From: Thermoanaerobaculia bacterium
Lineage (GTDB): Bacteria > Acidobacteriota > Thermoanaerobaculia > Gp7-AA8
Assembly: GCA_036375075.1 (NCBI GenBank)
Contig: DASUSN010000052.1
Span: forward strand, 26,195-90,194
Reading direction: 5' to 3'
DNA: 64,000 bases
In this document: one piece after another, positions 1 through 64,000 of the stretch
How the letters are laid out: every line of letters starts with the position of its first letter
Position numbering within the stretch: the stretch's first letter is position 1
Notes under the pieces: model-generated
Told to the model about the DNA's origin: nothing
What the model saw: only the letters and a program-made list of their open reading frames with translations
Database searches by the model: none
Made by a program: the position numbers and the translations under genes

Positions 1-1
1 G

Positions 2-1393
2 GAGATCAAGGAGAAGCAGCAGACCGGGCAGCCGTCGCTGGTCGGCACCATCTCCATCGAAAAGTCGGAGGCGCTGTCCGCGGCGCTGAAGCGGAACGGC
101 ATCCCGCACGTCGTGCTCAACGCGAAATACCACGAGCGCGAGGCCGAGATCGTCGCCCAGGCCGGCAGCAAGGGCGCGGTCACGATCGCCACGAACATGG
201 CCGGCCGCGGTACGGACATCCTCCTGGGCGGCAACCCGGAGTACCGCGCGGCCCAGAAGGCCAAAGACGTCGAGGACCCGAAGGAGCGGAAGCGGATCGA
301 GGACGAGATGCGCGAGGAGTGGACGCGAGACCACGAGGAAGTGGTCGCCGCCGGCGGCCTGCACATCGTCGGCACCGAGCGCCACGAATCGCGGCGCATC
401 GACAACCAGCTCCGCGGACGCTCCGGACGCCAAGGCGATCCGGGCAGCTCGCGCTTCTACCTGTCCCTCGAGGATGACCTCATGCGCATCTTCGGCGGCG
501 ACCGGATCATGGGCCTGATGGAGCGCCTGGGCATGGAAGAGGGTGTCCCCATCGAGCACGGCATGGTCACGCGCGCCATCGAGCGCGCGCAGAAGCAGGT
601 CGAAGGCCGCAACTTCGAGGCTCGCAAGCACCTGCTCGAGTACGACGACGTGATGAACAAGCAGCGTGAGTCCATCTACACGCTGCGCCGGTCCATCCTC
701 GAAGGCAGGGAGGGGAAGGAGTACATCCTCAATGCAGCCGACGAGATCGTCGGGTACCTCGTCGATACGCACTATCCCGAGGACATGCGGCAGCTGCCGG
801 ACGAGGCCGAGCTCAATGCGGAGCTGTACGACTACTTCGGCCTCGACCTCCGCATGGCAGGCGTGGAGATCGAGACCGACCGCCGCGACGACGTGAAGTA
901 CAAGATCGTCGAGGCCGTCAACAAGCGCTACGAGGAGAAGGAGTCGCTCGTCGGCGCGGAGAACATGCGCCTGAACGAGAAATACCTCCTCCTGCAGGTC
1001 ATCGACCAGCAGTGGAAGGACCATCTCCTCAACATCGACCACCTCAAGGAAGGCATCGGTCTCCGCGGCTACGGCCAGCGCGACCCGCTGGTCGAGTACA
1101 AGCGCGAGTCCTTCGAGCTCTTCCAGTCGATGATGGAGCGCATCCAGGACCGCGTGGTGAAGGTCCTCTGGAAGATCGAGCTCGCCGGCGGCGGCCCCTC
1201 CGACCGCGAGGAGTCCCAGCGCGTCTCCCGCGCCCTGCCCCCGCCCCGCCCGAAGGAACAGGTGATGTTCACCGGCCCGAAAGAAGCCGCCGCGCCCGTC
1301 AAGCGCGTCCAGCAGAAAGTCGGCCGCAACGACCCCTGCCCCTGCGGCTCGGGCAAGAAGTACAAGAAGTGCCACGGCATCAACGCGGCGTAA
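2..1393 (+). CDS. secA: Preprotein translocase ATPase SecA, C-terminal ~460 aa (5' end outside window)
   Basis: Frame is open from the window edge, so the ORF-track Met at 113 is internal. Motifs seen: [42 protein letters not shown], and the C-terminal zinc-binding tail [14 protein letters not shown]. Confidence 0.93.
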
Positions 1394-1407
1394 GATGAGG
1401 GCGGGCT

Positions 1408-1456
1408 GGGACGAATAGGACAGATGGGACGAATAGGACCGTCCTATCTGTCCTAT
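1408..1456. repeat. Micro-repeat hairpin, family C (TAGGAC units), short copy
   Basis: GGGACGAATAGGACAGATGGGACGAATAGGACC is followed by GTCCTATCTGTCCTAT. Same unit as at 17168 and 47481. Lies 15 nt after the secA stop. Confidence 0.75.
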
Positions 1457-1463
1457 GGATCGG

Positions 1464-1552
1464 ATGTAGGGCGCGGCTTCAGCCCGCCTCCCCGTCGAAG
1501 CAGCCTCCTTCGTCGTCACCACCGGTACGTCCGGCGCTGAAGCCGCCGCCCC
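1464..1552. repeat. Palindromic element family B (ATGTAGGGCGCGGCTTCAGCC), degenerate copy
   Basis: The left arm ATGTAGGGCGCGGCTTCAGCCCGCCTC is identical to the left arm at 10894. The right partner is degraded; only GCTGAAGCCGC is retained (1533-1552). Confidence 0.6.
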
Positions 1553-1687
1553 GGCACGACTACCGCACTTGCCTCCTCATGCCCGTCCGCTTCCGTACCT
1601 CCGGCTGCCTCTTCAGCATCATCGCCTCCCTGCTTCTGACCTTGCTGCTCAACCTCGCCCTGCGCGCGTGCGCCTGAGAGGCTCGCC

Positions 1688-1975
1688 ATGAACGCCACCG
1701 AACGACTCCTCGGCCGATGGCGTCAGGTGGCCCCGGACCCGACTCCCGCGTCGATCTTCGTCACGTTCGAGCCGGATGGCCGCCTCCGCTATGCCCTCGA
1801 GGCCGGCACCACGCAGATCGTCCTGCTGACGTGGCGCGTGGATGGGGACGTGCTGGTCTCGCAACAACCGGGCGCGCCGCGTGAGGACCGAGCGCAGTTC
1901 CGCTTCGAAAGTGCCGGGCGGCTGGTTGTCGAGCGCGAGGGGGAACGCTACACCTACGAGCGCGCCGGCGCCTGA
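1688..1975 (+). CDS. Hypothetical small protein (95 aa)
   Basis: ATG is preceded by GAGAGG. Non-repetitive composition with no recognisable motif. Sits between secA and the large secreted protein gene. Confidence 0.45.
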   Translation: MNATERLLGRWRQVAPDPTPASIFVTFEPDGRLRYALEAGTTQIVLLTWRVDGDVLVSQQPGAPREDRAQFRFESAGRLVVEREGERYTYERAGA

Positions 1976-2027
1976 GGCGATGCGATCGCTGGTCGGCTCG
2001 CACCTCCCCCGACAGCACTCTCCGCTC

Positions 2028-2056
2028 TTGTGCTTTATGCTTCGATAGCATAAATT
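2028..2056 (+). promoter_or_regulatory. Candidate sigma-70-type promoter overlapped by an AT-rich inverted repeat
   Basis: TTGTGC (2028-2033), a 17-nt spacer, then TAAATT (2051-2056). TTATGCT (2035-2041) and AGCATAA (2047-2053) form 7-nt arms with a 5-nt spacer. An AT-rich islet in GC-rich DNA, 24 nt upstream of ATG 2080 (GGAGGG RBS at 2071). Confidence 0.3.
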
Positions 2057-2079
2057 ATCTTGCAGTAAGCGGAGGGTCC

Positions 2080-4767
2080 ATGAAACGCACCATCGGTCTC
2101 CTCTCCCTCGGGCTGTTCCTCGCCATCCCTGTTTTTGCCCGCGTCATCTCCTACGCGCCGTACACCAGTCGGGTGGCCGTTCCTTCCATCCAGGACCGCA
2201 CCTCCCGGCACTTCGTGCTGATCGAGGCGAAGGCCGAGGAGTTTCTGGATGCGTGGAATCGCGAGGTCGTGCTCTACGACTCGACGGGAGCCGAGGAGCC
2301 ACGGGTGATCACGCCCCCCGGAACGTCGGGATCATGGAGCGACACCGCGCTCTACGAGAAGGCCGGCAGGGCGCCCATGATCCTTGCGCTGAAGTACTCG
2401 CAGGCCATGTTCAGCGCGGACGCGACGAACTGGCAGCAAGTCGAGGGCCTGGACACGTTCTTCCTCGCGAGTGTCCTGGACGTCGACACCGGAGGCCCCT
2501 TCTCCCACGGCCTGTTCGCGCCGGTCGTCCTCGGCAACGACGACTGGCCATTCGTCGTCACGCTGAGCAACGGCGTATGGGCGATCGGCCGCACCGGCGA
2601 GGCGAGGCCGCTGCTGCAGACCAGCGGCGCGCGCGTCATCGGCCGCAACGCCGCCGGCGACCGGTTTCTCATCCGCCACGGAAGCACGATCTGGACCTCG
2701 ACCGTCGACGGGACGCTCACGAAGACCGCCGACCTCACCGTGGGCGGCTTCTTCGCCGGCTGGATCACGTCCGGCGGCGCCGCGTACATCGAGCGGGTCT
2801 ACGCGAGCGGCCGCCAGCTCTTCCTCGCCAGCGGCGGGTCGCTGACGCTGCTCGCGGACGCGGCGCCGGTTTACGTCCCCGCGGACGAGCCCCTCCCGCT
2901 GCGTGCTTTCGCCGTCCCGACCCATGATTACGAGGGCGCGTGGGTCATCGAGCGCGCCCCGGACTACCCGACGATCCTCTCGCGGCATACGCCGGCCGCG
3001 GGTCTGCAGAGGATGTGGATCGACGACGATGGCCCGCAGGTCGAGGCCCTCATCCCCGGCCCGTCAGGACAGACGGTGCTCATCCAGGTGCACCGCGACC
3101 GCGAGAGCGCCGAGCTCCAGAAGCCCATCATCGATCCGGCGCTCGCCGTGTGGCGCATCGGCCAGCCCGCTCCGCGGAGCTATGACGAGCTCTATCTCAA
3201 CGAGGAGCCGAACAAGGGTTTCGTAATCGTGAACGCCGACGAGATCGAGAGCGGCGCCACGTTCGTGTTCAACTCCGGTTTCGAGGCAGTCTGGCGTCCG
3301 GCCAGCCGTGTCTCCGCGCCGATCGGAGGGGGAGGCGACGTCACGCAGGAGTGGGGCGTCGTCCGCGGATCGCTCCGGCAGCGGCTCGTGCTGCCCGGCG
3401 TATCCCGGATGCGCGGGGCGTACGACTCCTTCTGGCAGACCGACGTCACGATCTACAACCCGCTCGCCGAGGCCCAGCAGGTGGACGTCCGCTACGTTCC
3501 CATGGGCGCGGCGAGCGCCGTCACCGCAACGCTGGCTCTCGCGCCGTACGAGATCCGGGCGATCCCCGACGTCCTGCGGTCGCTCTTCTTCCTCGAGTCC
3601 GGAGGAGGCGCGCTGCATCTGCTACCGGCCGTGGGCGTGAACGCCACCGCACGTACGTACAGCCGCAAAGACGGCGGCACGTACGGCTTCGGCATGCACG
3701 CCATCGACGCCTTCACCGCCGCGGGTCCGCGGTTCCCTCTGACCTTCGCCGGCGCGTTCCCGGGAAACCACTTCCGCACGAACGTGACGCTCACGGACAC
3801 GTCCGGCCGAGGCACACGTGCGAGCCTGCGGACCAGGACCATGTGGGACGACGACCTCCCGGCCGGAGAGCTCGACACGCCCGCCGCCGGAACGATGCAG
3901 TCCACGCTCGCGCCGCCCGACCGGTCGCACGAGGACGTCGGCGTCGCGTTGATCGTCGAGCCGGCGCGCGGCACCGCCCTGGCCACGGTGGTCGCGATCG
4001 ACAACCGGTCGAACGATCCCACCTGGTTCCCGCCTGATGTCCCCGGCACCGTGCCCCGCGCGATCCCGGTGATCGGACACGTGGACGGCGGCCACGGCTC
4101 GCAGTGGCGCTCGGACCTCTATCTCCACAACCCGCGCGACGGCTCGCGCTACCTGATCCTCACCGCGACTCCGTGGGACCGTCCCTGGCAGTGGCAAACG
4201 GCCTGGGTGCGCCTGAACGGACGCGAGACCCGCGTCGTCCGCGACGCGCTGTGGACGCTGTTCAGGCTCACCGGTGTCGCGCGGCTGCGGTACTCGAGCG
4301 CCGAGGACGAGCCGGGCGAGGGTGTGCGCGTGACGTCGCGGACGTACACGGTGGACGCGAACGGCGCGACGTACGGCTGTCTCGTCCCGCCGCTGACCGG
4401 CTTCCAGATCGGCACCCCCGGCGACAGGCTGGAGATCCTCGGCGTCAGCGCCGGTCCCGGTTTCCGCACGAACGTCGGTCTGGTCGACGTCTCCGACACG
4501 ACGACCTACCCCTCCCTGGTGCGCGTCCGCATCATCGGAGACCGGCAGCAGTTGCTCGACGAAACGCTCGTGGAAGTGCCGGCACGCGGCGGGCTGCAGC
4601 TCAACGACATCTTCGGCATGCACGGCATCACGCCGCCGCCCGCGGCGCTGCTGGTCGTCGACGTTCTGGACGGGAAGCAGATCGCCGCGTACGCCACGCT
4701 CGTCGACAACGTCACGAACGACTCGATCTACCTCGGCTCGCAGTTAGGGGCGAAGGAAACGAACTGA
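2080..4767 (+). CDS. Large secreted protein: signal peptide, ~400-aa N-terminal region (beta-propeller-like by composition), then two copies of an unnamed ~220-aa module
   Basis: N-terminal MKRTIGLLSLGLFLAIPVFA. Internal duplication: LVLPGV..SFWQTDV...ARTYSR..GGTYG...FRTNVTLTDTS...AIDNRSNDP versus IPVIG..GSQWRSDL...SRTYTV..GATYG...FRTNVGLVDVS...LVDNVTNDS. RBS present. Confidence 0.8.
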   Translation: MKRTIGLLSLGLFLAIPVFARVISYAPYTSRVAVPSIQDRTSRHFVLIEAKAEEFLDAWNREVVLYDSTGAEEPRVITPPGTSGSWSDTALYEKAGRAPMILALKYSQAMFSADATNWQQVEGLDTFFLASVLDVDTGGPFSHGLFAPVVLGNDDWPFVVTLSNGVWAIGRTGEARPLLQTSGARVIGRNAAGDRFLIRHGSTIWTSTVDGTLTKTADLTVGGFFAGWITSGGAAYIERVYASGRQLFLASGGSLTLLADAAPVYVPADEPLPLRAFAVPTHDYEGAWVIERAPDYPTILSRHTPAAGLQRMWIDDDGPQVEALIPGPSGQTVLIQVHRDRESAELQKPIIDPALAVWRIGQPAPRSYDELYLNEEPNKGFVIVNADEIESGATFVFNSGFEAVWRPASRVSAPIGGGGDVTQEWGVVRGSLRQRLVLPGVSRMRGAYDSFWQTDVTIYNPLAEAQQVDVRYVPMGAASAVTATLALAPYEIRAIPDVLRSLFFLESGGGALHLLPAVGVNATARTYSRKDGGTYGFGMHAIDAFTAAGPRFPLTFAGAFPGNHFRTNVTLTDTSGRGTRASLRTRTMWDDDLPAGELDTPAAGTMQSTLAPPDRSHEDVGVALIVEPARGTALATVVAIDNRSNDPTWFPPDVPGTVPRAIPVIGHVDGGHGSQWRSDLYLHNPRDGSRYLILTATPWDRPWQWQTAWVRLNGRETRVVRDALWTLFRLTGVARLRYSSAEDEPGEGVRVTSRTYTVDANGATYGCLVPPLTGFQIGTPGDRLEILGVSAGPGFRTNVGLVDVSDTTTYPSLVRVRIIGDRQQLLDETLVEVPARGGLQLNDIFGMHGITPPPAALLVVDVLDGKQIAAYATLVDNVTNDSIYLGSQLGAKETN

Positions 4768-4788
4768 CGGGAGTCGCGTCCAAGGAAC

Positions 4789-5256
4789 ATGCGAAAAGCC
4801 ACTGCCGCCATCCTGCTCACCCTTGCCTTCACCGCTTCCGCCGAAACCACCCTCGCCTTCCGTGTCACGCTCACCGACGGCCGTACCGCGCTCCTCGCGA
4901 ACCCGAAAGTCGACGAGCTGAAGCTGTCCGACGAGCTGCTCCAGCGCGCCGCCTCAAACCGCGTCCTCCTGCTCGACCACACCTCCGGAACGAGGTGGAA
5001 CTGGCTGATGCTCAGCTGGCTCGAGACCCACCCCGACGCGGAGTACGGCCTCAACGCCGCGGGCGTGGCCGCGATCGGCAAAGGCGCGGACATCGGCGTG
5101 ACGCCCATCGACCAGCACACCTACCGCGTACGCTGCCTCCACGAGCGGTGCGAAGTCACCGTTGCACGCGGTGACGAGAAGCAGACGACGGCGACGCTGA
5201 AGAACGGCCAGTCGCGGAACGTGGCGTACGGCAGCGACCTGCGCGTGGCGTTCTGA
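4789..5256 (+). CDS. Hypothetical secreted protein (155 aa)
   Basis: Signal-like N-terminus MRKATAAILLTLAFTASA. Starts 22 nt after the upstream gene on the same strand. No known motif. Confidence 0.55.
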   Translation: MRKATAAILLTLAFTASAETTLAFRVTLTDGRTALLANPKVDELKLSDELLQRAASNRVLLLDHTSGTRWNWLMLSWLETHPDAEYGLNAAGVAAIGKGADIGVTPIDQHTYRVRCLHERCEVTVARGDEKQTTATLKNGQSRNVAYGSDLRVAF

Positions 5257-5265
5257 CGCCCGATC

Positions 5266-5301
5266 TGGAGTGCGGAGGCGATCGATTGCCTCCGCACTCC
5301 A
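5266..5301. repeat. Palindromic element family A (TGGAGTGCGGAGGC arms)
   Basis: TGGAGTGCGGAGGC-gatcgatt-GCCTCCGCACTCCA with perfect 14-nt arms. Lies 10 nt after the stop at 5256. Other copies at 25216 and 60631. Confidence 0.9.
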
Positions 5302-5392
5302 AATTGCATGGCCCGTTCTGTCGTCTCATCGTCGGCGCACCGCGCCGTGTCCAGGCTCGGGATGACAGGTACTCGTGAGCTACCACACTCAT

Positions 5393-5417
5393 GGAACAGG
5401 CGACGACGTAGAATCAC
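5393..5417 (+). promoter_or_regulatory. 25-nt direct repeat, copy 1, containing a TAGAAT -10-like box 6 nt before the mntA GTG
   Basis: GGAACAGGCGACGACGTAGAATCAC. Copy 2 is exactly 600 nt downstream (5993-6017) with 1 mismatch. TAGAAT at 5409-5414, GTG at 5421. Confidence 0.5.
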
Positions 5418-5420
5418 CAC

Positions 5421-5735
5421 GTGATGCTCGCCATCGACATCGACAAAGACCGGCTCCGCGACTTCTGCCAGCGGTGGAAGATCAGGGAGCTCGCGCTTTT
5501 CGGGAGTGTCACGCGGCCCGACGAGTTCCGCCAGGACAGCGATGTCGACGTCATGGTGACGTTCGAACAGGACGCGAGGTGGACCCTTCTTCACATGGTG
5601 GACATGAAGGAACAGCTCGAAGAGTTGTTTGGAAGGCCGGTCGACCTGCTGACACGCCGCGGCGTGGAGCGAAGTCACAATCGAATCCGCCGCGAGTCGA
5701 TCCTGGACTCAGCGGTGGTGCTGGATGTTGCCTGA
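5421..5735 (+). CDS. mntA: Nucleotidyltransferase-domain antitoxin (MNT/MntA type)
   Basis: LFGSVTRPDEFRQDSDVDVMVTF (GS...DxD nucleotidyltransferase motif). 104 aa. Its stop overlaps the ATG of a DUF86/HEPN reading frame. Confidence 0.8.
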   Translation: MMLAIDIDKDRLRDFCQRWKIRELALFGSVTRPDEFRQDSDVDVMVTFEQDARWTLLHMVDMKEQLEELFGRPVDLLTRRGVERSHNRIRRESILDSAVVLDVA

Positions 5736-5960
5736 TCGCGCGTTCCTCGAAGACATCGTGTATTCGGCGCGGTTGGCGCTGCAATACCTTGAAGGCCTCT
5801 CCCTCGCCGACTTCGAAGCCGATCTCAGGACGTAGGACGCCGTCATCCGTCGCCTGGAGGTGATCGGTGAAGCGGTGAAATGGACCTGACCATCGTGTGG
5901 AGCACCGTTCACGACGATCTGCCTCCGTTGATCGCGGCAATCGAGGCCTATCTCTCGTAG
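5725..5960 (+). pseudogene. hepT: HEPN/DUF86 toxin (HepT type), inactivated by an in-frame TAG and an internal deletion/frameshift
   Basis: MLPDRAFLEDIVYSARLALQYLEGLSLADFEADLRT-TAG(5833-5835)-DAVIRRLEVIGEAVK, then TGA at 5887. The C-terminal IVWSTVHDDLPPLIAAIEAYLS is in another frame. The segment that would carry the Rx4-6H motif is missing. Confidence 0.7.
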
Positions 5961-5992
5961 CCAGCATGGACGCGACGCCCTGTACTGCTCCG

Positions 5993-6017
5993 GGAACAGG
6001 CAACGACGTAGAATCAC
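5993..6017 (+). promoter_or_regulatory. 25-nt direct repeat, copy 2, with a TAGAAT box 6 nt before the proC GTG
   Basis: GGAACAGGCAACGACGTAGAATCAC. TAGAAT at 6009-6014, GTG at 6021. Same geometry as copy 1. Confidence 0.5.
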
Positions 6018-6020
6018 GGT

Positions 6021-6851
6021 GTGACTGACACTCCCCGCACCATCGGGTTCATCGGCGCAGGCAACATGGCCGAGGCCATGATCCGGGGGTTGCTGCGGGG
6101 GAACGACTTTGCGCCGGAGCAGGTCTCCGCGTCCGGGCCGCGGGCCGAGCGGGCGAGGGAGTTGCGCGAGAAGTATGGCATCGACGCCACGACCGACAAC
6201 AAGACCCCCGCGCAGAAGGACATCGTCGTTCTCAGTGTGAAGCCGCAGATCCTCAGCCGCGTGCTCGACGAGGTCGGGGACGCGATCCGCGCCGATGCCC
6301 TGGTGATCAGCATCGCTGCGGGCGTGCCCGTGGCCACGATCCAGTCGCGGCTCGCGAGCGGGACGCGGGTCGTGCGGGCCATGCCCAACACGCCCGCACT
6401 CGTGGACGCGGGCGCCACCGCGATCGCCGGAGGCGAGCACGCGCGGGAGTCCGATCTCGCGGACGCCAAGCGGATCTTCGACGCGATCGGCCTCACGGTC
6501 ATCCTCGAAGAATCCGCGCTCGACGCCGTGACCGGTCTGTCCGGTTCCGGGCCGGCCTACGTCTTCCTCATCCTCGAGGCCCTCAGCGACGCAGGCGTGA
6601 AAGTCGGCCTCTCCCGCCGCACCGCCCAGCTCCTGGCCGCGCAGACGGTCCTCGGATCTGCGAAACTGCTGCTCGAGACCAACGAGCATCCCGGCCGGTT
6701 GAAAGACATGGTCACCTCGCCGGGCGGCACGGCCATCACAGGGCTGCACACCCTCGAGCACGGCGGGGTGCGCACGACCCTGATGAACGCCGTCGAAGCG
6801 GCCACGCGCCGCTCGCGCGAGCTCGGCGAGGCGATGCTGAAGAAGGAGTAG
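6021..6851 (+). CDS. proC: Pyrroline-5-carboxylate reductase
   Basis: IGFIGAGNMAEAMIRGLL Rossmann N-terminus, MPNTPALV, SPGGTAITGLHTLE. 276 aa. Confidence 0.9.
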   Translation: MTDTPRTIGFIGAGNMAEAMIRGLLRGNDFAPEQVSASGPRAERARELREKYGIDATTDNKTPAQKDIVVLSVKPQILSRVLDEVGDAIRADALVISIAAGVPVATIQSRLASGTRVVRAMPNTPALVDAGATAIAGGEHARESDLADAKRIFDAIGLTVILEESALDAVTGLSGSGPAYVFLILEALSDAGVKVGLSRRTAQLLAAQTVLGSAKLLLETNEHPGRLKDMVTSPGGTAITGLHTLEHGGVRTTLMNAVEAATRRSRELGEAMLKKE

Positions 6852-6852
6852 A

Positions 6853-7419
6853 GTGGACCCGCTGGAGACCGTCGAGAAAGAGCTGAACGAAGCCACGCGC
6901 CGCGCCTGGACGCTCGTCCAGTCGACCGACGGCCGCCTCTTCACCGTCCGTCCGAAGGCGCAGAGCTGGTCGGCCGCCGAGTGCCTCGCGCACCTGAGCA
7001 TCTCCACCGAGATGTTCCTCCCCGTGCTGCGCAAGAGCATCGACGACTCGCGCAGCAAACGGCGCAAAGGGAAGCCGAAGATGGACCTCCTCGGCCGCAT
7101 CCTGGCCTGGTTCCTCGAGCCGCCGATCCGCACGAAGGTCAAGACCGCCGCCCCGTTCGTCCCCAAATCGACGCGGGCCAAGGCCGAGGCGTTCGGCGAG
7201 TTCGCGTCGCTGCAGGAGAAGCTCCTCGACCTCCTGAGCGATGCCCGCGAGGCCGACCTGCGCACGAAAATCGTGTCGCCGTTCGATACCCGGGTCCGTT
7301 ACAACATCCTCTCCGCGTTCCACATCGTGGCCGCCCACGAGCGCCGCCATCTCTGGCAGGCGGAGCAGGCCATCGCCGAGTTGCGGTCGCGGAAAGCGTC
7401 CGGATCCGTGCCGGTGTAA
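6853..7419 (+). CDS. DinB-superfamily protein
   Basis: CLAHLSISTEMF ... HIVAAHERRHLWQAEQ (His-containing four-helix-bundle pattern of DinB_2-like proteins). AAGGAG RBS, GTG start. Confidence 0.65.
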   Translation: MDPLETVEKELNEATRRAWTLVQSTDGRLFTVRPKAQSWSAAECLAHLSISTEMFLPVLRKSIDDSRSKRRKGKPKMDLLGRILAWFLEPPIRTKVKTAAPFVPKSTRAKAEAFGEFASLQEKLLDLLSDAREADLRTKIVSPFDTRVRYNILSAFHIVAAHERRHLWQAEQAIAELRSRKASGSVPV

Positions 7420-7457
7420 CCGAACCCTGCGGTGGTACGTCTCACTCCTGCACTAAT

Positions 7458-8726
7458 ATGTCGCCCCGCATGAGATCCCTCGCCCTCTCGCTCTGTCTTT
7501 TTCTGGCTGCCGCGTCCCTGTACGCGCAGGAGCCCACGCGCTATCGTCTCGAGCGCGTCGTCGTCGAAGGCTCGTACGTCGACGAAGACATCATCCGCGC
7601 CGAGACCCGCCTCGAAGAAGAAGAGAGCTACACCGAAGAAGACTTCCGGCAGGGCGTGTACCGCGTGCGCCGGCTGCCGTTCGTCACCGACGCCGCCTAT
7701 CGCATCGAGCCCGGCGTGACCGGCGGCGGCACGACGCTCGTCATCCGCATCCTGGCCACGACCCCGATCTTCTACGAGGTGAACGCCGGAGCCTCCGAGG
7801 TCGCCGACGGCGACATCGAGGCGAGCGGGGACGTCCTCCTCGGCGGCCGCTGGCTCCTGGACAACCTCGGCGTTCTCGAAGGCGCGGTGCAAAAGGCGGA
7901 GGACGTCGACGGCTTTCTGGCCGGATTTGCCTACCGCGCGTACAACATCTACGGCACCGGCGGGTACGCGACCCTCGCGATCGCGCAGCGCTTCAAGGCC
8001 GACCCGGTCCTGTACGATCCGTCGGCGGTCCTCAGTCTCGGCTATCCCCTGACCCAGAAGCAGTCGCTGACGCTGTCCTACTCGCGCGCCAAGTCGCGCA
8101 TCCCGCGGGACTTCGACGTCGACGGCGACGACGACGATCCGGACATCGACGAGGACGAGGCCGAGGACGACAACCACACCCTGACGGAGCGCGACCGCTT
8201 CGAGTTCGCGGAGCTCCGCTGGTGGTACGAGACCATCGACGATCCGCTCTTCACCACCCGCGGCGTCCAGTTCTCCGCGGGACCGCGCTGGTCGACTGCC
8301 GACCACGTGACCGAGGTTTACGATGTGGACGACGAGGATCCGGAAGAGGAGGAGATCGCGACGGAGACGACCAGCTCCTCGCTCGGGTTCGCGCTCGACG
8401 GCGCGGCCTACCGGCCCCTCACCCGCCGCAACTCCGTGTTCCTCCGCGCCGGGGGCGACTACGCGAAGACGGACGAGGCGTCCGACCTGCAGTTCTTCAA
8501 CGGCTCGGCAGGCATCGGCCTGACGCACGACTTCCACTCGTACGCGGAGAACGTCCTCCGTCCGTTCCGGGCGCGGCTGCAGATCGGCGCCGGCTATCAG
8601 GGGTCGATCTTCCGTCCGGCGACGGGCGACGAGATCCGCACCACGGGCGCGTTCGCCGAGGCGGCGTTCGTGATGCGGCACCGCTTCGGGACGGTCCGGC
8701 TGTCGGCGGTCTACGACGCCGACTGA
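7458..8726 (+). CDS. Outer-membrane protein with a POTRA-like N-terminal domain and putative beta-barrel, highly acidic loops
   Basis: Signal peptide MSPRMRSLALSLCLFLAAASLYAQ. POTRA-like YRLERVVVEGSYVDEDIIRAE...LPFVTDAAYRIEPG. Alternating beta-strand pattern. Acidic runs DVDGDDDDPDIDEDEAEDD and DVDDEDPEEEE. Start chosen at the internal ATG of ORF 6981..8726. Confidence 0.55.
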   Translation: MSPRMRSLALSLCLFLAAASLYAQEPTRYRLERVVVEGSYVDEDIIRAETRLEEEESYTEEDFRQGVYRVRRLPFVTDAAYRIEPGVTGGGTTLVIRILATTPIFYEVNAGASEVADGDIEASGDVLLGGRWLLDNLGVLEGAVQKAEDVDGFLAGFAYRAYNIYGTGGYATLAIAQRFKADPVLYDPSAVLSLGYPLTQKQSLTLSYSRAKSRIPRDFDVDGDDDDPDIDEDEAEDDNHTLTERDRFEFAELRWWYETIDDPLFTTRGVQFSAGPRWSTADHVTEVYDVDDEDPEEEEIATETTSSSLGFALDGAAYRPLTRRNSVFLRAGGDYAKTDEASDLQFFNGSAGIGLTHDFHSYAENVLRPFRARLQIGAGYQGSIFRPATGDEIRTTGAFAEAAFVMRHRFGTVRLSAVYDAD

Positions 8727-8732
8727 CGGACC

Positions 8733-9371
8733 TTACGGGGCAGGCTCACGCTTCGCGCGCATCTTGGCCCGCAGGAACTCGATGATGCCCGGCAGCAGCG
8801 AGAGGAAGATCACGATGATGATCACCTTCTCGATGTGCTGCTCCGTGGCCGGGAACATGGTCACGAGCAGGTAGCCGAGCATCGTCATCGAGAACACCCA
8901 GCCGATGCCGCCGACGATGTTGAACAGCGCGAAGCGGCGGTAGCTCATGCCGGCCATGCCGGCCACTACGGGCGCGAACGTGCGCACGATCGGTACGAAG
9001 CGGGCGATGATGATGGTCTTGCCGCCGTGGCGCTCGTAGAACTCGTGCGTGGCGATGAGGTGCTTCTTCTTGAACAGCAACGAGTCTTCCTTGCGGAACA
9101 AGGCCGGGCCGAGCTTCTTGCCGATGTAGTAGCCGGTCGCGTCGCCCAGGATCGCGCAGGTCATCAGCAGCACGTTGAGGAAGACGATGTTCAGGTCGCC
9201 CTTGGCCGCGAACAGCCCCGCTGTGACGAGCAGCGAGTCCCCGGGGAGGAAAAATCCGATCATCAGACCCGTCTCGGTAAAGACGATGATGGCCAGGGCG
9301 AGATACCCGCCGGCCTGTACGAGGCCGCGGACATCGGTGATGAAATGAAACCATTCACGAAGCGTTTCCAT
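8733..9371 (-). CDS. DedA-family inner membrane protein
   Basis: METLREWFHFITD...IVFTETGLMIGFFLPGDSLL...HGGKTIIIARFVPIVRTFAPVVAG. Start set at the internal Met (9371), because the upstream part of the 284-aa ORF is Arg/Ser-rich noise. Confidence 0.85.
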   Translation of the reverse strand: METLREWFHFITDVRGLVQAGGYLALAIIVFTETGLMIGFFLPGDSLLVTAGLFAAKGDLNIVFLNVLLMTCAILGDATGYYIGKKLGPALFRKEDSLLFKKKHLIATHEFYERHGGKTIIIARFVPIVRTFAPVVAGMAGMSYRRFALFNIVGGIGWVFSMTMLGYLLVTMFPATEQHIEKVIIIVIFLSLLPGIIEFLRAKMRAKREPAP

Positions 9372-9390
9372 CGGGGGCGCGAATCCTAGC

Positions 9391-10899
9391 ATGCAGCCAA
9401 TGCAAGACCGGTACGATGTCGTCATTCTCGGGGGCGCCTTCAGCGGCGCGTCCGCCGCGATCCTGCTCCGCCGCGAGTGCCCGGACCTCAGCGTGCTGAT
9501 CGTAGAGAAGGCCGAGCGCTTCGACGAAAAGGTCGGCGAGGCCACGACCGAGATGTCGGCGATGTTCCTCACCCGCCGCCTGGCCATGTGGCGCCATCTC
9601 GAGAACGAGCAGCTCCCGAAGGAGGGGCTGCGCTACTGGTTCTCGAACGAGAAGGTGACGGGCCATGCGAACGCGAGCGAGACCGGCGGGTTCATCCGCA
9701 GCACGGTGCCGGCGTTCCAGCTTCGCCGCGACGCGCTCGACGAGCATCTGCTCGCCACAGCCGTGACCGAAGGCGCGGAGCTCTGGCGCGGCGCGCGCGC
9801 GACGGACGTGACTCTCGGCGACTTCGACCACAAAATCACGGTCGAGGGCCACACCATCTCTTGCCGCTGGCTGCTCGACGCCACCGGCCGTGTGAACTTC
9901 CTGGGCCGCAAGCTCGACCTGATCGAGCGCAACGACGAGCATCCGACCGCCGCGGTGTGGTGCCGGTGGAAGAACGTCCGGCACATCGACGACATCGCGG
10001 TGCGTGGCGGATTCGGGGCGACCAACGTCGGCTCGCGCCGGCTGGGCACGAACCACTACACCGGCTACGGTTACTGGATCTGGGTGATTCCGCTGCGCAA
10101 CGGCGAGACGAGCATCGGCGTCGTGTTCGACAAGCGTCTGATCGGGCTGCATCAGTCGAAGAACCGGGCCGAGGACTTCATCGCGTTCCTGAAAGCCATC
10201 CCCGCGCTGGCGGAGCTGCTCGAAGGCGCCGAGCCGCGGCTGGAAGACCTGCGGTTCTATTCGCACCTCGCTTACGCGACGAAGCAGTACATGGGCCGCG
10301 GCTGGTCGCTCCTCGGCGACGCGGCGGCGTTCCTCGATCCGTACTACTCGCCCGGCCTCGACCACGCCTCGTTTACCGCCGAGGCGACGGTGGAGATGAT
10401 CAAGAAGGACCGGATGGGCGAGGACCTCACCGCACGCATCGCGGAGCACAACGAGACGTTCGTGCGGTCGTACTGGCGCTTCTTCCGCGCGGTGTACAAG
10501 GACAAGTACTACTACATGGGCGAAGGCGACCTGCTCAGCGCGGCCATGCTCATCGACACGGCGCAGTACTACATCTTCGTGGTGATCCCGGCGTACAAGT
10601 TCCTCAAGCGCTTCGACTGGATGCCCGTGCTGGGCCCGAAGCCGGCGTTCCTCAGCTACCACATGATGCAGGTGTACAACCGCCGCTTCAAAGCGATCGC
10701 GGAAAAACGCCGCGCGGCCGGGCGGGCGGGGGCGCTGAACGACGGACGCCGCATCAAGGTGTACTTCAACCTCGGCCTGGCCCCGCTGCGGATGGTGTTT
10801 CGCGGCATGAAGTTGTGGCTACGCGCGGAGTGGGGCGCGCTGTGGATGCGCCGCGTGGCCCCGACCAAGGTGCCGCAGCCCGTCATCGAAAAAATGTAG
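9391..10899 (+). CDS. FAD-dependent oxidoreductase, flavin-dependent-halogenase-like (502 aa)
   Basis: YDVVILGGAFSGASAA (GxGxxG), GYWIWVIPL (WxWxIP), GDAAAFLDPYYSPGLD. Its TAG stop lies inside repeat family B. Confidence 0.7.
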   Translation: MQPMQDRYDVVILGGAFSGASAAILLRRECPDLSVLIVEKAERFDEKVGEATTEMSAMFLTRRLAMWRHLENEQLPKEGLRYWFSNEKVTGHANASETGGFIRSTVPAFQLRRDALDEHLLATAVTEGAELWRGARATDVTLGDFDHKITVEGHTISCRWLLDATGRVNFLGRKLDLIERNDEHPTAAVWCRWKNVRHIDDIAVRGGFGATNVGSRRLGTNHYTGYGYWIWVIPLRNGETSIGVVFDKRLIGLHQSKNRAEDFIAFLKAIPALAELLEGAEPRLEDLRFYSHLAYATKQYMGRGWSLLGDAAAFLDPYYSPGLDHASFTAEATVEMIKKDRMGEDLTARIAEHNETFVRSYWRFFRAVYKDKYYYMGEGDLLSAAMLIDTAQYYIFVVIPAYKFLKRFDWMPVLGPKPAFLSYHMMQVYNRRFKAIAEKRRAAGRAGALNDGRRIKVYFNLGLAPLRMVFRGMKLWLRAEWGALWMRRVAPTKVPQPVIEKM

Positions 10900-10980
10900 G
10901 GCGCGGCTTCAGCCCGCCTCTCGGACGGGGAGGGGGGAATGCCACCACCCACCGGGGCCGGCTGAAGCCGCGCCCTACAT
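10894..10980. repeat. Palindromic element family B, complete copy
   Basis: ATGTAGGGCGCGGCTTCAGCC ... GGCTGAAGCCGCGCCCTACAT, 21-nt perfect arms with a ~45-nt G-rich centre. Fills the gap between convergent genes (stops at 10897-10899 and 10983-10985). Confidence 0.9.
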
Positions 10981-10982
10981 TT

Positions 10983-12278
10983 TTACAACGCCGCCAGCGC
11001 CGCGCGTTTGACCTTGCCGCGTTCGTCCACGGGCATCTGATCGATCAGCTTCACGATGCGCGGGACCTTGTGGGACGAGAGTCGGGCGCGGCAGAACTCG
11101 CGCACCTGTTCGCGGGTGACCTCCGGCGTCGCGACGATCGCCGCGGCGACCACTTCGCCTCGCGCACCCGCGGGCTCGCCGTACACCTTCGCCTGCGACA
11201 CGCCGTCGATCTGCAGGAGCACGGCCTCGACTTCACGCGGGTTGACCTTCTTGCCGGCGGTGTTGATCAGGTCGCCGGCGCGGCCGACGAGGGCGATCTC
11301 GCCGTCCCGCTCTTCGACCAGATCGTCCGAAACGAACGTCCCGCCGACGAACGGCTGGAACGTGACGGCATCGAACAGATAGCCGGCCGCGACGGAACCG
11401 CTGCGGACGGACAGGCGGCGGGCGTCGGTCGTGAGCGTGACCCCGTCGAGGGCCGTGCCGACCGTGCCGCGCTCCACGGAGCCGCCGCGGCGGTCGTACG
11501 TGATCCCGCCGCACTCGCTGCAGCCGTAGAACGTATGAATGTCGATGCCGAACCGCTCCCGGAACTTCCGCGACGTCGACGCCGGCAGCGGCGCGCCCGC
11601 GGAAATGAACGTCCGGATCGTCTCGAACGACCCGTGCGCGGCCGTGGTCAGGTGCTCGAACACCATCGGGATCAGCGGCGCGACGGTGCAGCGGTACGCG
11701 TTCGCCAGATCGACGAGCGACTGCGGCAGGTAGTCGTTCGACACGACCACCGGCGTCCCCTGCACGAGCAGCGGCATGACCAGGTTGGAGAAGCCGTAGG
11801 AGTGGGAGAAGGGGATGGCGCCGAGGTTGATGTCGGACGGGGCGATGCCCATCGTGACGCAGATGTTCGTGGCGTCCGCGATGAGGTTCGCCTCGGTCGT
11901 GACGATCCCTTTCGGCGTCGCCGTCGAGCCGGACGTCAGCTTGACCAGCCGGGCATCCGCCGGCACGTCCGCGCGCCGGCCGATGTCGAAATGGCGACGG
12001 ATCGCGGCGACTTCATTGCCGGTCGCGTCGCGGTCGATCAGGAACACCACGAGGTCGAGCCGCACCGCCGCCAGGAACGTGGCGACGAGCTCGACCGAGT
12101 TCGGGAGCTGGATGGCGAAGCCGTCCCGTGCCCGGGCCCCGGACGCCGCGAGCTCGGCCGCGACCGCTTCCGATCGCTCCAGGAGCATCGCCCGCGTGGT
12201 CACGTGACCGGTCGCGCCGTCGATCAGCGCCGGCGCATCGGGCGCGGCCTGCACGAGAGAGACAAATCTTTGGAACAT
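10983..12278 (-). CDS. Adenylate-forming enzyme (acyl/aryl-CoA or -ACP ligase), short 431-aa form
   Basis: LTSGSTATPKGIV, YGCSECGGITYD, GDLINTAGKKVNPREVE. Start set at MFQRF (12278). Confidence 0.8.
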   Translation of the reverse strand: MFQRFVSLVQAAPDAPALIDGATGHVTTRAMLLERSEAVAAELAASGARARDGFAIQLPNSVELVATFLAAVRLDLVVFLIDRDATGNEVAAIRRHFDIGRRADVPADARLVKLTSGSTATPKGIVTTEANLIADATNICVTMGIAPSDINLGAIPFSHSYGFSNLVMPLLVQGTPVVVSNDYLPQSLVDLANAYRCTVAPLIPMVFEHLTTAAHGSFETIRTFISAGAPLPASTSRKFRERFGIDIHTFYGCSECGGITYDRRGGSVERGTVGTALDGVTLTTDARRLSVRSGSVAAGYLFDAVTFQPFVGGTFVSDDLVEERDGEIALVGRAGDLINTAGKKVNPREVEAVLLQIDGVSQAKVYGEPAGARGEVVAAAIVATPEVTREQVREFCRARLSSHKVPRIVKLIDQMPVDERGKVKRAALAAL

Positions 12279-12300
12279 TGGACTTAAGGGGCAGAATAAC

Positions 12301-13575
12301 ATGCGCCCGGCGCCGCGTTTGACCAGCCCGATGCGCGACGTCATCGTCATCGGCGGAGGCCCGGCGGGCACGACCGCCGCCACCCTGCTTGCCCGGCAGG
12401 GACTCTCCGTAACGCTTCTGGAGCGCGAACGGTTCCCGCGTTTCCAGATCGGGGAATCCCTCCTCCCGTACAACAACGACCTCTTCGCCCGCCTCGGCGT
12501 CACGGACGAGCTGCTGACCGGCGACTTCCATCCGAAATACGGCGCCTTCTTCGTCACGGCCGACGGCGCGATCAGCTACCGCTTCCGCTTCGACCAGCGC
12601 CTGCGCGACCCCTACCGCCGCTCGTTTCAGGTGAGGCGCTCGGAGTTCGACCATCTCCTGCTGAAGAACGCCGAGAAGCACGGCGTGGAGGTGCTGCAGG
12701 AGACGCCCGTGACCTCCGTCGACCTGTCGGACCCGGAGAAGGCGGTGATCAACGGCAGCCTCGAGGCGCGCTTCGTCGTCGACGCCAGCGGCCACGGCGC
12801 GGTCGTCGGCAATCGCCTCAGCGCGCGGACGGACGTCCCCTCGCTGAAGAAGATCGCCTTCTTTGCGCACTACCGGAACGTGGCGCGTGCGGAGGGGAAG
12901 GACGCGGGCAACACGGTCATCGCCGTGCTCCAGAACGGGTGGTTCTGGATGATCCCGATCAGCACGGAGATCATGAGCGTGGGTCTGGTGGTGGACCGCG
13001 AGCACGTGCTCCGCTGCGGCCTCGAGCCGCAGGCGCTGCTGGAGCGCACGATCGCGGCGTCGCCGTGGGTCGCGGAGCAGATGAAGAACGCCGAGCGCGT
13101 GTCGCAGGTCTACGCGCGCAAGGACTTCTCGTTCCGGATGCAGTCGCTCGCGGGCAGCAACTACGCGCTGGTCGGCGACGCCGCGGGGTTCCTCGACCCG
13201 ATCTTCTCGACGGGCGTGTTCATGGCCATGAAGTCCGCGGACATGGCCGCGGAGGCGATCGCCGCACGCCTGGGCACGGGCTCGATGCGCGCGCTGGAGC
13301 GCTACGAGCGCAAGATGCAGCGCGGCCTCGACAAGTACCTGCGCTTCATCGAGCACTTCTACGACCGCGATTTCCTCGAGGTCTTCTTCCACCCCGCCGA
13401 GCACTTCGGCATCCTCGACGCCGTGGTGGGCGTGCTCGCGGGCAACATCTTCCAGGCGCGCGGCAACCGCTTCCGCCTGGCCCTGTTCTTCTTCCTCGTG
13501 AAACTGCAGAAGTGGCGCGGGATGGTCGCGCCGCGCATTTCGTGGGAGTCGCTTCCCGCCGCTGCTAAACTCTGA
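12301..13575 (+). CDS. FAD-dependent oxidoreductase, flavin-dependent-halogenase-like (424 aa)
   Basis: VIVIGGGPAGTTAA (GxGxxG), GWFWMIPIS (WxWxIP), GDAAGFLDPIFSTGVF. An alternative start is ATG 12331 (MRDVIVIGGG). Confidence 0.72.
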   Translation: MRPAPRLTSPMRDVIVIGGGPAGTTAATLLARQGLSVTLLERERFPRFQIGESLLPYNNDLFARLGVTDELLTGDFHPKYGAFFVTADGAISYRFRFDQRLRDPYRRSFQVRRSEFDHLLLKNAEKHGVEVLQETPVTSVDLSDPEKAVINGSLEARFVVDASGHGAVVGNRLSARTDVPSLKKIAFFAHYRNVARAEGKDAGNTVIAVLQNGWFWMIPISTEIMSVGLVVDREHVLRCGLEPQALLERTIAASPWVAEQMKNAERVSQVYARKDFSFRMQSLAGSNYALVGDAAGFLDPIFSTGVFMAMKSADMAAEAIAARLGTGSMRALERYERKMQRGLDKYLRFIEHFYDRDFLEVFFHPAEHFGILDAVVGVLAGNIFQARGNRFRLALFFFLVKLQKWRGMVAPRISWESLPAAAKL

Positions 13576-13586
13576 CCGAATCCGAC

Positions 13587-13862
13587 ATGACCACTGACCT
13601 CAGACGTAAGCTCAAGGAACTGCTCATCGAGCGGCTGAAGTTCGAAGACATGACTCCCGAAGACATCCCCGACGACGAGCCTCTCTTCGCCGGCGGCCTC
13701 GGCCTCGACTCGATCGACGCGCTGGAGATCGTGGTGATGCTTGAGAGCGAGTTCGGCATCAAGGTGAAGAACGAGACCTCCGCCCGGGAGTCCTTCCGCT
13801 CCATCTCCACGCTGGCCGACTACGTCGGCGGCAGGCTCGCGCAGGAGCAGCCGCAGGCTTGA
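13587..13862 (+). CDS. Acyl carrier protein
   Basis: 91 aa with LGLDSIDALEIVVMLESEFGI (phosphopantetheine Ser in the DSI motif). Confidence 0.88.
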   Translation: MTTDLRRKLKELLIERLKFEDMTPEDIPDDEPLFAGGLGLDSIDALEIVVMLESEFGIKVKNETSARESFRSISTLADYVGGRLAQEQPQA

Positions 13863-14233
13863 CGTCGAGCTGGCTCTCGAACCTCCCGCACCAGATTCCG
13901 TTCCGCGCGGCGAGCGCAGCGCGTCGCATCGACGAGAAGACGATCGAGGGCCGGTACCTGGTCACGGCAAACGACACCCTGCCTGCCGCCGTGATGGCTG
14001 TCGAGGCGATGGCGCAGTTCGCGGGCGGGCTGGTGTTCGACGAGCAGGGGTTCTTCAGCGGCATCGACCGCTGCGAGCTCGTCCGGCAGCTCGAAGTCGG
14101 CGACGTCCTGGTGTGCACGGTGACGCTCGAAGCCGACTTCGGTGGAACGTTCCGCTTCAGCGGAATCGGACGCGTCGATGGAGTAGAAGCAGTACGGGGC
14201 AGGTTCTATCTGTCCGCTCGTGCGAATCCCTGA
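13859..14233 (+). CDS. FabZ/hot-dog-like 3-hydroxyacyl-ACP dehydratase
   Basis: LPHQIPFRAA resembles the FabZ LPHRxPF motif. 124 aa. The TTG start overlaps the ACP stop. Confidence 0.55.
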   Translation: MTSSWLSNLPHQIPFRAASAARRIDEKTIEGRYLVTANDTLPAAVMAVEAMAQFAGGLVFDEQGFFSGIDRCELVRQLEVGDVLVCTVTLEADFGGTFRFSGIGRVDGVEAVRGRFYLSARANP

Positions 14234-15407
14234 CCTGAACACGCGGATCGCCGTAACCGGCGCCGGCATCGTCTGTTCCATCGGACGCAGCAAGGCCGAG
14301 GTGTGGCGGGCGATCGTGGAGTCGCGGGCGGGGATCGCGAAGCTGACGCGGTTCGAAGGGGAGACTTTTCCGACGGACATCGCGGCCGAGGCTGACGTCG
14401 AGCTGCCCAGAGGGAAACGCCTGTCGCGGACGGATCTGCTCGCGGTGCTGGCGGCGAAGGAAGCGCTCGAACAGGCGGGAGACATTCCGCTCGATCGCGC
14501 CGTGGTCTCCACCGGCACGAGCACGGGCGGACTGCTGGAAGGGGAGGATTACTACTTCCAGCGCCTGATCCGCGGGCGGCGCCGGGCGCCGGCCTCCCGC
14601 GTGCTGCAGCAGCCGACCTCCGGTCCCTCGGACGCCGTGGCCCAGGCGTTCAAGCTGGGCGGCGGGGTGATCTCGAACGCGACGGCGTGCGCGTCGGCCG
14701 GCGCGGCGATCGGCATGGCCGCGGACTACCTCCGCTCGCGTCACGCGGACGTCGCCATCGCGGGCGGGAGCGACGCGCTGTGCCGGCTCACGTACAGCGG
14801 CTTCAACGTGCTCCAGGCGGTCGACCCGGAGCCCTGCTCGCCGTTCGGCGCGAACCGCAAGGGCATCACCCTCGGCGAAGGCGCGGCCTACCTCGTGCTG
14901 GAGCGGTGGGACGACGCGGTCGCGCGCGGCGCGACGATCCTGGCCGAGCTGTCGGGCTACGGCGCGTCGTGCGATGCCCATCATCCGACCGCGCCGGCCG
15001 AAGACGGCCGCGGCGCGGAAGCCGCGATGCGCGGCGCGTTGTCGGAGGGGGGGCTGACGCCCGCGGCGGTGGACTACGTGAACGCGCACGGCACCGGCAC
15101 GGCCCTCAACGACGCGGCGGAGACACGCGCGATCATCGCCGCGCTCGGTACGGACGTCCCGGCGTCGTCGAGCAAGTCCTACTTCGGCCACACCCTCGGC
15201 GCGTCCGGCGCGATCGAGGCCGTCGTGACCGTGCTCGCGCTGCAGAACCAGCTCGCCCCGCCGACGTTGCGTCTGCGCGAGCCCGCGCCCGAATGCCCGC
15301 TCGACTACATCCCCGACACCCCGCGCCCGATGGCGCTGGCGAACGTGCTCTCCAACACCTTCGGTTTCGGCGGCAGCAACGTCTCGCTGCTGTTCCGCCG
15401 CGCCTGA
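14220..15407 (+). CDS. Beta-ketoacyl-ACP synthase (KS, FabF/type II PKS KS-alpha-like)
   Basis: Cys in NATACASAGAAI, His in CDAHHPTAP and VNAHGTGT, C-terminal GFGGSNVSLLF. Confidence 0.88.
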   Translation: MRIPDLNTRIAVTGAGIVCSIGRSKAEVWRAIVESRAGIAKLTRFEGETFPTDIAAEADVELPRGKRLSRTDLLAVLAAKEALEQAGDIPLDRAVVSTGTSTGGLLEGEDYYFQRLIRGRRRAPASRVLQQPTSGPSDAVAQAFKLGGGVISNATACASAGAAIGMAADYLRSRHADVAIAGGSDALCRLTYSGFNVLQAVDPEPCSPFGANRKGITLGEGAAYLVLERWDDAVARGATILAELSGYGASCDAHHPTAPAEDGRGAEAAMRGALSEGGLTPAAVDYVNAHGTGTALNDAAETRAIIAALGTDVPASSSKSYFGHTLGASGAIEAVVTVLALQNQLAPPTLRLREPAPECPLDYIPDTPRPMALANVLSNTFGFGGSNVSLLFRRA

Positions 15408-15428
15408 AGTGCTATAACCCCGCCCCGC

Positions 15429-16496
15429 GTGCGCATCCCCATCACCGGCATCGGCGTCATCGCTCCCGGCGCGATCGGCATCGAGGCCTTCCGTGCGCTG
15501 CTGGCGAGCGGGCAGTCCGCGGTGGCGGACGTCGATCGTTTCGACACCACCGGCCTCTCCGCGCACCAGGCGGCGCTCGTCCTCGACTTCAAGCCGAAGG
15601 AGTTCATCCCGGTGATGAAGATGCGGCGGATGAACGCGCTCTCCCGCCTCGGCGTGGCCGCGGCGAAGCTGGCGATCGCGGACTGCGGCGGCTCGCTGCT
15701 GCCGGAGACGGGTGTCGCCATCGGCACGGCGTTCGGGCCGGTCCAGACGTCCGTCGAGTACATGCAGGAGTACGTGGAGAAGGGCGCGGCCCTGGCGCCT
15801 CCCCAACTCTTCGCGGAATCGGTCGCGAACGCGCCGGGGAGCCACATCGCCATCGAGTGGGGGCTGCGCGGGTTCAACGTGACGATCACGCAGCGGGAGT
15901 CGTCGGCGCTCGCGGCGGCGATGTACGCGGCGACGCAACTGGCGAAGGGGACGGTGCGCGCGGCGCTGATCGGCGGGGTGGAGGAGGCGAACGAGATGCT
16001 GTTCAGCGTGCTCGATCGCATCGGCGCCCTCGCCCACAACGGCACCCCGGGCATGATCCTCGGCGAAGGCGGCGCGGTGCTGGTCGCGGGCGCGGGGACG
16101 CGGAAGCCGTACGGCTGGCTGGCGGGCTTCGGGATCGCGCGCGACACGACGGCGCCGATCTCGGACTGGGGCCACGACGAGAAAAGCGTCGTCACGGCCA
16201 TGCAGGCGGCGCTGGACGACGCGGAGGTGACGGAGGTCGACGCGATCTTCGTCTCGGCGAACGGCGCCCCGCGCGGCGACGAAGTGGAAGCGCGGGCGAT
16301 CCAGGCGCGGTTCGGCGACGCCGTCCCGCTCGTGCCGACCAAGCAGGTCTTCGGCGAGTACGCCGCCGGCGGCGCACTGCAGATCGCGGCGGCGCTGGTC
16401 GCGCTCGACGAAGGCCGCTACCGCAACGTGCTCGTCAACTCGATCTCCGCCGGCGGCGGAATCGTTTGTGCTGTGCTGTCGCGGGAGGCGGCATGA
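15429..16496 (+). CDS. KS-like partner lacking the catalytic triad (chain-length-factor-like)
   Basis: KS fold (ITGIGVIAPGAIG... ISAGGGIVCAVL), but the Cys position reads RESSALAA and the second His motif reads VSANGAPRG. Confidence 0.75.
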   Translation: MRIPITGIGVIAPGAIGIEAFRALLASGQSAVADVDRFDTTGLSAHQAALVLDFKPKEFIPVMKMRRMNALSRLGVAAAKLAIADCGGSLLPETGVAIGTAFGPVQTSVEYMQEYVEKGAALAPPQLFAESVANAPGSHIAIEWGLRGFNVTITQRESSALAAAMYAATQLAKGTVRAALIGGVEEANEMLFSVLDRIGALAHNGTPGMILGEGGAVLVAGAGTRKPYGWLAGFGIARDTTAPISDWGHDEKSVVTAMQAALDDAEVTEVDAIFVSANGAPRGDEVEARAIQARFGDAVPLVPTKQVFGEYAAGGALQIAAALVALDEGRYRNVLVNSISAGGGIVCAVLSREAA

Positions 16497-27890: not shown

Positions 27891-29381
27891 ATGCGAGCTT
27901 TCTCCATCGTGATCCTGCTGTTGGCGGTCCCGCTGTTCGCGCAGCGGTACGACGACGCGATCACCGTGAACGTCGTGGACGTCCCGGTGTACGTCGAGCG
28001 GTTCGGGAAGCCGGTCACGGGACTCACGCGCGACGACTTCGAGCTGTTCGTCGGCGGCAAGCCGCATCCGATCGAGTACTTCGACGTGCTGGACGAGCAG
28101 CAGGCCGAGCAGCAGCGGGAAGCGGCCGGCGCGCCGGCCGATCTCGCCCGCCGGCGCCTGGTAGTCCTGCTGTTCCACGTCGAAGCGCCGAGCCATTCCC
28201 TGCAGCGCGCGCAGAAGGCCGCGGTGAAGTACGTGGCCGCGGCCGCGGCCACCGACACGCTGGCGGTGGCCACCGTCAGCGCGCCGGGCGTGCTGTTCAT
28301 CGTGCCGTTCACGAACGACCGCGTCGCGGTGCAGCGGGCGATCGCCACGCTCCGGCCGAGCGCCGCGCGCGATCCGTTCCGCGTCGCGACCCTCGGCGTG
28401 GAGCGCGACATCTGGGAAGAAGATCATCCCGCGTTCCAGCCGCCGGCGATCGCAGGGTGGCACGTCGATGCGGCGATCGACATGGACTCCGTCCGGAACG
28501 ATTACGACAACCGCAGCCTCATCGAGAACCTCTCCGATCTCGCCGGCCGTCTCGCGCCGCTCGAAGGGCTGAAGGAAGTGGTGCTGTTCTCCGAAGGGAA
28601 CGGCGATCCCGCCGCGGCCTATACGTGGGCGGGCACGCAGCACGCCACCATCCGCATGCACCAGCACTATCGCGCGGCGGGCGTCATCCTGAACGCCGTC
28701 GACATCGGCACGCCGCGCGCGCCGGGCGGCGACGCGCTGGTCTCCGGGCTCTGGGCGGCAGCGGATGGCATGCCCGATTTTCTCACGTCCTCATTTCTCT
28801 GGTCGCTGGCGCTCGACACCGGCGGGATCGCGACGTTCTCCCTTCCCGAACTGGAGAAGCGCCGCCGCGCCGGCTATCTGATCGGGTTCCGGGCGCCGCC
28901 CGGCCGGAGGAGCAGCTCGATCCGCGTGCACGTGAAGAACGTGCCGCTCCTCACCGACGTCCGCTACCGCAAGGCCTACACCCTCGGCCACGAAACGAAG
29001 GACGAAGGGCTCTTCCTCGCGGACGCGCTGCTGAACGACATCCCGCAGAACGGGGTGACGCTGGACCTCGCGGTGAACGGCACGTGGGTGGCCGCGAGCA
29101 TCCCCGGCGTGGAGCTGCTGTCGTATGCGTCCGGGCAGCACCGGCTGCACCTCGACGTCTACTTCTACGTCTTCGACCGGGAACAGCGGCCGGTCGCGTG
29201 GAATCGCATGCAGATCGCCGTGGACCTGGAGAAGGGGCGCGAGTTCCTGAGCGCGCATCCCTATGCGATGAGGCAGGAGTTCGTGCTCGAGCCGGGGCGC
29301 TACGTCGCCAAGGCGCTGGTGCGGATCAAGGGAACGGATCGGGTGGGTTTCGAGCGAACGGAATTCGAGGTGAAACAATGA
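27891..29381 (+). CDS. Secreted VWA-related protein (acidobacterial VWFA-related N-terminal domain type), paralogue 1
   Basis: Signal MRAFSIVILLLAVPLFA. ITVNVVDVPVYVERFGKPVTGLTRDDFELFVGGKPHPIEYFDV, LVVLLFH. About 60 percent identical by eye to the next gene. Confidence 0.75.
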   Translation: MRAFSIVILLLAVPLFAQRYDDAITVNVVDVPVYVERFGKPVTGLTRDDFELFVGGKPHPIEYFDVLDEQQAEQQREAAGAPADLARRRLVVLLFHVEAPSHSLQRAQKAAVKYVAAAAATDTLAVATVSAPGVLFIVPFTNDRVAVQRAIATLRPSAARDPFRVATLGVERDIWEEDHPAFQPPAIAGWHVDAAIDMDSVRNDYDNRSLIENLSDLAGRLAPLEGLKEVVLFSEGNGDPAAAYTWAGTQHATIRMHQHYRAAGVILNAVDIGTPRAPGGDALVSGLWAAADGMPDFLTSSFLWSLALDTGGIATFSLPELEKRRRAGYLIGFRAPPGRRSSSIRVHVKNVPLLTDVRYRKAYTLGHETKDEGLFLADALLNDIPQNGVTLDLAVNGTWVAASIPGVELLSYASGQHRLHLDVYFYVFDREQRPVAWNRMQIAVDLEKGREFLSAHPYAMRQEFVLEPGRYVAKALVRIKGTDRVGFERTEFEVKQ

Positions 29382-30931
29382 GATCGATCGCCCTCGCAGT
29401 GATGCTTTCGGTAGTTCCGGCCTTGGCGCAGCCCATTCTGCCCCAGCGCTTCGACGACACGATCACGATCAACGTGGTCGACGTCCCCGTATACGTCGAG
29501 CGCTTCGGCGTGCCGGTCAGGGGACTCACGCGCGACGACTTCACGCTGTTCGTCGACGGCAAGCCGCATCCGATCGAGTACTTCGACGTGATCGACGAAG
29601 GCGTGGCGGCGGAAGCCGCGCCGGACGCGCCGGCCGACCTCAAACGCCGGCGTCTGATCGTCCTGCTGTTCGATCTCAGCGCCTCGCCGTACTCGCTGCA
29701 GCGTGCGCGGGAGGCGGCGATGAAGTACGTCGCGGAGGGCGTTGCGGGCGACACCTTTGCGGTGGCGACCGTCGGGCGCTCCGATCTTCGCTTCATCGCC
29801 GCGTTCACGACCGACCGGGTCGCGGTGCAGCGGGCCATCGCCACGCTCGCGCCGAGCGCGTCGCGCGATCCGTTCCGCGTGGCGACGCTCGACGACGAGC
29901 GCGCGCGCTGGGCCGGGACCCTTGGCGGCGCCGAGGCGGGACTGGGTGCGTTCAGCGACATCTGGGGCGATGACATCGCACCCGGCGGCATGGGCGTGTC
30001 GTCGGCGGCCGAGAACGCGGCGGCCTTCGAGCGGACCGCGCAGGAGATGGAGGCGCTGGAGGAGGAGAGCCTCAGCATCGGGTTCGTCGAGAGCCTGAGC
30101 GCGCTCGCCGACCGGCTCGCGCCGCTGGAAGGAGTCAAACAGGTCGTGCTCCTGTCCGAGCGCCAGTCGGGCCGCGACGGCCAGGGGCCGGTGATGCAGC
30201 GCACCACGCGCCTCCACGCGCGTTACCGCGCCGCCGGCGTGATCCTCAATGCCGTCGACATCCATCCGCCGAGAGTGCCTTCCGGCGCCGCGATCTCCAG
30301 CACGCCGGACGGACGTACCAGGGCGCAGAGCGCGCTGGCTTCCGAGTTCCTGTACTCGCTGGCGCTCGACACCGGCGGCGTAGTCACGTCGTCGCTGCCG
30401 CAACTGCTGGAGCGCAACCGCCACGCGTATGTGATCGGCTTCCGCGCGCCGGAAGGAGCGGCGCGGGAGTCGATCCGTGTCGAAGTGAAGAACCTTCCGC
30501 GCCTCACCGACGTCCGCTACCGCAAGTCGTACGACCTCCGTGCCGCGAAGAGCGCGGATCAGGGTCTGTTTCTCGCCGACACCCTGCTGAACGACATCCC
30601 GCAGAACGGCGTCACGCTGGGCCTCGCCGTGAAAGGCACCCAGGTCACGGCGAGCATCCCCGGAGTCGAGCTGCTCTCCTACGCGTCCGGCAGGCCGCTG
30701 CCGCTGGAAGTGTTCTTCTACGTCTTCAACGAAGAAGGCCGGCCCTTCTCGTGGAACGTGGCGCAGATCGCGGTGGACCTGGAGAAGGGACGTGACTTCC
30801 TCAGCGCCCACCCGTACACCATGCGGCAGGATCTCGTGCTGCAGCCCGGGCGGTACGTCGTCAAGGCGCTCGTCCGCGTCGCGGGGACGGATCGTGTCGG
30901 TTTCCAGCGCGCGCCGCTGGTGGTGCAGTAG
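29378..30931 (+). CDS. Secreted VWA-related protein, paralogue 2
   Basis: ATGA overlap with paralogue 1. ITINVVDVPVYVERFGVPVRGLTRDDFTLFVDGKPHPIEYFDV. C-terminal LFLADTLLNDIPQNGVTL...GRYVVKALVRVAGTDRVGF matches paralogue 1. Confidence 0.75.
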   Translation: MRSIALAVMLSVVPALAQPILPQRFDDTITINVVDVPVYVERFGVPVRGLTRDDFTLFVDGKPHPIEYFDVIDEGVAAEAAPDAPADLKRRRLIVLLFDLSASPYSLQRAREAAMKYVAEGVAGDTFAVATVGRSDLRFIAAFTTDRVAVQRAIATLAPSASRDPFRVATLDDERARWAGTLGGAEAGLGAFSDIWGDDIAPGGMGVSSAAENAAAFERTAQEMEALEEESLSIGFVESLSALADRLAPLEGVKQVVLLSERQSGRDGQGPVMQRTTRLHARYRAAGVILNAVDIHPPRVPSGAAISSTPDGRTRAQSALASEFLYSLALDTGGVVTSSLPQLLERNRHAYVIGFRAPEGAARESIRVEVKNLPRLTDVRYRKSYDLRAAKSADQGLFLADTLLNDIPQNGVTLGLAVKGTQVTASIPGVELLSYASGRPLPLEVFFYVFNEEGRPFSWNVAQIAVDLEKGRDFLSAHPYTMRQDLVLQPGRYVVKALVRVAGTDRVGFQRAPLVVQ

Positions 30932-30940
30932 CCTGATCCG

Positions 30941-31030
30941 GTTCCTCGGTTCCTCGGAGTTCCTCGGGTTCCTCGGAGGAAATGGGCCGTCCGCCGAGGA
31001 ACTCCGAGGAACCGAGGAACTCCGAGGAAC
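30941..31030. repeat. Micro-repeat hairpin, family D (GTTCCTCGG / CCGAGGAAC units)
   Basis: GTTCCTCGGTTCCTCGGAGTTCCTCGGGTTCCTCGGAGG-loop-CCGAGGAACTCCGAGGAACCGAGGAACTCCGAGGAAC. Confidence 0.9.
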
Positions 31031-31073
31031 CGCATTGATGGCAGCGGATCTGCAGCGGCCCGGTGCATACCGT

Positions 31074-31259
31074 TCATTGACAGAGGGCCAGAATATCTCC
31101 ACAATCTCCGCCGTTCAGCTCCAATAAGCTCTTCAACGTTTCACCCGCGTAGCTCACACACCGGGCTTTTGTAACCAAGAACAAGCGATCCTCGGTGAGT
31201 CCGGCTTTCCGGAGCGCCGTAGTTACAGCAAGCCAGCGCTTTACCCACGTTTTGGACAT
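31074..31259 (-). CDS. Orphan 61-aa ORF in a lower-GC islet (doubtful)
   Basis: Only an ORF with atypical A/T-ending codons (AAA, GTA, TTA, ACA, TGT, ATT). No recognised motif. Its 5' end overlaps the engB start region. Confidence 0.15.
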   Translation of the reverse strand: MSKTWVKRWLAVTTALRKAGLTEDRLFLVTKARCVSYAGETLKSLLELNGGDCGDILALCQ

Positions 31260-31833
31260 CCGATCAGTTGAGTTTCATCGGGCGGCGTACCAGCCGGGCG
31301 ACTTTCCGCGTGATCGACGGCCGCAGTTTGCGATGGTCGGTCGATCCAACGTCGGTAAGTCCTCGCTGATCAATGCCGTGTTGAACCGCAAGGGCATTGC
31401 CCGCGTCAGCCAGACCCCTGGGAAAACGCAGGCCATTCAGTTCTACCTGATCAATGAAAAGTTCTATCTCGTGGACCTTCCGGGCTACGGCTACGCGAAG
31501 GTACCGAAGAGTGTCGTCAGCACCTGGGGAGAGCTCATGAGGAGCTACCTCGAGAACGCAGCCGACCTCAAGACGATCTTTCTGCTCCTGGACATCCGTC
31601 GCGAGCCGGGCGAGCACGACCTGGACATGCACGCCTGGGCGCGCGCGCTCGAAGGCGTCGATGAAAAGATCGTGCTGACGAAGAGTGACAAATTGTCGAA
31701 CAACCAGATCGCCCTGCAGCGGAGCGCGATCGCGAAACAACTCCAGATGGATGACGAAGACCTCATCACGGCGTCCGTCGTATCAAAGAAGGGCATCGAC
31801 CAGATCCGTCGCGAGATGATCGCGCGCCTGTAA
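31252..31833 (+). CDS. engB: Ribosome-biogenesis GTPase EngB/YihA/YsxC
   Basis: FAMVGRSNVGKSSLIN (G1), DLPGYGYA (G3), TKSDK (G4). TTG 31252 gives a 193-aa protein with a typical ~25-aa lead-in to G1. GTG 31195 is an alternative start. Confidence 0.85.
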   Translation: MDIRSVEFHRAAYQPGDFPRDRRPQFAMVGRSNVGKSSLINAVLNRKGIARVSQTPGKTQAIQFYLINEKFYLVDLPGYGYAKVPKSVVSTWGELMRSYLENAADLKTIFLLLDIRREPGEHDLDMHAWARALEGVDEKIVLTKSDKLSNNQIALQRSAIAKQLQMDDEDLITASVVSKKGIDQIRREMIARL

Positions 31834-31842
31834 GAGGAAACC

Positions 31843-33489
<1,647 letters not shown>

Positions 33490-33510
33490 CTGCGACGCAC
33501 GGCGATTCGC

Positions 33511-33538
33511 AAAGGGCGGCCTTCGGCCGCCCTTTTTC
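33511..33538 (+). terminator. Rho-independent terminator after rho
   Basis: AAAGGGCGGC-cttcg-GCCGCCCTTTTT. Immediately followed by TATACT (33539-33544), 7 nt before ATG 33552. Confidence 0.7.
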
Positions 33539-33551
33539 TATACTCCCTGCC

Positions 33552-34514
33552 ATGTCGCGTGAGGTCGCAGTCATCGGTGCCGGTGTCATCGGACTCACCT
33601 CGGCCATCGAGCTGCTGCGCGCCGGCCACCGTGTGACGATCTTCACGCGCGAGCGGCCCGCGCATACGACGTCCGCGGTGCCCGCGGCGATCTGGTTTCC
33701 GTATTACGCACAACCCGAAGCCGACGTCACGCGCTGGGCGCTGGCGACGCGGGAGCGGTTGCGCGCATTCGTTGGCGAGCCGCGGGCGGGCGTGCGGTGG
33801 GTGGACTTCTCGCGCGTCTGGAAGGACTCTCCGCCGCCGGTGGAAAAGTGGATGGCAGCGGACGAGCTCACATGGCTGGCGGCCGATGAGCTGCCTCCGG
33901 GGTTCCGATACGGCTACCGCATCGCGGTTCCCTTGATGGAGAACCCGGCGTACCTCACGTACCTCGAAGGACTGTTCCACGAATCAGGCGGACGACTGGT
34001 GACGACGGACCTGCAGTCGCTCGTTGAGGTTCCGCCGTCGCACGAGCTGATCGTGAACTGCACCGGCTACGGCGCGCGGGCCCTGTGCGACGACCGTGAG
34101 CTCCACGCAGGCCGCGGAGCGGTCGTCCTCGTCGACCGCATCGCGGCCGAGCGGCACGTGGTCCACGACGAGCGTGCGGACACGCTGACGTACGTCGTCT
34201 CCCGCTCCGGCGACTGCGTCCTCGGTGGCTGCGACGAAACGAGCGACCTGTTGGCGACATCGCTTGGTGAGGCGGAGGCAATCCTCAAGCGCTGTGCGGT
34301 CGTCGGCGACTGCGCCGATGTCCGCCTTAGGAGCGTGGAAGTCGGAATCCGCCCGGTGCGCGATGCGGGCGTCCGTCTCGAGGCCGCGCAGCTCGAGGAC
34401 GGCCGCACCGTCATCCACAACTACGGCCACGGCGGCGCCGGATTCACCCTGTCGTGGGGCTGTGCGGAGGACGTGGCCGTGGCAGTTCTCGGCAACGTAG
34501 GCATCAGTCCCTGA
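33552..34514 (+). CDS. D-amino-acid-oxidase-like FAD-dependent oxidoreductase
   Basis: VAVIGAGVIGLTSA dinucleotide fold. C-terminal HNYGHGGAGFTLSWGCA, typical of DAAO-family enzymes. 320 aa. Confidence 0.8.
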   Translation: MSREVAVIGAGVIGLTSAIELLRAGHRVTIFTRERPAHTTSAVPAAIWFPYYAQPEADVTRWALATRERLRAFVGEPRAGVRWVDFSRVWKDSPPPVEKWMAADELTWLAADELPPGFRYGYRIAVPLMENPAYLTYLEGLFHESGGRLVTTDLQSLVEVPPSHELIVNCTGYGARALCDDRELHAGRGAVVLVDRIAAERHVVHDERADTLTYVVSRSGDCVLGGCDETSDLLATSLGEAEAILKRCAVVGDCADVRLRSVEVGIRPVRDAGVRLEAAQLEDGRTVIHNYGHGGAGFTLSWGCAEDVAVAVLGNVGISP

Positions 34515-34549
34515 GTACAGGGTGCCCCGGAAGTACGTGCCATCGCTCT

Positions 34550-34673
34550 GTCATCCTGAGCCGCGTAGACGGCGAAGGACCCCCCGCGGTTCGCGACTAA
34601 CGCGCATCCATCAGGAGGTCCCTCGCCGCCATGCTTTGCGTACTTGCCATGCTCGTTGCGGCTCAGGATGACA
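34550..34673. repeat. Palindromic element family E (GTCATCCTGAGCCGCGTAGACGGCGAAGGACCCC ... GGCTCAGGATGAC)
   Basis: The 34-nt left arm is identical to the copies at 45006 and 60675. The right arm is divergent. Confidence 0.88.
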
Positions 34674-34676
34674 ACG

Positions 34677-34772
34677 GTCATCCCGAGCCCAGCGAGGGAT
34701 CTGGGCGGGTGGGCGGAGGCATGTGCATCGTGCCCCGCCCGCCCAGGTCCCTCGCTCGACGCTCGGGATGAC
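34677..34772. repeat. Palindromic element family E-prime (GTCATCCCGAGC ... GCTCGGGATGAC), abutting the family E copy
   Basis: GTCATCCCGAGCCCAGCGAGGGATCTGGGCGGG ... CCCGCCCAGGTCCCTCGCTCGACGCTCGGGATGAC. Confidence 0.85.
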
Positions 34773-34777
34773 AGAGG

Positions 34778-36052
34778 TCACCGGCGCCCCAGACTCGAGG
34801 GCAGCATTGGCGTCGAGATCAGCTCCTTGAACATCTCCCAGTTCTTCACGTGCCCCCGCACCAGCGCCAACCCCACGTTGTAGTTGATGACGTAGCTGCG
34901 GTACCGCTCGATGAACTTTATCTGCTGCTCCGCGCGGTCGGGCGTGGAGAGGCCGTACTTCACCAGCCAGTCTTTCGCTTCCTCGCGCGTCGCTTCGCCG
35001 TTGAGCCAGCGGCGGGCGGCTTCGTTGGAGGCGTAGCCGAGGGCGGCGCTGAGTTTGGCGACGCGGTGGAAGCGCGGGGCCTCGGCGGGATCCAGGCCGG
35101 CGAGGGGGAAGAGCACGTCGCGGTCGAACTTCATGCGCTCCTCGTCCGGGAATGCGATCTCCAGTCCGAAGTTGCCCGTGCCCTCGGCGATCAGCGACTG
35201 CGGGCTGTTGAGCGGGTAGATCGTGTACTCCACCCAGCCGCGATCGCGCACGAGGTTCTTCTCCAGCAGCGCGTTGTACGTGTGATGTCCGGGGTAGCCC
35301 TCATGACACGCCAGGTCCAGCGCTCGCGACACGCCCACCGGCAAATCCGTGTTCACCTGGATGACGCTCGTGTAGTTGCCCTTGTACCAGTTGTACGCGG
35401 ACCACGGCTGGTTCTTCACGTACTCCAGCGTGAACTTCTCCTCGGCCGGCAACTGGATGTGCTGCAGCGTGCGCTCGCGGCACTCTTTCAGCGCGGCGCG
35501 CATCACGGTGTCGAGCTTGTCCGCCGGGATCTCGAACCGCTTGCGATACGCCTCGACGCGCTGCCGGAGCGGCTCGTCGCCCGGCAGCTCCTGCTCCAGC
35601 GACGCGATGGCCCTGGCGAAGAACTCGTCGTCGTGACGCGGCGGCGTGACGCCGTACAGCAGCCGCGCCTCCTCGTCGAACGTGAACTTCTTCCCCTGCA
35701 GCATCTCGGTCTTGGTGATCGTCGCGCCGAGCTGCTCGATGAGGTAGTTGCGCCGTAGCGCGAGCATACGGTCGCCCGGAACGGGCACGCGCTGCACGGC
35801 CTCCCGCAGCGCCGTCGCCTCGGTGTGGATGTCCGCCAGGCTCTTTTTCTCGTTCTTGACCGCCTCACGCCACTCCGGCGGACCGTAGTACGCGTCGACC
35901 CAGTCGGCGTCATGCTCGCCGAGGGCGAGGGCGAGCTTCACGTAATTCGTGGCGTGCGCATCCAGCGGCTGCCCGGCGGCCGAAGGAGCCGAGGGCTGAT
36001 GCGCACAGGCGGCGAGAAGGACGAGGGCGAAGACGAATGTCAGTTTTTTCAT
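34778..36052 (-). CDS. Lipoprotein, DUF885-like putative metallopeptidase
   Basis: MKKLTFVFALVLLAAC lipobox. ACHEGYPGHH (the HExxPGHH motif seen in DUF885 proteins). Start at ATG 36052 (TGATG junction with the upstream stop); GTG 36064 is an alternative. Confidence 0.6.
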   Translation of the reverse strand: MKKLTFVFALVLLAACAHQPSAPSAAGQPLDAHATNYVKLALALGEHDADWVDAYYGPPEWREAVKNEKKSLADIHTEATALREAVQRVPVPGDRMLALRRNYLIEQLGATITKTEMLQGKKFTFDEEARLLYGVTPPRHDDEFFARAIASLEQELPGDEPLRQRVEAYRKRFEIPADKLDTVMRAALKECRERTLQHIQLPAEEKFTLEYVKNQPWSAYNWYKGNYTSVIQVNTDLPVGVSRALDLACHEGYPGHHTYNALLEKNLVRDRGWVEYTIYPLNSPQSLIAEGTGNFGLEIAFPDEERMKFDRDVLFPLAGLDPAEAPRFHRVAKLSAALGYASNEAARRWLNGEATREEAKDWLVKYGLSTPDRAEQQIKFIERYRSYVINYNVGLALVRGHVKNWEMFKELISTPMLPSSLGRR

Positions 36053-37191
36053 CAATACCACCACGCGAACGGAATCGCGACGTCACGCAGCCGCGGATAA
36101 TGCCACCGATCAGGCTCCGTGAAGATCTTCGTGTCGTTCGTGACGTTGTCGGTCACGCTGTAGTAGCCCACGAACGTCGCCTCCTGTCCCGCCGTGAAGA
36201 GCAGAAGGTTCGCGCCCGGGCGGACCTCGCCATACAGCTCCGCGAGCGGCACCTGACGGTAGGTGTTGGCCGGGAGCTCGATCTCGTCGTAGATGGCGAT
36301 GGCGTCGAACTCCCGGATGTACTCGCCGACGCGGATCTTCACCGCGGCGTCGAAGCTGCGCAGGCCGACGTTGACGCGCGACCGCGACGGATACTCCGGC
36401 GGCACGATGATGTGCAGCAGCCCGCGCTGGAGCTGCGTCGGCGTCAGCGCCTGGACGACGTCGCCGAACTGCCCCTGTCCCGAATCGTTGTAGATCCGCG
36501 CCTCCGCCCGCGGCGCGAGGTAGCCCTCGCGGTACGGCGGCGTCCCCTCGTCGAAGAAGTCGGGCACGATGTCGAGGTTGCCGACTCCCGTCACGCCCAT
36601 CGCCGCGTTGAGATCCTTCATCAGGTCCACCCCCGGGATCGCTGCCATGTTCATCGGTCCGAGGTCGTAGCGGATGTGCGGATCGCGGTCGTCGCCGTAG
36701 AACGTGCCGAGCGGACGGAAGTACACGGTCCCGCTGCCGAAGCCGAGGAGCTGTACCGACGTCTTCCACTGCGAGCCGTTCGCGCCCGAGGCGCTCCCGA
36801 CGCCGGGGATCACGACGCGGTCGGCGACGCCCTTCAGGGGCGCCCAGGCCCGGAGCGGCACCGCGAGCCGCGTCGAGCAGACGAGAGTCTCGTCCGCCGT
36901 GAGCGTCGTGCCTAGGATCGCGATGTCCAGGATCCCGTCCGTCGCGACGCGCGGCGGATGGAAGACGATCTGGAAATCCGTGTCCGGGCCGACGTGGTAC
37001 GCCTGCGGGGGCTCGGCCGAGCCGCGGAAGGCCGTGGTCATGATGTACCGCGTGGACGTCGTGTCGAACTGGACCGCGATGCTGTTTCCGGTGATGGGGC
37101 CGGCCGGCAGCCCCTGGACGGGGCACGGCGGGGCAGCCGAAAGGGTGGCGGCGGTGAGAAACGCGCAAACAATGATCGGAAATCGCGGCAT
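36052..37191 (-). CDS. Secreted hypothetical protein carrying one copy of the module found twice in 2080..4767
   Basis: Signal MPRFPIIVCAFLTAATLSA. VVIPGVGSASGANGSQWKTSV...ARIYNDSGQGQFG...SRVNVGLRSFD...YYSVTDNVTNDTKIF. Confidence 0.7.
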   Translation of the reverse strand: MPRFPIIVCAFLTAATLSAAPPCPVQGLPAGPITGNSIAVQFDTTSTRYIMTTAFRGSAEPPQAYHVGPDTDFQIVFHPPRVATDGILDIAILGTTLTADETLVCSTRLAVPLRAWAPLKGVADRVVIPGVGSASGANGSQWKTSVQLLGFGSGTVYFRPLGTFYGDDRDPHIRYDLGPMNMAAIPGVDLMKDLNAAMGVTGVGNLDIVPDFFDEGTPPYREGYLAPRAEARIYNDSGQGQFGDVVQALTPTQLQRGLLHIIVPPEYPSRSRVNVGLRSFDAAVKIRVGEYIREFDAIAIYDEIELPANTYRQVPLAELYGEVRPGANLLLFTAGQEATFVGYYSVTDNVTNDTKIFTEPDRWHYPRLRDVAIPFAWWY

Positions 37192-37286
37192 GGTGGCTGT
37201 ATGGTCACCAATTCAAGGGGCGGCACGGATTGCGATTCCGCAACAATCGTGTTCTCTTCCGCGCTGAAACAGGAGGCAAGTTTCGA

Positions 37287-39449
37287 ATGAAGACCCGTCT
37301 TTTCGCACTGCTGGCGCTGCTGGCCGTGCCGATTGCAGCCGTCGCCGACGACGGCATGTGGATGCCGCAGCAGGTCCCGGCACTTGCCGATGAGCTGAAG
37401 AAGCTCGGCCTGCAGATCGACCCCAATGCGTTCGCCGACCTCACCGGGTTCCCCATGGGCGCCATCGTGAGCCTCGGCGGTTGCAGCGCCTCGTTCGTGT
37501 CGCCCGAGGGGCTCGTGGCCACGAACCACCACTGTGTGTACGGCGCGCTGCAGTACAACTCCACCCCCCAGAACGATCTCGTCCGCAACGGCTTCCTGGC
37601 CAAGGACAAGAGCCAGGAGATCGAGGCCTCGCCGGGTGGGCGGATGTTCGTCACCCAGAGCATCGAGGACGTGACCAAACAGATCCTCGCGGCGTTCCCC
37701 GCGAACACGTCCGACGCCGAGCGCGCGCGCACCATCACCCGCCGCCGCCGGCAGATGATCGACGAGTGCGAGAAGGGCGGCGGCAAGCGCTGCGTGGTCG
37801 GGTCGTTCTTCGAGGGCGGCCAGCACCTGAAGATCACGCAGATGGAGATCCGCGACGTCCGTCTGGTCTACGCCCCGGCCCTCGGCGTCGGCAACTTCGG
37901 CGACGAGATCGACAACTGGATGTGGCCGCGCCACACCGGCGACTTCGGGTTCTACCGGGCCTACGTCGGCAAGGACGGCAAGCCCGCCGACTTCTCGAAG
38001 GACAACGTCCCGTACCGGCCGAAGCACTGGCTGAAGATCTCCACCCGCAACCTGAACCCCGAGGACCTGGTGATGGTCATCGGCACCCCCGGCGTCACCA
38101 AGCGCCACGTCACCGTGGCCGAGGTCGAGGCGGCCGAGGAGTTCGAGCTGCCGACGTCCGTGCGCTACCGCCGGATGCTCACCGAGCTCCTCCAGGCCCG
38201 CGGCAAGGACGACCGCGACATCGCCCTCAAGAACGCCAGCCGCATCGCCGGGCTGGAGAACTACCTGAAGAAGCACACCGGCACGCTCGAAGCGTTCGAG
38301 CGCGGCGATTACGTCGACGAGAAGCGGGCGCTGGACCAGCGCGACCGCGGCGCGCTCGACGCCACGCTCGCGCCGAAGTACGAGGCCGCGGAGAAGGAGC
38401 TGCTGTCGCTCCTCGAGAAGAAGCGCGCCACGCGCGACCGCGACCTCGTCTTCGCCTGGCTGTACCAGGCTTCCCCGATGCTCGCCCAGGCCAACACGAT
38501 CTACCGCCTGAGCGTGGAGAAGACGAAGGCCGATCTCGACCGCGCCGAGTCCTACACCGAGCGCAATCGCAAGAACCTGCTCTCCGGCGTGACGCGCCAG
38601 CGCCGCAACATGGAGCCGGGCAGCGACCGCGCGGGACTGCGTCTCTTCCTGCTCGAGGCCACCAAGCTCCCGGCCGGCCAGCGCATCCCGCCGGTCGACG
38701 CCGCGCTCGCCGCGACGGGCCAGACCACGCCGGAAGCGCAGGTCGACGCGCTCCTCGACAAGCTCTACGCCTCCACGCAGATCGGCAACGCCGAGGCGGA
38801 GACGAAGATGCTCGGCGAGACCACCGCGCAGCTCACCGCGCGCAACGACTCCATGATCAACTTCGCCGCGGCCCTGCGCGCGTTCGGCGCGCAGCTCGAC
38901 GAGTCCGACCAGGCCTGGGAAGGCGCGATGTCGCGCATCCGCCCGGTCATGCTCGACGCCCTCCGCGTCGCGCGTGGCGGACGGCTGTACCCGGACGCCA
39001 ACGGCACCCTCCGCTTCGGCTTCGGCCAGGTGCTGGGCTACAAGCCGCGCAACGCCGTCTGGTACCAGCCGCAGACCGACATCCGCGGAGTCGTCGAGAA
39101 GGAGACCGGCGAGGAGCCGTTCGCCAGCCCGGCGCGTCTCCTCGAGCGCGCGAAGGCGAAGGAGTTCGGCCCGTACGCCGACCCCGAGCTGAAGACGCTT
39201 CCGGTCGCGTTCATCTCCACGAACGTCGTCACGAACGGCAGCTCCGGCTCCGCGACGCTGAACGCGTGGGGCGAGCTGTGCGGTCTGGCCTTCGACTCGA
39301 ACTGGGAAGGCGTCGGCTCGGACTACCTCGTCGAGAACGACATCACCCGCACGATCCACGTCGACTCCCGCTACATGCTGTGGGTGATGGACGCGGTCGA
39401 CAACGCGGACAACCTGCTCACGGAGATGGGCATTACGCCGCAACTGTAA
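37287..39449 (+). CDS. S46-family dipeptidyl-peptidase (DPP7/DPP11-like)
   Basis: Signal peptide followed by DDGMWMPQQ, ATNHHCVYG (His), NGSSGSATLN (Ser). AGGAGG RBS. 720 aa. Confidence 0.85.
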   Translation: MKTRLFALLALLAVPIAAVADDGMWMPQQVPALADELKKLGLQIDPNAFADLTGFPMGAIVSLGGCSASFVSPEGLVATNHHCVYGALQYNSTPQNDLVRNGFLAKDKSQEIEASPGGRMFVTQSIEDVTKQILAAFPANTSDAERARTITRRRRQMIDECEKGGGKRCVVGSFFEGGQHLKITQMEIRDVRLVYAPALGVGNFGDEIDNWMWPRHTGDFGFYRAYVGKDGKPADFSKDNVPYRPKHWLKISTRNLNPEDLVMVIGTPGVTKRHVTVAEVEAAEEFELPTSVRYRRMLTELLQARGKDDRDIALKNASRIAGLENYLKKHTGTLEAFERGDYVDEKRALDQRDRGALDATLAPKYEAAEKELLSLLEKKRATRDRDLVFAWLYQASPMLAQANTIYRLSVEKTKADLDRAESYTERNRKNLLSGVTRQRRNMEPGSDRAGLRLFLLEATKLPAGQRIPPVDAALAATGQTTPEAQVDALLDKLYASTQIGNAEAETKMLGETTAQLTARNDSMINFAAALRAFGAQLDESDQAWEGAMSRIRPVMLDALRVARGGRLYPDANGTLRFGFGQVLGYKPRNAVWYQPQTDIRGVVEKETGEEPFASPARLLERAKAKEFGPYADPELKTLPVAFISTNVVTNGSSGSATLNAWGELCGLAFDSNWEGVGSDYLVENDITRTIHVDSRYMLWVMDAVDNADNLLTEMGITPQL

Positions 39450-39471
39450 AACGGGCACAGGCTTGGAATGA

Positions 39472-39505
39472 CGAAAGGCGGCTCAGGCCGCCTTTCGTAA
39501 TTTTT
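39472..39505 (+). terminator. Rho-independent terminator after the S46 peptidase gene
   Basis: CGAAAGGCGGC-tcag-GCCGCCTTTCG (11-bp stem) followed by TAATTTTT. Confidence 0.75.
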
Positions 39506-39536
39506 AATAACCCGTTATCGTTCCTGTCCTCGCCAC

Positions 39537-42002
39537 ATGGCTAAACGCTCGCGCATCAAAGACTTCTTCTGGCGCCACTCCGCCGGGATCGCGTTCCTGG
39601 TGATGCTGGCGTTCGTGGCCTTCCTGGGCTACGTCGGCTACAACTACGTCGTCATCACCAAGAAGTTCGAGTCCGCGCGGCGCTGGGACCTGCCCAGCCG
39701 CGTCTACTCCGACGCCACGCAGATCGTCGCCGGCATGGGCTATCCCCGGGCGCTCCTCGAGCCGAAGCTGAACCACGTCGGCTACCGCGAGGTGAAGGGC
39801 CGCGTCGAGAACCCCGGCGAATACCGCTACGTCGGCGACGACCTGGAGATCTTCCTCAACAACTTCGAGTATCCGGACATGGAGTTTCACGCCATGCCCG
39901 TGCTCGTCGAGATGAACGGCGCGCAGGTCCGCTCGCTCAAGAGGCTCAGCGACAACATCACCCTGCGCGGCGTGCGCATCGAGCCCGAGCTCATCACCTC
40001 GATCTACGACAACGCGATGGAAGACCGCATCCCGGTCTCCCTCGACGCCATCCCGCAGATCCTCACCGACGCCATCATCGCCACCGAGGACCGGACGTTC
40101 TACAGCCACCAGGGCGTGTCGCCGCGCGGCATCCTCCGCGCGATCTACACCGACATCCGCGCCAAGGGGCTCGTAGCCGGCGGCTCGACGCTCACCCAGC
40201 AGCTCGTGAAGAACCTCTTCCTCGATCCCGCGCGCACGTTCCGGCGCAAGGGGCAGGAAGCGCTGATGGCCGTCCTGCTCGAGCTGCGCTACGACAAGTC
40301 CGAGATCCTCGAGGCCTACTGCAACGAGATCTATCTCGGGCAGAACGGCAGTGTCCAGATCGTCGGCGTCGAGCAGGCGTCGCAGGTCTACTTCGGCAAG
40401 AAGGTCACGTACATCACCCTGCCCGAGGCGGCGACGCTCGCGCAGATGATCCGCTCGCCGAACGTCCTCTCGCCGCTGAAGAACCCCCAGCGCGCGAAAA
40501 CCGGCCGCGACCGCGTGCTGCGGCTCATGCTCGAGCAGCGCAAGATCACCCAGCGCCAGTACGAGGAAGCCGTCGCGTCGCCGCTCTCCGTCACGCGGTT
40601 CCCGAAGACCACCCGCAGCGCGCCGTTCTTCGTCGACCTCGTGCTCAAACAGCTCCGCGAGACCTACCCGGAGACGCAGCTCAAGACCGAGGGCCTGCGC
40701 ATCTTCACGTCGCTCGACATGATCATGCAGCGGTCGGCGGAAGAGGCGTTGAACAACGGCATCGCCAACCTCGGCAAGAAGTACAAGCACATCCGCAACT
40801 CCGACACGCCGCTGGAAGGCGTGGTCCTGACCATCCAGCCGGGTACGGGCTACGTGCGGGCGCTGGTCGGCGGCCGCAACTACACGACCACCCAGTTCAA
40901 CCGCGCCATCCAGGCCCGCCGCCAGCCGGGGTCGCTCTTCAAGCCGTTCGTGTACGTGACGGCGATGGATCCGTCGCGCGGCGATCAGACGCTCACCGCG
41001 TCCACGGTGCTCGACGACTCGCCGATCTCCGTGAAGGCCGGCACGGCCGACTGGAAGCCGCAGAACTACGACCTGCGGTTCCACGGTCCGGTGACCGTGC
41101 GCGAGGCCCTCGCGCATTCGTACAACATCCCGGCCGTCCGCGCGGCGATCGACGCGGGCGTGCCGAACGTGATCAAGACCGCGACGGCCATCGGCGTGGA
41201 GAGCAAGCTCCAGCCGTATCCGTCGATCTCCCTCGGCTCGTTCGAGGTGACGCCGCTGGAGATCGCGTACGCCTACTCCGCGTTCGCCAACCTCGGCGTC
41301 AAATCCGAGCCGGTGACGATCCTCGCGGTGGTGCGCCCGGACGGCGAGCTGCTCGAGACGCGCAATCTGAAGATGAAGCGCGTGGCGCCGGCGTCGGTCT
41401 GCTACGTGATGAACGACGTGCTCAAGGACGTGTTCAAGTACGGCACCGCGGGCCGTGCGCGCTCCCTCGGGTTCGAGCACGAGTACGCGGCCAAGACCGG
41501 CACGACCAGCAATTACCGCGACGCGTGGTTCATCGGCTACTCGCCGCGCATCCTGTCGCTGGTGTGGATCGGCTTCGACGACGGCCACAGCACGCGCCTG
41601 GCCGGCGGCGACGCGTGCCTGCCGATCTGGACGCGCCACATGAATCGCATCGACGGCATGATCCCGGACGTCGACTGGAAACGCCCCGAGGACGTGACCG
41701 AGCGGGAGATCGACCCGCAGTCCGGCATGCTGGCCACGCCGTACTGCCCGCGGTCGCGCTCCGAGGTGTACGTGGCGGGGACGGAGCCGGAGTCGGTGTG
41801 CGCGTTGCACGCGGGCAGCGGAGAACCGAGTCCGTACTGGCCAGTGCCCGACGTGTTCGACGACGACCGCCGCGCCGAGGACGCTCCGGTGGCGCCGGCG
41901 CCGGAAGACATCCAGCGCCGCGCCGAGGAAGAGCGCCGCAAAGCGCGCCAGAAGGAGAACTCGGTCCGCAAACTGCTGCGCCGGATTTTCGGAGATGGAT
42001 AG
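39537..42002 (+). CDS. mrcA: Class A penicillin-binding protein (transglycosylase/transpeptidase, PBP1A-like)
   Basis: GT51 motifs EDRTFYSHQGVS and GGSTLTQQL. Transpeptidase motifs GSLFKP (SxxK), SYN, KTGTT. N-terminal TM helix. Confidence 0.9.
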   Translation: MAKRSRIKDFFWRHSAGIAFLVMLAFVAFLGYVGYNYVVITKKFESARRWDLPSRVYSDATQIVAGMGYPRALLEPKLNHVGYREVKGRVENPGEYRYVGDDLEIFLNNFEYPDMEFHAMPVLVEMNGAQVRSLKRLSDNITLRGVRIEPELITSIYDNAMEDRIPVSLDAIPQILTDAIIATEDRTFYSHQGVSPRGILRAIYTDIRAKGLVAGGSTLTQQLVKNLFLDPARTFRRKGQEALMAVLLELRYDKSEILEAYCNEIYLGQNGSVQIVGVEQASQVYFGKKVTYITLPEAATLAQMIRSPNVLSPLKNPQRAKTGRDRVLRLMLEQRKITQRQYEEAVASPLSVTRFPKTTRSAPFFVDLVLKQLRETYPETQLKTEGLRIFTSLDMIMQRSAEEALNNGIANLGKKYKHIRNSDTPLEGVVLTIQPGTGYVRALVGGRNYTTTQFNRAIQARRQPGSLFKPFVYVTAMDPSRGDQTLTASTVLDDSPISVKAGTADWKPQNYDLRFHGPVTVREALAHSYNIPAVRAAIDAGVPNVIKTATAIGVESKLQPYPSISLGSFEVTPLEIAYAYSAFANLGVKSEPVTILAVVRPDGELLETRNLKMKRVAPASVCYVMNDVLKDVFKYGTAGRARSLGFEHEYAAKTGTTSNYRDAWFIGYSPRILSLVWIGFDDGHSTRLAGGDACLPIWTRHMNRIDGMIPDVDWKRPEDVTEREIDPQSGMLATPYCPRSRSEVYVAGTEPESVCALHAGSGEPSPYWPVPDVFDDDRRAEDAPVAPAPEDIQRRAEEERRKARQKENSVRKLLRRIFGDG

Positions 42003-42016
42003 ACCCAACCACCACC

Positions 42017-42045
42017 TGTCATCCCTCGCTACGCTCGGGATGACA
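42017..42045. repeat. Family E-prime mini-copy (internal-deletion derivative)
   Basis: TGTCATCCCTCGCTACGCTCGGGATGACA retains the termini of the 34677 element (GTCATCCC ... CCCTCGCT-CGACGCTCGGGATGAC). Confidence 0.7.
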
Positions 42046-42071
42046 TAGCTCGATAGACTGCAATACCAACG

Positions 42072-42881
42072 ATGACCACTTCCACCCTCGAACAGCCGGC
42101 ATCGCCGGGTCTCCTCCGGCGCATTCGCGAGCGCGCGGACAAGACCTTTCTGTACATCGGCGGATTGACCGACCTGATGATGCAGACGCTCCACCAGATC
42201 CGCCGCGGTCCGCTCGAGCGTCCGCTGCTGATGCAGCAGTTCGAGCAGATCGGCTTCCGCTCGCTGTCCATCGTGATCATCACCGCGGCCTTCATCGGCA
42301 TGGTGCTCGCGCTGCAGACCGCGTACGCGCTCGAGGACTTCGGCGGCAAGCTGTTCGTCGGCGTGATCGTGTCGCTCTCGCTCGTGCGCGAGCTCGCGCC
42401 CGTGCTCATGGCGCTGATGGTCGGGGGCCGCGTCGGCGCGGGCATGACCGCGGAGCTCGGGACCATGAAGGTCACCGAGCAGATCGACGCGCTCCGGGCG
42501 CTGGCGACGAATCCCGTCCGCAAGCTGGTCGTGCCGCGCGTCATCGCCACGACCGTCATGTTCCCGCTGCTGACCGTCATCGCCATCGCCCTGGGCATCC
42601 TCGGCGGCATGCTCATCGCCGTGGCGAACCTCAACCTCAGCGCGAACTACTACCTGCGCAGCGTCATCCAGACCGTCAAGTACAACGACCTGGCCTCGGG
42701 CATCGGCAAGACGTTCTTCTTCGGCTTCGCCATCGCCCTCGTGGCCTGCTTCAACGGCCTCCGCACCAGCGGCGGCGCGGACGGCGTGGGCCGCGCCACG
42801 ACGGCTACGGTCGTCACCGGCGCCATCACCGTCCTGATCATGGACTTCTTTCTGACCAAGCTGTTCCTGATGATCCTCTGA
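42072..42881 (+). CDS. mlaE: MlaE-family ABC transporter permease
   Basis: GFRSLSIVIITAAFIGMVLALQ...LVRELAPVLMALMVGGRVGAGMTAELGTMKVTEQIDAL. Confidence 0.88.
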   Translation: MTTSTLEQPASPGLLRRIRERADKTFLYIGGLTDLMMQTLHQIRRGPLERPLLMQQFEQIGFRSLSIVIITAAFIGMVLALQTAYALEDFGGKLFVGVIVSLSLVRELAPVLMALMVGGRVGAGMTAELGTMKVTEQIDALRALATNPVRKLVVPRVIATTVMFPLLTVIAIALGILGGMLIAVANLNLSANYYLRSVIQTVKYNDLASGIGKTFFFGFAIALVACFNGLRTSGGADGVGRATTATVVTGAITVLIMDFFLTKLFLMIL

Positions 42882-43726
42882 TGACCGACACTCTCATCAC
42901 CGACCGGCGCGGATCGGACCGCGGAATGACGGACCGCCGCCGCCATCCGCGCGAGCCGTTCGTCGAGTTCCACGACCTGTTCAAGAGCTACGGCCCGAAA
43001 CAGGTCCTGCGCGGCGCGAGCCTCAAGGTTTACCGCGGCGAGGTGATGGTCATCCTGGGCGGCTCGGGGACGGGGAAGTCGGTCACGCTGCGGCACATGC
43101 TCGGACTCGAGGCCCCGGACTCCGGCCGGGTCATCGTCGAGGAAGAGGACATCACCGATTTTCCGGAGGAGGAGCTGTACCGCGTCCGCAAGAAGTTCGG
43201 GATGCTCTTCCAGAGCGGCGCGCTGTTCGACTCGATGACGGTCTTCGAGAACGTGGCCTTCCCGCTGCGCGAGCACACGGAGATGAGCGAGGAGGAGATC
43301 ACGCGCGCGGTGCGCGAGAAGCTCGAGCTCGTGAACCTGCCGAGCTCCGAGCACCTGATGCCGGTCGATCTCTCCGGCGGCATGCGCAAGCGCGTCGGCC
43401 TGGCGCGGTCGATCGTGCTGGACCCGAAGGTGATCCTCTACGACGAGCCGACCACGGGACTCGATCCGATCACGTCGCAGACGATCAACGAGCTGATCGT
43501 CGACCTGCAGGCCAAACTCAACGTGACGTCGGTGGTCGTCACGCACGACATCCACTCCGCGTTCTCGGTCGGGGACCGCATCGCGTTCCTCCACCAGGGC
43601 GTCTTCGAATGGGTGGGGTCCATGGACGAAGCGCGCGACACCGACAACCCCCGGCTGCGCGATTTCCTGAAGGCGAGCGCCGTCACGGCGGCGCAGCCCA
43701 CGAAGACGACGCAGCCGTCGAAATGA
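42881..43726 (+). CDS. mlaF: MlaF-family ABC transporter ATP-binding protein
   Basis: GGSGTGKSV, LSGGMRKRVGLARS, ILYDEPTTGLD. TGATG junction with mlaE. The ~30-aa Arg-rich N-terminal lead-in makes a later start (42926) possible. Confidence 0.88.
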   Translation: MTDTLITDRRGSDRGMTDRRRHPREPFVEFHDLFKSYGPKQVLRGASLKVYRGEVMVILGGSGTGKSVTLRHMLGLEAPDSGRVIVEEEDITDFPEEELYRVRKKFGMLFQSGALFDSMTVFENVAFPLREHTEMSEEEITRAVREKLELVNLPSSEHLMPVDLSGGMRKRVGLARSIVLDPKVILYDEPTTGLDPITSQTINELIVDLQAKLNVTSVVVTHDIHSAFSVGDRIAFLHQGVFEWVGSMDEARDTDNPRLRDFLKASAVTAAQPTKTTQPSK

Positions 43727-44997
43727 ACACTATGGCGAAAAAGAGCAACGACAAATCCATCCGCGTCGGAGTCATGGTCTCCGCCGCCCTGCTGATCCTG
43801 ATGGTCTTCCTTTTCTTCATCGGATCGGAGCAGAAGATCTTCGCGCGCAAGAACGAATACGAGGTGCGGCTGGCCAACGTGACCGGTCTCGCCGAAGGCA
43901 ATCCGGTGAAGATGTCGGGCGTCACCATCGGCGTGATCCGCGACATCAAGCTGCCCCAGGACCCGAAGATGCAGCAGGTCGAGATCCTGCTGATGGTCGA
44001 CCGCAAGTTCTCGGAGCGCATCCGCGGCGACTCGCGCGTGCGCCTCAAGAAGCTCGGCCTGCTCACCGGTGACAGCTTCATCGACGTCACGCCCGGCACG
44101 CCGCGCTTTCCGGTGCTCGAGCCGGGCTCGATGATTCCCTCGCAGCGGCAGGCGGACGTGGAAGCGCTCCTGAGCTCGGGCGAGGACCTGGTCGACAACT
44201 TCGTGCAGATCTCGTATTCGCTGAAGAACATCCTGCAGCGCATCGACCGCGGCGAAGGCCTCCTCGGCGAGCTGACGACCGCGCCGGAGACGAAGCAGCG
44301 CCTCACGGACACGCTCCTGACGACGCTGAACAAGACCAACGCGGCGCTCACGCACGTCGAGAGCGGCAAGGGCGTGGTCGGCAAGCTGGTCTACGACGAC
44401 GCGTACGCCGAGCAGCTCACGACCTCCCTCGCCAGCGCCGCGCAATCGCTGCAGACGATCACCGCGAACGTGCAGAAGGGCTTCGAGACGAACGAGGGCC
44501 TCGTGCCCGCGCTGATCAACGATCCGGCGGCGAAGACGCGCATCTACGAGGTGGTGGAGAACCTCCGCCTGACGTCGGCCAACCTCGCGGCGTTCAGCGC
44601 GTCGATGCAGACCGGCCAGGGCCTGGTGCCGCGCCTCCTCAACGACAAGGCCTACGGCGACGAAGCCCTGGGCGAGTTCACGACGCTCATCCGGCAGCTC
44701 AACGTCACGGTGGGCAAGCTGAACAACGGCGAAGGAACGGCCGGCAAGATCATCAACGACCCCTCGGTCTACGAATCCATCAACGACATCCTCATCGGCA
44801 TCAACGAGTCCAAGCTCCTCCGCTGGCTGATTCGCAACCGCCAGCAGGCGGGGATCGAGAAGCGCGTGGAGGAAGTGCAGAAGGCGCCGGGCACCGAGCC
44901 CCCGCCGCCCGTCACCCCCGCCCCGGACGTGACGCCGCAGGCGCTGCCCCCCGAGGTGCTGGAGCCCCCGGCGGCGACAGATACCACGGGAACGTGA
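43723..44997 (+). CDS. mlaD: MlaD/MCE-domain protein with long helical C-terminal region and Pro-rich tail
   Basis: TM helix, MCE core YEVRLANVTGLAEGNPVKMSGVTIGVIRDI. ATGA overlap with mlaF. Confidence 0.85.
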   Translation: MNTMAKKSNDKSIRVGVMVSAALLILMVFLFFIGSEQKIFARKNEYEVRLANVTGLAEGNPVKMSGVTIGVIRDIKLPQDPKMQQVEILLMVDRKFSERIRGDSRVRLKKLGLLTGDSFIDVTPGTPRFPVLEPGSMIPSQRQADVEALLSSGEDLVDNFVQISYSLKNILQRIDRGEGLLGELTTAPETKQRLTDTLLTTLNKTNAALTHVESGKGVVGKLVYDDAYAEQLTTSLASAAQSLQTITANVQKGFETNEGLVPALINDPAAKTRIYEVVENLRLTSANLAAFSASMQTGQGLVPRLLNDKAYGDEALGEFTTLIRQLNVTVGKLNNGEGTAGKIINDPSVYESINDILIGINESKLLRWLIRNRQQAGIEKRVEEVQKAPGTEPPPPVTPAPDVTPQALPPEVLEPPAATDTTGT

Positions 44998-45005
44998 TGC
45001 CCGCT

Positions 45006-45106
45006 GTCATCCTGAGCCGCGTAGACGGCGAAGGACCCCCTGCGGTTCCCGCAGCCCGCGCCGGAATCAGGGGGTCGTTCGCCGCGCTACGCCGGCTCAG
45101 GATGAC
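45006..45106. repeat. Palindromic element family E
   Basis: GTCATCCTGAGCCGCGTAGACGGCGAAGGACCCC...GCCGCGCTACGCCGGCTCAGGATGAC. Followed by a tandem 14-mer CTGCCCCCTGCGCC x2 (45119-45146). Confidence 0.9.
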
Positions 45107-45198
45107 ACCGCTTCCCTCCTGCCCCCTGCGCCCTGCCCCCTGCGCCCTGGTGTGATACCTTGCGCCGCCGTAATTACTCACCCGCGGAGGGGCTCCCT

Positions 45199-46524
45199 GT
45201 GGATATCGCTGTCATCGGTACCGGGTATGTCGGTCTCGTCACCGGCGCCGGGCTGTCGGACTTCGGCAACGACGTGATCTGCGTCGACGTCGACGTCAGA
45301 AAAATCGACGCACTCAACAACGGCGTCATCCCCATCTACGAGCCCGGCCTGGACACGCTGGTCAGCAAGAACGTCGGCGAGGGACGCCTGCGCTTCTCCA
45401 CCGACCTCGCCGAAGCCATTACCTCGTGCCGCGCCATCTTCATCGCCGTCGGCACCCCTCCGAAGCCCGACGGCTCAGCCGACCTCCGCTACGTCGAGGA
45501 GGTCGCCCACACGATCGCGAAGCACATGAACGGGCCGAAGATCGTCATCACCAAGTCGACCGTGCCCATCGGCACCGGCCGGATGATCGAGCAGATCATC
45601 GAGTCCTACGGCACGGGGCACAAGGCGTCGATCGTCTCCAACCCCGAGTTCCTCCGCGAGGGCTCGGCCATCGAAGACTTCATGAAGCCCGACCGCGTGG
45701 TCATCGGCGCGACCGATCCCGAGGCGGCGGACATGATGAAGGAGATCTACGCGCCGCTGCACTCGCTGGAGATCCCGTTCGTGGTCACGAACGTGGAGTC
45801 CTCCGAGCTGATCAAGTACGCCGCGAACGGCTTCCTGGCCGTGAAGATCACGTTCATCAACGAGATCGCCGTCGTCTGCGAGAAGGTCGGCGCGGACGTG
45901 CACCACGTCGCCATCGGCATGGGCCTCGACTCGCGCATCGGCCCGAAGTTCCTCCAAGCCGGCCCCGGCTTCGGCGGCTCGTGCTTCCCCAAGGACACGA
46001 GCGCGATGGCCGACATCTCCCGCCGCCACGGCTACGAGTTCCAGATCATGGAGGCCGTGCTGCGCGTGAACGACGCGGTCAAGCTGCGCATGATCGACAA
46101 GATCGTGGCCGCGCTCGACGGCGACGTCGCTGGCAAGACCGTTGCGATGCTCGGCCTGGCGTTCAAGCCTGAGACCGACGACATGCGCGATTCCCCGACC
46201 ATCCCCATCATCAAAGGCCTCCAGCAGCGCGGCGCAGCCATCCGCGCCTACGACCCGGCCGCCACCGGAAACGCGAAAGCGATCTTCCATGACGTCGAGT
46301 ACTGCGCGGACGCCTACCAGACCGCGGAAGGCGCGGACGTGCTGGTGCTGGCGACGGAGTGGAACGAGTTCCGCGCGCTGAACTTCGAGCGCATCGGCAA
46401 GGCCCTGCGCCAGCCGGTGGTCGTCGACCTCCGCAACGTCTACGACCCGCACCGCATGGCCGCCCTCGGCTTCCGCTACTCGTCCGTCGGCCGCGTCGAT
46501 GACCGGCGCAAGAGGCCGCGCTGA
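45199..46524 (+). CDS. ugd: UDP-glucose 6-dehydrogenase
   Basis: [23 protein letters not shown] (catalytic Cys). GTG 45199 is preceded by GGAGG. Confidence 0.9.
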
Positions 46525-47483
46525 TGGCTCCTTCGGCCACGCTCAGGACAGGCCGTGCGCTCATCACCGGCGGCGCGGGCTTCCTCGGCTCGCACCTCTG
46601 CGAGCTGTTCCTCGCCAACGGCCATGAAGTGGTCTGCATGGACAACTTCATCACCGGCTCGCCGGACAACATCAAGCACCTCTTTGGCCGCGACGGCTTC
46701 ACGTTCATCAAGCAGGACGTGACGAACTACATCCACATCGACGGCCCGCTCGACTACGTCCTGCACTTCGCGTCTCCGGCCAGCCCCATCGACTATCTCG
46801 AGAAGCCCATCCAGACCCTCAAGGTCGGCTCCCTCGGCACCCACAAGACCCTGGGCGTGGCCAAGGACAAAGGCGCGCGCTACCTGCTCGCGTCGACGTC
46901 GGAGACCTACGGCGACCCGCTCGTCCACCCGCAGCGCGAGGACTACTGGGGCAACGTGAACCCGGTCGGCCCGCGCGGCGTGTACGACGAGGCCAAGCGC
47001 TTCGCCGAGGCCATGACCATGGCCTATCACCGCTTCCATGGCGTGGACACCCGCATCGTGCGCATCTTCAACACCTACGGCGAGCGGATGCGCGTCAACG
47101 ACGGCCGCGTCGTCCCCGCCTTCATCTCCCAGGCGCTGCGCAACGAGCCGCTGACGGTCTTCGGCGACGGCTCCCAGACCCGCTCGTTCTGCTACGTCTC
47201 CGACCTCATCGACGGCATCTACCGCCTGCTGATGTCCAACGAGGTGCAGCCGACCAACATCGGCAATCCCGCGGAGATGACCGTCCTCCAGTTCGCGGAA
47301 GTCATCAAGAAGCTCACCGGCACCAGCGCCCCCATCGACTTCCGCCCCCTCCCCGAGGACGACCCCAAGATCCGCCGCCCGGACATCACCAAAGCCCGCA
47401 CCATCCTCGGCTGGGAGCCGCGCGTGCCATTGGAAGAGGGGTTGACGCGGACGATCGACTACTTCCGCACCGTGGTTCAGTAG
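46524..47483 (+). CDS. UDP-glucuronate decarboxylase (UDP-xylose synthase-like SDR)
   Basis: [32 protein letters not shown] junction with ugd. Its TAG stop is the first unit of repeat family C. Confidence 0.85.
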
Positions 47484-47576
47484 GACGAATAGGACGAATA
47501 GGACCTATAGGACAGATAGGACCTATCCGTCCTATCCGTCCTATCCGTCCTATAGGTCCTATACGTCCTACGTCCG
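47481..47576. repeat. Micro-repeat hairpin, family C, longest copy
   Basis: TAGGACGAA TAGGACGAA TAGGACCTA TAGGACAGA TAGGACC / TATCCGTCC x3 TATAGGTCC TATACGTCC (9-nt period). Confidence 0.92.
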
Positions 47577-47664
47577 TCCCATTTCCGGACACTCCCATCC
47601 CAACCACGCACGAACGGCGTGTGAACGAACGGTCTAACCCCTTGCGAACAAACGACAACCCCCA

Positions 47665-47680
47665 TGGCACCGCCGCTGCT
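47665..47680 (+). promoter_or_regulatory. Sigma-54 (-24/-12) promoter upstream of the MacA/ABC/ADOP operon
   Basis: TGGCACcgccgcTGCT with GG-N10-GC spacing exact. Lies 24 nt before ATG 47704. Two sigma-54 activator genes are in the same locus. Confidence 0.6.
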
Positions 47681-47703
47681 CTTACGGCGCGGCAACCACT
47701 GCC

Positions 47704-48951
47704 ATGGACGTCCATAGACCTGATCTCGCCAACGCGCGCCGCCGCAAGCGGCTGATTGCCGTCGCTGTAGTCACCGTCGGCGTCGCCGTCGCCACCTTCG
47801 GCGTGTCGCGCCTCAAACCCGCCGCGCCGGAAGTCGACAGCGGCGGCCTTTTCTTCGATACCGTCAAACGCGGCTCGTTCGTCCGCCAGGTGCGGGGCAC
47901 GGGCGTGCTCGTCCCCGAGCAGGTGCGGTGGATTCCCGCGGCGACCGAGGCGCGCGTCGAGCGCATCCTGGTGCGGCCGGGGAGCGAAGTGAAGGCCGAC
48001 ACCGTCATCCTCGAATTGAGCAACCCCGAGGTCGAGCAGGCGGCGCGCGATGCCGAGCTGCAGCTCGGGTCCGCCGTGGCCGAGCTGCGCCGGCGGGAGA
48101 TCGAGCTGCAGAGCGCGATCCTCAGCCAGCAGGCGCTCGCCGCCGACGTCGAGGCCCAGCGCAGCGACGCCGAGTCGCAGGCGGCCGTCGACGACGAGCT
48201 CGCGCGCAGCGGCCTCACCTCCGAGCTCACCCGCAAGCGCTCCCGCAACCGCGCCGAGCAGCTCCAGAACCGCAGCACCATCGAGAAGCAGCGCCTCGAC
48301 ATCGCCCGCAGGGCCTCCGAGGCCGACATGCTCATGCAGCGGTCGCGCGTCGACCAGCTCCGCGCCCTGCACGGCCTCCGGCAGCAGCAGCGGGGCGCCC
48401 TGCTGGTGCGCGCGGGCATCGACGGCGTCCTCCAGCAGCTTCCGATCGAAGTCGGCCAGCGCGTCGCCGCCGGCACCAACCTCGCGCGCGTCGCGCAGCC
48501 GATGCCGCTGAAGGCCGAGCTGCGCATCGCCGAGACGCAGGCCCGTGACGTCGCCCTCGGACAGCCGGTGACCATCGACACCCGCAACGGGACCGTGGCC
48601 GGACGAGTGACGCGCGTCGATCCCGCCGTACAGAACGGGACCATCGGCGTCGACGTCGGCTTCGACGGCGCGCTGCCCCGCGGCGCGCGCCCCGACCTCA
48701 CCGTCGACGGCGTCATCGAGCTCGAGCGCCTCGAGAACGTCCTCTACACCGGCCGCCCGGTGCAGGGCACCGACGGCGCGACGATCGGGCTCTTCAAAGT
48801 CGCCGGCGACGAAGCCATCCAGACCAGCGTCGCCATCGGCCGCACTTCCGTCAGCAGCGTCGAGATCCGTTCCGGCCTCGAGGAAGGGGATCGGGTGATC
48901 CTCTCCGACATGTCGGCGTGGAGCGAGCACCAGCGCATCCGCCTCAAATAG
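47704..48951 (+). CDS. Periplasmic adaptor (HlyD/MacA-type membrane fusion protein)
   Basis: N-terminal TM helix, lipoyl-like VKADTVILELSNPE, long coiled coil, beta-barrel GQPVTIDTRNGTVAGRVTRVDP. Confidence 0.85.
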   Translation: MDVHRPDLANARRRKRLIAVAVVTVGVAVATFGVSRLKPAAPEVDSGGLFFDTVKRGSFVRQVRGTGVLVPEQVRWIPAATEARVERILVRPGSEVKADTVILELSNPEVEQAARDAELQLGSAVAELRRREIELQSAILSQQALAADVEAQRSDAESQAAVDDELARSGLTSELTRKRSRNRAEQLQNRSTIEKQRLDIARRASEADMLMQRSRVDQLRALHGLRQQQRGALLVRAGIDGVLQQLPIEVGQRVAAGTNLARVAQPMPLKAELRIAETQARDVALGQPVTIDTRNGTVAGRVTRVDPAVQNGTIGVDVGFDGALPRGARPDLTVDGVIELERLENVLYTGRPVQGTDGATIGLFKVAGDEAIQTSVAIGRTSVSSVEIRSGLEEGDRVILSDMSAWSEHQRIRLK

Positions 48952-48960
48952 GAGAAACGC

Positions 48961-49692
48961 ATGCCGCCTCTGATTCACCTCGAAGGCCTCACCAAAGTCT
49001 TCTACGCCGACGAGATCGAGACCCACGCGCTCGACGGCGTCCATCTGGACATCGAGAAGGGGGAGTACATCGCCATCGCCGGTCCCTCCGGCTGCGGCAA
49101 GTCCACCCTGCTGGCCATCCTCGGCCTGCTGCACCCGCCGACCGGCGGCCAGTACACGCTGAACGGCACGCCTGTCGCGCAGCTCTCGACGGCGGACCGC
49201 GCGCGCATCCGCAACCGGGAGGTGGGCTTCGTCTTCCAGAGCTTCAACCTCATCGGCGACCTCACCGTCGCCGAGAACGTCGAGCTGCCGCTGACGTACC
49301 GGAAGATGCCCATCGCCGAGCGGCGCAAGCGCGTGACGGAGTCGCTGGAGCGCGTGGGCATGTCCCACCGCATGAAGCACTATCCCGGACAGCTCTCCGG
49401 CGGCCAGCAGCAGCGCGTGGCCGTGGCCCGCGCGATCGTCGGCAGCCCATCGATCGTCCTGGCAGACGAGCCCACCGGCAACCTCGACTCGCGCAACGGC
49501 GAGGCCGTGATGACGCTCATGCGCGAGCTCAATCGCGAGGGCGCGACCATCTGCATGGTCACCCACGACCCGCGCTACGCCAAGCATGCCGACCGCACCG
49601 TGCATCTCTTCGACGGCCGCGTGGTCGAGGAAGAGCGGATGCCGATCGAGGAGCACGAGCTCCGCGAGAGCGGCTTTCACGTGCAGGGATGA
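48961..49692 (+). CDS. ABC transporter ATP-binding protein (MacB/LolD-type NBD), canonical motifs
   Basis: [49 protein letters not shown]. Confidence 0.9.
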
Positions 49693-52028
49693 ACGAGCTC
49701 CGGCACGCTGCCCGCCGCCTGCTGCGCGCGCGCGGCTTCACGCTCGCCGCGATCGCGACGCTCGCCCTCGGCATCGGTGCGACGACGGCGATCGTCACGC
49801 TGGCAAATGCGCTGTTTCTCCAGCCGTTGCCGTATCGCGAAGCCGACCGCCTCGTGCATCTCTGGGAGGTCCGCGCGTCGAAGAACTATGGCCGCTCCGA
49901 GACGTCGTTCCCGAGCTTCGAGGACTGGCGCACGTCGAGCCGCACGGTCGAGATGTTCGCCGGCTACGGCTGGCCGCGCGTCACGCTGCGCGGCAGCGGC
50001 GGCGCGGAACAGTTGCAGGCCGCGCGGGTGAGCGACACGTTCTTCGACGTCCTCGGCACGCGGGCGCAGCTCGGACGGACGTTCGTGCGCGGCGAAGACG
50101 TGCCGAACGGTCCGCGCGTGGCGGTCCTCAGCGACGGATTGTGGCGCCGCCGTTTCGGCTCGGACACGGGCATCGTCGGCCGGGCCATCAACATCGACGG
50201 CACCGCGTATGAGGTGATCGGCGTCCTTCCCGCGACGTTCCACTTCGCGCCGTCGCGCGGCGCCGAGCTGTGGATCCCGCTGCAGCCGGGCGGCTCGATG
50301 CACACCAGTCGCGGGATGCGCTGGGTAAATGTGATCGCCCGATTGCGGCCGGGAGTCACGCCCCAGGCCGCGGACCGCGAGCTCGACACGATCGCCGCGG
50401 AGATTGCCCGGACCCATCCCGACTCGAACGCGGGCGCCAGCGTCGAGGTCGTGCCTCTGCGCGAACAGCTCGTCGGACCGGTACGCGGCCCGGTGGTCCT
50501 CCTCGGCATCGCCGCGCTCTTCGTGCTGCTGATCGCGTGCGTGAACGTCGCCAGCCTCATGATCGGGCGCGTCGCGGCGCGCCGCCACGACGTCGCGGTG
50601 CGCTTCGCTCTCGGCGCGACGCGCGCGAGCGTGGCCCGCTCGCTCGTCGTCGAAGCCCTCGTGCTCTGCGCCGCCGGCGCGGCGGCCGGAGCGGCCGTCG
50701 GCGTGTCGGCGCTGCGCGCGATGGTGATGACCGTGCCGCAGGATCTGCTCGCGCTGATGCCGTACCTGCGCACGCTCGCGGTCGACTCGCGCGTGCTCGC
50801 CGTGGTCTGTCTCGTGGTTGCGGTGTGCGCGGTGCTGATCGGCGTCTGGCCGGCGCTCCGCGCCTCGCGTGAATGGCACCTTGGCACCCGCGGCACCACC
50901 GCGAAGCGCACGCTGCGCTCGGTGCTGGTCGTCGCGGAGATCGCGCTCGCCCTGGTCCTCCTCACCGGCGCCGCGCTGACGCTGCGCAGCCTCGCCGCCC
51001 TCGCCGCCGTCGATCCCGGCTATCGCGCCGAGGGCGTCTTCACGCTGCGCGTGGCGTTCCCGGGCGACCGCTACGACGACGAGGCGAAGCTCATCGCGAT
51101 CCATCGCCGCGTGCTCGACGCCATTCCCGGCGCCGCGATGATCGACAAGCTCCCGTCCCTCGGCGGCGGCACCATCTCGTTCACCACGGCTGCCGATCCG
51201 GAAAAACGCGAGGCGAACATTCGCGGCATCAGCCCGCGGTACTTTGCGGTGATGAGCGTTCCGCTGCTGCGCGGGCGCGACTTCGAGGCGCGCGACCGCG
51301 TCGATTCTCCCCCGGTCGCCATCGTCAACCGGGAGCTCGCGCGCCGCTACCTCGGCACCGAGGATCCGGTGGGGCGCGTGTTGCGGATCGGAGGCACCGA
51401 GCTGCAGGTCGTCGGCGTCGCCGGCGACGAGCGCATCGGCCCCATCGACGAGCCGGTGACGCCCGTGCTCTACGTCCCCCTGAGCCAGAACCCGGACGAC
51501 TCGGTCGCCATCGTCGTCCGGAACGCGGACACGGCCGGCATCGTCCGGACGCTCCAGCAGATCGATCGCGACATCGCGGTCGCAGGCGTCGCGCCGATGA
51601 CCGCGGTCATGGCCTCGTCGCCGGCGATCTTCCTCCGCCGCGCCACCAGTGTCGTCATCGCGGCGTTCGCGTTCGCGTCGCTGCTCCTCGCGCTGGTCGG
51701 CCTCTACGCCGTCATCGCGGAGGCCGTGACGGCGCGCACGCGTGAGATCGCGGTGCGCGTGAGCGTCGGCGCGAAGCCGGGCGCGATCGTCGCGCTCATC
51801 GCGCGCGACGGCGCACGCCTCGGCCTCATCGGCGTCACCATCGGAATCGCCGGAGCCCTGCTGCTGACGCGCTCCATGGAGTCGCTGCTCTTCGGCGTCG
51901 GCGTCCGCGATCCCATCGCCTTCGGCGGCACCGCCGCGCTGCTGCTCCTGACCGCGGTCATCGCGTCGCTGATTCCCGCGGTTCGTGCCGCACGCATCGA
52001 CCCGGCCGTCGCCCTGAGACAGGAGTGA
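49689..52028 (+). CDS. Duplicated FtsX/MacB-type permease (ADOP-type), copy 1
   Basis: 779 aa. Two TM1/periplasmic-domain/FtsX-bundle halves (LIACVNVASLMIGR; AVTARTREIAVRVSVGAKPG). ATGA overlap with the NBD gene. Confidence 0.85.
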   Translation: MNELRHAARRLLRARGFTLAAIATLALGIGATTAIVTLANALFLQPLPYREADRLVHLWEVRASKNYGRSETSFPSFEDWRTSSRTVEMFAGYGWPRVTLRGSGGAEQLQAARVSDTFFDVLGTRAQLGRTFVRGEDVPNGPRVAVLSDGLWRRRFGSDTGIVGRAINIDGTAYEVIGVLPATFHFAPSRGAELWIPLQPGGSMHTSRGMRWVNVIARLRPGVTPQAADRELDTIAAEIARTHPDSNAGASVEVVPLREQLVGPVRGPVVLLGIAALFVLLIACVNVASLMIGRVAARRHDVAVRFALGATRASVARSLVVEALVLCAAGAAAGAAVGVSALRAMVMTVPQDLLALMPYLRTLAVDSRVLAVVCLVVAVCAVLIGVWPALRASREWHLGTRGTTAKRTLRSVLVVAEIALALVLLTGAALTLRSLAALAAVDPGYRAEGVFTLRVAFPGDRYDDEAKLIAIHRRVLDAIPGAAMIDKLPSLGGGTISFTTAADPEKREANIRGISPRYFAVMSVPLLRGRDFEARDRVDSPPVAIVNRELARRYLGTEDPVGRVLRIGGTELQVVGVAGDERIGPIDEPVTPVLYVPLSQNPDDSVAIVVRNADTAGIVRTLQQIDRDIAVAGVAPMTAVMASSPAIFLRRATSVVIAAFAFASLLLALVGLYAVIAEAVTARTREIAVRVSVGAKPGAIVALIARDGARLGLIGVTIGIAGALLLTRSMESLLFGVGVRDPIAFGGTAALLLLTAVIASLIPAVRAARIDPAVALRQE

Positions 52029-52036
52029 GGGAAACC

Positions 52037-54448
52037 ATGCAGGACCTCAAATTCGCAATCCGTAATCTGGCCAAGTCCCCGGGGTACGCGGTGGCCGCCA
52101 TCCTCACCCTGGCCATCGCCATCGGTGCCAACACGTCGATGTTCAGCATCCTCTACGCCGTCGTGCTGCGGCCGCTCGCGTTCCGCGAGCCGGACCGGGT
52201 CGTGCGCGTCTGGGCGACGGACCTTCACAACGACAGCCAGCGCGAAGGCGCGTCCTCCCCCGATCTGCGCGACTGGAAACAGCAGCAGCGTGTCTTCTCC
52301 GCGATGGTGGGCACGGCCAGTGGCATGCTCAACCTCACCGAGCCGAACGCCGACCCCGAGCGGATCGCGACGACCGGCGTCTCGCACGACTACTTCTCCA
52401 TGCTCGGCATGCAGCCGGTCGCGGGGCGCGGCTTCGTCCCGAACGACGACCGCGAAGGCGCCGAGCCGGTGGCGATCGTCAGCGACGCATTCGCGCAGCG
52501 CCGCTTCGGCGCAACGAACGTCACCGGCCGCGGGATCACCCTCGACGGCAAAGCGTACGAGATCGTCGGCGTCATGCCCAAAGACGCCTCCCTCTCGCGC
52601 AGCAGCGGCACCGACGTCTGGCTCCCGTTGACGCCCCTGCTCGCGCCGCTCGCCGAGGTTCGCGGGGTCCACAACGTATACGTCCTCGCGCGCCTCAAAG
52701 ACGGCGTCACGCTCGCCCAGGCGCAGAGCGCGATGGACGTGATCTCCGTACGTCTCGAGAAGCAGTATCCCGAGGACAACAAGGGGCGGGGCGCGTTCGT
52801 CGAGCCGGTGCTCGACTCCATGGTGCGCGACGCGCGCCCGCGGCTCTGGGTCCTCTCCGCGGCCGTGCTCGCGGTGCTGCTGATCGCGTGCATCAACGTC
52901 GCGGGCCTCATGCTCGCCCGCGCCGACACCCGCGCCCGCGAGCTCGCCATCCGCGCGAGCCTCGGCGCGACGCGCGGCCGGATCGTGCGCCAGCTCCTCA
53001 CCGAATCCGTCGCCCTCGCCGCGATCGGCGGCGTCCTCGGCATCGCGCTCGCGTTCTGGATGACGCGCACGGTCCTCGCGCTCGCGCCGGCGCTGCCGCG
53101 CGCGGACGCCATCGGCATCAACGTCCCGGTGCTCGTCTTCGCCGTCCTGGCGACGATGCTCTCCGCCATCCTCTTCGGCATCATCCCGTCGCTCCGCACC
53201 TCGGCCGTGCAGCCCGCGTCGGCGCTCGCCGCCGGGTCGCGCGGCGTCATCCGCGGCACGCGCACCGCGGGACGGGGCGTGCTCGTAGTCGCCGAGGTCG
53301 CGCTCGCGGTCATCCTGGTCATCGGCGCGGGACTGCTGCTCAAGAGCTTCTCGCGCCTCCTGGCCGTCGACGTCGGCCTGCAGACGACCAACATCGTCAC
53401 GTTCTCGATGACCCTGCCGCAGGCGAAGTATCCGCCGCCGTCGCGCGAGCAGTATCCGGACTGGCCGTCCGCGATGAACTTCTACGACCGCCTGCTCGAT
53501 CGCGTCGCCCAGGTGCCGAACGTCACCGGCAGCGCGCTGGCCATGGCCCATCCGCTCGACCCCGGCTTCACGTCGCGGACGCACGTGGTCGGACGCCCGC
53601 AGGGCGACGGGCCGCAGGACGAAGTGCGCATCCGTCCGGTGACGCACGCCTACTTCGCCACCCTCGGCATCCCGCTGCAGCGCGGCCGTCTGCTCACCCG
53701 CGACGATCGCGCGGACACGCCCGCGACGGTCCTGATCAACGAGGCCCTCGTGCGGAAGTACTTCCCGGGCGAAGACCCGGTCGGGAAGCAGCTCGAGTTC
53801 TGGGGCGCGCCGAACACCATCGTCGGCGTCGTGAAAGGGGAGCGCTTCGGCGGCCCGCAGAGCGAGGCCGAGCCCGCGCTGTACGCGCCGCTGTCCCGCC
53901 TTCCGATGAGCAACCTGACGCTGGTCGTGCGCGCGCGCGGCGATGCCGTGTCCGTGACCGCGTCCGTGCGCGCGGCCATCAAGGAGCTCGATCCGGACAT
54001 GGCCCTGTACGACGTCGAGCCGCTGCAGGACACGCTGGAGCGGACCGTCGCCACGCCGAAGCTCCAGGCCGTGCTGATCGCGTCGTTCGGAGCGATCGCG
54101 CTCCTGCTGGCGGCGATCGGCCTGTACGCCCTGATCGCGTATCAGGTCCAGCAGCGCACGAACGAGATCGGCGTCCGCTTGGCCCTCGGCGCCACGCGCG
54201 CGGAGATCGCGAAGCTCGTGCTGGCTCGCGCGGCGACGCTCGCCCTGACCGGCATCGCCATCGGCCTCGCCGGCGCCCTGGCCACGACGCGCTTCCTGAA
54301 GGCCGTGGTCTTCGAGATCAGCACGACCGACCCCGCGATCTACGCCGGCGTGCCCCTGCTCCTCATCGCCATCGCCCTGCTGGCTACATGGATCCCCGTC
54401 CGCCGCGCGACCCGCCTCGACCCGGCCGTCGCCTTACACACAGACTGA
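52037..54448 (+). CDS. Duplicated FtsX/MacB-type permease (ADOP-type), copy 2
   Basis: MQDLKFAIRNLAKSPGYAVAAILTLAIAIGANT, LIACINVAGLMLAR, QVQQRTNEIGVRLALGATRAE. GTG 52025 is an alternative start. Confidence 0.85.
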   Translation: MQDLKFAIRNLAKSPGYAVAAILTLAIAIGANTSMFSILYAVVLRPLAFREPDRVVRVWATDLHNDSQREGASSPDLRDWKQQQRVFSAMVGTASGMLNLTEPNADPERIATTGVSHDYFSMLGMQPVAGRGFVPNDDREGAEPVAIVSDAFAQRRFGATNVTGRGITLDGKAYEIVGVMPKDASLSRSSGTDVWLPLTPLLAPLAEVRGVHNVYVLARLKDGVTLAQAQSAMDVISVRLEKQYPEDNKGRGAFVEPVLDSMVRDARPRLWVLSAAVLAVLLIACINVAGLMLARADTRARELAIRASLGATRGRIVRQLLTESVALAAIGGVLGIALAFWMTRTVLALAPALPRADAIGINVPVLVFAVLATMLSAILFGIIPSLRTSAVQPASALAAGSRGVIRGTRTAGRGVLVVAEVALAVILVIGAGLLLKSFSRLLAVDVGLQTTNIVTFSMTLPQAKYPPPSREQYPDWPSAMNFYDRLLDRVAQVPNVTGSALAMAHPLDPGFTSRTHVVGRPQGDGPQDEVRIRPVTHAYFATLGIPLQRGRLLTRDDRADTPATVLINEALVRKYFPGEDPVGKQLEFWGAPNTIVGVVKGERFGGPQSEAEPALYAPLSRLPMSNLTLVVRARGDAVSVTASVRAAIKELDPDMALYDVEPLQDTLERTVATPKLQAVLIASFGAIALLLAAIGLYALIAYQVQQRTNEIGVRLALGATRAEIAKLVLARAATLALTGIAIGLAGALATTRFLKAVVFEISTTDPAIYAGVPLLLIAIALLATWIPVRRATRLDPAVALHTD

Positions 54449-54455
54449 ATGACGA

Positions 54456-54556
54456 GTTCCTCGGGTTCCTCGGAGTTCCTCGGAGCTCCTCGGAGAAGAG
54501 GAACCTGTCTTCCCTCCCGCCGAGGAACCCGAGGAACTCCGAGGAACCCGAGGAAC
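54456..54556. repeat. Micro-repeat hairpin, family D, between permease genes 2 and 3
   Basis: GTTCCTCGGGTTCCTCGGAGTTCCTCGGAGCTCCTCGGAG-loop-CCGAGGAACCCGAGGAACTCCGAGGAACCCGAGGAAC. Confidence 0.9.
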
Positions 54557-54562
54557 TAACCA

Positions 54563-56953
54563 ATGCGTACGATCAAACGCCTGCTCCGCCAACCCGCCGC
54601 GCCGCTCCTGGCGGTGCTCACCCTGGCCCTTGGGCTCGGGGTCTCCACCGCGCTCTTCACCATCACGCGCGATGTCGTACTGCGGCCGTTCCCGTTCCGC
54701 GGGCAGGAGCGCATCGTCGCCCTCTGGGCGAGCATTCCCGAGCGCAGCGTGCCGCACCTGGAGCTGACGCTCGCGCAGTACGACACCCTGCGCGACAAGG
54801 CGAAGACGCTGGAGCACGTGTCCGTGCTCTCCGCGGCGAACTTCGCGGTCATCGTCAACACGCCCGACCCGGTGAACGTGAAGACGAATTTCGTCACGCG
54901 CTCGTTCTATCCGCTCCTCGGCGGGAAGGCGTTCCGCGGGCGGCTCTTCCTGCCGAGCGACCACAAGCCGGGCATCCCGCCGGTCGCGCTGATCAGCCAT
55001 CGGCTCTGGACGAACCTCTTCGGCGCGAGCGAGCAGGTCGTCGGCAAGCCGATCGACCTCGAAGGCGACAAGGTCACGGTCGTGGGCGTGCTGCCGCCGG
55101 AGCTGAATTTCCCGGTGGGCGCGGACCTGATCCTGCCGATGGAGCCGCTGTTCAACCCCGGCCCCGAGGACCGGCACAACTCGGTGCTGGAGGGCGTGGC
55201 ACGGATGAAGCCGGGCGTCACCCTCGAGCAGGTCCAGGCGGAGCTGAACGTGCTCGCCGATCAGCTCGAGCGGCAATGGCCGGCGCAGTACAAGGGCACC
55301 GAGAACCACGCGCTGCTCCTCGTCGACGAGATCCTCGGCACGACGCGGCCGGCGATGACGACGCTGTTCGTCATGGCCCTGCTCGTCCTGGCCATCGCGA
55401 CGCTGAACGCGGCCGGCATCTTCATCGCCCGCGCCGTGGCGCGCCAGCGCGACACGGCCATCCGCCTGGCCCTCGGCGCCACGCGGGGGGCGCTGCTGCG
55501 CGGCGTGCTCGCCGAAACGCTCGTCGTCGCGCTCACGGCGGCGGCGATCGGGTTCCTGCTGGCGAAGTTCGCCGTAGCGCTCCTCGTGCGCTTCGGCCCG
55601 TCGACCATCCCGCGCCTGCAGCAGGTCACGGTGAGTCCCGCGACGTATGCATTCGCCGCGGCGATGGCGGTCCTCATCGCCGTGGTCTGCGCCCTGCTGG
55701 CGTCGACGCGCACGACCAGCGCGGAGAGCCTGCGCGACAACATGGACCGCGGCTACGCCGCCATGCGCTCGCGCCGCGTCCTGTCGGTCGTGGCCTGCGT
55801 GCAGCTCGGCGTCGCCCTGGTGCTGCTCGTCGGCGCGGCGCTGATGATCCGCAGCTTCCTCACCATCGCCGGCATCGACGCGGGCTTCAGCCGCGAGCAC
55901 GTGCTCACCGCGCACCTGCCGCTCCCCAGCGCCGCCTATGCGGACCCCGCCAAGCGGCGGCAGTTCTTCACCAACGTCGTGGAGCGCGTCCGCAGCGCGC
56001 CGGGGATCCAGGCCGCGGGCGCGGTGCTCATCCGGCCGCTGGAGATCGAGCTGGGCTGGGACTGGACGCACACCGTCGAAGGACAGGATGCCGTCGCGCA
56101 GACGTCGAATCCGATGGCGAACCTGGTCTCGATCACGCCGGGCTACCTCGAGGCGATGGGCGTGCCGCTGATCCGCGGACGGCATTTCGACAGCCGCGAT
56201 CACGACAAGGCCCAGAAGGTCACGATCGTCGGGCGCTCGTTCGCCATGCGTCACTTCGGGACCGTGGACGTCATCGGCAAGCGGGTCAAGGGCGGCAAGC
56301 TCGACTCCAAGCAGCCGTGGCTCACCATCGTCGGCGTCGTCGGCGACGTCCGCTACCGCGGCCTCACCACCGAGAAGCTGGACGTCTACCATCCTTATCT
56401 GCAGAGCGGCTGGACGCCGCAGTACGTCGCGCTGCGCACGACCGGCGATCCCGCCGCCGCGGAAGCGACGCTGCGCTCGGTGGTGCGCGAGCTGGACAAG
56501 ACCGTGCCGGTCTCGGACGTGCGTTCGTCCGCGCAGCTGATTGACGCGAAGCTCGCCGCGCCACGCCTGAACGCGTGGATCCTCGGCACGTTCGCCGCCG
56601 TCGCGCTGCTGCTCTCGATCATCGGCGTCTACGCGGTGCTGGCGTACGCGGTCCGCAACCGCACCACGGAGATGGGCGTCCGCCTGGCCCTCGGCGCGCG
56701 CTCGCACGACCTGCTCGGCCTGGTCATCCGCCACGCGGTGATCCTCTCGGTCGTGGCGACGGTTTGCGGCGCAATCGCGGCCTTCGTGCTCACCCGCTTC
56801 CTCGGCAGCTTCCTCTACGGCGTCTCCCGCGCCGAGCCGTTGACACTGGCCGTCGCCGCGGCCATCGTGATCGCCGCCGCGATCGCCGGCAGCGCGGTTC
56901 CCGCGTGGTCGGCCGCGCGCACGGACCCCATGGTGGCGTTACGCGATGAATGA
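54563..56953 (+). CDS. Duplicated FtsX/MacB-type permease (ADOP-type), copy 3
   Basis: MRTIKRLLRQPAAPLLAVLTLALGLG, LAIATLNAAGIFIAR, AVRNRTTEMGVRLALGARSHD. 796 aa. Confidence 0.85.
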   Translation: MRTIKRLLRQPAAPLLAVLTLALGLGVSTALFTITRDVVLRPFPFRGQERIVALWASIPERSVPHLELTLAQYDTLRDKAKTLEHVSVLSAANFAVIVNTPDPVNVKTNFVTRSFYPLLGGKAFRGRLFLPSDHKPGIPPVALISHRLWTNLFGASEQVVGKPIDLEGDKVTVVGVLPPELNFPVGADLILPMEPLFNPGPEDRHNSVLEGVARMKPGVTLEQVQAELNVLADQLERQWPAQYKGTENHALLLVDEILGTTRPAMTTLFVMALLVLAIATLNAAGIFIARAVARQRDTAIRLALGATRGALLRGVLAETLVVALTAAAIGFLLAKFAVALLVRFGPSTIPRLQQVTVSPATYAFAAAMAVLIAVVCALLASTRTTSAESLRDNMDRGYAAMRSRRVLSVVACVQLGVALVLLVGAALMIRSFLTIAGIDAGFSREHVLTAHLPLPSAAYADPAKRRQFFTNVVERVRSAPGIQAAGAVLIRPLEIELGWDWTHTVEGQDAVAQTSNPMANLVSITPGYLEAMGVPLIRGRHFDSRDHDKAQKVTIVGRSFAMRHFGTVDVIGKRVKGGKLDSKQPWLTIVGVVGDVRYRGLTTEKLDVYHPYLQSGWTPQYVALRTTGDPAAAEATLRSVVRELDKTVPVSDVRSSAQLIDAKLAAPRLNAWILGTFAAVALLLSIIGVYAVLAYAVRNRTTEMGVRLALGARSHDLLGLVIRHAVILSVVATVCGAIAAFVLTRFLGSFLYGVSRAEPLTLAVAAAIVIAAAIAGSAVPAWSAARTDPMVALRDE

Positions 56954-56965
56954 GCCTATGGCGGA

Positions 56966-57076
56966 GTTCCTCGGGTTCCTCGGGTTCCTCGGAGTTCCTC
57001 GGGTTCCTCGGGGGAGGGGGAGGATCACTCCGAGGAACTCCGAGGAACCGAGGAACTCCGAGGAACTCCGAGGAAC
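56966..57076. repeat. Micro-repeat hairpin, family D, between permease 3 and the second NBD gene
   Basis: GTTCCTCGG x5 (with 1-nt variants), loop GGGGAGGGGGAGGATCACT, then CCGAGGAAC x5. Confidence 0.9.
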
Positions 57077-57085
57077 CGTAACCCT

Positions 57086-57748
57086 ATGATCCGCACACAC
57101 AAACTCACCAAATCCATCCCCGTCGGGGGCGGCCGCCTCTTCCTCCTCCGCGACATCGACCTGGCCGTCGACGAGGGCGACTTCGTCTCCATCACCGGGC
57201 CCTCCGGCGCCGGCAAGTCCACGCTCCTGCACATCCTCGGCATGCACGACGCCGACTGGGAAGGGGAGTACACGCTCGACGGCAACGCCGTGCACAAGCT
57301 CTCCGCGAAGCAGCGCGCCGACCTGCAGCGCCGCACCATCGGCTTCGTCTTCCAGAGCTATCACCTCATCGACGACCTCACCGTCGCGGAGAACCTCGAC
57401 GTCCCGCTGCGCTACCGCGACGTCTCCCGGAGCGAGCGGCAGAGCCTCGTCGCCGACGTGCTCGACCGCTTCCGCATCGTCGGCAAGAAGGACCTCTACC
57501 CGTCGCAGCTCTCCGGCGGCCAGCAGCAGCTCGTCGGCGTCGCCCGCGCGGTGATCGCCAACCCGCGGGTCATCCTCGCCGACGAGCCGACCGGCAACCT
57601 CCACTCCGATCAGGCGCGTGAGATCATGGCCCTCTTCCGCGAGCTCAATCGCGCGGGGACGACCATCGTGCAGGTGACGCATTCCGAGGAGAACGCCAGC
57701 TACGGAAATCGCGTCGTGAAACTGCGCGACGGGTGGATGGTGGCGTGA
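57086..57748 (+). CDS. ABC transporter ATP-binding protein (MacB/LolD-type NBD), divergent at signature and D-loop positions
   Basis: [33 protein letters not shown] (Leu where Arg is usual), [11 protein letters not shown] (His where the D-loop Asp is usual), QVTHS. Confidence 0.88.
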
Positions 57749-59100
57749 CGCCCTCCGTCCTCGCGGCCGACGATCAGCCGCAGATCCTCTCCGCATTGCG
57801 CCTCCTGCTGCGCAGCGAAGGTTTCGACATCGAGACCGTCTCCTCGCCCGCGGCCGTCTATCGCGCCGTCGAGGCGAAGACATTCGACGCCGTCCTCATC
57901 GACCTCAACTACGCGCGCGACACGACCAGCGGCGCCGAGGGGTTGGAGTTGCTCGAGCGGCTGCACGCGTACGACGAGCTGCTGCCCGTCGTGGTCATGA
58001 CCGCCTGGGGCTCCGTCGACCTCGCCGTCGCCGCGATGCGCGCCGGCGCGCGCGACTTCGTGCAGAAGCCGTGGGAGAACGAGAAGCTCCTGGCCACGCT
58101 GCGGACGCAGATCGAGCTGGGGCGCGCGCTCCGCAAGGGACAGCGCCTCGAAGCGGAGAACCGCCTCCTGCGCGGCGAGGACAAGCGCCCCACGCTGATC
58201 GCCGAGTCGCGCGCCATGCGTCCCGTCCTGGAGATGATCGAGCGCATCGGCCCCTCGGACGCCAGCGTCCTGATCACCGGCGAGAACGGCACGGGCAAGG
58301 GCGTCGTCGCGCGCGCGCTGCATGCCGTGTCGCGGCGCTCGCCGCGCGCGCTGGTCTCCGTGAACGTCGGGGGGCTGCCCGAGTCGCTCTTCGAGAGCGA
58401 GCTGTTCGGGCACGTGAAGGGCGCGTTCACCGACGCGAAGGCCGACCGCGTCGGCCGCTTCGAGCTCGCCGACGGCGGCACGCTGTTCCTCGACGAGATC
58501 GCGAACGTGCCCCTCGCGCAGCAGGCCAAGCTCCTGCGCGTGCTGGAGACCGGCGAGTTCGAGCGCGTCGGCTCGTCGCGGACCCGGAAGGCGGACGTAC
58601 GGCTGCTCTCCGCGACGAACGCCCGGCTCGACGCCGAGGTCGAGGCGGGGAGGTTCCGCCAGGACCTGTACTTCCGGCTGCGCACCGTCGAAATCACCAT
58701 CCCGCCGCTGCGCGATCGCCGCGACGACATCCCCACGCTCGCCAGCCACTTCCTCGGCATCCACGCCACGCGCTACCGCAAGCACGTCAGCGGCTTCGAG
58801 GAGTCGGCCATGAAGACCCTGCTCTCTCACGACTGGCCCGGGAACGTGCGCGAGCTGGATCACGCCATCGAAGGCGCCGTGCTGATGACCACCGGCACCG
58901 CCATCCGCGCCGCCGACCTCGGCCTCGCCTCCTCCGCTGGCAAGACCCCGCGCATCGAGGACATGAGCATCGAGGAAGTCGAGCAGCTCCTGATCCAGAA
59001 GGCCCTGGCGCGCTACGGCGGCAACGTCAGCCGTGCGGCCGAGGCGCTGGGGTTGTCGCGGAGCGCGTTGTATCGTCGCATCCAGCGATACGGCCTGTGA
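57745..59100 (+). CDS. Sigma-54-dependent response regulator (NtrC family)
   Basis: Receiver domain (DAVLIDLNY), AAA+ [17 protein letters not shown] loop, [10 protein letters not shown]-terminal Fis-type [28 protein letters not shown] overlap with the NBD stop; GTG 57733 is an alternative start. Confidence 0.88.
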
Positions 59101-59108
59101 GTGGCGCC

Positions 59109-59308
59109 GAGTCGTCGAGTCTTCAAGTCGTCGAGTCTTCAAGTCGTCGAGTCTCAAAGTCTCAAAGTCGCAAAGTCGCAAAGCGGGTGACGACGCCCGG
59201 TCCCCTTTGAGACTTTGAGACTTGAGACTTGAGACTTTGCGACTCGACGACTCGACGACTCGACGACTCGGCGACTCGACGACTCGAAGACTCGAAGACT
59301 GTGAGACT
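59109..59308. repeat. Composite 200-nt micro-repeat hairpin, family F (16-nt and 8-nt units)
   Basis: Left arm: GTCGTCGAGTCTTCAA x2.5, GTCTCAAA x2, GTCGCAAA x2. A ~23-nt loop. Right arm: TTTGAGAC/TTGAGAC x4, GACTCGAC x6, GACTCGAA x2. Confidence 0.92.
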
Positions 59309-59316
59309 GTACCCCC

Positions 59317-60630
59317 ATGAGACGCCTCGAGCACCGCGTCGCCGTCGCCGCCGTCGCGTCTCTCGCGCCCATCCTGTTCGTCCTCGCGTGGATGCTCTTC
59401 GCCGAGCCGCGGTCGAGCGCCACGCGCTGGAGTGTGGCCGTGCTGGTGGTCCTCTCGTTCGCCACCCTCATCGCCGTCGTGCGCGCGCAGATCGACTACC
59501 CCCTGCGCACCCTCGCCAACCTGATCTCCGCGCTGCGCGAGGGCGACTACTCCATCTGGGCGCGCAGCTCCAGCCGGCAGGACGCGATGAGCGAGGTCAC
59601 GCGCGAGCTCAACCAGCTCACCCGCGCCCTGCGCAACCGGCGCTTCGGCGAGGTCGAGGCCGCGGCGCTCGTGCGTTCCGTCGTCGAGCACATCGACTCC
59701 GCGATCTTCGCCTTCGACGAGCGCTGGCGGCTGCGCCTCGTGAACCGCGCCGGCGAGCGCCTCCTCGCGCGGCCCGCCCAGCAGCTCTACGGCCGCACCG
59801 CCGGAGACCTCGGCGTCGAGGCCTTCCTCACCGGCGACGACACCCGCACCGCCGAAGTGGTGCTCCCCGGCGGACACGGACGCTTCCGCATCCGCCGCAC
59901 CACCTTTCGCGAGGCCGGCGTGCAGCACGTCCTGCTGTCCATGTCCGACCTCTCCCGCACCCTGCGCGAGGAAGAGCGCCAGGCCTGGCAGCGCATCCTG
60001 CGCGTGCTGTCGCACGAGCTGAACAACTCCCTCGCGCCCATCCGGTCCATCGCCGGCAGCCTCGCGTCCATCCTTTCCCGCGAGCCGCTCCCCGACGGCT
60101 GGCAGGACGACGCCCAGCACGGCCTGGAAGTCATCGGCGAGCGCTCCGCGGGACTGGTGCGCTTCCTCCAGACCTACTCCCAGCTCGCGCGCCTGCCCCA
60201 GCCCACGCTCGCGCCGATGAGCGTCGCCGAGACCGTGCGCCGCGTCGCCGGCCTGGAGACCCGCATCGCCGTCGCCATCCAGCCCGGCCCCGGCGTCACC
60301 CTCCGCGCCGACCGCGACCAGATCGAGCAACTGCTGATCAACCTCGTCCGCAACGGTGCCGACGCCGTCCTCGAGACCGGCGGCGGCGCCGTGACCCTCT
60401 CCTGGACCGCCACCCCCGACGCCGTCGAGATCACCGTCACCGACGAAGGCCCCGGCATCAGCGCCGCCACCAACCTCTTCGTCCCCTTCTTCACCACCAA
60501 AGCCGGCGGCTCCGGCATCGGGTTGACATTAGCCCGCCAGATCGCCGAAGCCCACGACGGCACCCTGACCCTCACCAACCGCCCCGAGCCCGAGCGGGGG
60601 ACGATCGCACGGTTACGCCTCCCCCGGTGA
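59317..60630 (+). CDS. Sensor histidine kinase (two TM helices, HAMP, HisKA, HATPase)
   Basis: H-box LSHELNNSLAPI, N-box LINLVRNGADA, DEGPGI, GGSGIGL. Confidence 0.88.
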   Translation: MRRLEHRVAVAAVASLAPILFVLAWMLFAEPRSSATRWSVAVLVVLSFATLIAVVRAQIDYPLRTLANLISALREGDYSIWARSSSRQDAMSEVTRELNQLTRALRNRRFGEVEAAALVRSVVEHIDSAIFAFDERWRLRLVNRAGERLLARPAQQLYGRTAGDLGVEAFLTGDDTRTAEVVLPGGHGRFRIRRTTFREAGVQHVLLSMSDLSRTLREEERQAWQRILRVLSHELNNSLAPIRSIAGSLASILSREPLPDGWQDDAQHGLEVIGERSAGLVRFLQTYSQLARLPQPTLAPMSVAETVRRVAGLETRIAVAIQPGPGVTLRADRDQIEQLLINLVRNGADAVLETGGGAVTLSWTATPDAVEITVTDEGPGISAATNLFVPFFTTKAGGSGIGLTLARQIAEAHDGTLTLTNRPEPERGTIARLRLPR

Positions 60631-60663
60631 TCTGGAGTGCGGAGGCGACCTCCGCACTCCAGA
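60631..60663. repeat. Palindromic element family A, short-loop copy
   Basis: TCTGGAGTGCGGAGG-cga-CCTCCGCACTCCAGA. Starts 1 nt after the kinase stop. Confidence 0.9.
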
Positions 60664-60674
60664 TGGGGATGCTT

Positions 60675-60775
60675 GTCATCCTGAGCCGCGTAGACGGCGA
60701 AGGACCCCGTGAGTTGTGCGCATCCCGTGCTACCGGCAGGGGATCCTTCGCCGCGCTACGCCGGCTCAGGATGAC
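60675..60775. repeat. Palindromic element family E
   Basis: GTCATCCTGAGCCGCGTAGACGGCGAAGGACCCC...GCCGCGCTACGCCGGCTCAGGATGAC. Followed by TGCGCCCTGCCCC, as at 45119. Confidence 0.9.
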
Positions 60776-60803
60776 AGCGCAATGCGCGCTTGCGCCCTGC
60801 CCC

Positions 60804-62185
<1,382 letters not shown>

Positions 62186-62189
<4 letters not shown>

Positions 62190-63376
62190 GTGCGCTTTGC
62201 CTTCGGCAGGGTGATGCGGAACGCCGCGCCCGGGGCATCGAGCAGCTCCAGGTCGCCGTCGTGGTCGAGCATGATTTTCCTGCAGATCGCCAGTCCGAGC
62301 CCCATCCCTTCGCCGACGGCGCGGGTGGTGGTGTAGGGCTGGAAGAGGCGCGGGCGGATCAAGGGATCGACGCCGGGGCCGTCGTCGGCGACATCGACGT
62401 GCAGCAGCTCGCGCTGTTCCCCGATGCGGAACGACACCCGCGTCGCTCCGGCGAGCGAGGAGTTGTTGCACAGGTTGACCAGCACCTGCCGGAACATCTC
62501 CCGGTCCAGCGAAGCCGTGCAGTCGCAGTCGGTGCGCTCGAGGGTGAGCGTCAGGCTCGGCCACGCGCCGGAGAATGTGCTGATGAACTCATCGAGCACG
62601 TCGCGCACGTCGTCCACCCGGAGCCGCGGCTGTCCGATGCGGCCGAACGACGTGAACTGCCGCGTGAACTCGCGCAGCCGGTCGAGCTCCTCGTGGATGC
62701 TCACCTGCGCCTGCGTGGCCGCGGCGGCGAGCGACGGCTCGCGCGCGGCGACGGTGTTCACGAAGTCGTCCACCTCCAGCCGCGCGGCGGTGAGCGGTGT
62801 CCGGATCTCGTGCGCGTGGCGGCGCGCGGCTTCCTGCCACGCCGCGAGGTGATCGAGGTACTGGATGCGGCGGCGGCTGCGGTCGACCTCGCGGGAGGTC
62901 GCCTCGATCATCGCCGCGATGCGGCCGACCACGTCGCGGCTGCGGTCGCCGATGACGATGTCCGTCTCGCCGCGCCCGAGGGCTTCGAGCGCGCCCTGCA
63001 CAACGGCGAGCCGTCGCTCCCGCCGCGCGCCGGAGACGATCGCCGCGACGAAGAACGCCAGCAGCACCACCGCCACGACGGCGACGAGCGCCCACTCGTA
63101 GCGCCGGGCGATCTCCTCGCGGTTCATGGCCACGATGTCCAGCTTGCGGCCGACCGCCTTGATCTCGTCGAAGCGTTTCCGGTACTCCGTGCCGCGATCG
63201 GGGTCGAGCCGCGAGAGGCGCTTCTGGTCCGCCGACGACTGCTCCAGCAGCCCCCGCACCTCGGACGCCCCGGCGAGGTTGAAGGCGATCAGCGAGACGC
63301 GGCGGATGAAGACGTAGAAGCCGGCCAGCGCGATCGCCGCCGCGAGGAGGAGGACCAGCGCGCGCCGCACCGTCAA
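62186..63376 (-). CDS. Sensor histidine kinase, second copy
   Basis: Two TM helices, H-box AHEIRTPLTAA, N-box LVNLCNNSS, DDGPGV, GMGLGL. TTG 63376 overlaps the upstream stop (TTGA). ATGA overlap with the regulator gene. Confidence 0.82.
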
Positions 63377-63999
63377 GGCGTCACCCGCACCTGCCAGCGC
63401 TGCCGGACGATGGGTCGCCGCTGGATCGACGTCCCGATGAGGAGGTCGAGCACCGAGCCGCTGGCCGTCGCGCGCGGAGTCGGCGCCGCGGACGGCGGCG
63501 CTGCCGGTTGCCGCGCCTCGCCGATGGAGCGGGTGAGCCAGCGCTGCGTCTCCTCCTGTTCTTCCGCCGAGAAGGGCAGCACGTCGATCGCGATCTGCAC
63601 GCGCTCCGTGCCCGCGGCGTTCGCGAGCAGCGGCAGCGTCGTCTCCCGCCACCACGTCTCCAGCTCCGCGAACGATGCCGCCCGCGTCTTCTGCGGCGGC
63701 ACGCCGATGCGCCGCAGCGTCACGAAGTACACCTCGTCCCATGGCTCGAAGCGGATGTCGATGCGCGCGCCGCTCGTCCGCTGGTCCTCGAGCGTGGCGA
63801 CGAGGACGAACGTCGTGGTGAGGCCGCTGCTCAGTTGCTTGCGCACCTCGGGGCCGGAGAGCAGGCCGGCGGGGAGCGTCACGGTGAGCGTCCCGCCGCG
63901 CAGGTGCGCCGCCGGCGGCGTCGCGGCGAACGCCGGCGCGAGCACGCCGGCCGCGATGGCGGCCCCCAGGACGAAGACGCGGCTCAGGCGCTTCGTCAT
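63373..63999 (-). CDS. Secreted/periplasmic protein heading the HK-regulator operon (possibly DUF4390-like)
   Basis: Signal MTKRLSRVFVLGAAIAAGVLAPAFA. 208 aa. Position upstream of an HK/sigma-54 activator pair resembles DUF4390 genes of Proteobacteria. The family call is not verified. Confidence 0.55.
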   Translation of the reverse strand: MTKRLSRVFVLGAAIAAGVLAPAFAATPPAAHLRGGTLTVTLPAGLLSGPEVRKQLSSGLTTTFVLVATLEDQRTSGARIDIRFEPWDEVYFVTLRRIGVPPQKTRAASFAELETWWRETTLPLLANAAGTERVQIAIDVLPFSAEEQEETQRWLTRSIGEARQPAAPPSAAPTPRATASGSVLDLLIGTSIQRRPIVRQRWQVRVTP

Positions 64000-64000
64000 T

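Follow-up and report, generated by a model that had tools for sequence, protein, structure and literature searches.

Hairpins with short tandem-repeat arms recur at gene junctions across the class Thermoanaerobaculia

The window analyzed here is a 64-kb stretch of DNA from an uncultured soil bacterium of the class Thermoanaerobaculia (Acidobacteriota), the class name borne by the homologues of its trigger factor. Hairpins whose arms are short tandem arrays lie at nine intergenic sites in the window and at one site inside a coding sequence (Table 1); the original prediction had counted 11 intergenic sites and one coding site, of which these nine and one were listed or found.

Table 1. Tandem-armed hairpins in the window, with folding energies and z-scores against dinucleotide shuffles.
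Element	Position	Strand	Setting	Energy (kcal/mol)	z
TAGGAC-family short hairpin, GGGACGAA/TAGGACAGA against GTCCTATCT	1408-1456	+	14 nt past the stop (1393) of secA, which has SecA domains	-32.9	-5.97
TAGGACNNN 9-nt hairpin	17168-17243	.	Whole gap between convergent genes	-47.6	-8.1
Quasi-palindrome of GTCGACGA-type 8-mers	19013-19112	-	Inside ParA-like ORF 18785-20095		-6.5 (+ strand), -4.0 (coding strand)
GTGATGA heptamer hairpin	20837-20926	+	Between crp-family regulator and CDP-alcohol phosphatidyltransferase genes	-44.5	-5.1
TTAGCTN heptamer hairpin, inner perfect 12-bp GC stem	21785-21879	+	Between tRNA-Leu (4 nt before) and trigger-factor gene tig (ATG 8 nt after)	-66.4	-9.5
GTTCCTCGG(A) 9/10-nt hairpin, 4 units per arm	30941-31030	+	Upstream of GTPase and rho genes	-70.9	-7.6
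TAGGACNNN 9-nt hairpin, about 5 units per arm	47481-47576	+	After epimerase/dehydratase gene 46524-47483	-60.9	-8.7
GTTCCTCGG(A) hairpin	54456-54556	+	Between two MacB/FtsX permease genes, from 7 nt past a stop codon to 6 nt before a start	-82.5	-9.8
GTTCCTCGG(A) hairpin, 5 units per arm	56966-57076	+	Between permease and ABC ATPase genes	-92.7	-9.5
Composite 8/16-nt hairpin of about 200 nt (GTCGTCGAGTCTTCAA, GTCTCAAA, GTCGCAAA), inner unique stem	59109-59308	+	Between NtrC-type regulator and histidine kinase genes	-123.9	-10.1

The tandem-armed design was confirmed at these sites, and all ten coordinate ranges hold long hairpins of the kind described. Arrays with a period of 7, 8, 9 or 10 nt were detected by TRF on both sides of each site, and the two arms show 73-100% reverse complementarity over 27-72 nt. 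Every site folds as a single long hairpin with a stem of 17-60 bp and a minimum free energy between -33 and -124 kcal/mol; none of 200 dinucleotide shuffles per site folded as well, and z ranged from -4.0 to -10.1. A scanner based on reverse-complementary 8-mers on at least three antidiagonals together with periodic arms recovered nine of the ten sites and gave no other match in the window. In 40 third-order Markov simulations of the window, used as the chance control, there was no match in 38 and a single match in two; i.e., approximately 0.05 matches were expected and nine were found. The site missed by the scanner (1408-1456) is a short member of the set, with 3.7 units of period 9 in the left array (TRF), two in the right and a stem of 17 bp.

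Unique loops of 7-25 nt and one variable position per unit had been proposed. The spacers between arrays in the window actually range from 1 to about 47 nt, several elements (including 21785-21879 and 59109-59308) have an inner stem of their own within the spacer, and three positions of each unit vary in the TAGGAC family. The spurious peptides that had been noted, GRIGPIG, SYRSYSSY and EELRGTEELRGT, are indeed present in the ORFs. When the whole window was searched against Rfam at the gathering threshold, two tRNAs were matched and none of the elements. A run of at least four T residues follows none of the elements in the window, so the signature of an intrinsic terminator is absent from them. 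Unique-arm hairpin families and REP-like palindromes are also present in the window as separate features, and a canonical terminator-like site with a T-run lies apart from the elements at about 25190-25215.

The genes converging on 17168-17243, a GT2-domain ORF (end 17170) and an M28 peptidase gene (end 17241), both have their stop codons inside the element; the genes that end at 17170 and 47483 take their stop codon from the first unit, as its first TAG. At 17168, the unit corresponds to a conserved sequence, the 3' end of the M28 peptidase gene, and a local origin therefore fits this element as well as insertion does. The ATG at 20924-20926, which overlaps the last GTGATGA unit, is likely the start codon of the CDP-alcohol phosphatidyltransferase gene. 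The coding-sequence site has a codon-compatible 24-nt period and is located in a variable, Ser/Arg/Asp-rich linker of the ParA-like protein, where the window has a 10-aa insertion relative to the related locus L001; its membership of the same class as the intergenic elements is uncertain.

The design is common across the whole class Thermoanaerobaculia. A scan of 137 related loci (1.58 Mb) yielded 191 unique elements, which are not independent samples because many occupy orthologous junctions around one gene, tig. They fall into 103 unit families, compared with five in the window, and so the claim of a shared architecture with unrelated unit sequences holds well beyond the DNA on which it was based. 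Of the 191 elements, 153 (80%) have a period of 7 nt and 24 one of 8 nt; the number of units per arm has a median of 4.3 and a mode of 4, and the two arrays are separated by a median of 22 nt. Runs of at least three G or C occur in 20 of the 103 unit families and in none of the window units. No element was present in the outgroup loci of comparable GC content that were scanned as well.

The positional counts rest on crude, GC3-based gene calls in the related loci, and by these only 8 of the 191 elements lie inside coding sequence (96% are outside genes), although 84% of bases are coding. Most (135 of 191) lie between co-directional genes, where they occupy 13% of the gaps, begin no more than 10 nt from the stop codon in 47% of cases and often fill the stop-to-start space entirely. 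The arm nearer the upstream gene tends to be the G-rich one: G exceeds C in the 5' arm of 63 unit families and C exceeds G in 14 (p = 1e-9). The complementarity of the arms is Watson-Crick symmetric between strands; there is no strand bias in G·U pairs (264 sense, 270 antisense) and no strand preference in fold stability (sense better in 69 elements, antisense in 65).

The elements are gained and lost as whole units, as shown by bimodal spacer lengths at one orthologous junction. Among 36 distinct spacers between tRNA-Leu and tig, 26 are 78-152 nt long and consist of a heptamer hairpin, ten are 10-29 nt long and empty, and none falls between. Accordingly, a given junction is empty, occupied by another unit family or occupied by an unrelated hairpin in close relatives. 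The GT2/M28 convergent site carries a TAGGACCGA hairpin in L020 and an unrelated unique-arm hairpin in L005. The permease/permease junction (54456) is empty in L151, with a 10-nt spacer; in L152 it contains a heptamer hairpin of GTGCTGA units, and in L150 an unrelated hairpin. At the permease/ABC ATPase junction (56966) the genes overlap by ATGA, with no element, in L150 and L152, and an unrelated hairpin is present in L149; at the NtrC-type regulator/histidine kinase junction there is a GTGA overlap and no element in L150, and a nested compound hairpin in L149. The relatives with overlapping ATGA or GTGA stop/start codons at element junctions have 93-96% protein identity, and when the window is aligned with a relative that is 95-97% identical in nucleotide sequence, similarity falls off sharply at the element boundaries. 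The units at the crp-regulator/phosphatidyltransferase junction are AGAGGGC in L001, AGTCCTG in L005 and GAGTGAT in L003, and those at the tig junction form a chain of single-base variants across species (GAAGGCA, GAACGCA, GAATGCA, GAATGAA). Slippage-expanded hairpins had been among the mechanisms first suggested; gradual slippage is disfavored by the bimodal spacer lengths and by a unit number fixed near four. The other suggestions, a structure-specific enzyme and a protein reading periodic stems, are candidates.

Related copies are also found at unrelated positions. A unit is shared by 14% of within-locus element pairs and by 2.3% of between-locus pairs. Eight sites carry GTTGTCN elements of 4+4 units that share a conserved inner junction and have unrelated loops, and copies of one family at non-orthologous sites keep the number and order of unit variants around unrelated centers. 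Mirroring of unit variants between arms is weak (mean z = 0.52). Target-site duplications were not above chance for k = 3 to 6 (for k = 4, 5 observed and 6.8 expected), and no mobilizing gene was identified among the loci examined. The repeats that flank the single Y1_Tnp gene seen, at the edge of L002, are the classical palindromes GGCTTCAGCC and GCCCGCGTAGCGGGC and not tandem-armed hairpins.

The explanation favored here, with moderate confidence, is that these are discrete non-coding elements, composed of two inverted short tandem arrays, that form intercistronic RNA stem-loops, have their arms copied at the DNA level and are partly self-propagating. A typical element comprises about 80-140 nt, with a variable center and arms that are usually 4 x 7 nt each, and its complementary arms would be kept by copying or conversion of DNA rather than by compensatory selection on RNA. 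To judge from its position, the stem, of 25-60 bp, would be transcribed within an operon as an intercistronic RNA stem-loop, where it might act as a barrier to exonucleases and/or a target for double-strand RNases, and might uncouple translation of the neighboring genes. No single copy seems to be essential, so the elements may persist in part as tolerated, self-propagating structural repeats.

Growth in place could produce similar structures: slippage would expand a 7-9-nt seed and intrastrand template switching would copy the opposite arm, gradually and at short palindromes, with neither function nor movement. According to Mrazek (2007), as quoted in PMC4679880, many prokaryotes have heptanucleotides as their most frequent long simple repeats, a pattern attributed to polymerase slippage. 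Such an origin also agrees with the absence of G·U asymmetry, which fits DNA-level copying, with the match of the 17168 unit to the M28 peptidase 3' end, with stop codons inside first units, with the chain of tig-junction units and with a coding copy that is 30 nt longer in the window lineage. We nevertheless consider it unlikely, as it is at odds with bimodal spacers that lack small intermediates, a unit number held tightly around four with no broad spread, the recurrence of a family and its variant order at non-orthologous sites in different species, a 6-fold enrichment of unit sharing within a genome, and an orientation rule tied to gene direction. It is also rather improbable that the elements are selected terminators or 3'-end protectors, i.e., that each junction needs a hairpin and that tandem arms are the easiest evolutionary route to one. 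The replacement of the TAGGAC element of the window by a unique-arm hairpin at the GT2/M28 site of L005, unrelated hairpins at three further junctions (A-C), retention of a hairpin upstream of tig in 26 of 36 distinct spacers despite sequence turnover, and proximity to stop codons would all be expected of such elements. Against this, T-runs follow none of the window elements and do occur at the terminator-like site elsewhere, most elements are in apparent operons directly before the next start codon, and G·U pairs are not enriched on the sense strand. A hairpin is moreover not required at these junctions, since the same junctions are empty in close relatives, two of them with overlapping genes.

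The relevant structure would lie in the DNA if cruciforms or periodic duplexes were recognized by a protein of the nucleoid, of replication or of recombination, or if the elements acted as G-quadruplexes. Strand-symmetric complementarity, strict periodicity and fixed unit number are compatible with this, and GGGAATC repeats form G-quadruplexes in vitro (PMC4692102); but G-quadruplexes are not a general explanation because so few unit families (20 of 103) carry the necessary runs, more than 100 unrelated units speak against one sequence-specific binding protein, orientation tracks gene direction and no candidate protein was found, making a DNA-level role very unlikely. Movement as ordinary MITEs or REPINs by a DDE transposase or a RAYT (Y1 transposase) is extremely unlikely. 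Presence/absence polymorphism, dispersed families, nesting with MITE-like hairpins and the Y1_Tnp gene of one relative would suit it, but target-site duplications are at chance, the arms are tandem arrays and not unique terminal inverted repeats, and that gene is bordered by palindromes of another kind. A further proposal, which we regard as distinctly improbable, is that a dedicated, sequence-independent process builds or copies quantal palindromes of 4 x 7 nt against 4 x 7 nt at gene junctions, in Xanthomonas and in cyanobacterial STRR as well as here. The builder might be an enzyme that copies a short seed repeatedly before folding back, or else a system for single-strand transposition that is specific for hairpins and lacks a fixed end sequence, and the polarity (G-rich arm first) would be set by transcription or replication. 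If this were true, it would define a widespread and unrecognized class of elements by structure rather than by sequence.

Since the elements split genes that overlap in close relatives, they must alter translational coupling and mRNA structure in operons. Their rapid turnover makes them candidate strain markers. In practical terms, they give rise to spurious ORFs and are a probable cause of breaks in short-read assemblies from soil Acidobacteriota.

Knowledge of heptamer tandem repeats goes back to 1990 in cyanobacteria and to 2007-2015 in Xanthomonas and other bacteria; the cyanobacterial STRR were reportedly treated by Jackman and Mulligan in 1995. The original prediction distinguished the present elements from REP/BIME and MITE sequences, and this stands: unique-arm hairpins are separate in the window, and the target-site duplications of MITEs were found only at chance level. 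REP, BIME and REPIN sequences are likewise intergenic, dispersed, hairpin-forming, polymorphic for presence and lacking in target-site duplications, but REP arms are unique imperfect palindromes of 20-40 nt with one conserved sequence per family, whereas the arms here are tandem arrays of more than 100 units, and the REP-like classical palindromes of the Thermoanaerobaculia lineage are separate and adjoin a Y1 transposase gene. REP sequences reportedly stabilize upstream mRNA and, if located near a stop codon, also affect translation (Newbury, 1987; Liang, Rudd and Deutscher, 2015). Intrinsic (Rho-independent) terminators combine a short GC-rich stem with a U-run, whereas the window elements have long stems and no T-run. 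The TAACTGA direct repeats of marine Beggiatoaceae, cyanobacteria and Bacteroidetes (MacGregor 2015, PMC4679880) resemble the elements in being overwhelmingly intergenic tandem arrays of 2-6 heptamers; they are oriented with the downstream gene and finish a few nucleotides before its start codon, but they have a single unit sequence, form no hairpins and occur as 169 direct sets and one indirect set.

That no described family fits, as had been stated, is not borne out, as both STRR hairpins (PMC2670836) and Xanthomonas inverted heptamer arrays (PMC4692102) precede these elements. STRR are dispersed intergenic 7-bp tandem repeats, some of which reportedly fold into hairpins between genes transcribed together, for example hupS and hupL, with proposed roles in transcript stability or translational coupling (PMC2670836), and several unit families occur per cyanobacterial genome (PMC2670836, PMC2408588). 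The likeness rests on this architecture, hairpin size and a 4+4 organization being undocumented in those two papers. STRR differ in their low-GC cyanobacterial hosts and specific units, those of Thermoanaerobaculia being other and far more diverse, and in that many of their arrays are direct repeats without a partner; a scan of 50 kb of Nostoc plasmid DNA gave three heptamer arrays, all of them direct, and none that was paired.

In Xanthomonas campestris and X. axonopodis, tandem arrays of the GGGAATC heptamer occur as inverted pairs (Rehm et al. 2015, PLoS One, PMC4692102), with 70-75 cases per genome of nearby opposite-strand arrays that could form a stem-loop or cruciform. These pairs are mostly between co-directional ORFs and prefer four units; the G-rich array is on the sense strand, less than 50 bp from or overlapping the stop codon, or on the antisense strand immediately upstream of the next ORF, and array lengths vary between species while the type of arrangement is retained (PMC4692102). 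The Thermoanaerobaculia elements share with them head-to-tail units of about 7 nt, inverted pairing, about four units per array, a high-GC host genome, and the rules of placement and G-first orientation, the G-rich array being on the sense strand near the stop and the C-rich one before the next start. Xanthomonas has essentially one G-tract family, read as G-quadruplex-forming, whereas the G-tract unit GGGNATC does not characterize the 103 families here, most of which lack G-runs; units of 8, 9 and 10 nt are also used, the phylum is Acidobacteriota, and one junction bears unrelated units among close relatives. Thermoanaerobaculia therefore offer a cleaner natural experiment, in which over 100 unrelated units share the 4+4 hairpin design; as most of these units are unable to form G-quadruplexes, the leading explanation is removed and the paired-array hairpin itself is implicated. 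On balance, the elements are probably the Thermoanaerobaculia counterpart of the Xanthomonas inverted heptamer pairs and the cyanobacterial STRR hairpins. The paired-heptamer hairpin design was already known in part from Xanthomonas and cyanobacteria; new are its occurrence in this phylum, the great number of unit families and the predominance of units without G-runs.

The window is bacterial chromosome with a GC content of 67.6%, and the hairpins with tandem micro-repeat arms that had been proposed for it were borne out at all ten ranges listed. TRF placed tandem arrays with a period of 7-10 nt to the left and right of a short spacer at 10/10 sites, the two arms were reverse-complementary at 73-100% over 27-72 nt, and each site folded as one long hairpin (MFE -33 to -124 kcal/mol, z = -4.0 to -10.1), with 0/200 dinucleotide shuffles folding as well as the native sites. 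The original prediction counted eleven intergenic sites and one within a CDS; nine intergenic sites and one CDS site were listed and found. It also described a unique loop of 7-25 nt, but spacers are anywhere between 1 and about 47 nt long, with an inner stem inside some of them. The spurious ORF peptides that it named are present, and an Rfam search of the window, which it had proposed, matched two tRNAs, no other family and none of the elements.

Features of the window and of related loci (positions refer to the window unless a locus is named; a single number is a start coordinate)
Position	Feature	Detail
1408-1456	Tandem-armed hairpin	Short member
17168	Tandem-armed hairpin	First TAG of first unit is the stop codon of the gene
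19013-19112	Tandem-armed hairpin	Within CDS of ParA-like protein
20837-20926	Tandem-armed hairpin	Between crp-family regulator and CDP-alcohol phosphatidyltransferase genes; last unit overlapped by likely start codon
21785-21879	Tandem-armed hairpin	Between tRNA-Leu and tig
30941	Tandem-armed hairpin	Upstream gene defined by ORF end at 30931
47481	Tandem-armed hairpin	First TAG of first unit is the stop codon of the gene
54456-54556	Tandem-armed hairpin	Starts 7 nt past stop codon, ends 6 nt ahead of next ATG
56966-57076	Tandem-armed hairpin	Starts 12 nt past stop codon, ends 9 nt ahead of next ATG
59109	Tandem-armed hairpin	
1463-1490	REP-like palindrome GTAGGGCGCGGCTTCAGCC(C/G)GCC	Single copy, after first hairpin
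10881-10993	GTAGGGCGCGGCTTCAGCC(C/G)GCC as 38-nt inverted pair	Hairpin of -80 kcal/mol
25190-25255	Terminator-like stem with T-run	After ORF 23868-25151 (clpX by synteny); perfect hairpin GGAGTGCGGAGGCAACCGGTTGCCTCCGCACTCC follows
27891-29381, 28457-30931	Two long high-GC3 ORFs	Overlap in different frames; second ORF 824 aa
31843-33489	rho gene	N-terminal extension of ~135 aa ahead of Rho_N domain
32073-32171	In-frame 9-nt repeat GAAGGCCGA in rho extension	11 copies; Lys/Ala/Glu/Asp-rich
34677-34772, 45005-45107, 60674-60776	Unique-arm hairpins	~100 nt
45118-45149	Unpaired C-rich heptamer array CCTGCCC/CCTGCGC	4.6 copies; adjoins MITE-like hairpin; ends 10 nt ahead of UDP-glucose dehydrogenase ORF (45160)
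L002 60-300	GGCTTCAGCC and GCCCGCGTAGCGGGC palindromes	Crowd 250 nt adjoining truncated Y1_Tnp (RAYT/IS200-like) gene
L149 2510-2628	GGAGTGCGGAGGCAACCGGTTGCCTCCGCACTCC-family hairpin	Second hairpin nested in loop
L149 about 4720-4900	TGTCATCCTGAGC...GCTCAGGATGACA copy	Nested in tandem-armed hairpin between NtrC-type and kinase genes
L148 4152-4185	Direct heptamer array CTTCTGCC/CCTCTGC	Nostoc PCC 7120 plasmid alpha

Pairing of TRF arrays by reverse-complement consensus units was dropped because mixed 9/10-nt arrays were missed; a scanner was used instead that requires periodic arms and reverse-complement 8-mers spread over three or more antidiagonals, the signature of arms able to pair in several registers. 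It recovered 9/10 sites in the window, missing only the short member, and matched nothing else there; 40 third-order Markov simulations of the window gave no hits in 38 cases and one hit in each of 2.

Trigger-factor homologues at 80-98% identity were, by name, Thermoanaerobaculia or Acidobacteriota MAGs. Syntenic loci were gathered by exact-protein look-up, by a genome-collection scan (which gave 55 Thermoanaerobaculia loci at species level, as well as outgroups from Sutterella and Spirochaetales) and by a metagenome scan with the trigger factor (80 further loci, none above 86% identity), and closer relatives (93-96% identity) were obtained via the NtrC-type gene. The scanner found 191 distinct elements in 1.58 Mb from 137 loci, or 1.4 per 10 kb, and zero in the outgroup loci, two of which are 66-67% GC. 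The period was 7 nt in 153 elements, 8 nt in 24 and 9 nt in 5, and 103 distinct unit families were represented. The sampled elements have a median of 4.3 units per arm (mode 4), with a median spacer of 22 nt, length of 84 nt and MFE of -52.5 kcal/mol. An assembly artefact was ruled out by similar or identical elements with conserved flanks in independent JGI, ENA and NCBI assemblies, including megabase contigs. The elements are real, abundant and lineage-wide, and neither a chance pattern nor an artefact.

The unit sequence changes at fixed gene junctions. Between the crp-family regulator and transferase genes the unit is GTGATGA in the window, AGAGGGC in L001 (a related locus with 95-97% nucleotide identity to the window), AGTCCTG in L005 and GAGTGAT in L003. 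Between tRNA-Leu and tig, the trigger-factor gene, the corresponding units are TTAGCTN, GAAGGAT, CAGTTGA and GAAGGAT/GAAGGCC; alignments there are near-identical through the last tRNA base, lose all similarity beyond it and become near-identical once more a few bases ahead of the ATG. The 36 distinct spacers at this junction comprise 10 of 10-29 nt and 26 hairpins of 78-152 nt, 25 of them with period 7, and none of 30-77 nt. Junctions homologous to those at 54456, 56966 and 59109 were compared in relatives at 93-96% NtrC-type protein identity and proved polymorphic: an empty state was seen (in two cases with an ATGA or GTGA stop/start overlap), as were another tandem-armed hairpin (GTGCTGA units in L152), unrelated unique-arm hairpins and, in L149, nested hairpins. 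These alternative states at the same junctions, together with the size gap among the spacers, imply that elements are gained and lost as whole units and that the gene junctions of this lineage are general landing places for hairpin repeats.

Other hairpin repeats occur nearby. The three unique-arm hairpins of the window have the ends TGTCATCCTGAGC...GCTCAGGATGACA and form a MITE-like dispersed family (MFE -80 to -91 kcal/mol, z = -7 to -10). The permease-to-ATPase junction holds a GTTCCTCGG element in the window and the GGAGTGCGGAGGCAACCGGTTGCCTCCGCACTCC-family hairpin in L149. The GGCTTCAGCC and GCCCGCGTAGCGGGC palindromes are the same in the window (at the two REP-like sites) and in L002, and look like a classical REP-RAYT system distinct from the tandem-armed hairpins.

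It had been asked whether the unit arrays are single-copy; they belong to dispersed families. The GTTGTCN family occupies at least 8 sites in several species, with exactly four units per arm in each copy and a conserved inner junction (GTTGTCTGTG...CAGACAAC); the variant units mostly come in one order, and the loops are unrelated. The two copies flanking tig in L016 have common non-repeat outer ends. The GTTCCTCGG unit of the window recurs in L014 at a non-orthologous site, and its TAGGAC 9-mer is found again in L020, at the orthologous convergent site. An identical heptamer unit is common to 14% of within-locus element pairs and 2.3% of those between loci, a six-fold difference.

The neighbouring genes are, by Pfam, ordinary housekeeping and transport genes: secA, a GT2-domain ORF, an M28 peptidase, the ParA-like ATPase, the crp-family regulator, the CDP-alcohol phosphatidyltransferase, tRNA-Lys, tRNA-Leu, duplicated MacB/FtsX permeases, an ABC ATPase (no record in an exact-protein look-up), the NtrC-type regulator, a histidine kinase and rho. 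The junctions between these genes are filled by the hairpins. The tig gene was named via homologues, whereas clpX and lon are putative assignments by synteny with the annotated relatives L001-L003. Neither of the overlapping ORFs ahead of the 30941 hairpin had a Pfam match, and the overlap could reflect a frameshift or a wrong gene call, or there may be two genes here. Across the 137 loci, for which gene calls are crude, 8/191 elements lie in called CDS against 84% of bases coding, and 13% of co-directional, 8% of convergent and 6% of divergent gaps are occupied. The CDS site of the window falls in a variable Ser/Arg/Asp-rich linker of a protein otherwise 91-97% conserved, with a 10-aa insertion relative to L001; its 8-nt units give a codon-compatible 24-nt period (TRF), and the site is possibly a further instance of these elements, put up with because the segment is disordered.

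Pairing is strand-symmetric. The 135 elements located between co-directional genes are as stable when folded on the sense as on the antisense strand (69 vs 65, p = 0.67), and G·U pairs number 264 on the sense and 270 on the antisense strand, so that neither measure of RNA-level selection (stability, or G·U vs A·C pairs) is asymmetric. Compensatory selection at the RNA level alone would enrich the sense strand for G·U pairs, and the lack of such an excess suggests that complementarity of the arms is kept at the DNA level. Unit variants are mirrored weakly between arms (mean z = 0.52). Composition is nevertheless polar: with each unit family counted once, 63 have more G than C in the arm on the side of the upstream gene and 14 have more C than G (p = 1e-9), and the arm adjoining the next start codon has five-fold fewer ATG and GTG triplets. 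Stop codons in three frames of the 5' arm are in no excess beyond letter composition (0.38 vs 0.37), and SD-like motifs in the 3' arm do not differ between arms. The unpaired array at 45118-45149 agrees with a rule of 'C-rich array before start codon', albeit without a partner arm.

The elements are thus discrete, intergenic, presence/absence polymorphic and in dispersed families. Gradual growth by slippage is disfavoured by the size gap in the spacers and the fixed unit number. DDE-type transposition would leave target-site duplications, but k-mers flanking the elements matched at the chance rate, and this route is likewise disfavoured. No link to a RAYT/Y1 transposase emerged from the loci sampled: the one Y1 gene seen (at the edge of L002) has another repeat on its flanks, a REP-like palindrome of the classical kind.

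No T-run was found downstream of any window element. As they lie between co-directional genes, often in place of an overlap or a spacer of ~10 nt, the elements are almost certainly transcribed within operons. A transcribed element would form a 25-60-bp RNA stem. Such stems, as in REP/BIME and intercistronic stem-loops, block 3' exonucleases and serve as substrates for double-strand-specific RNases; by analogy, a stem this near both stop and start codons would be bound to affect termination and re-initiation. We infer that any single copy is dispensable, and selfish or neutral persistence is therefore at least as likely as adaptive function. Follow-up is worthwhile because in this clade the hairpin design can be viewed apart from any one sequence, and natural filled/empty pairs of the same operon junctions are available.

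The architecture itself is already known. Xanthomonas genomes hold about 185 GGGAATC heptamer arrays each, with four units clearly preferred (Rehm et al. 2015, PMC4692102); 70-75 inverted pairs per genome, on opposite strands, are potential stem-loops, and the arrays are mostly between co-directional ORFs, the majority being transcribed (PMC4692102). The G-rich strand is the sense strand where an array overlaps the stop codon or is no more than 50 bp away from it, and the antisense strand immediately ahead of the next ORF (PMC4692102). The Thermoanaerobaculia elements follow the same four-unit, placement and G-orientation rules. The G-quadruplex account offered for Xanthomonas cannot explain the four-unit preference or the orientation rule, since a run of three or more G or C occurs in only 20/103 unit families. 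Tandem-heptanucleotide sites of Geobacter metallireducens have been drawn as fold-backs (PMC2700814), and in many prokaryotes long simple repeats are most often heptanucleotides (Mrazek 2007 as cited in PMC4679880). In cyanobacteria, 7-bp STRR repeats reportedly form hairpins between co-transcribed genes, function unknown (PMC2670836; PMC2408588); this likeness rests on the literature, as the first 50 kb of Nostoc PCC 7120 plasmid alpha gave three direct heptamer arrays and no paired ones. One of the three has the same canonical unit as the Thermoanaerobaculia families AAGGCAG and AGAGGGC, probably a coincidence given about 1,170 possible unit classes. New features are the phylum, the 8-10-nt units, the turnover at fixed junctions, the scarcity of G or C runs among the units, and how many unit families there are (five in 64 kb, 103 in the sample). 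The Thermoanaerobaculia elements belong to a known kind of repeat, on which they are a fresh variation.

Follow-up and report, generated by a model that had tools for sequence, protein, structure and literature searches.

Eight neighbouring genes in the chromosome of a soil acidobacterium (Thermoanaerobaculia) include three permeases of the ADOP family, proteins whose name, to our knowledge, labels them orphans because no ABC ATPase gene adjoins theirs. In this locus they stand with two ATPases, an adaptor and a pair of regulatory proteins. This raises the question of whether the genes constitute a single system and, if so, what kind of machine it is.

A conserved eight-gene cassette

Gene calls and profile HMMs over the window (the whole 64-kb stretch of DNA analysed) delineated a cassette of eight genes, all on the plus strand at 47704–60630. 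They encode three permeases, an adaptor, two ATPases, an NtrC-type regulator and a histidine kinase, the same inventory that an earlier note had drawn up for this DNA. Synteny bears out the proposal of that note that the genes belong to one system: the order adaptor–NBD1–(ADOP)n–[NBD2]–NtrC regulator–kinase is shared by about 17 distinct Thermoanaerobaculia/Acidobacteriota loci drawn from genomes and metagenomes, the nearest of which (59–83% identity) are Thermoanaerobaculia/Acidobacteriota MAGs. In the loci compared, a single adaptor accompanies from one to at least five ADOP genes, and the regulator and kinase are always the last two genes. One relative (L007) has lost the adaptor and kept the remaining cassette, so the adaptor is not required in every lineage. 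The envelope genes MlaEFD, PBP1a and those of UDP-sugar enzymes lie upstream of the cassette.

The arrangement, which had been taken to be unusual, is not rare. In metagenomes, most adaptor homologues at ~50% identity adjoin an NBD and ADOP-like permeases, and the term orphan is therefore unfit for this subset of ADOPs. At the present locus, too, two ATPase genes lie within the cassette, and their adjacency is kept in relatives. Orphan-style ADOPs do occur in other Acidobacteria, for example as a PadR–ADOP pair in L016.

The cassette would be transcribed as an operon. Genes overlap by 4 nt at the NBD1/ADOP1 and ADOP1/ADOP2 junctions and by 16 nt at NBD2/regulator. Intergenic hairpins built from GTTCCTCGG tandem units occupy the ADOP2/ADOP3 (54455–54557, MFE −82.5 kcal/mol) and ADOP3/NBD2 (56962–57070, −94.3 kcal/mol) junctions, and a very long one, also of tandem units, lies between regulator and kinase (59105–59300, −123.9 kcal/mol). 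These three very stable structures could terminate or process the transcript, which counts against the explanation preferred below. In relatives, the genes on either side of these junctions are closely spaced or overlap, and several relatives have no hairpin between ADOP2 and ADOP3. Two further strong hairpins (60631–60780, −118.7 kcal/mol) fill the space between the cassette end and the convergent RR2 gene. Ahead of the cassette, a long hairpin of TAGGAC-type tandem units (47484–47574, −57 kcal/mol) separates the UDP-glucuronate decarboxylase gene from the promoter region and probably serves as a terminator or insulator for the transcription unit upstream; its sequence is not conserved among relatives in the promoter alignment.

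Permeases and adaptor

The three permeases, ADOP1 (49689–52028, 779 aa, its start overlapping the NBD1 stop codon), ADOP2 (52025–54448, 807 aa, with a GTG start at 52025 overlapping the ADOP1 stop codon, or 803 aa from an alternative ATG at 52037) and ADOP3 (54563–56953, 796 aa), are encoded on the plus strand and score 758.2, 872.1 and 746.0 bits, respectively, on the ADOP model TIGR03434. All exceed its curated whole-protein cut-off of 622.3 bits, in agreement with their earlier assignment to this family. Each polypeptide of ~800 aa contains two MacB_PCD and two FtsX domains (Pfam), no ABC_tran domain and 8 predicted membrane helices, such that the four-helix MacB-type unit, whose first two helices flank a large periplasmic domain, is present twice. 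The N- and C-terminal halves of each ADOP are 23–27% identical and are alike in their coupling-helix regions; identity among the three proteins is 30–34%. Each half can be aligned to the membrane and periplasmic domains of MacB, and among solved structures those of MacB (5lil, 5nik, 5gko) and Spr0694-0695 (5xu1) come closest.

Across the loci compared, the permeases fall into seven orthogroups that appear in at least ten different combinations with conserved gene order. ADOP1 belongs to a rare orthogroup (P6) and ADOP2 to the near-universal core permease P0, while P3, the orthogroup of ADOP3, supplies the sole permease of the minimal cassettes L020 and L033. The idea that the permeases are swappable thus holds in an evolutionary sense, with one to at least five of them drawn on per cassette. 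Between orthogroups, agreement is 0.485 for the periplasmic domains vs 0.541 for the membrane and cytoplasmic parts, the former being slightly more variable.

The adaptor (47704–48951, plus strand, 415 aa) was assigned to the MacA/HlyD type by profile HMMs and topology prediction. It scores 51 bits on HlyD_3 (cut-off 22.2) and 43.6 on HlyD_D23 (cut-off 30), falls slightly below the cut-off on TIGR01730 (90.7 vs 94.9 bits) and shows weak similarity to MacA (4dk0/4dk1). One N-terminal membrane helix is predicted as an anchor, and sequence inspection indicates a coiled-coil-like segment of ~125 residues. The R-x3-L-x6-S hairpin motif is absent from the adaptor sequence.

Comparison with known transporters

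We compared the cassette with characterized systems that share parts of its architecture. MacAB-TolC, a tripartite type VII ABC efflux pump of E. coli and A. actinomycetemcomitans (PDB 5nik, 5lil), has the membrane and periplasmic domains matched by the ADOP halves, ATPases of the same MacB/LolD type and a membrane-anchored MacA/HlyD-type adaptor that is likewise encoded first. In contrast to MacB, the ATPase here is a separate protein rather than an N-terminal domain of the permease, the permease halves are joined into one 8-helix polypeptide, and several divergent permease paralogues accompany each adaptor. The locus also differs in having no TolC gene nearby within the window and in possessing a sigma-54 promoter together with its own NtrC-type two-component system.

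BceAB-BceRS, which senses and detoxifies antimicrobial peptides in Firmicutes, shares the fused FtsX-type permease with a separate ATPase, as well as a linked two-component system whose kinase has two helices and almost no extracytoplasmic loop (PMC5985334). However, BceB spans the membrane with 10 helices and carries a single extracellular domain, whereas an ADOP has 8 and carries two periplasmic domains; the Bce regulator is of the OmpR type and acts at ordinary promoters, whereas the regulator here is of the NtrC family; and Bce systems have no adaptor. The kinase described here also adds HAMP-like and PAS segments. YbbAP-TesA of E. coli (PDB 9GE6-9GE8) combines a pseudo-symmetric fused permease that bears two periplasmic domains with a separate ATPase at 2:1 (PMC12646458), but YbbP has 10 helices, two of them linkers, and its partner is a periplasmic hydrolase rather than an adaptor. 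Identity with YbbAP was rejected, as ADOP2 scores 18.3 bits on the YbbP model (cut-off 999) and the ATPases score 205.8 and 164.1 on that of YbbA (cut-off 336).

The darobactin exporter DarBCD (NCBIfam NF038007, NF038008, NF038010) also unites a fused permease of ~777 aa with an adaptor and an ATPase, and its family is the top NCBIfam match of both ATPases. Identity was again rejected because all scores lie well short of the equivalog cut-offs (DarB, 22–32 vs 700; DarC, 52 vs 450; DarD, 245–250 vs 375). No darobactin biosynthesis genes adjoin the cassette. Clustered paralogues have been reported for ADOPs themselves: a Psychroflexus torquis island holds about ten, together with other transporter genes, some with ATP-binding regions (PMC3914696). 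The permeases described here resemble that cluster and are bona fide TIGR03434 members; unlike the original family, they are not orphans but part of a conserved cassette with adaptor, ATPases, sigma-54 promoter and two-component system.

NBD1 occurs in every complete cassette, NBD2 is an accessory gene

NBD1 (48961–49692, plus strand, 243 aa) and NBD2 (57086–57748, plus strand, 220 aa) are MacB/LolD-type ATPases with 47–49% identity. The catalytic motifs of NBD1 are all intact, and it is found in all complete cassettes. NBD2, an accessory gene, forms a separate conserved clade that has GNLH instead of GNLD in the D-loop and LSGGQQQL instead of LSGGQQQR, a change in the residue after the signature motif.

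According to the earlier note, the two ATPases form an obligatory asymmetric NBD1–NBD2 heterodimer, one NBD for each non-identical half of any of the ADOPs. The distinct NBD2 clade is consistent with this, as is the preservation of Walker A, Walker B and the H-loop in both proteins. Moreover, complete cassettes never contain NBD2 without NBD1, one locus (L033) pairs a single permease with both NBDs, and the two NBD genes adjoin each other in L040, L042 and L044. However, L012/L019, L020, L007 and L070 lack NBD2 and retain NBD1, the permease or permeases, the regulator and the kinase, and NBD1 shows no consistent change in these loci. The single permease of L020, which has no NBD2, is of the same type as that of L033, which has it, and the similarity of the coupling-helix regions in the two ADOP halves also counts against the model. 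In the solved fused relatives, furthermore, two identical ATPases serve one pseudo-symmetric permease: the ATPase, permease and TesA assemble at 2:1:1 in YbbAP-TesA (PMC12646458), and the BceAB permease binds two copies of its ATPase at 2:1 (PMC5985334). Because NBD2 is absent from several intact cassettes and the fused relatives use a single ATPase twice, an obligate pair is not supported. The argument from the pseudo-heterodimeric permease to a requirement for two distinct NBDs does not hold, and we consider the heterodimer model as a whole unlikely.

A conserved sigma-54 promoter element

A sigma-54 −24/−12 element, TGGCAC-N5-CTGC (TGGCACCGCCGCTGC, 47665–47679, plus strand), ends 24 nt before the adaptor ATG. 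It has the exact GG-N10-GC spacing and matches 9 of the 10 scored positions of the consensus TGGCAC-N5-TTGC. Considered alone, the element is statistically unremarkable, as the window contains 26 matches with at most two mismatches vs 50 expected by chance. Across loci, matches of 9–10/10 were found upstream of 33 of 80 adaptor homologues, including every orthologue with at least 59% identity, where they lie 14–24 nt from the adaptor start codon; coding-sequence controls never exceeded 8/10. The position of the match is fixed and its N5 spacer varies. The conserved position and match, set against the coding controls, place the element above chance, and phylogenetic footprinting thus upholds the promoter proposed earlier. 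The implied leader before the adaptor start is only ~3–14 nt. The window contains no rpoN gene.

Two tandem sites 21 bp apart, GTCCCAnnnnCGGAC and ATCCCAnnnnnGCAC (47576–47611, plus strand), emerged from the promoter alignment as a candidate enhancer. They lie ~55–90 nt upstream of the −24 element and were taken as the upstream activator site sought ~80–150 nt from the promoter. The tandem site is conserved across 23 distinct promoters and occurs once in the window; a degenerate pattern derived for it has 26 matches in 1.05 Mb, 25 of them 60–200 nt ahead of the start codon of an adaptor gene. Between this site and the promoter lies TAACnnnnTTGnnA (47635–47650, plus strand), a conserved column block (tAA..c.tTG..a) that we take to resemble the IHF consensus and that may bend the DNA. 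All three blocks are conserved in the alignment, with variable flanks and spacer.

A dedicated regulator and a kinase without a periplasmic sensor

The regulator (57733–59100, plus strand, 455 aa) has the receiver, Sigma54_activat (AAA+; 218 bits) and Fis-type HTH_8 domains of an NtrC-type sigma-54 activator and would bind the tandem upstream sites. Its GAFTGA loop reads GAFTDA in 17 of 17 orthologues, a variant that may be functional. The kinase (59317–60630, plus strand, 437 aa) has predicted membrane helices at residues 10–28 and 39–57, followed by HAMP-like and PAS segments, an H-box (SHELNNSL) and HATPase_c. The loop between the helices comprises 6–10 residues, also in orthologues, and such a loop leaves no room for a periplasmic sensor domain. 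The invariant terminal position of the two genes and the near-exclusive occurrence of the upstream site at adaptor promoters agree with the view that they are a dedicated pair. A second activator/kinase pair downstream (60804–63742, minus strand), which had also been counted in, shows no synteny with the cassette in any relative and was rejected as a member of the system.

The kinase topology invites another reading, in which the locus holds two units: a pump made of adaptor, NBD1 and permeases, and a Bce-like flux sensor in which NBD2 and one permease signal through the kinase to the sigma-54 promoter. BceS-type kinases have the same two-helix, minimal-loop topology and rely on their transporter (PMC5985334), and in Thermoanaerobaculia-type cassettes NBD2 always directly precedes the regulator gene and often overlaps it. 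Yet the regulator and kinase are unchanged in cassettes without NBD2, NBD2 does not covary with any single permease orthogroup, and in L042 it adjoins NBD1 rather than the regulator. The HAMP-like and PAS segments could, moreover, sense cytoplasmic signals directly. We regard a separate flux sensor as distinctly unlikely.

A proposed inducible pump assembled from separate parts

We favour, with a probability of about 0.65, the interpretation of the locus as an inducible MacAB-type (type VII ABC) envelope pump assembled from separate parts. In each ADOP, two MacB-like halves would be fused directly into a permease that has 8 helices and two periplasmic domains, lacks an ATPase domain and is powered by the separately encoded MacB/LolD-type ATPases. 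NBD1 would most likely bind in two copies per permease and NBD2 would act as an accessory second ATPase; there are precedents for a fused permease that takes a separate ATPase at 2:1, and for co-evolved two-component systems (PMC5985334, PMC12646458). One membrane-anchored MacA/HlyD-like adaptor would link the permeases to the outer membrane, and divergent paralogues, gained and lost among lineages, would use this common adaptor and ATPase set. Transcription would start at the sigma-54 promoter before the adaptor gene, activated by the NtrC-type regulator from its two tandem sites with the help of the IHF-like bend. The kinase that would phosphorylate the regulator has no periplasmic sensor and would then have to respond to a cue in the membrane or cytoplasm, or to the transporter itself.

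The partners, stoichiometry and direction of transport in this model are inferred from sequence. An export or envelope-stress role is plausible, and our favoured candidates for the substrate are compounds or peptides of an antimicrobial or amphipathic kind that the pump would clear from the periplasm or the outer leaflet. Several features speak against a pump: no TolC-type outer-membrane gene is found within the window or directly downstream of the cassette in the relatives L098-L100, the adaptor misses the TIGR01730 cut-off narrowly and has no R-x3-L-x6-S motif, the regulator carries GAFTDA, the leader is short, and L007 has lost its adaptor.

Some of these features would also fit another reading, in which the ADOP complexes are mechanotransmission devices like LolCDE, FtsEX or YbbAP-TesA and act by pulling lipids or lipoproteins out of the inner membrane or by driving a periplasmic partner. 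Non-efflux machines do exist among type VII ABC systems (PMC5985334, PMC12646458), and the missing channel gene, the adaptor loss in L007 and the upstream envelope genes point the same way. However, a MacA/HlyD-type adaptor, typical of tripartite pumps, comes first in nearly every cassette, the cassette has no conserved gene for a hydrolase or LolA-like partner, and the LolCE and YbbP models give very low scores. We consider this alternative very improbable.

Thus, the observation made in the earlier note is confirmed and strengthened, whereas its interpretation is only partly right. With a conserved cassette that supplies an adaptor, ATPases, a sigma-54 promoter and its own regulator, the large uncharacterised family of ADOP permeases now becomes testable as part of an inducible MacAB-like pump.

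Organization of the cassette

The cassette comprises eight plus-strand genes at 47.6–60.7 kb of the window, which has a high GC content (~66–72%). The first two genes encode a HlyD/MacA-type adaptor (47704–48951, 415 aa; HlyD_3 and HlyD_D23 matches above cut-off) and a MacB/LolD-type ABC ATPase, NBD1 (48961–49692, 243 aa; ABC_tran). They are followed by three duplicated FtsX/MacB-like permeases, ADOP1 (49689–52028, 779 aa), ADOP2 (52025/52037–54448, 807/803 aa) and ADOP3 (54563–56953, 796 aa), a second MacB/LolD-type ATPase, NBD2 (57086–57748, 220 aa; ABC_tran), an NtrC-family activator (57733–59100, 455 aa; receiver, Sigma54_activat and HTH_8 domains) and a histidine kinase (59317–60630, 437 aa; PAS and HATPase_c domains). 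ADOP1, ADOP2 and ADOP3 all belong to TIGR03434, because their scores (758, 872 and 746 bits, respectively) exceed the 622-bit cut-off of this family. The domain matches and these scores bear out the description of the eight genes in an earlier note made from the sequence alone.

Each ADOP contains two MacB_PCD and two FtsX domains, with eight predicted membrane helices in a 4+4 layout, and the two halves of each protein are only 23–27% identical. Pairwise identity is 30–34% among the three ADOPs, which are old paralogues, and 47–49% between NBD1 and NBD2. The closest solved structures are those of MacB and the pneumococcal Spr0694-0695 pump. The NBD1/ADOP1 and ADOP1/ADOP2 genes overlap by 4 nt, and the NBD2 and regulator genes by 16 nt. 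A search for the R-x3-L-x6-S motif at the adaptor hairpin tip found none, and an Rfam scan of the window yielded two tRNAs outside the locus and no match within it.

The rest of the window is ordinary chromosome, with genes for SecA, trigger factor, ClpX, Lon, Rho, PBP1a, MlaEFD and UDP-sugar enzymes. A possible small lipid or secondary-metabolite cluster at 9391–16496 comprises genes for two tryptophan-halogenase-like flavoproteins and for an AMP-binding enzyme (minus strand), together with a pair of ketoacyl-synthase genes. Large ORFs of 895, 496, 293, 428 and 379 aa with high third-position GC and no Pfam match at E ≤ 1e-5 are located at 2080–4767, 27891–29381, 29326–30207 (minus strand) and 34778–37191 (minus strand).

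Conservation and permease content

The cassette was surveyed using a tblastn map of all collected loci together with Pfam-annotated contexts. The order adaptor-NBD1-(ADOP)n-[NBD2]-regulator-kinase was found in ~17 distinct loci, mostly from Thermoanaerobaculia MAGs. Clustering of the permeases at ≥50% identity gave seven orthogroups (P0–P6): P0, to which ADOP2 belongs, is nearly universal, P3 includes ADOP3, the rare P6 includes ADOP1, and P1, P2, P4 and P5 have no member in the window. The order of orthogroups is fixed, and their presence or absence differs between loci. Among loci with NBD2, the window carries P6-P0-P3, and others carry P0-P5 (L002), P1-P0 (L018), P1-P2-P0 (L010), P1-P0-P3 (L021), P1-P4-P2-P0-P3 (L006), at least five permeases (L008) or P3 as the sole permease (L033). 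Among loci lacking NBD2, L012/L019 carry P2-P0 and L020 carries only P3. Each of these permease arrays is accompanied by a single adaptor gene, and the earlier proposal that the permeases are swappable is therefore fair at the evolutionary level. The genes 3' of the cassette vary by locus, and none of them encodes an outer-membrane channel.

In the closest long-contig relative (L005, 1.97 Mb, ~90% identity), the matches to ADOP3, NBD2, regulator and kinase at 12400–18400 are split over several frames, which may reflect assembly frameshift errors or real pseudogenisation. A distant cassette, L042, has the order adaptor-NBD1-NBD2-x-ADOP-x-regulator-kinase, where the extra ORFs on either side of the permease (13354–13833 and 16678–17484; 159 and 268 aa) have no Pfam match.

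Beyond these loci, most adaptor homologues of ~50% identity in metagenomes from soil, peat and sediment have an NBD1-like ATPase and ADOP-like permeases as neighbours, in the order adaptor-NBD-ADOP or ADOP(s)-NBD-adaptor and usually with no two-component pair. Because most of these homologues adjoin both an NBD and an ADOP gene, ADOP-type permeases with local partners are common. Orphan-style ADOPs exist as well, for example as a lone gene in L015 and paired with PadR in a Bryobacterales MAG, L016. In L016, a PadR-family gene (8967–9344) lies immediately 5' of the ADOP gene (9348–11984), and neither an ATPase nor an adaptor gene occurs within 10 kb. L016 illustrates the orphan arrangement as well as a different regulatory solution for ADOP permeases.

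Promoter and upstream region

A sequence with one mismatch to the sigma-54 consensus TGGCAC-N5-TTGC, TGGCACCGCCGCTGC, is located at 47665–47679 and ends 24 nt 5' of the adaptor ATG. Matches with up to two mismatches are rarer in the window than in shuffled sequence, and a lone match of this kind in a GC-rich window means little. We compared the site across 16 genome loci collected with ADOP2 as the query and 80 metagenome loci collected with the adaptor. All adaptor orthologues with ≥59% identity carry a 9–10/10 match 14–24 nt before the start codon, which upholds the -24/-12 element proposed earlier to precede the first gene. The five spacer bases are free to vary among the orthologues, and control stretches within the adaptor coding sequence reach 8/10 at most.

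An alignment of 23 distinct promoters revealed two more conserved blocks. The first consists of tandem TCCCA-N4-5-(C)G-N-AC sites, 21 bp apart (47576–47611), and the second, TAAC-N4-TTG-N2-A at 47635–47650, resembles an IHF site. The tandem site occurs once in the window; across 1.05 Mb of collected loci its degenerate pattern has 26 matches, 25 of them 60–200 nt 5' of an adaptor gene. As read from these conserved blocks, the layout is that of a classical enhancer-dependent sigma-54 promoter, from which we infer binding of the regulator and dependence on RpoN. Scans of 47300–61000 for sigma-70 promoters and intrinsic terminators returned no matches, and the internal intergenic gaps contain no further sigma-54-like site at up to two mismatches.

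At 47679–47704 and at the same junction in L004, L010, L012, L023 and L033, the -12 element ends 14–24 nt before the adaptor start. The predicted leader is ~3–14 nt, most loci lack a clear Shine-Dalgarno sequence, and transcripts from the adaptor promoter would be nearly leaderless sigma-54 transcripts. The MAG locus L007 (6690–6850) lacks the adaptor gene as well as NBD2; its upstream-site, IHF-like and -24/-12 region is fused straight to NBD1, the -12 GC is now GG (TGGCATCGCGGTTGG), and a divergent histone-deacetylase-family gene lies upstream.

Roles of the two ATPases

The NBD2 sequences constitute a separate clade, distinguished by the D-loop GNLH versus GNLD and by LSGGQQQL versus LSGGQQQR, with intact Walker A, Walker B and H-loop motifs. 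All hits of a homologue search with NBD2 were close orthologues from Thermoanaerobaculia (identity 75% or higher), and the taxonomic range was not extended by them. The earlier note had proposed that NBD1 and NBD2 form an obligate asymmetric ATPase pair on a pseudo-heterodimeric permease. In accord with this, no complete cassette has NBD2 without NBD1, the two genes adjoin in L040, L042 and L044, which are more distant loci, and L033 retains both ATPases with one permease. However, L020 has the same single permease type without NBD2, and NBD2 is also absent from L012/L019, L007 and L070, all of which still have NBD1 together with permease(s), the regulator and the kinase. In these NBD2-less loci NBD1 is 83–88% identical to that of the window and shows no consistent substitutions. 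Moreover, fused relatives with solved structures use two copies of one ATPase: the stoichiometry is 2:1:1 in YbbAP-TesA (PMC12646458) and 2:1 in BceAB (PMC5985334). We consider an obligate pair unlikely. Given the intact cassettes without NBD2 and the relatives with two copies of one ATPase, NBD1 is the core engine and NBD2 an accessory, which may heterodimerise with NBD1, serve particular permeases or signal. The presence of NBD2 shows no clean association with permease orthogroup across loci, and a comparison of coupling-helix conservation across ADOP halves and orthogroups found the generic FtsX motif in both halves and nothing more.

Regulator and kinase

The sigma-54 contact loop of the regulator, GAFTDA, is present in 17/17 orthologues. 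In all orthologues of the kinase, a loop of 6–10 residues connects two membrane helices; a HAMP-like segment, PAS fold, H-box and ATPase domain come next, and a periplasmic sensing domain is absent. The same topology is found in BceS-type kinases, which require their partner transporter (PMC5985334). In the cassette kinase, the PAS domain in the cytoplasm is an equally good candidate sensor. Both regulator and kinase score below the cut-off of every named NCBIfam equivalog.

The window contains a second NtrC-type activator/kinase pair, RR2/HK2 (60804–63742, minus strand), convergent with the cassette. We do not regard this pair as part of the system, as it lies beside the cassette in no relative. 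RR2 is 38% identical to the cassette regulator. A 208-aa ORF at 63373–63999 overlaps the 5' part of the HK2 ORF and is not syntenic with the cassette in relatives.

Intergenic hairpins

Very stable hairpins (MFE -82 to -124 kcal/mol) occupy the ADOP2/ADOP3, ADOP3/NBD2 and regulator/kinase junctions. One arm is built of short (7–9 nt) tandem units and the other is the complementary run; the hairpins lack a U-tract, and the terminator scan calls none of them. In some relatives the genes abut or nearly abut, at least at the ADOP3/NBD2 and ADOP2/ADOP3 junctions. Judging from these comparisons, the cassette hairpins are probably genome-specific insertions of a window-wide repeat family, and they could attenuate or segment the transcript.

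Intergenic sites of this family, with arms built in the same way and again no U-tract, are located at 10881–10993, 17168–17242, 19015–19119, 20840–20925, 21786–21883, 30941–31020, 47490–47570, 54455–54557, 56962–57070 and 59105–59300 (MFE -57 to -124 kcal/mol), and its members may be REP-like mRNA stabilisers or terminators. Several unit types are shared between distant sites, among them TAGGACGAA (17.2 and 47.5 kb) and GTTCCTCGG (30.9, 54.5 and 57.0 kb), and the related MAGs L002, L004, L021 and L023 carry comparable runs of units 5' of the cassette. A long inverted repeat at 60671–60780, which contains GTCATCCTGAGCCGC...GGCGAAGGA, presumably resembles a repeat element of many soil-bacterial assemblies. 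A related fragment, CGGCTCAGGATGAGC, is found 5' of the cassette in L002.

Discussion

We propose that the cassette encodes a MacAB-like type VII ABC system under sigma-54/NtrC control, in which fused ADOP permeases without an ATPase domain of their own would share one adaptor and one core ATPase. We put the probability of this architecture and regulation at roughly 65%; our confidence in any substrate is much lower. A search of the literature on MacB_PCD/FtsX proteins with sigma-54 revealed no previous case of a MacB-like system controlled by sigma-54/NtrC, and the main text of a 2011 comparative sigma-54 paper does not mention such transporters.

A more speculative extension, which we regard as improbable, would make the cassette a Gram-negative counterpart, wired through sigma-54, of the Bce-type flux-sensing modules. 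The kinase, with no periplasmic sensing domain, would then read the ADOP-ATPase working cycle and not a ligand, and NBD2, with its variant D-loop and its gene directly 5' of that of the regulator, would be a signalling-competent or heterodimerising ATPase. The divergent ADOPs would be interchangeable substrate-recognition modules on one ATPase/adaptor engine that both pumps and senses, and this engine might also serve, in trans, true orphan ADOPs from other parts of acidobacterial genomes.

ADOPs form large paralogous families in Acidobacteria, which are among the most abundant soil bacteria. The literature searched here for ADOP and TIGR03434 assigns them no function, contains no earlier account of the system and amounts to essentially one passing mention. 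The paper concerned describes a highly expressed cluster in Psychroflexus torquis, with about ten ADOP paralogues and other transporter genes (PMC3914696). With its adaptor, ATPases, defined promoter and dedicated regulator, the conserved cassette makes this "orphan" family testable. It points to the proteins that probably energise the permeases, to an induction circuit and to a few minimal natural variants, in which a single permease occurs with one or two ATPases. Several fused permeases on one ATPase/adaptor engine would, if true, be a new organisation for type VII ABC transporters.
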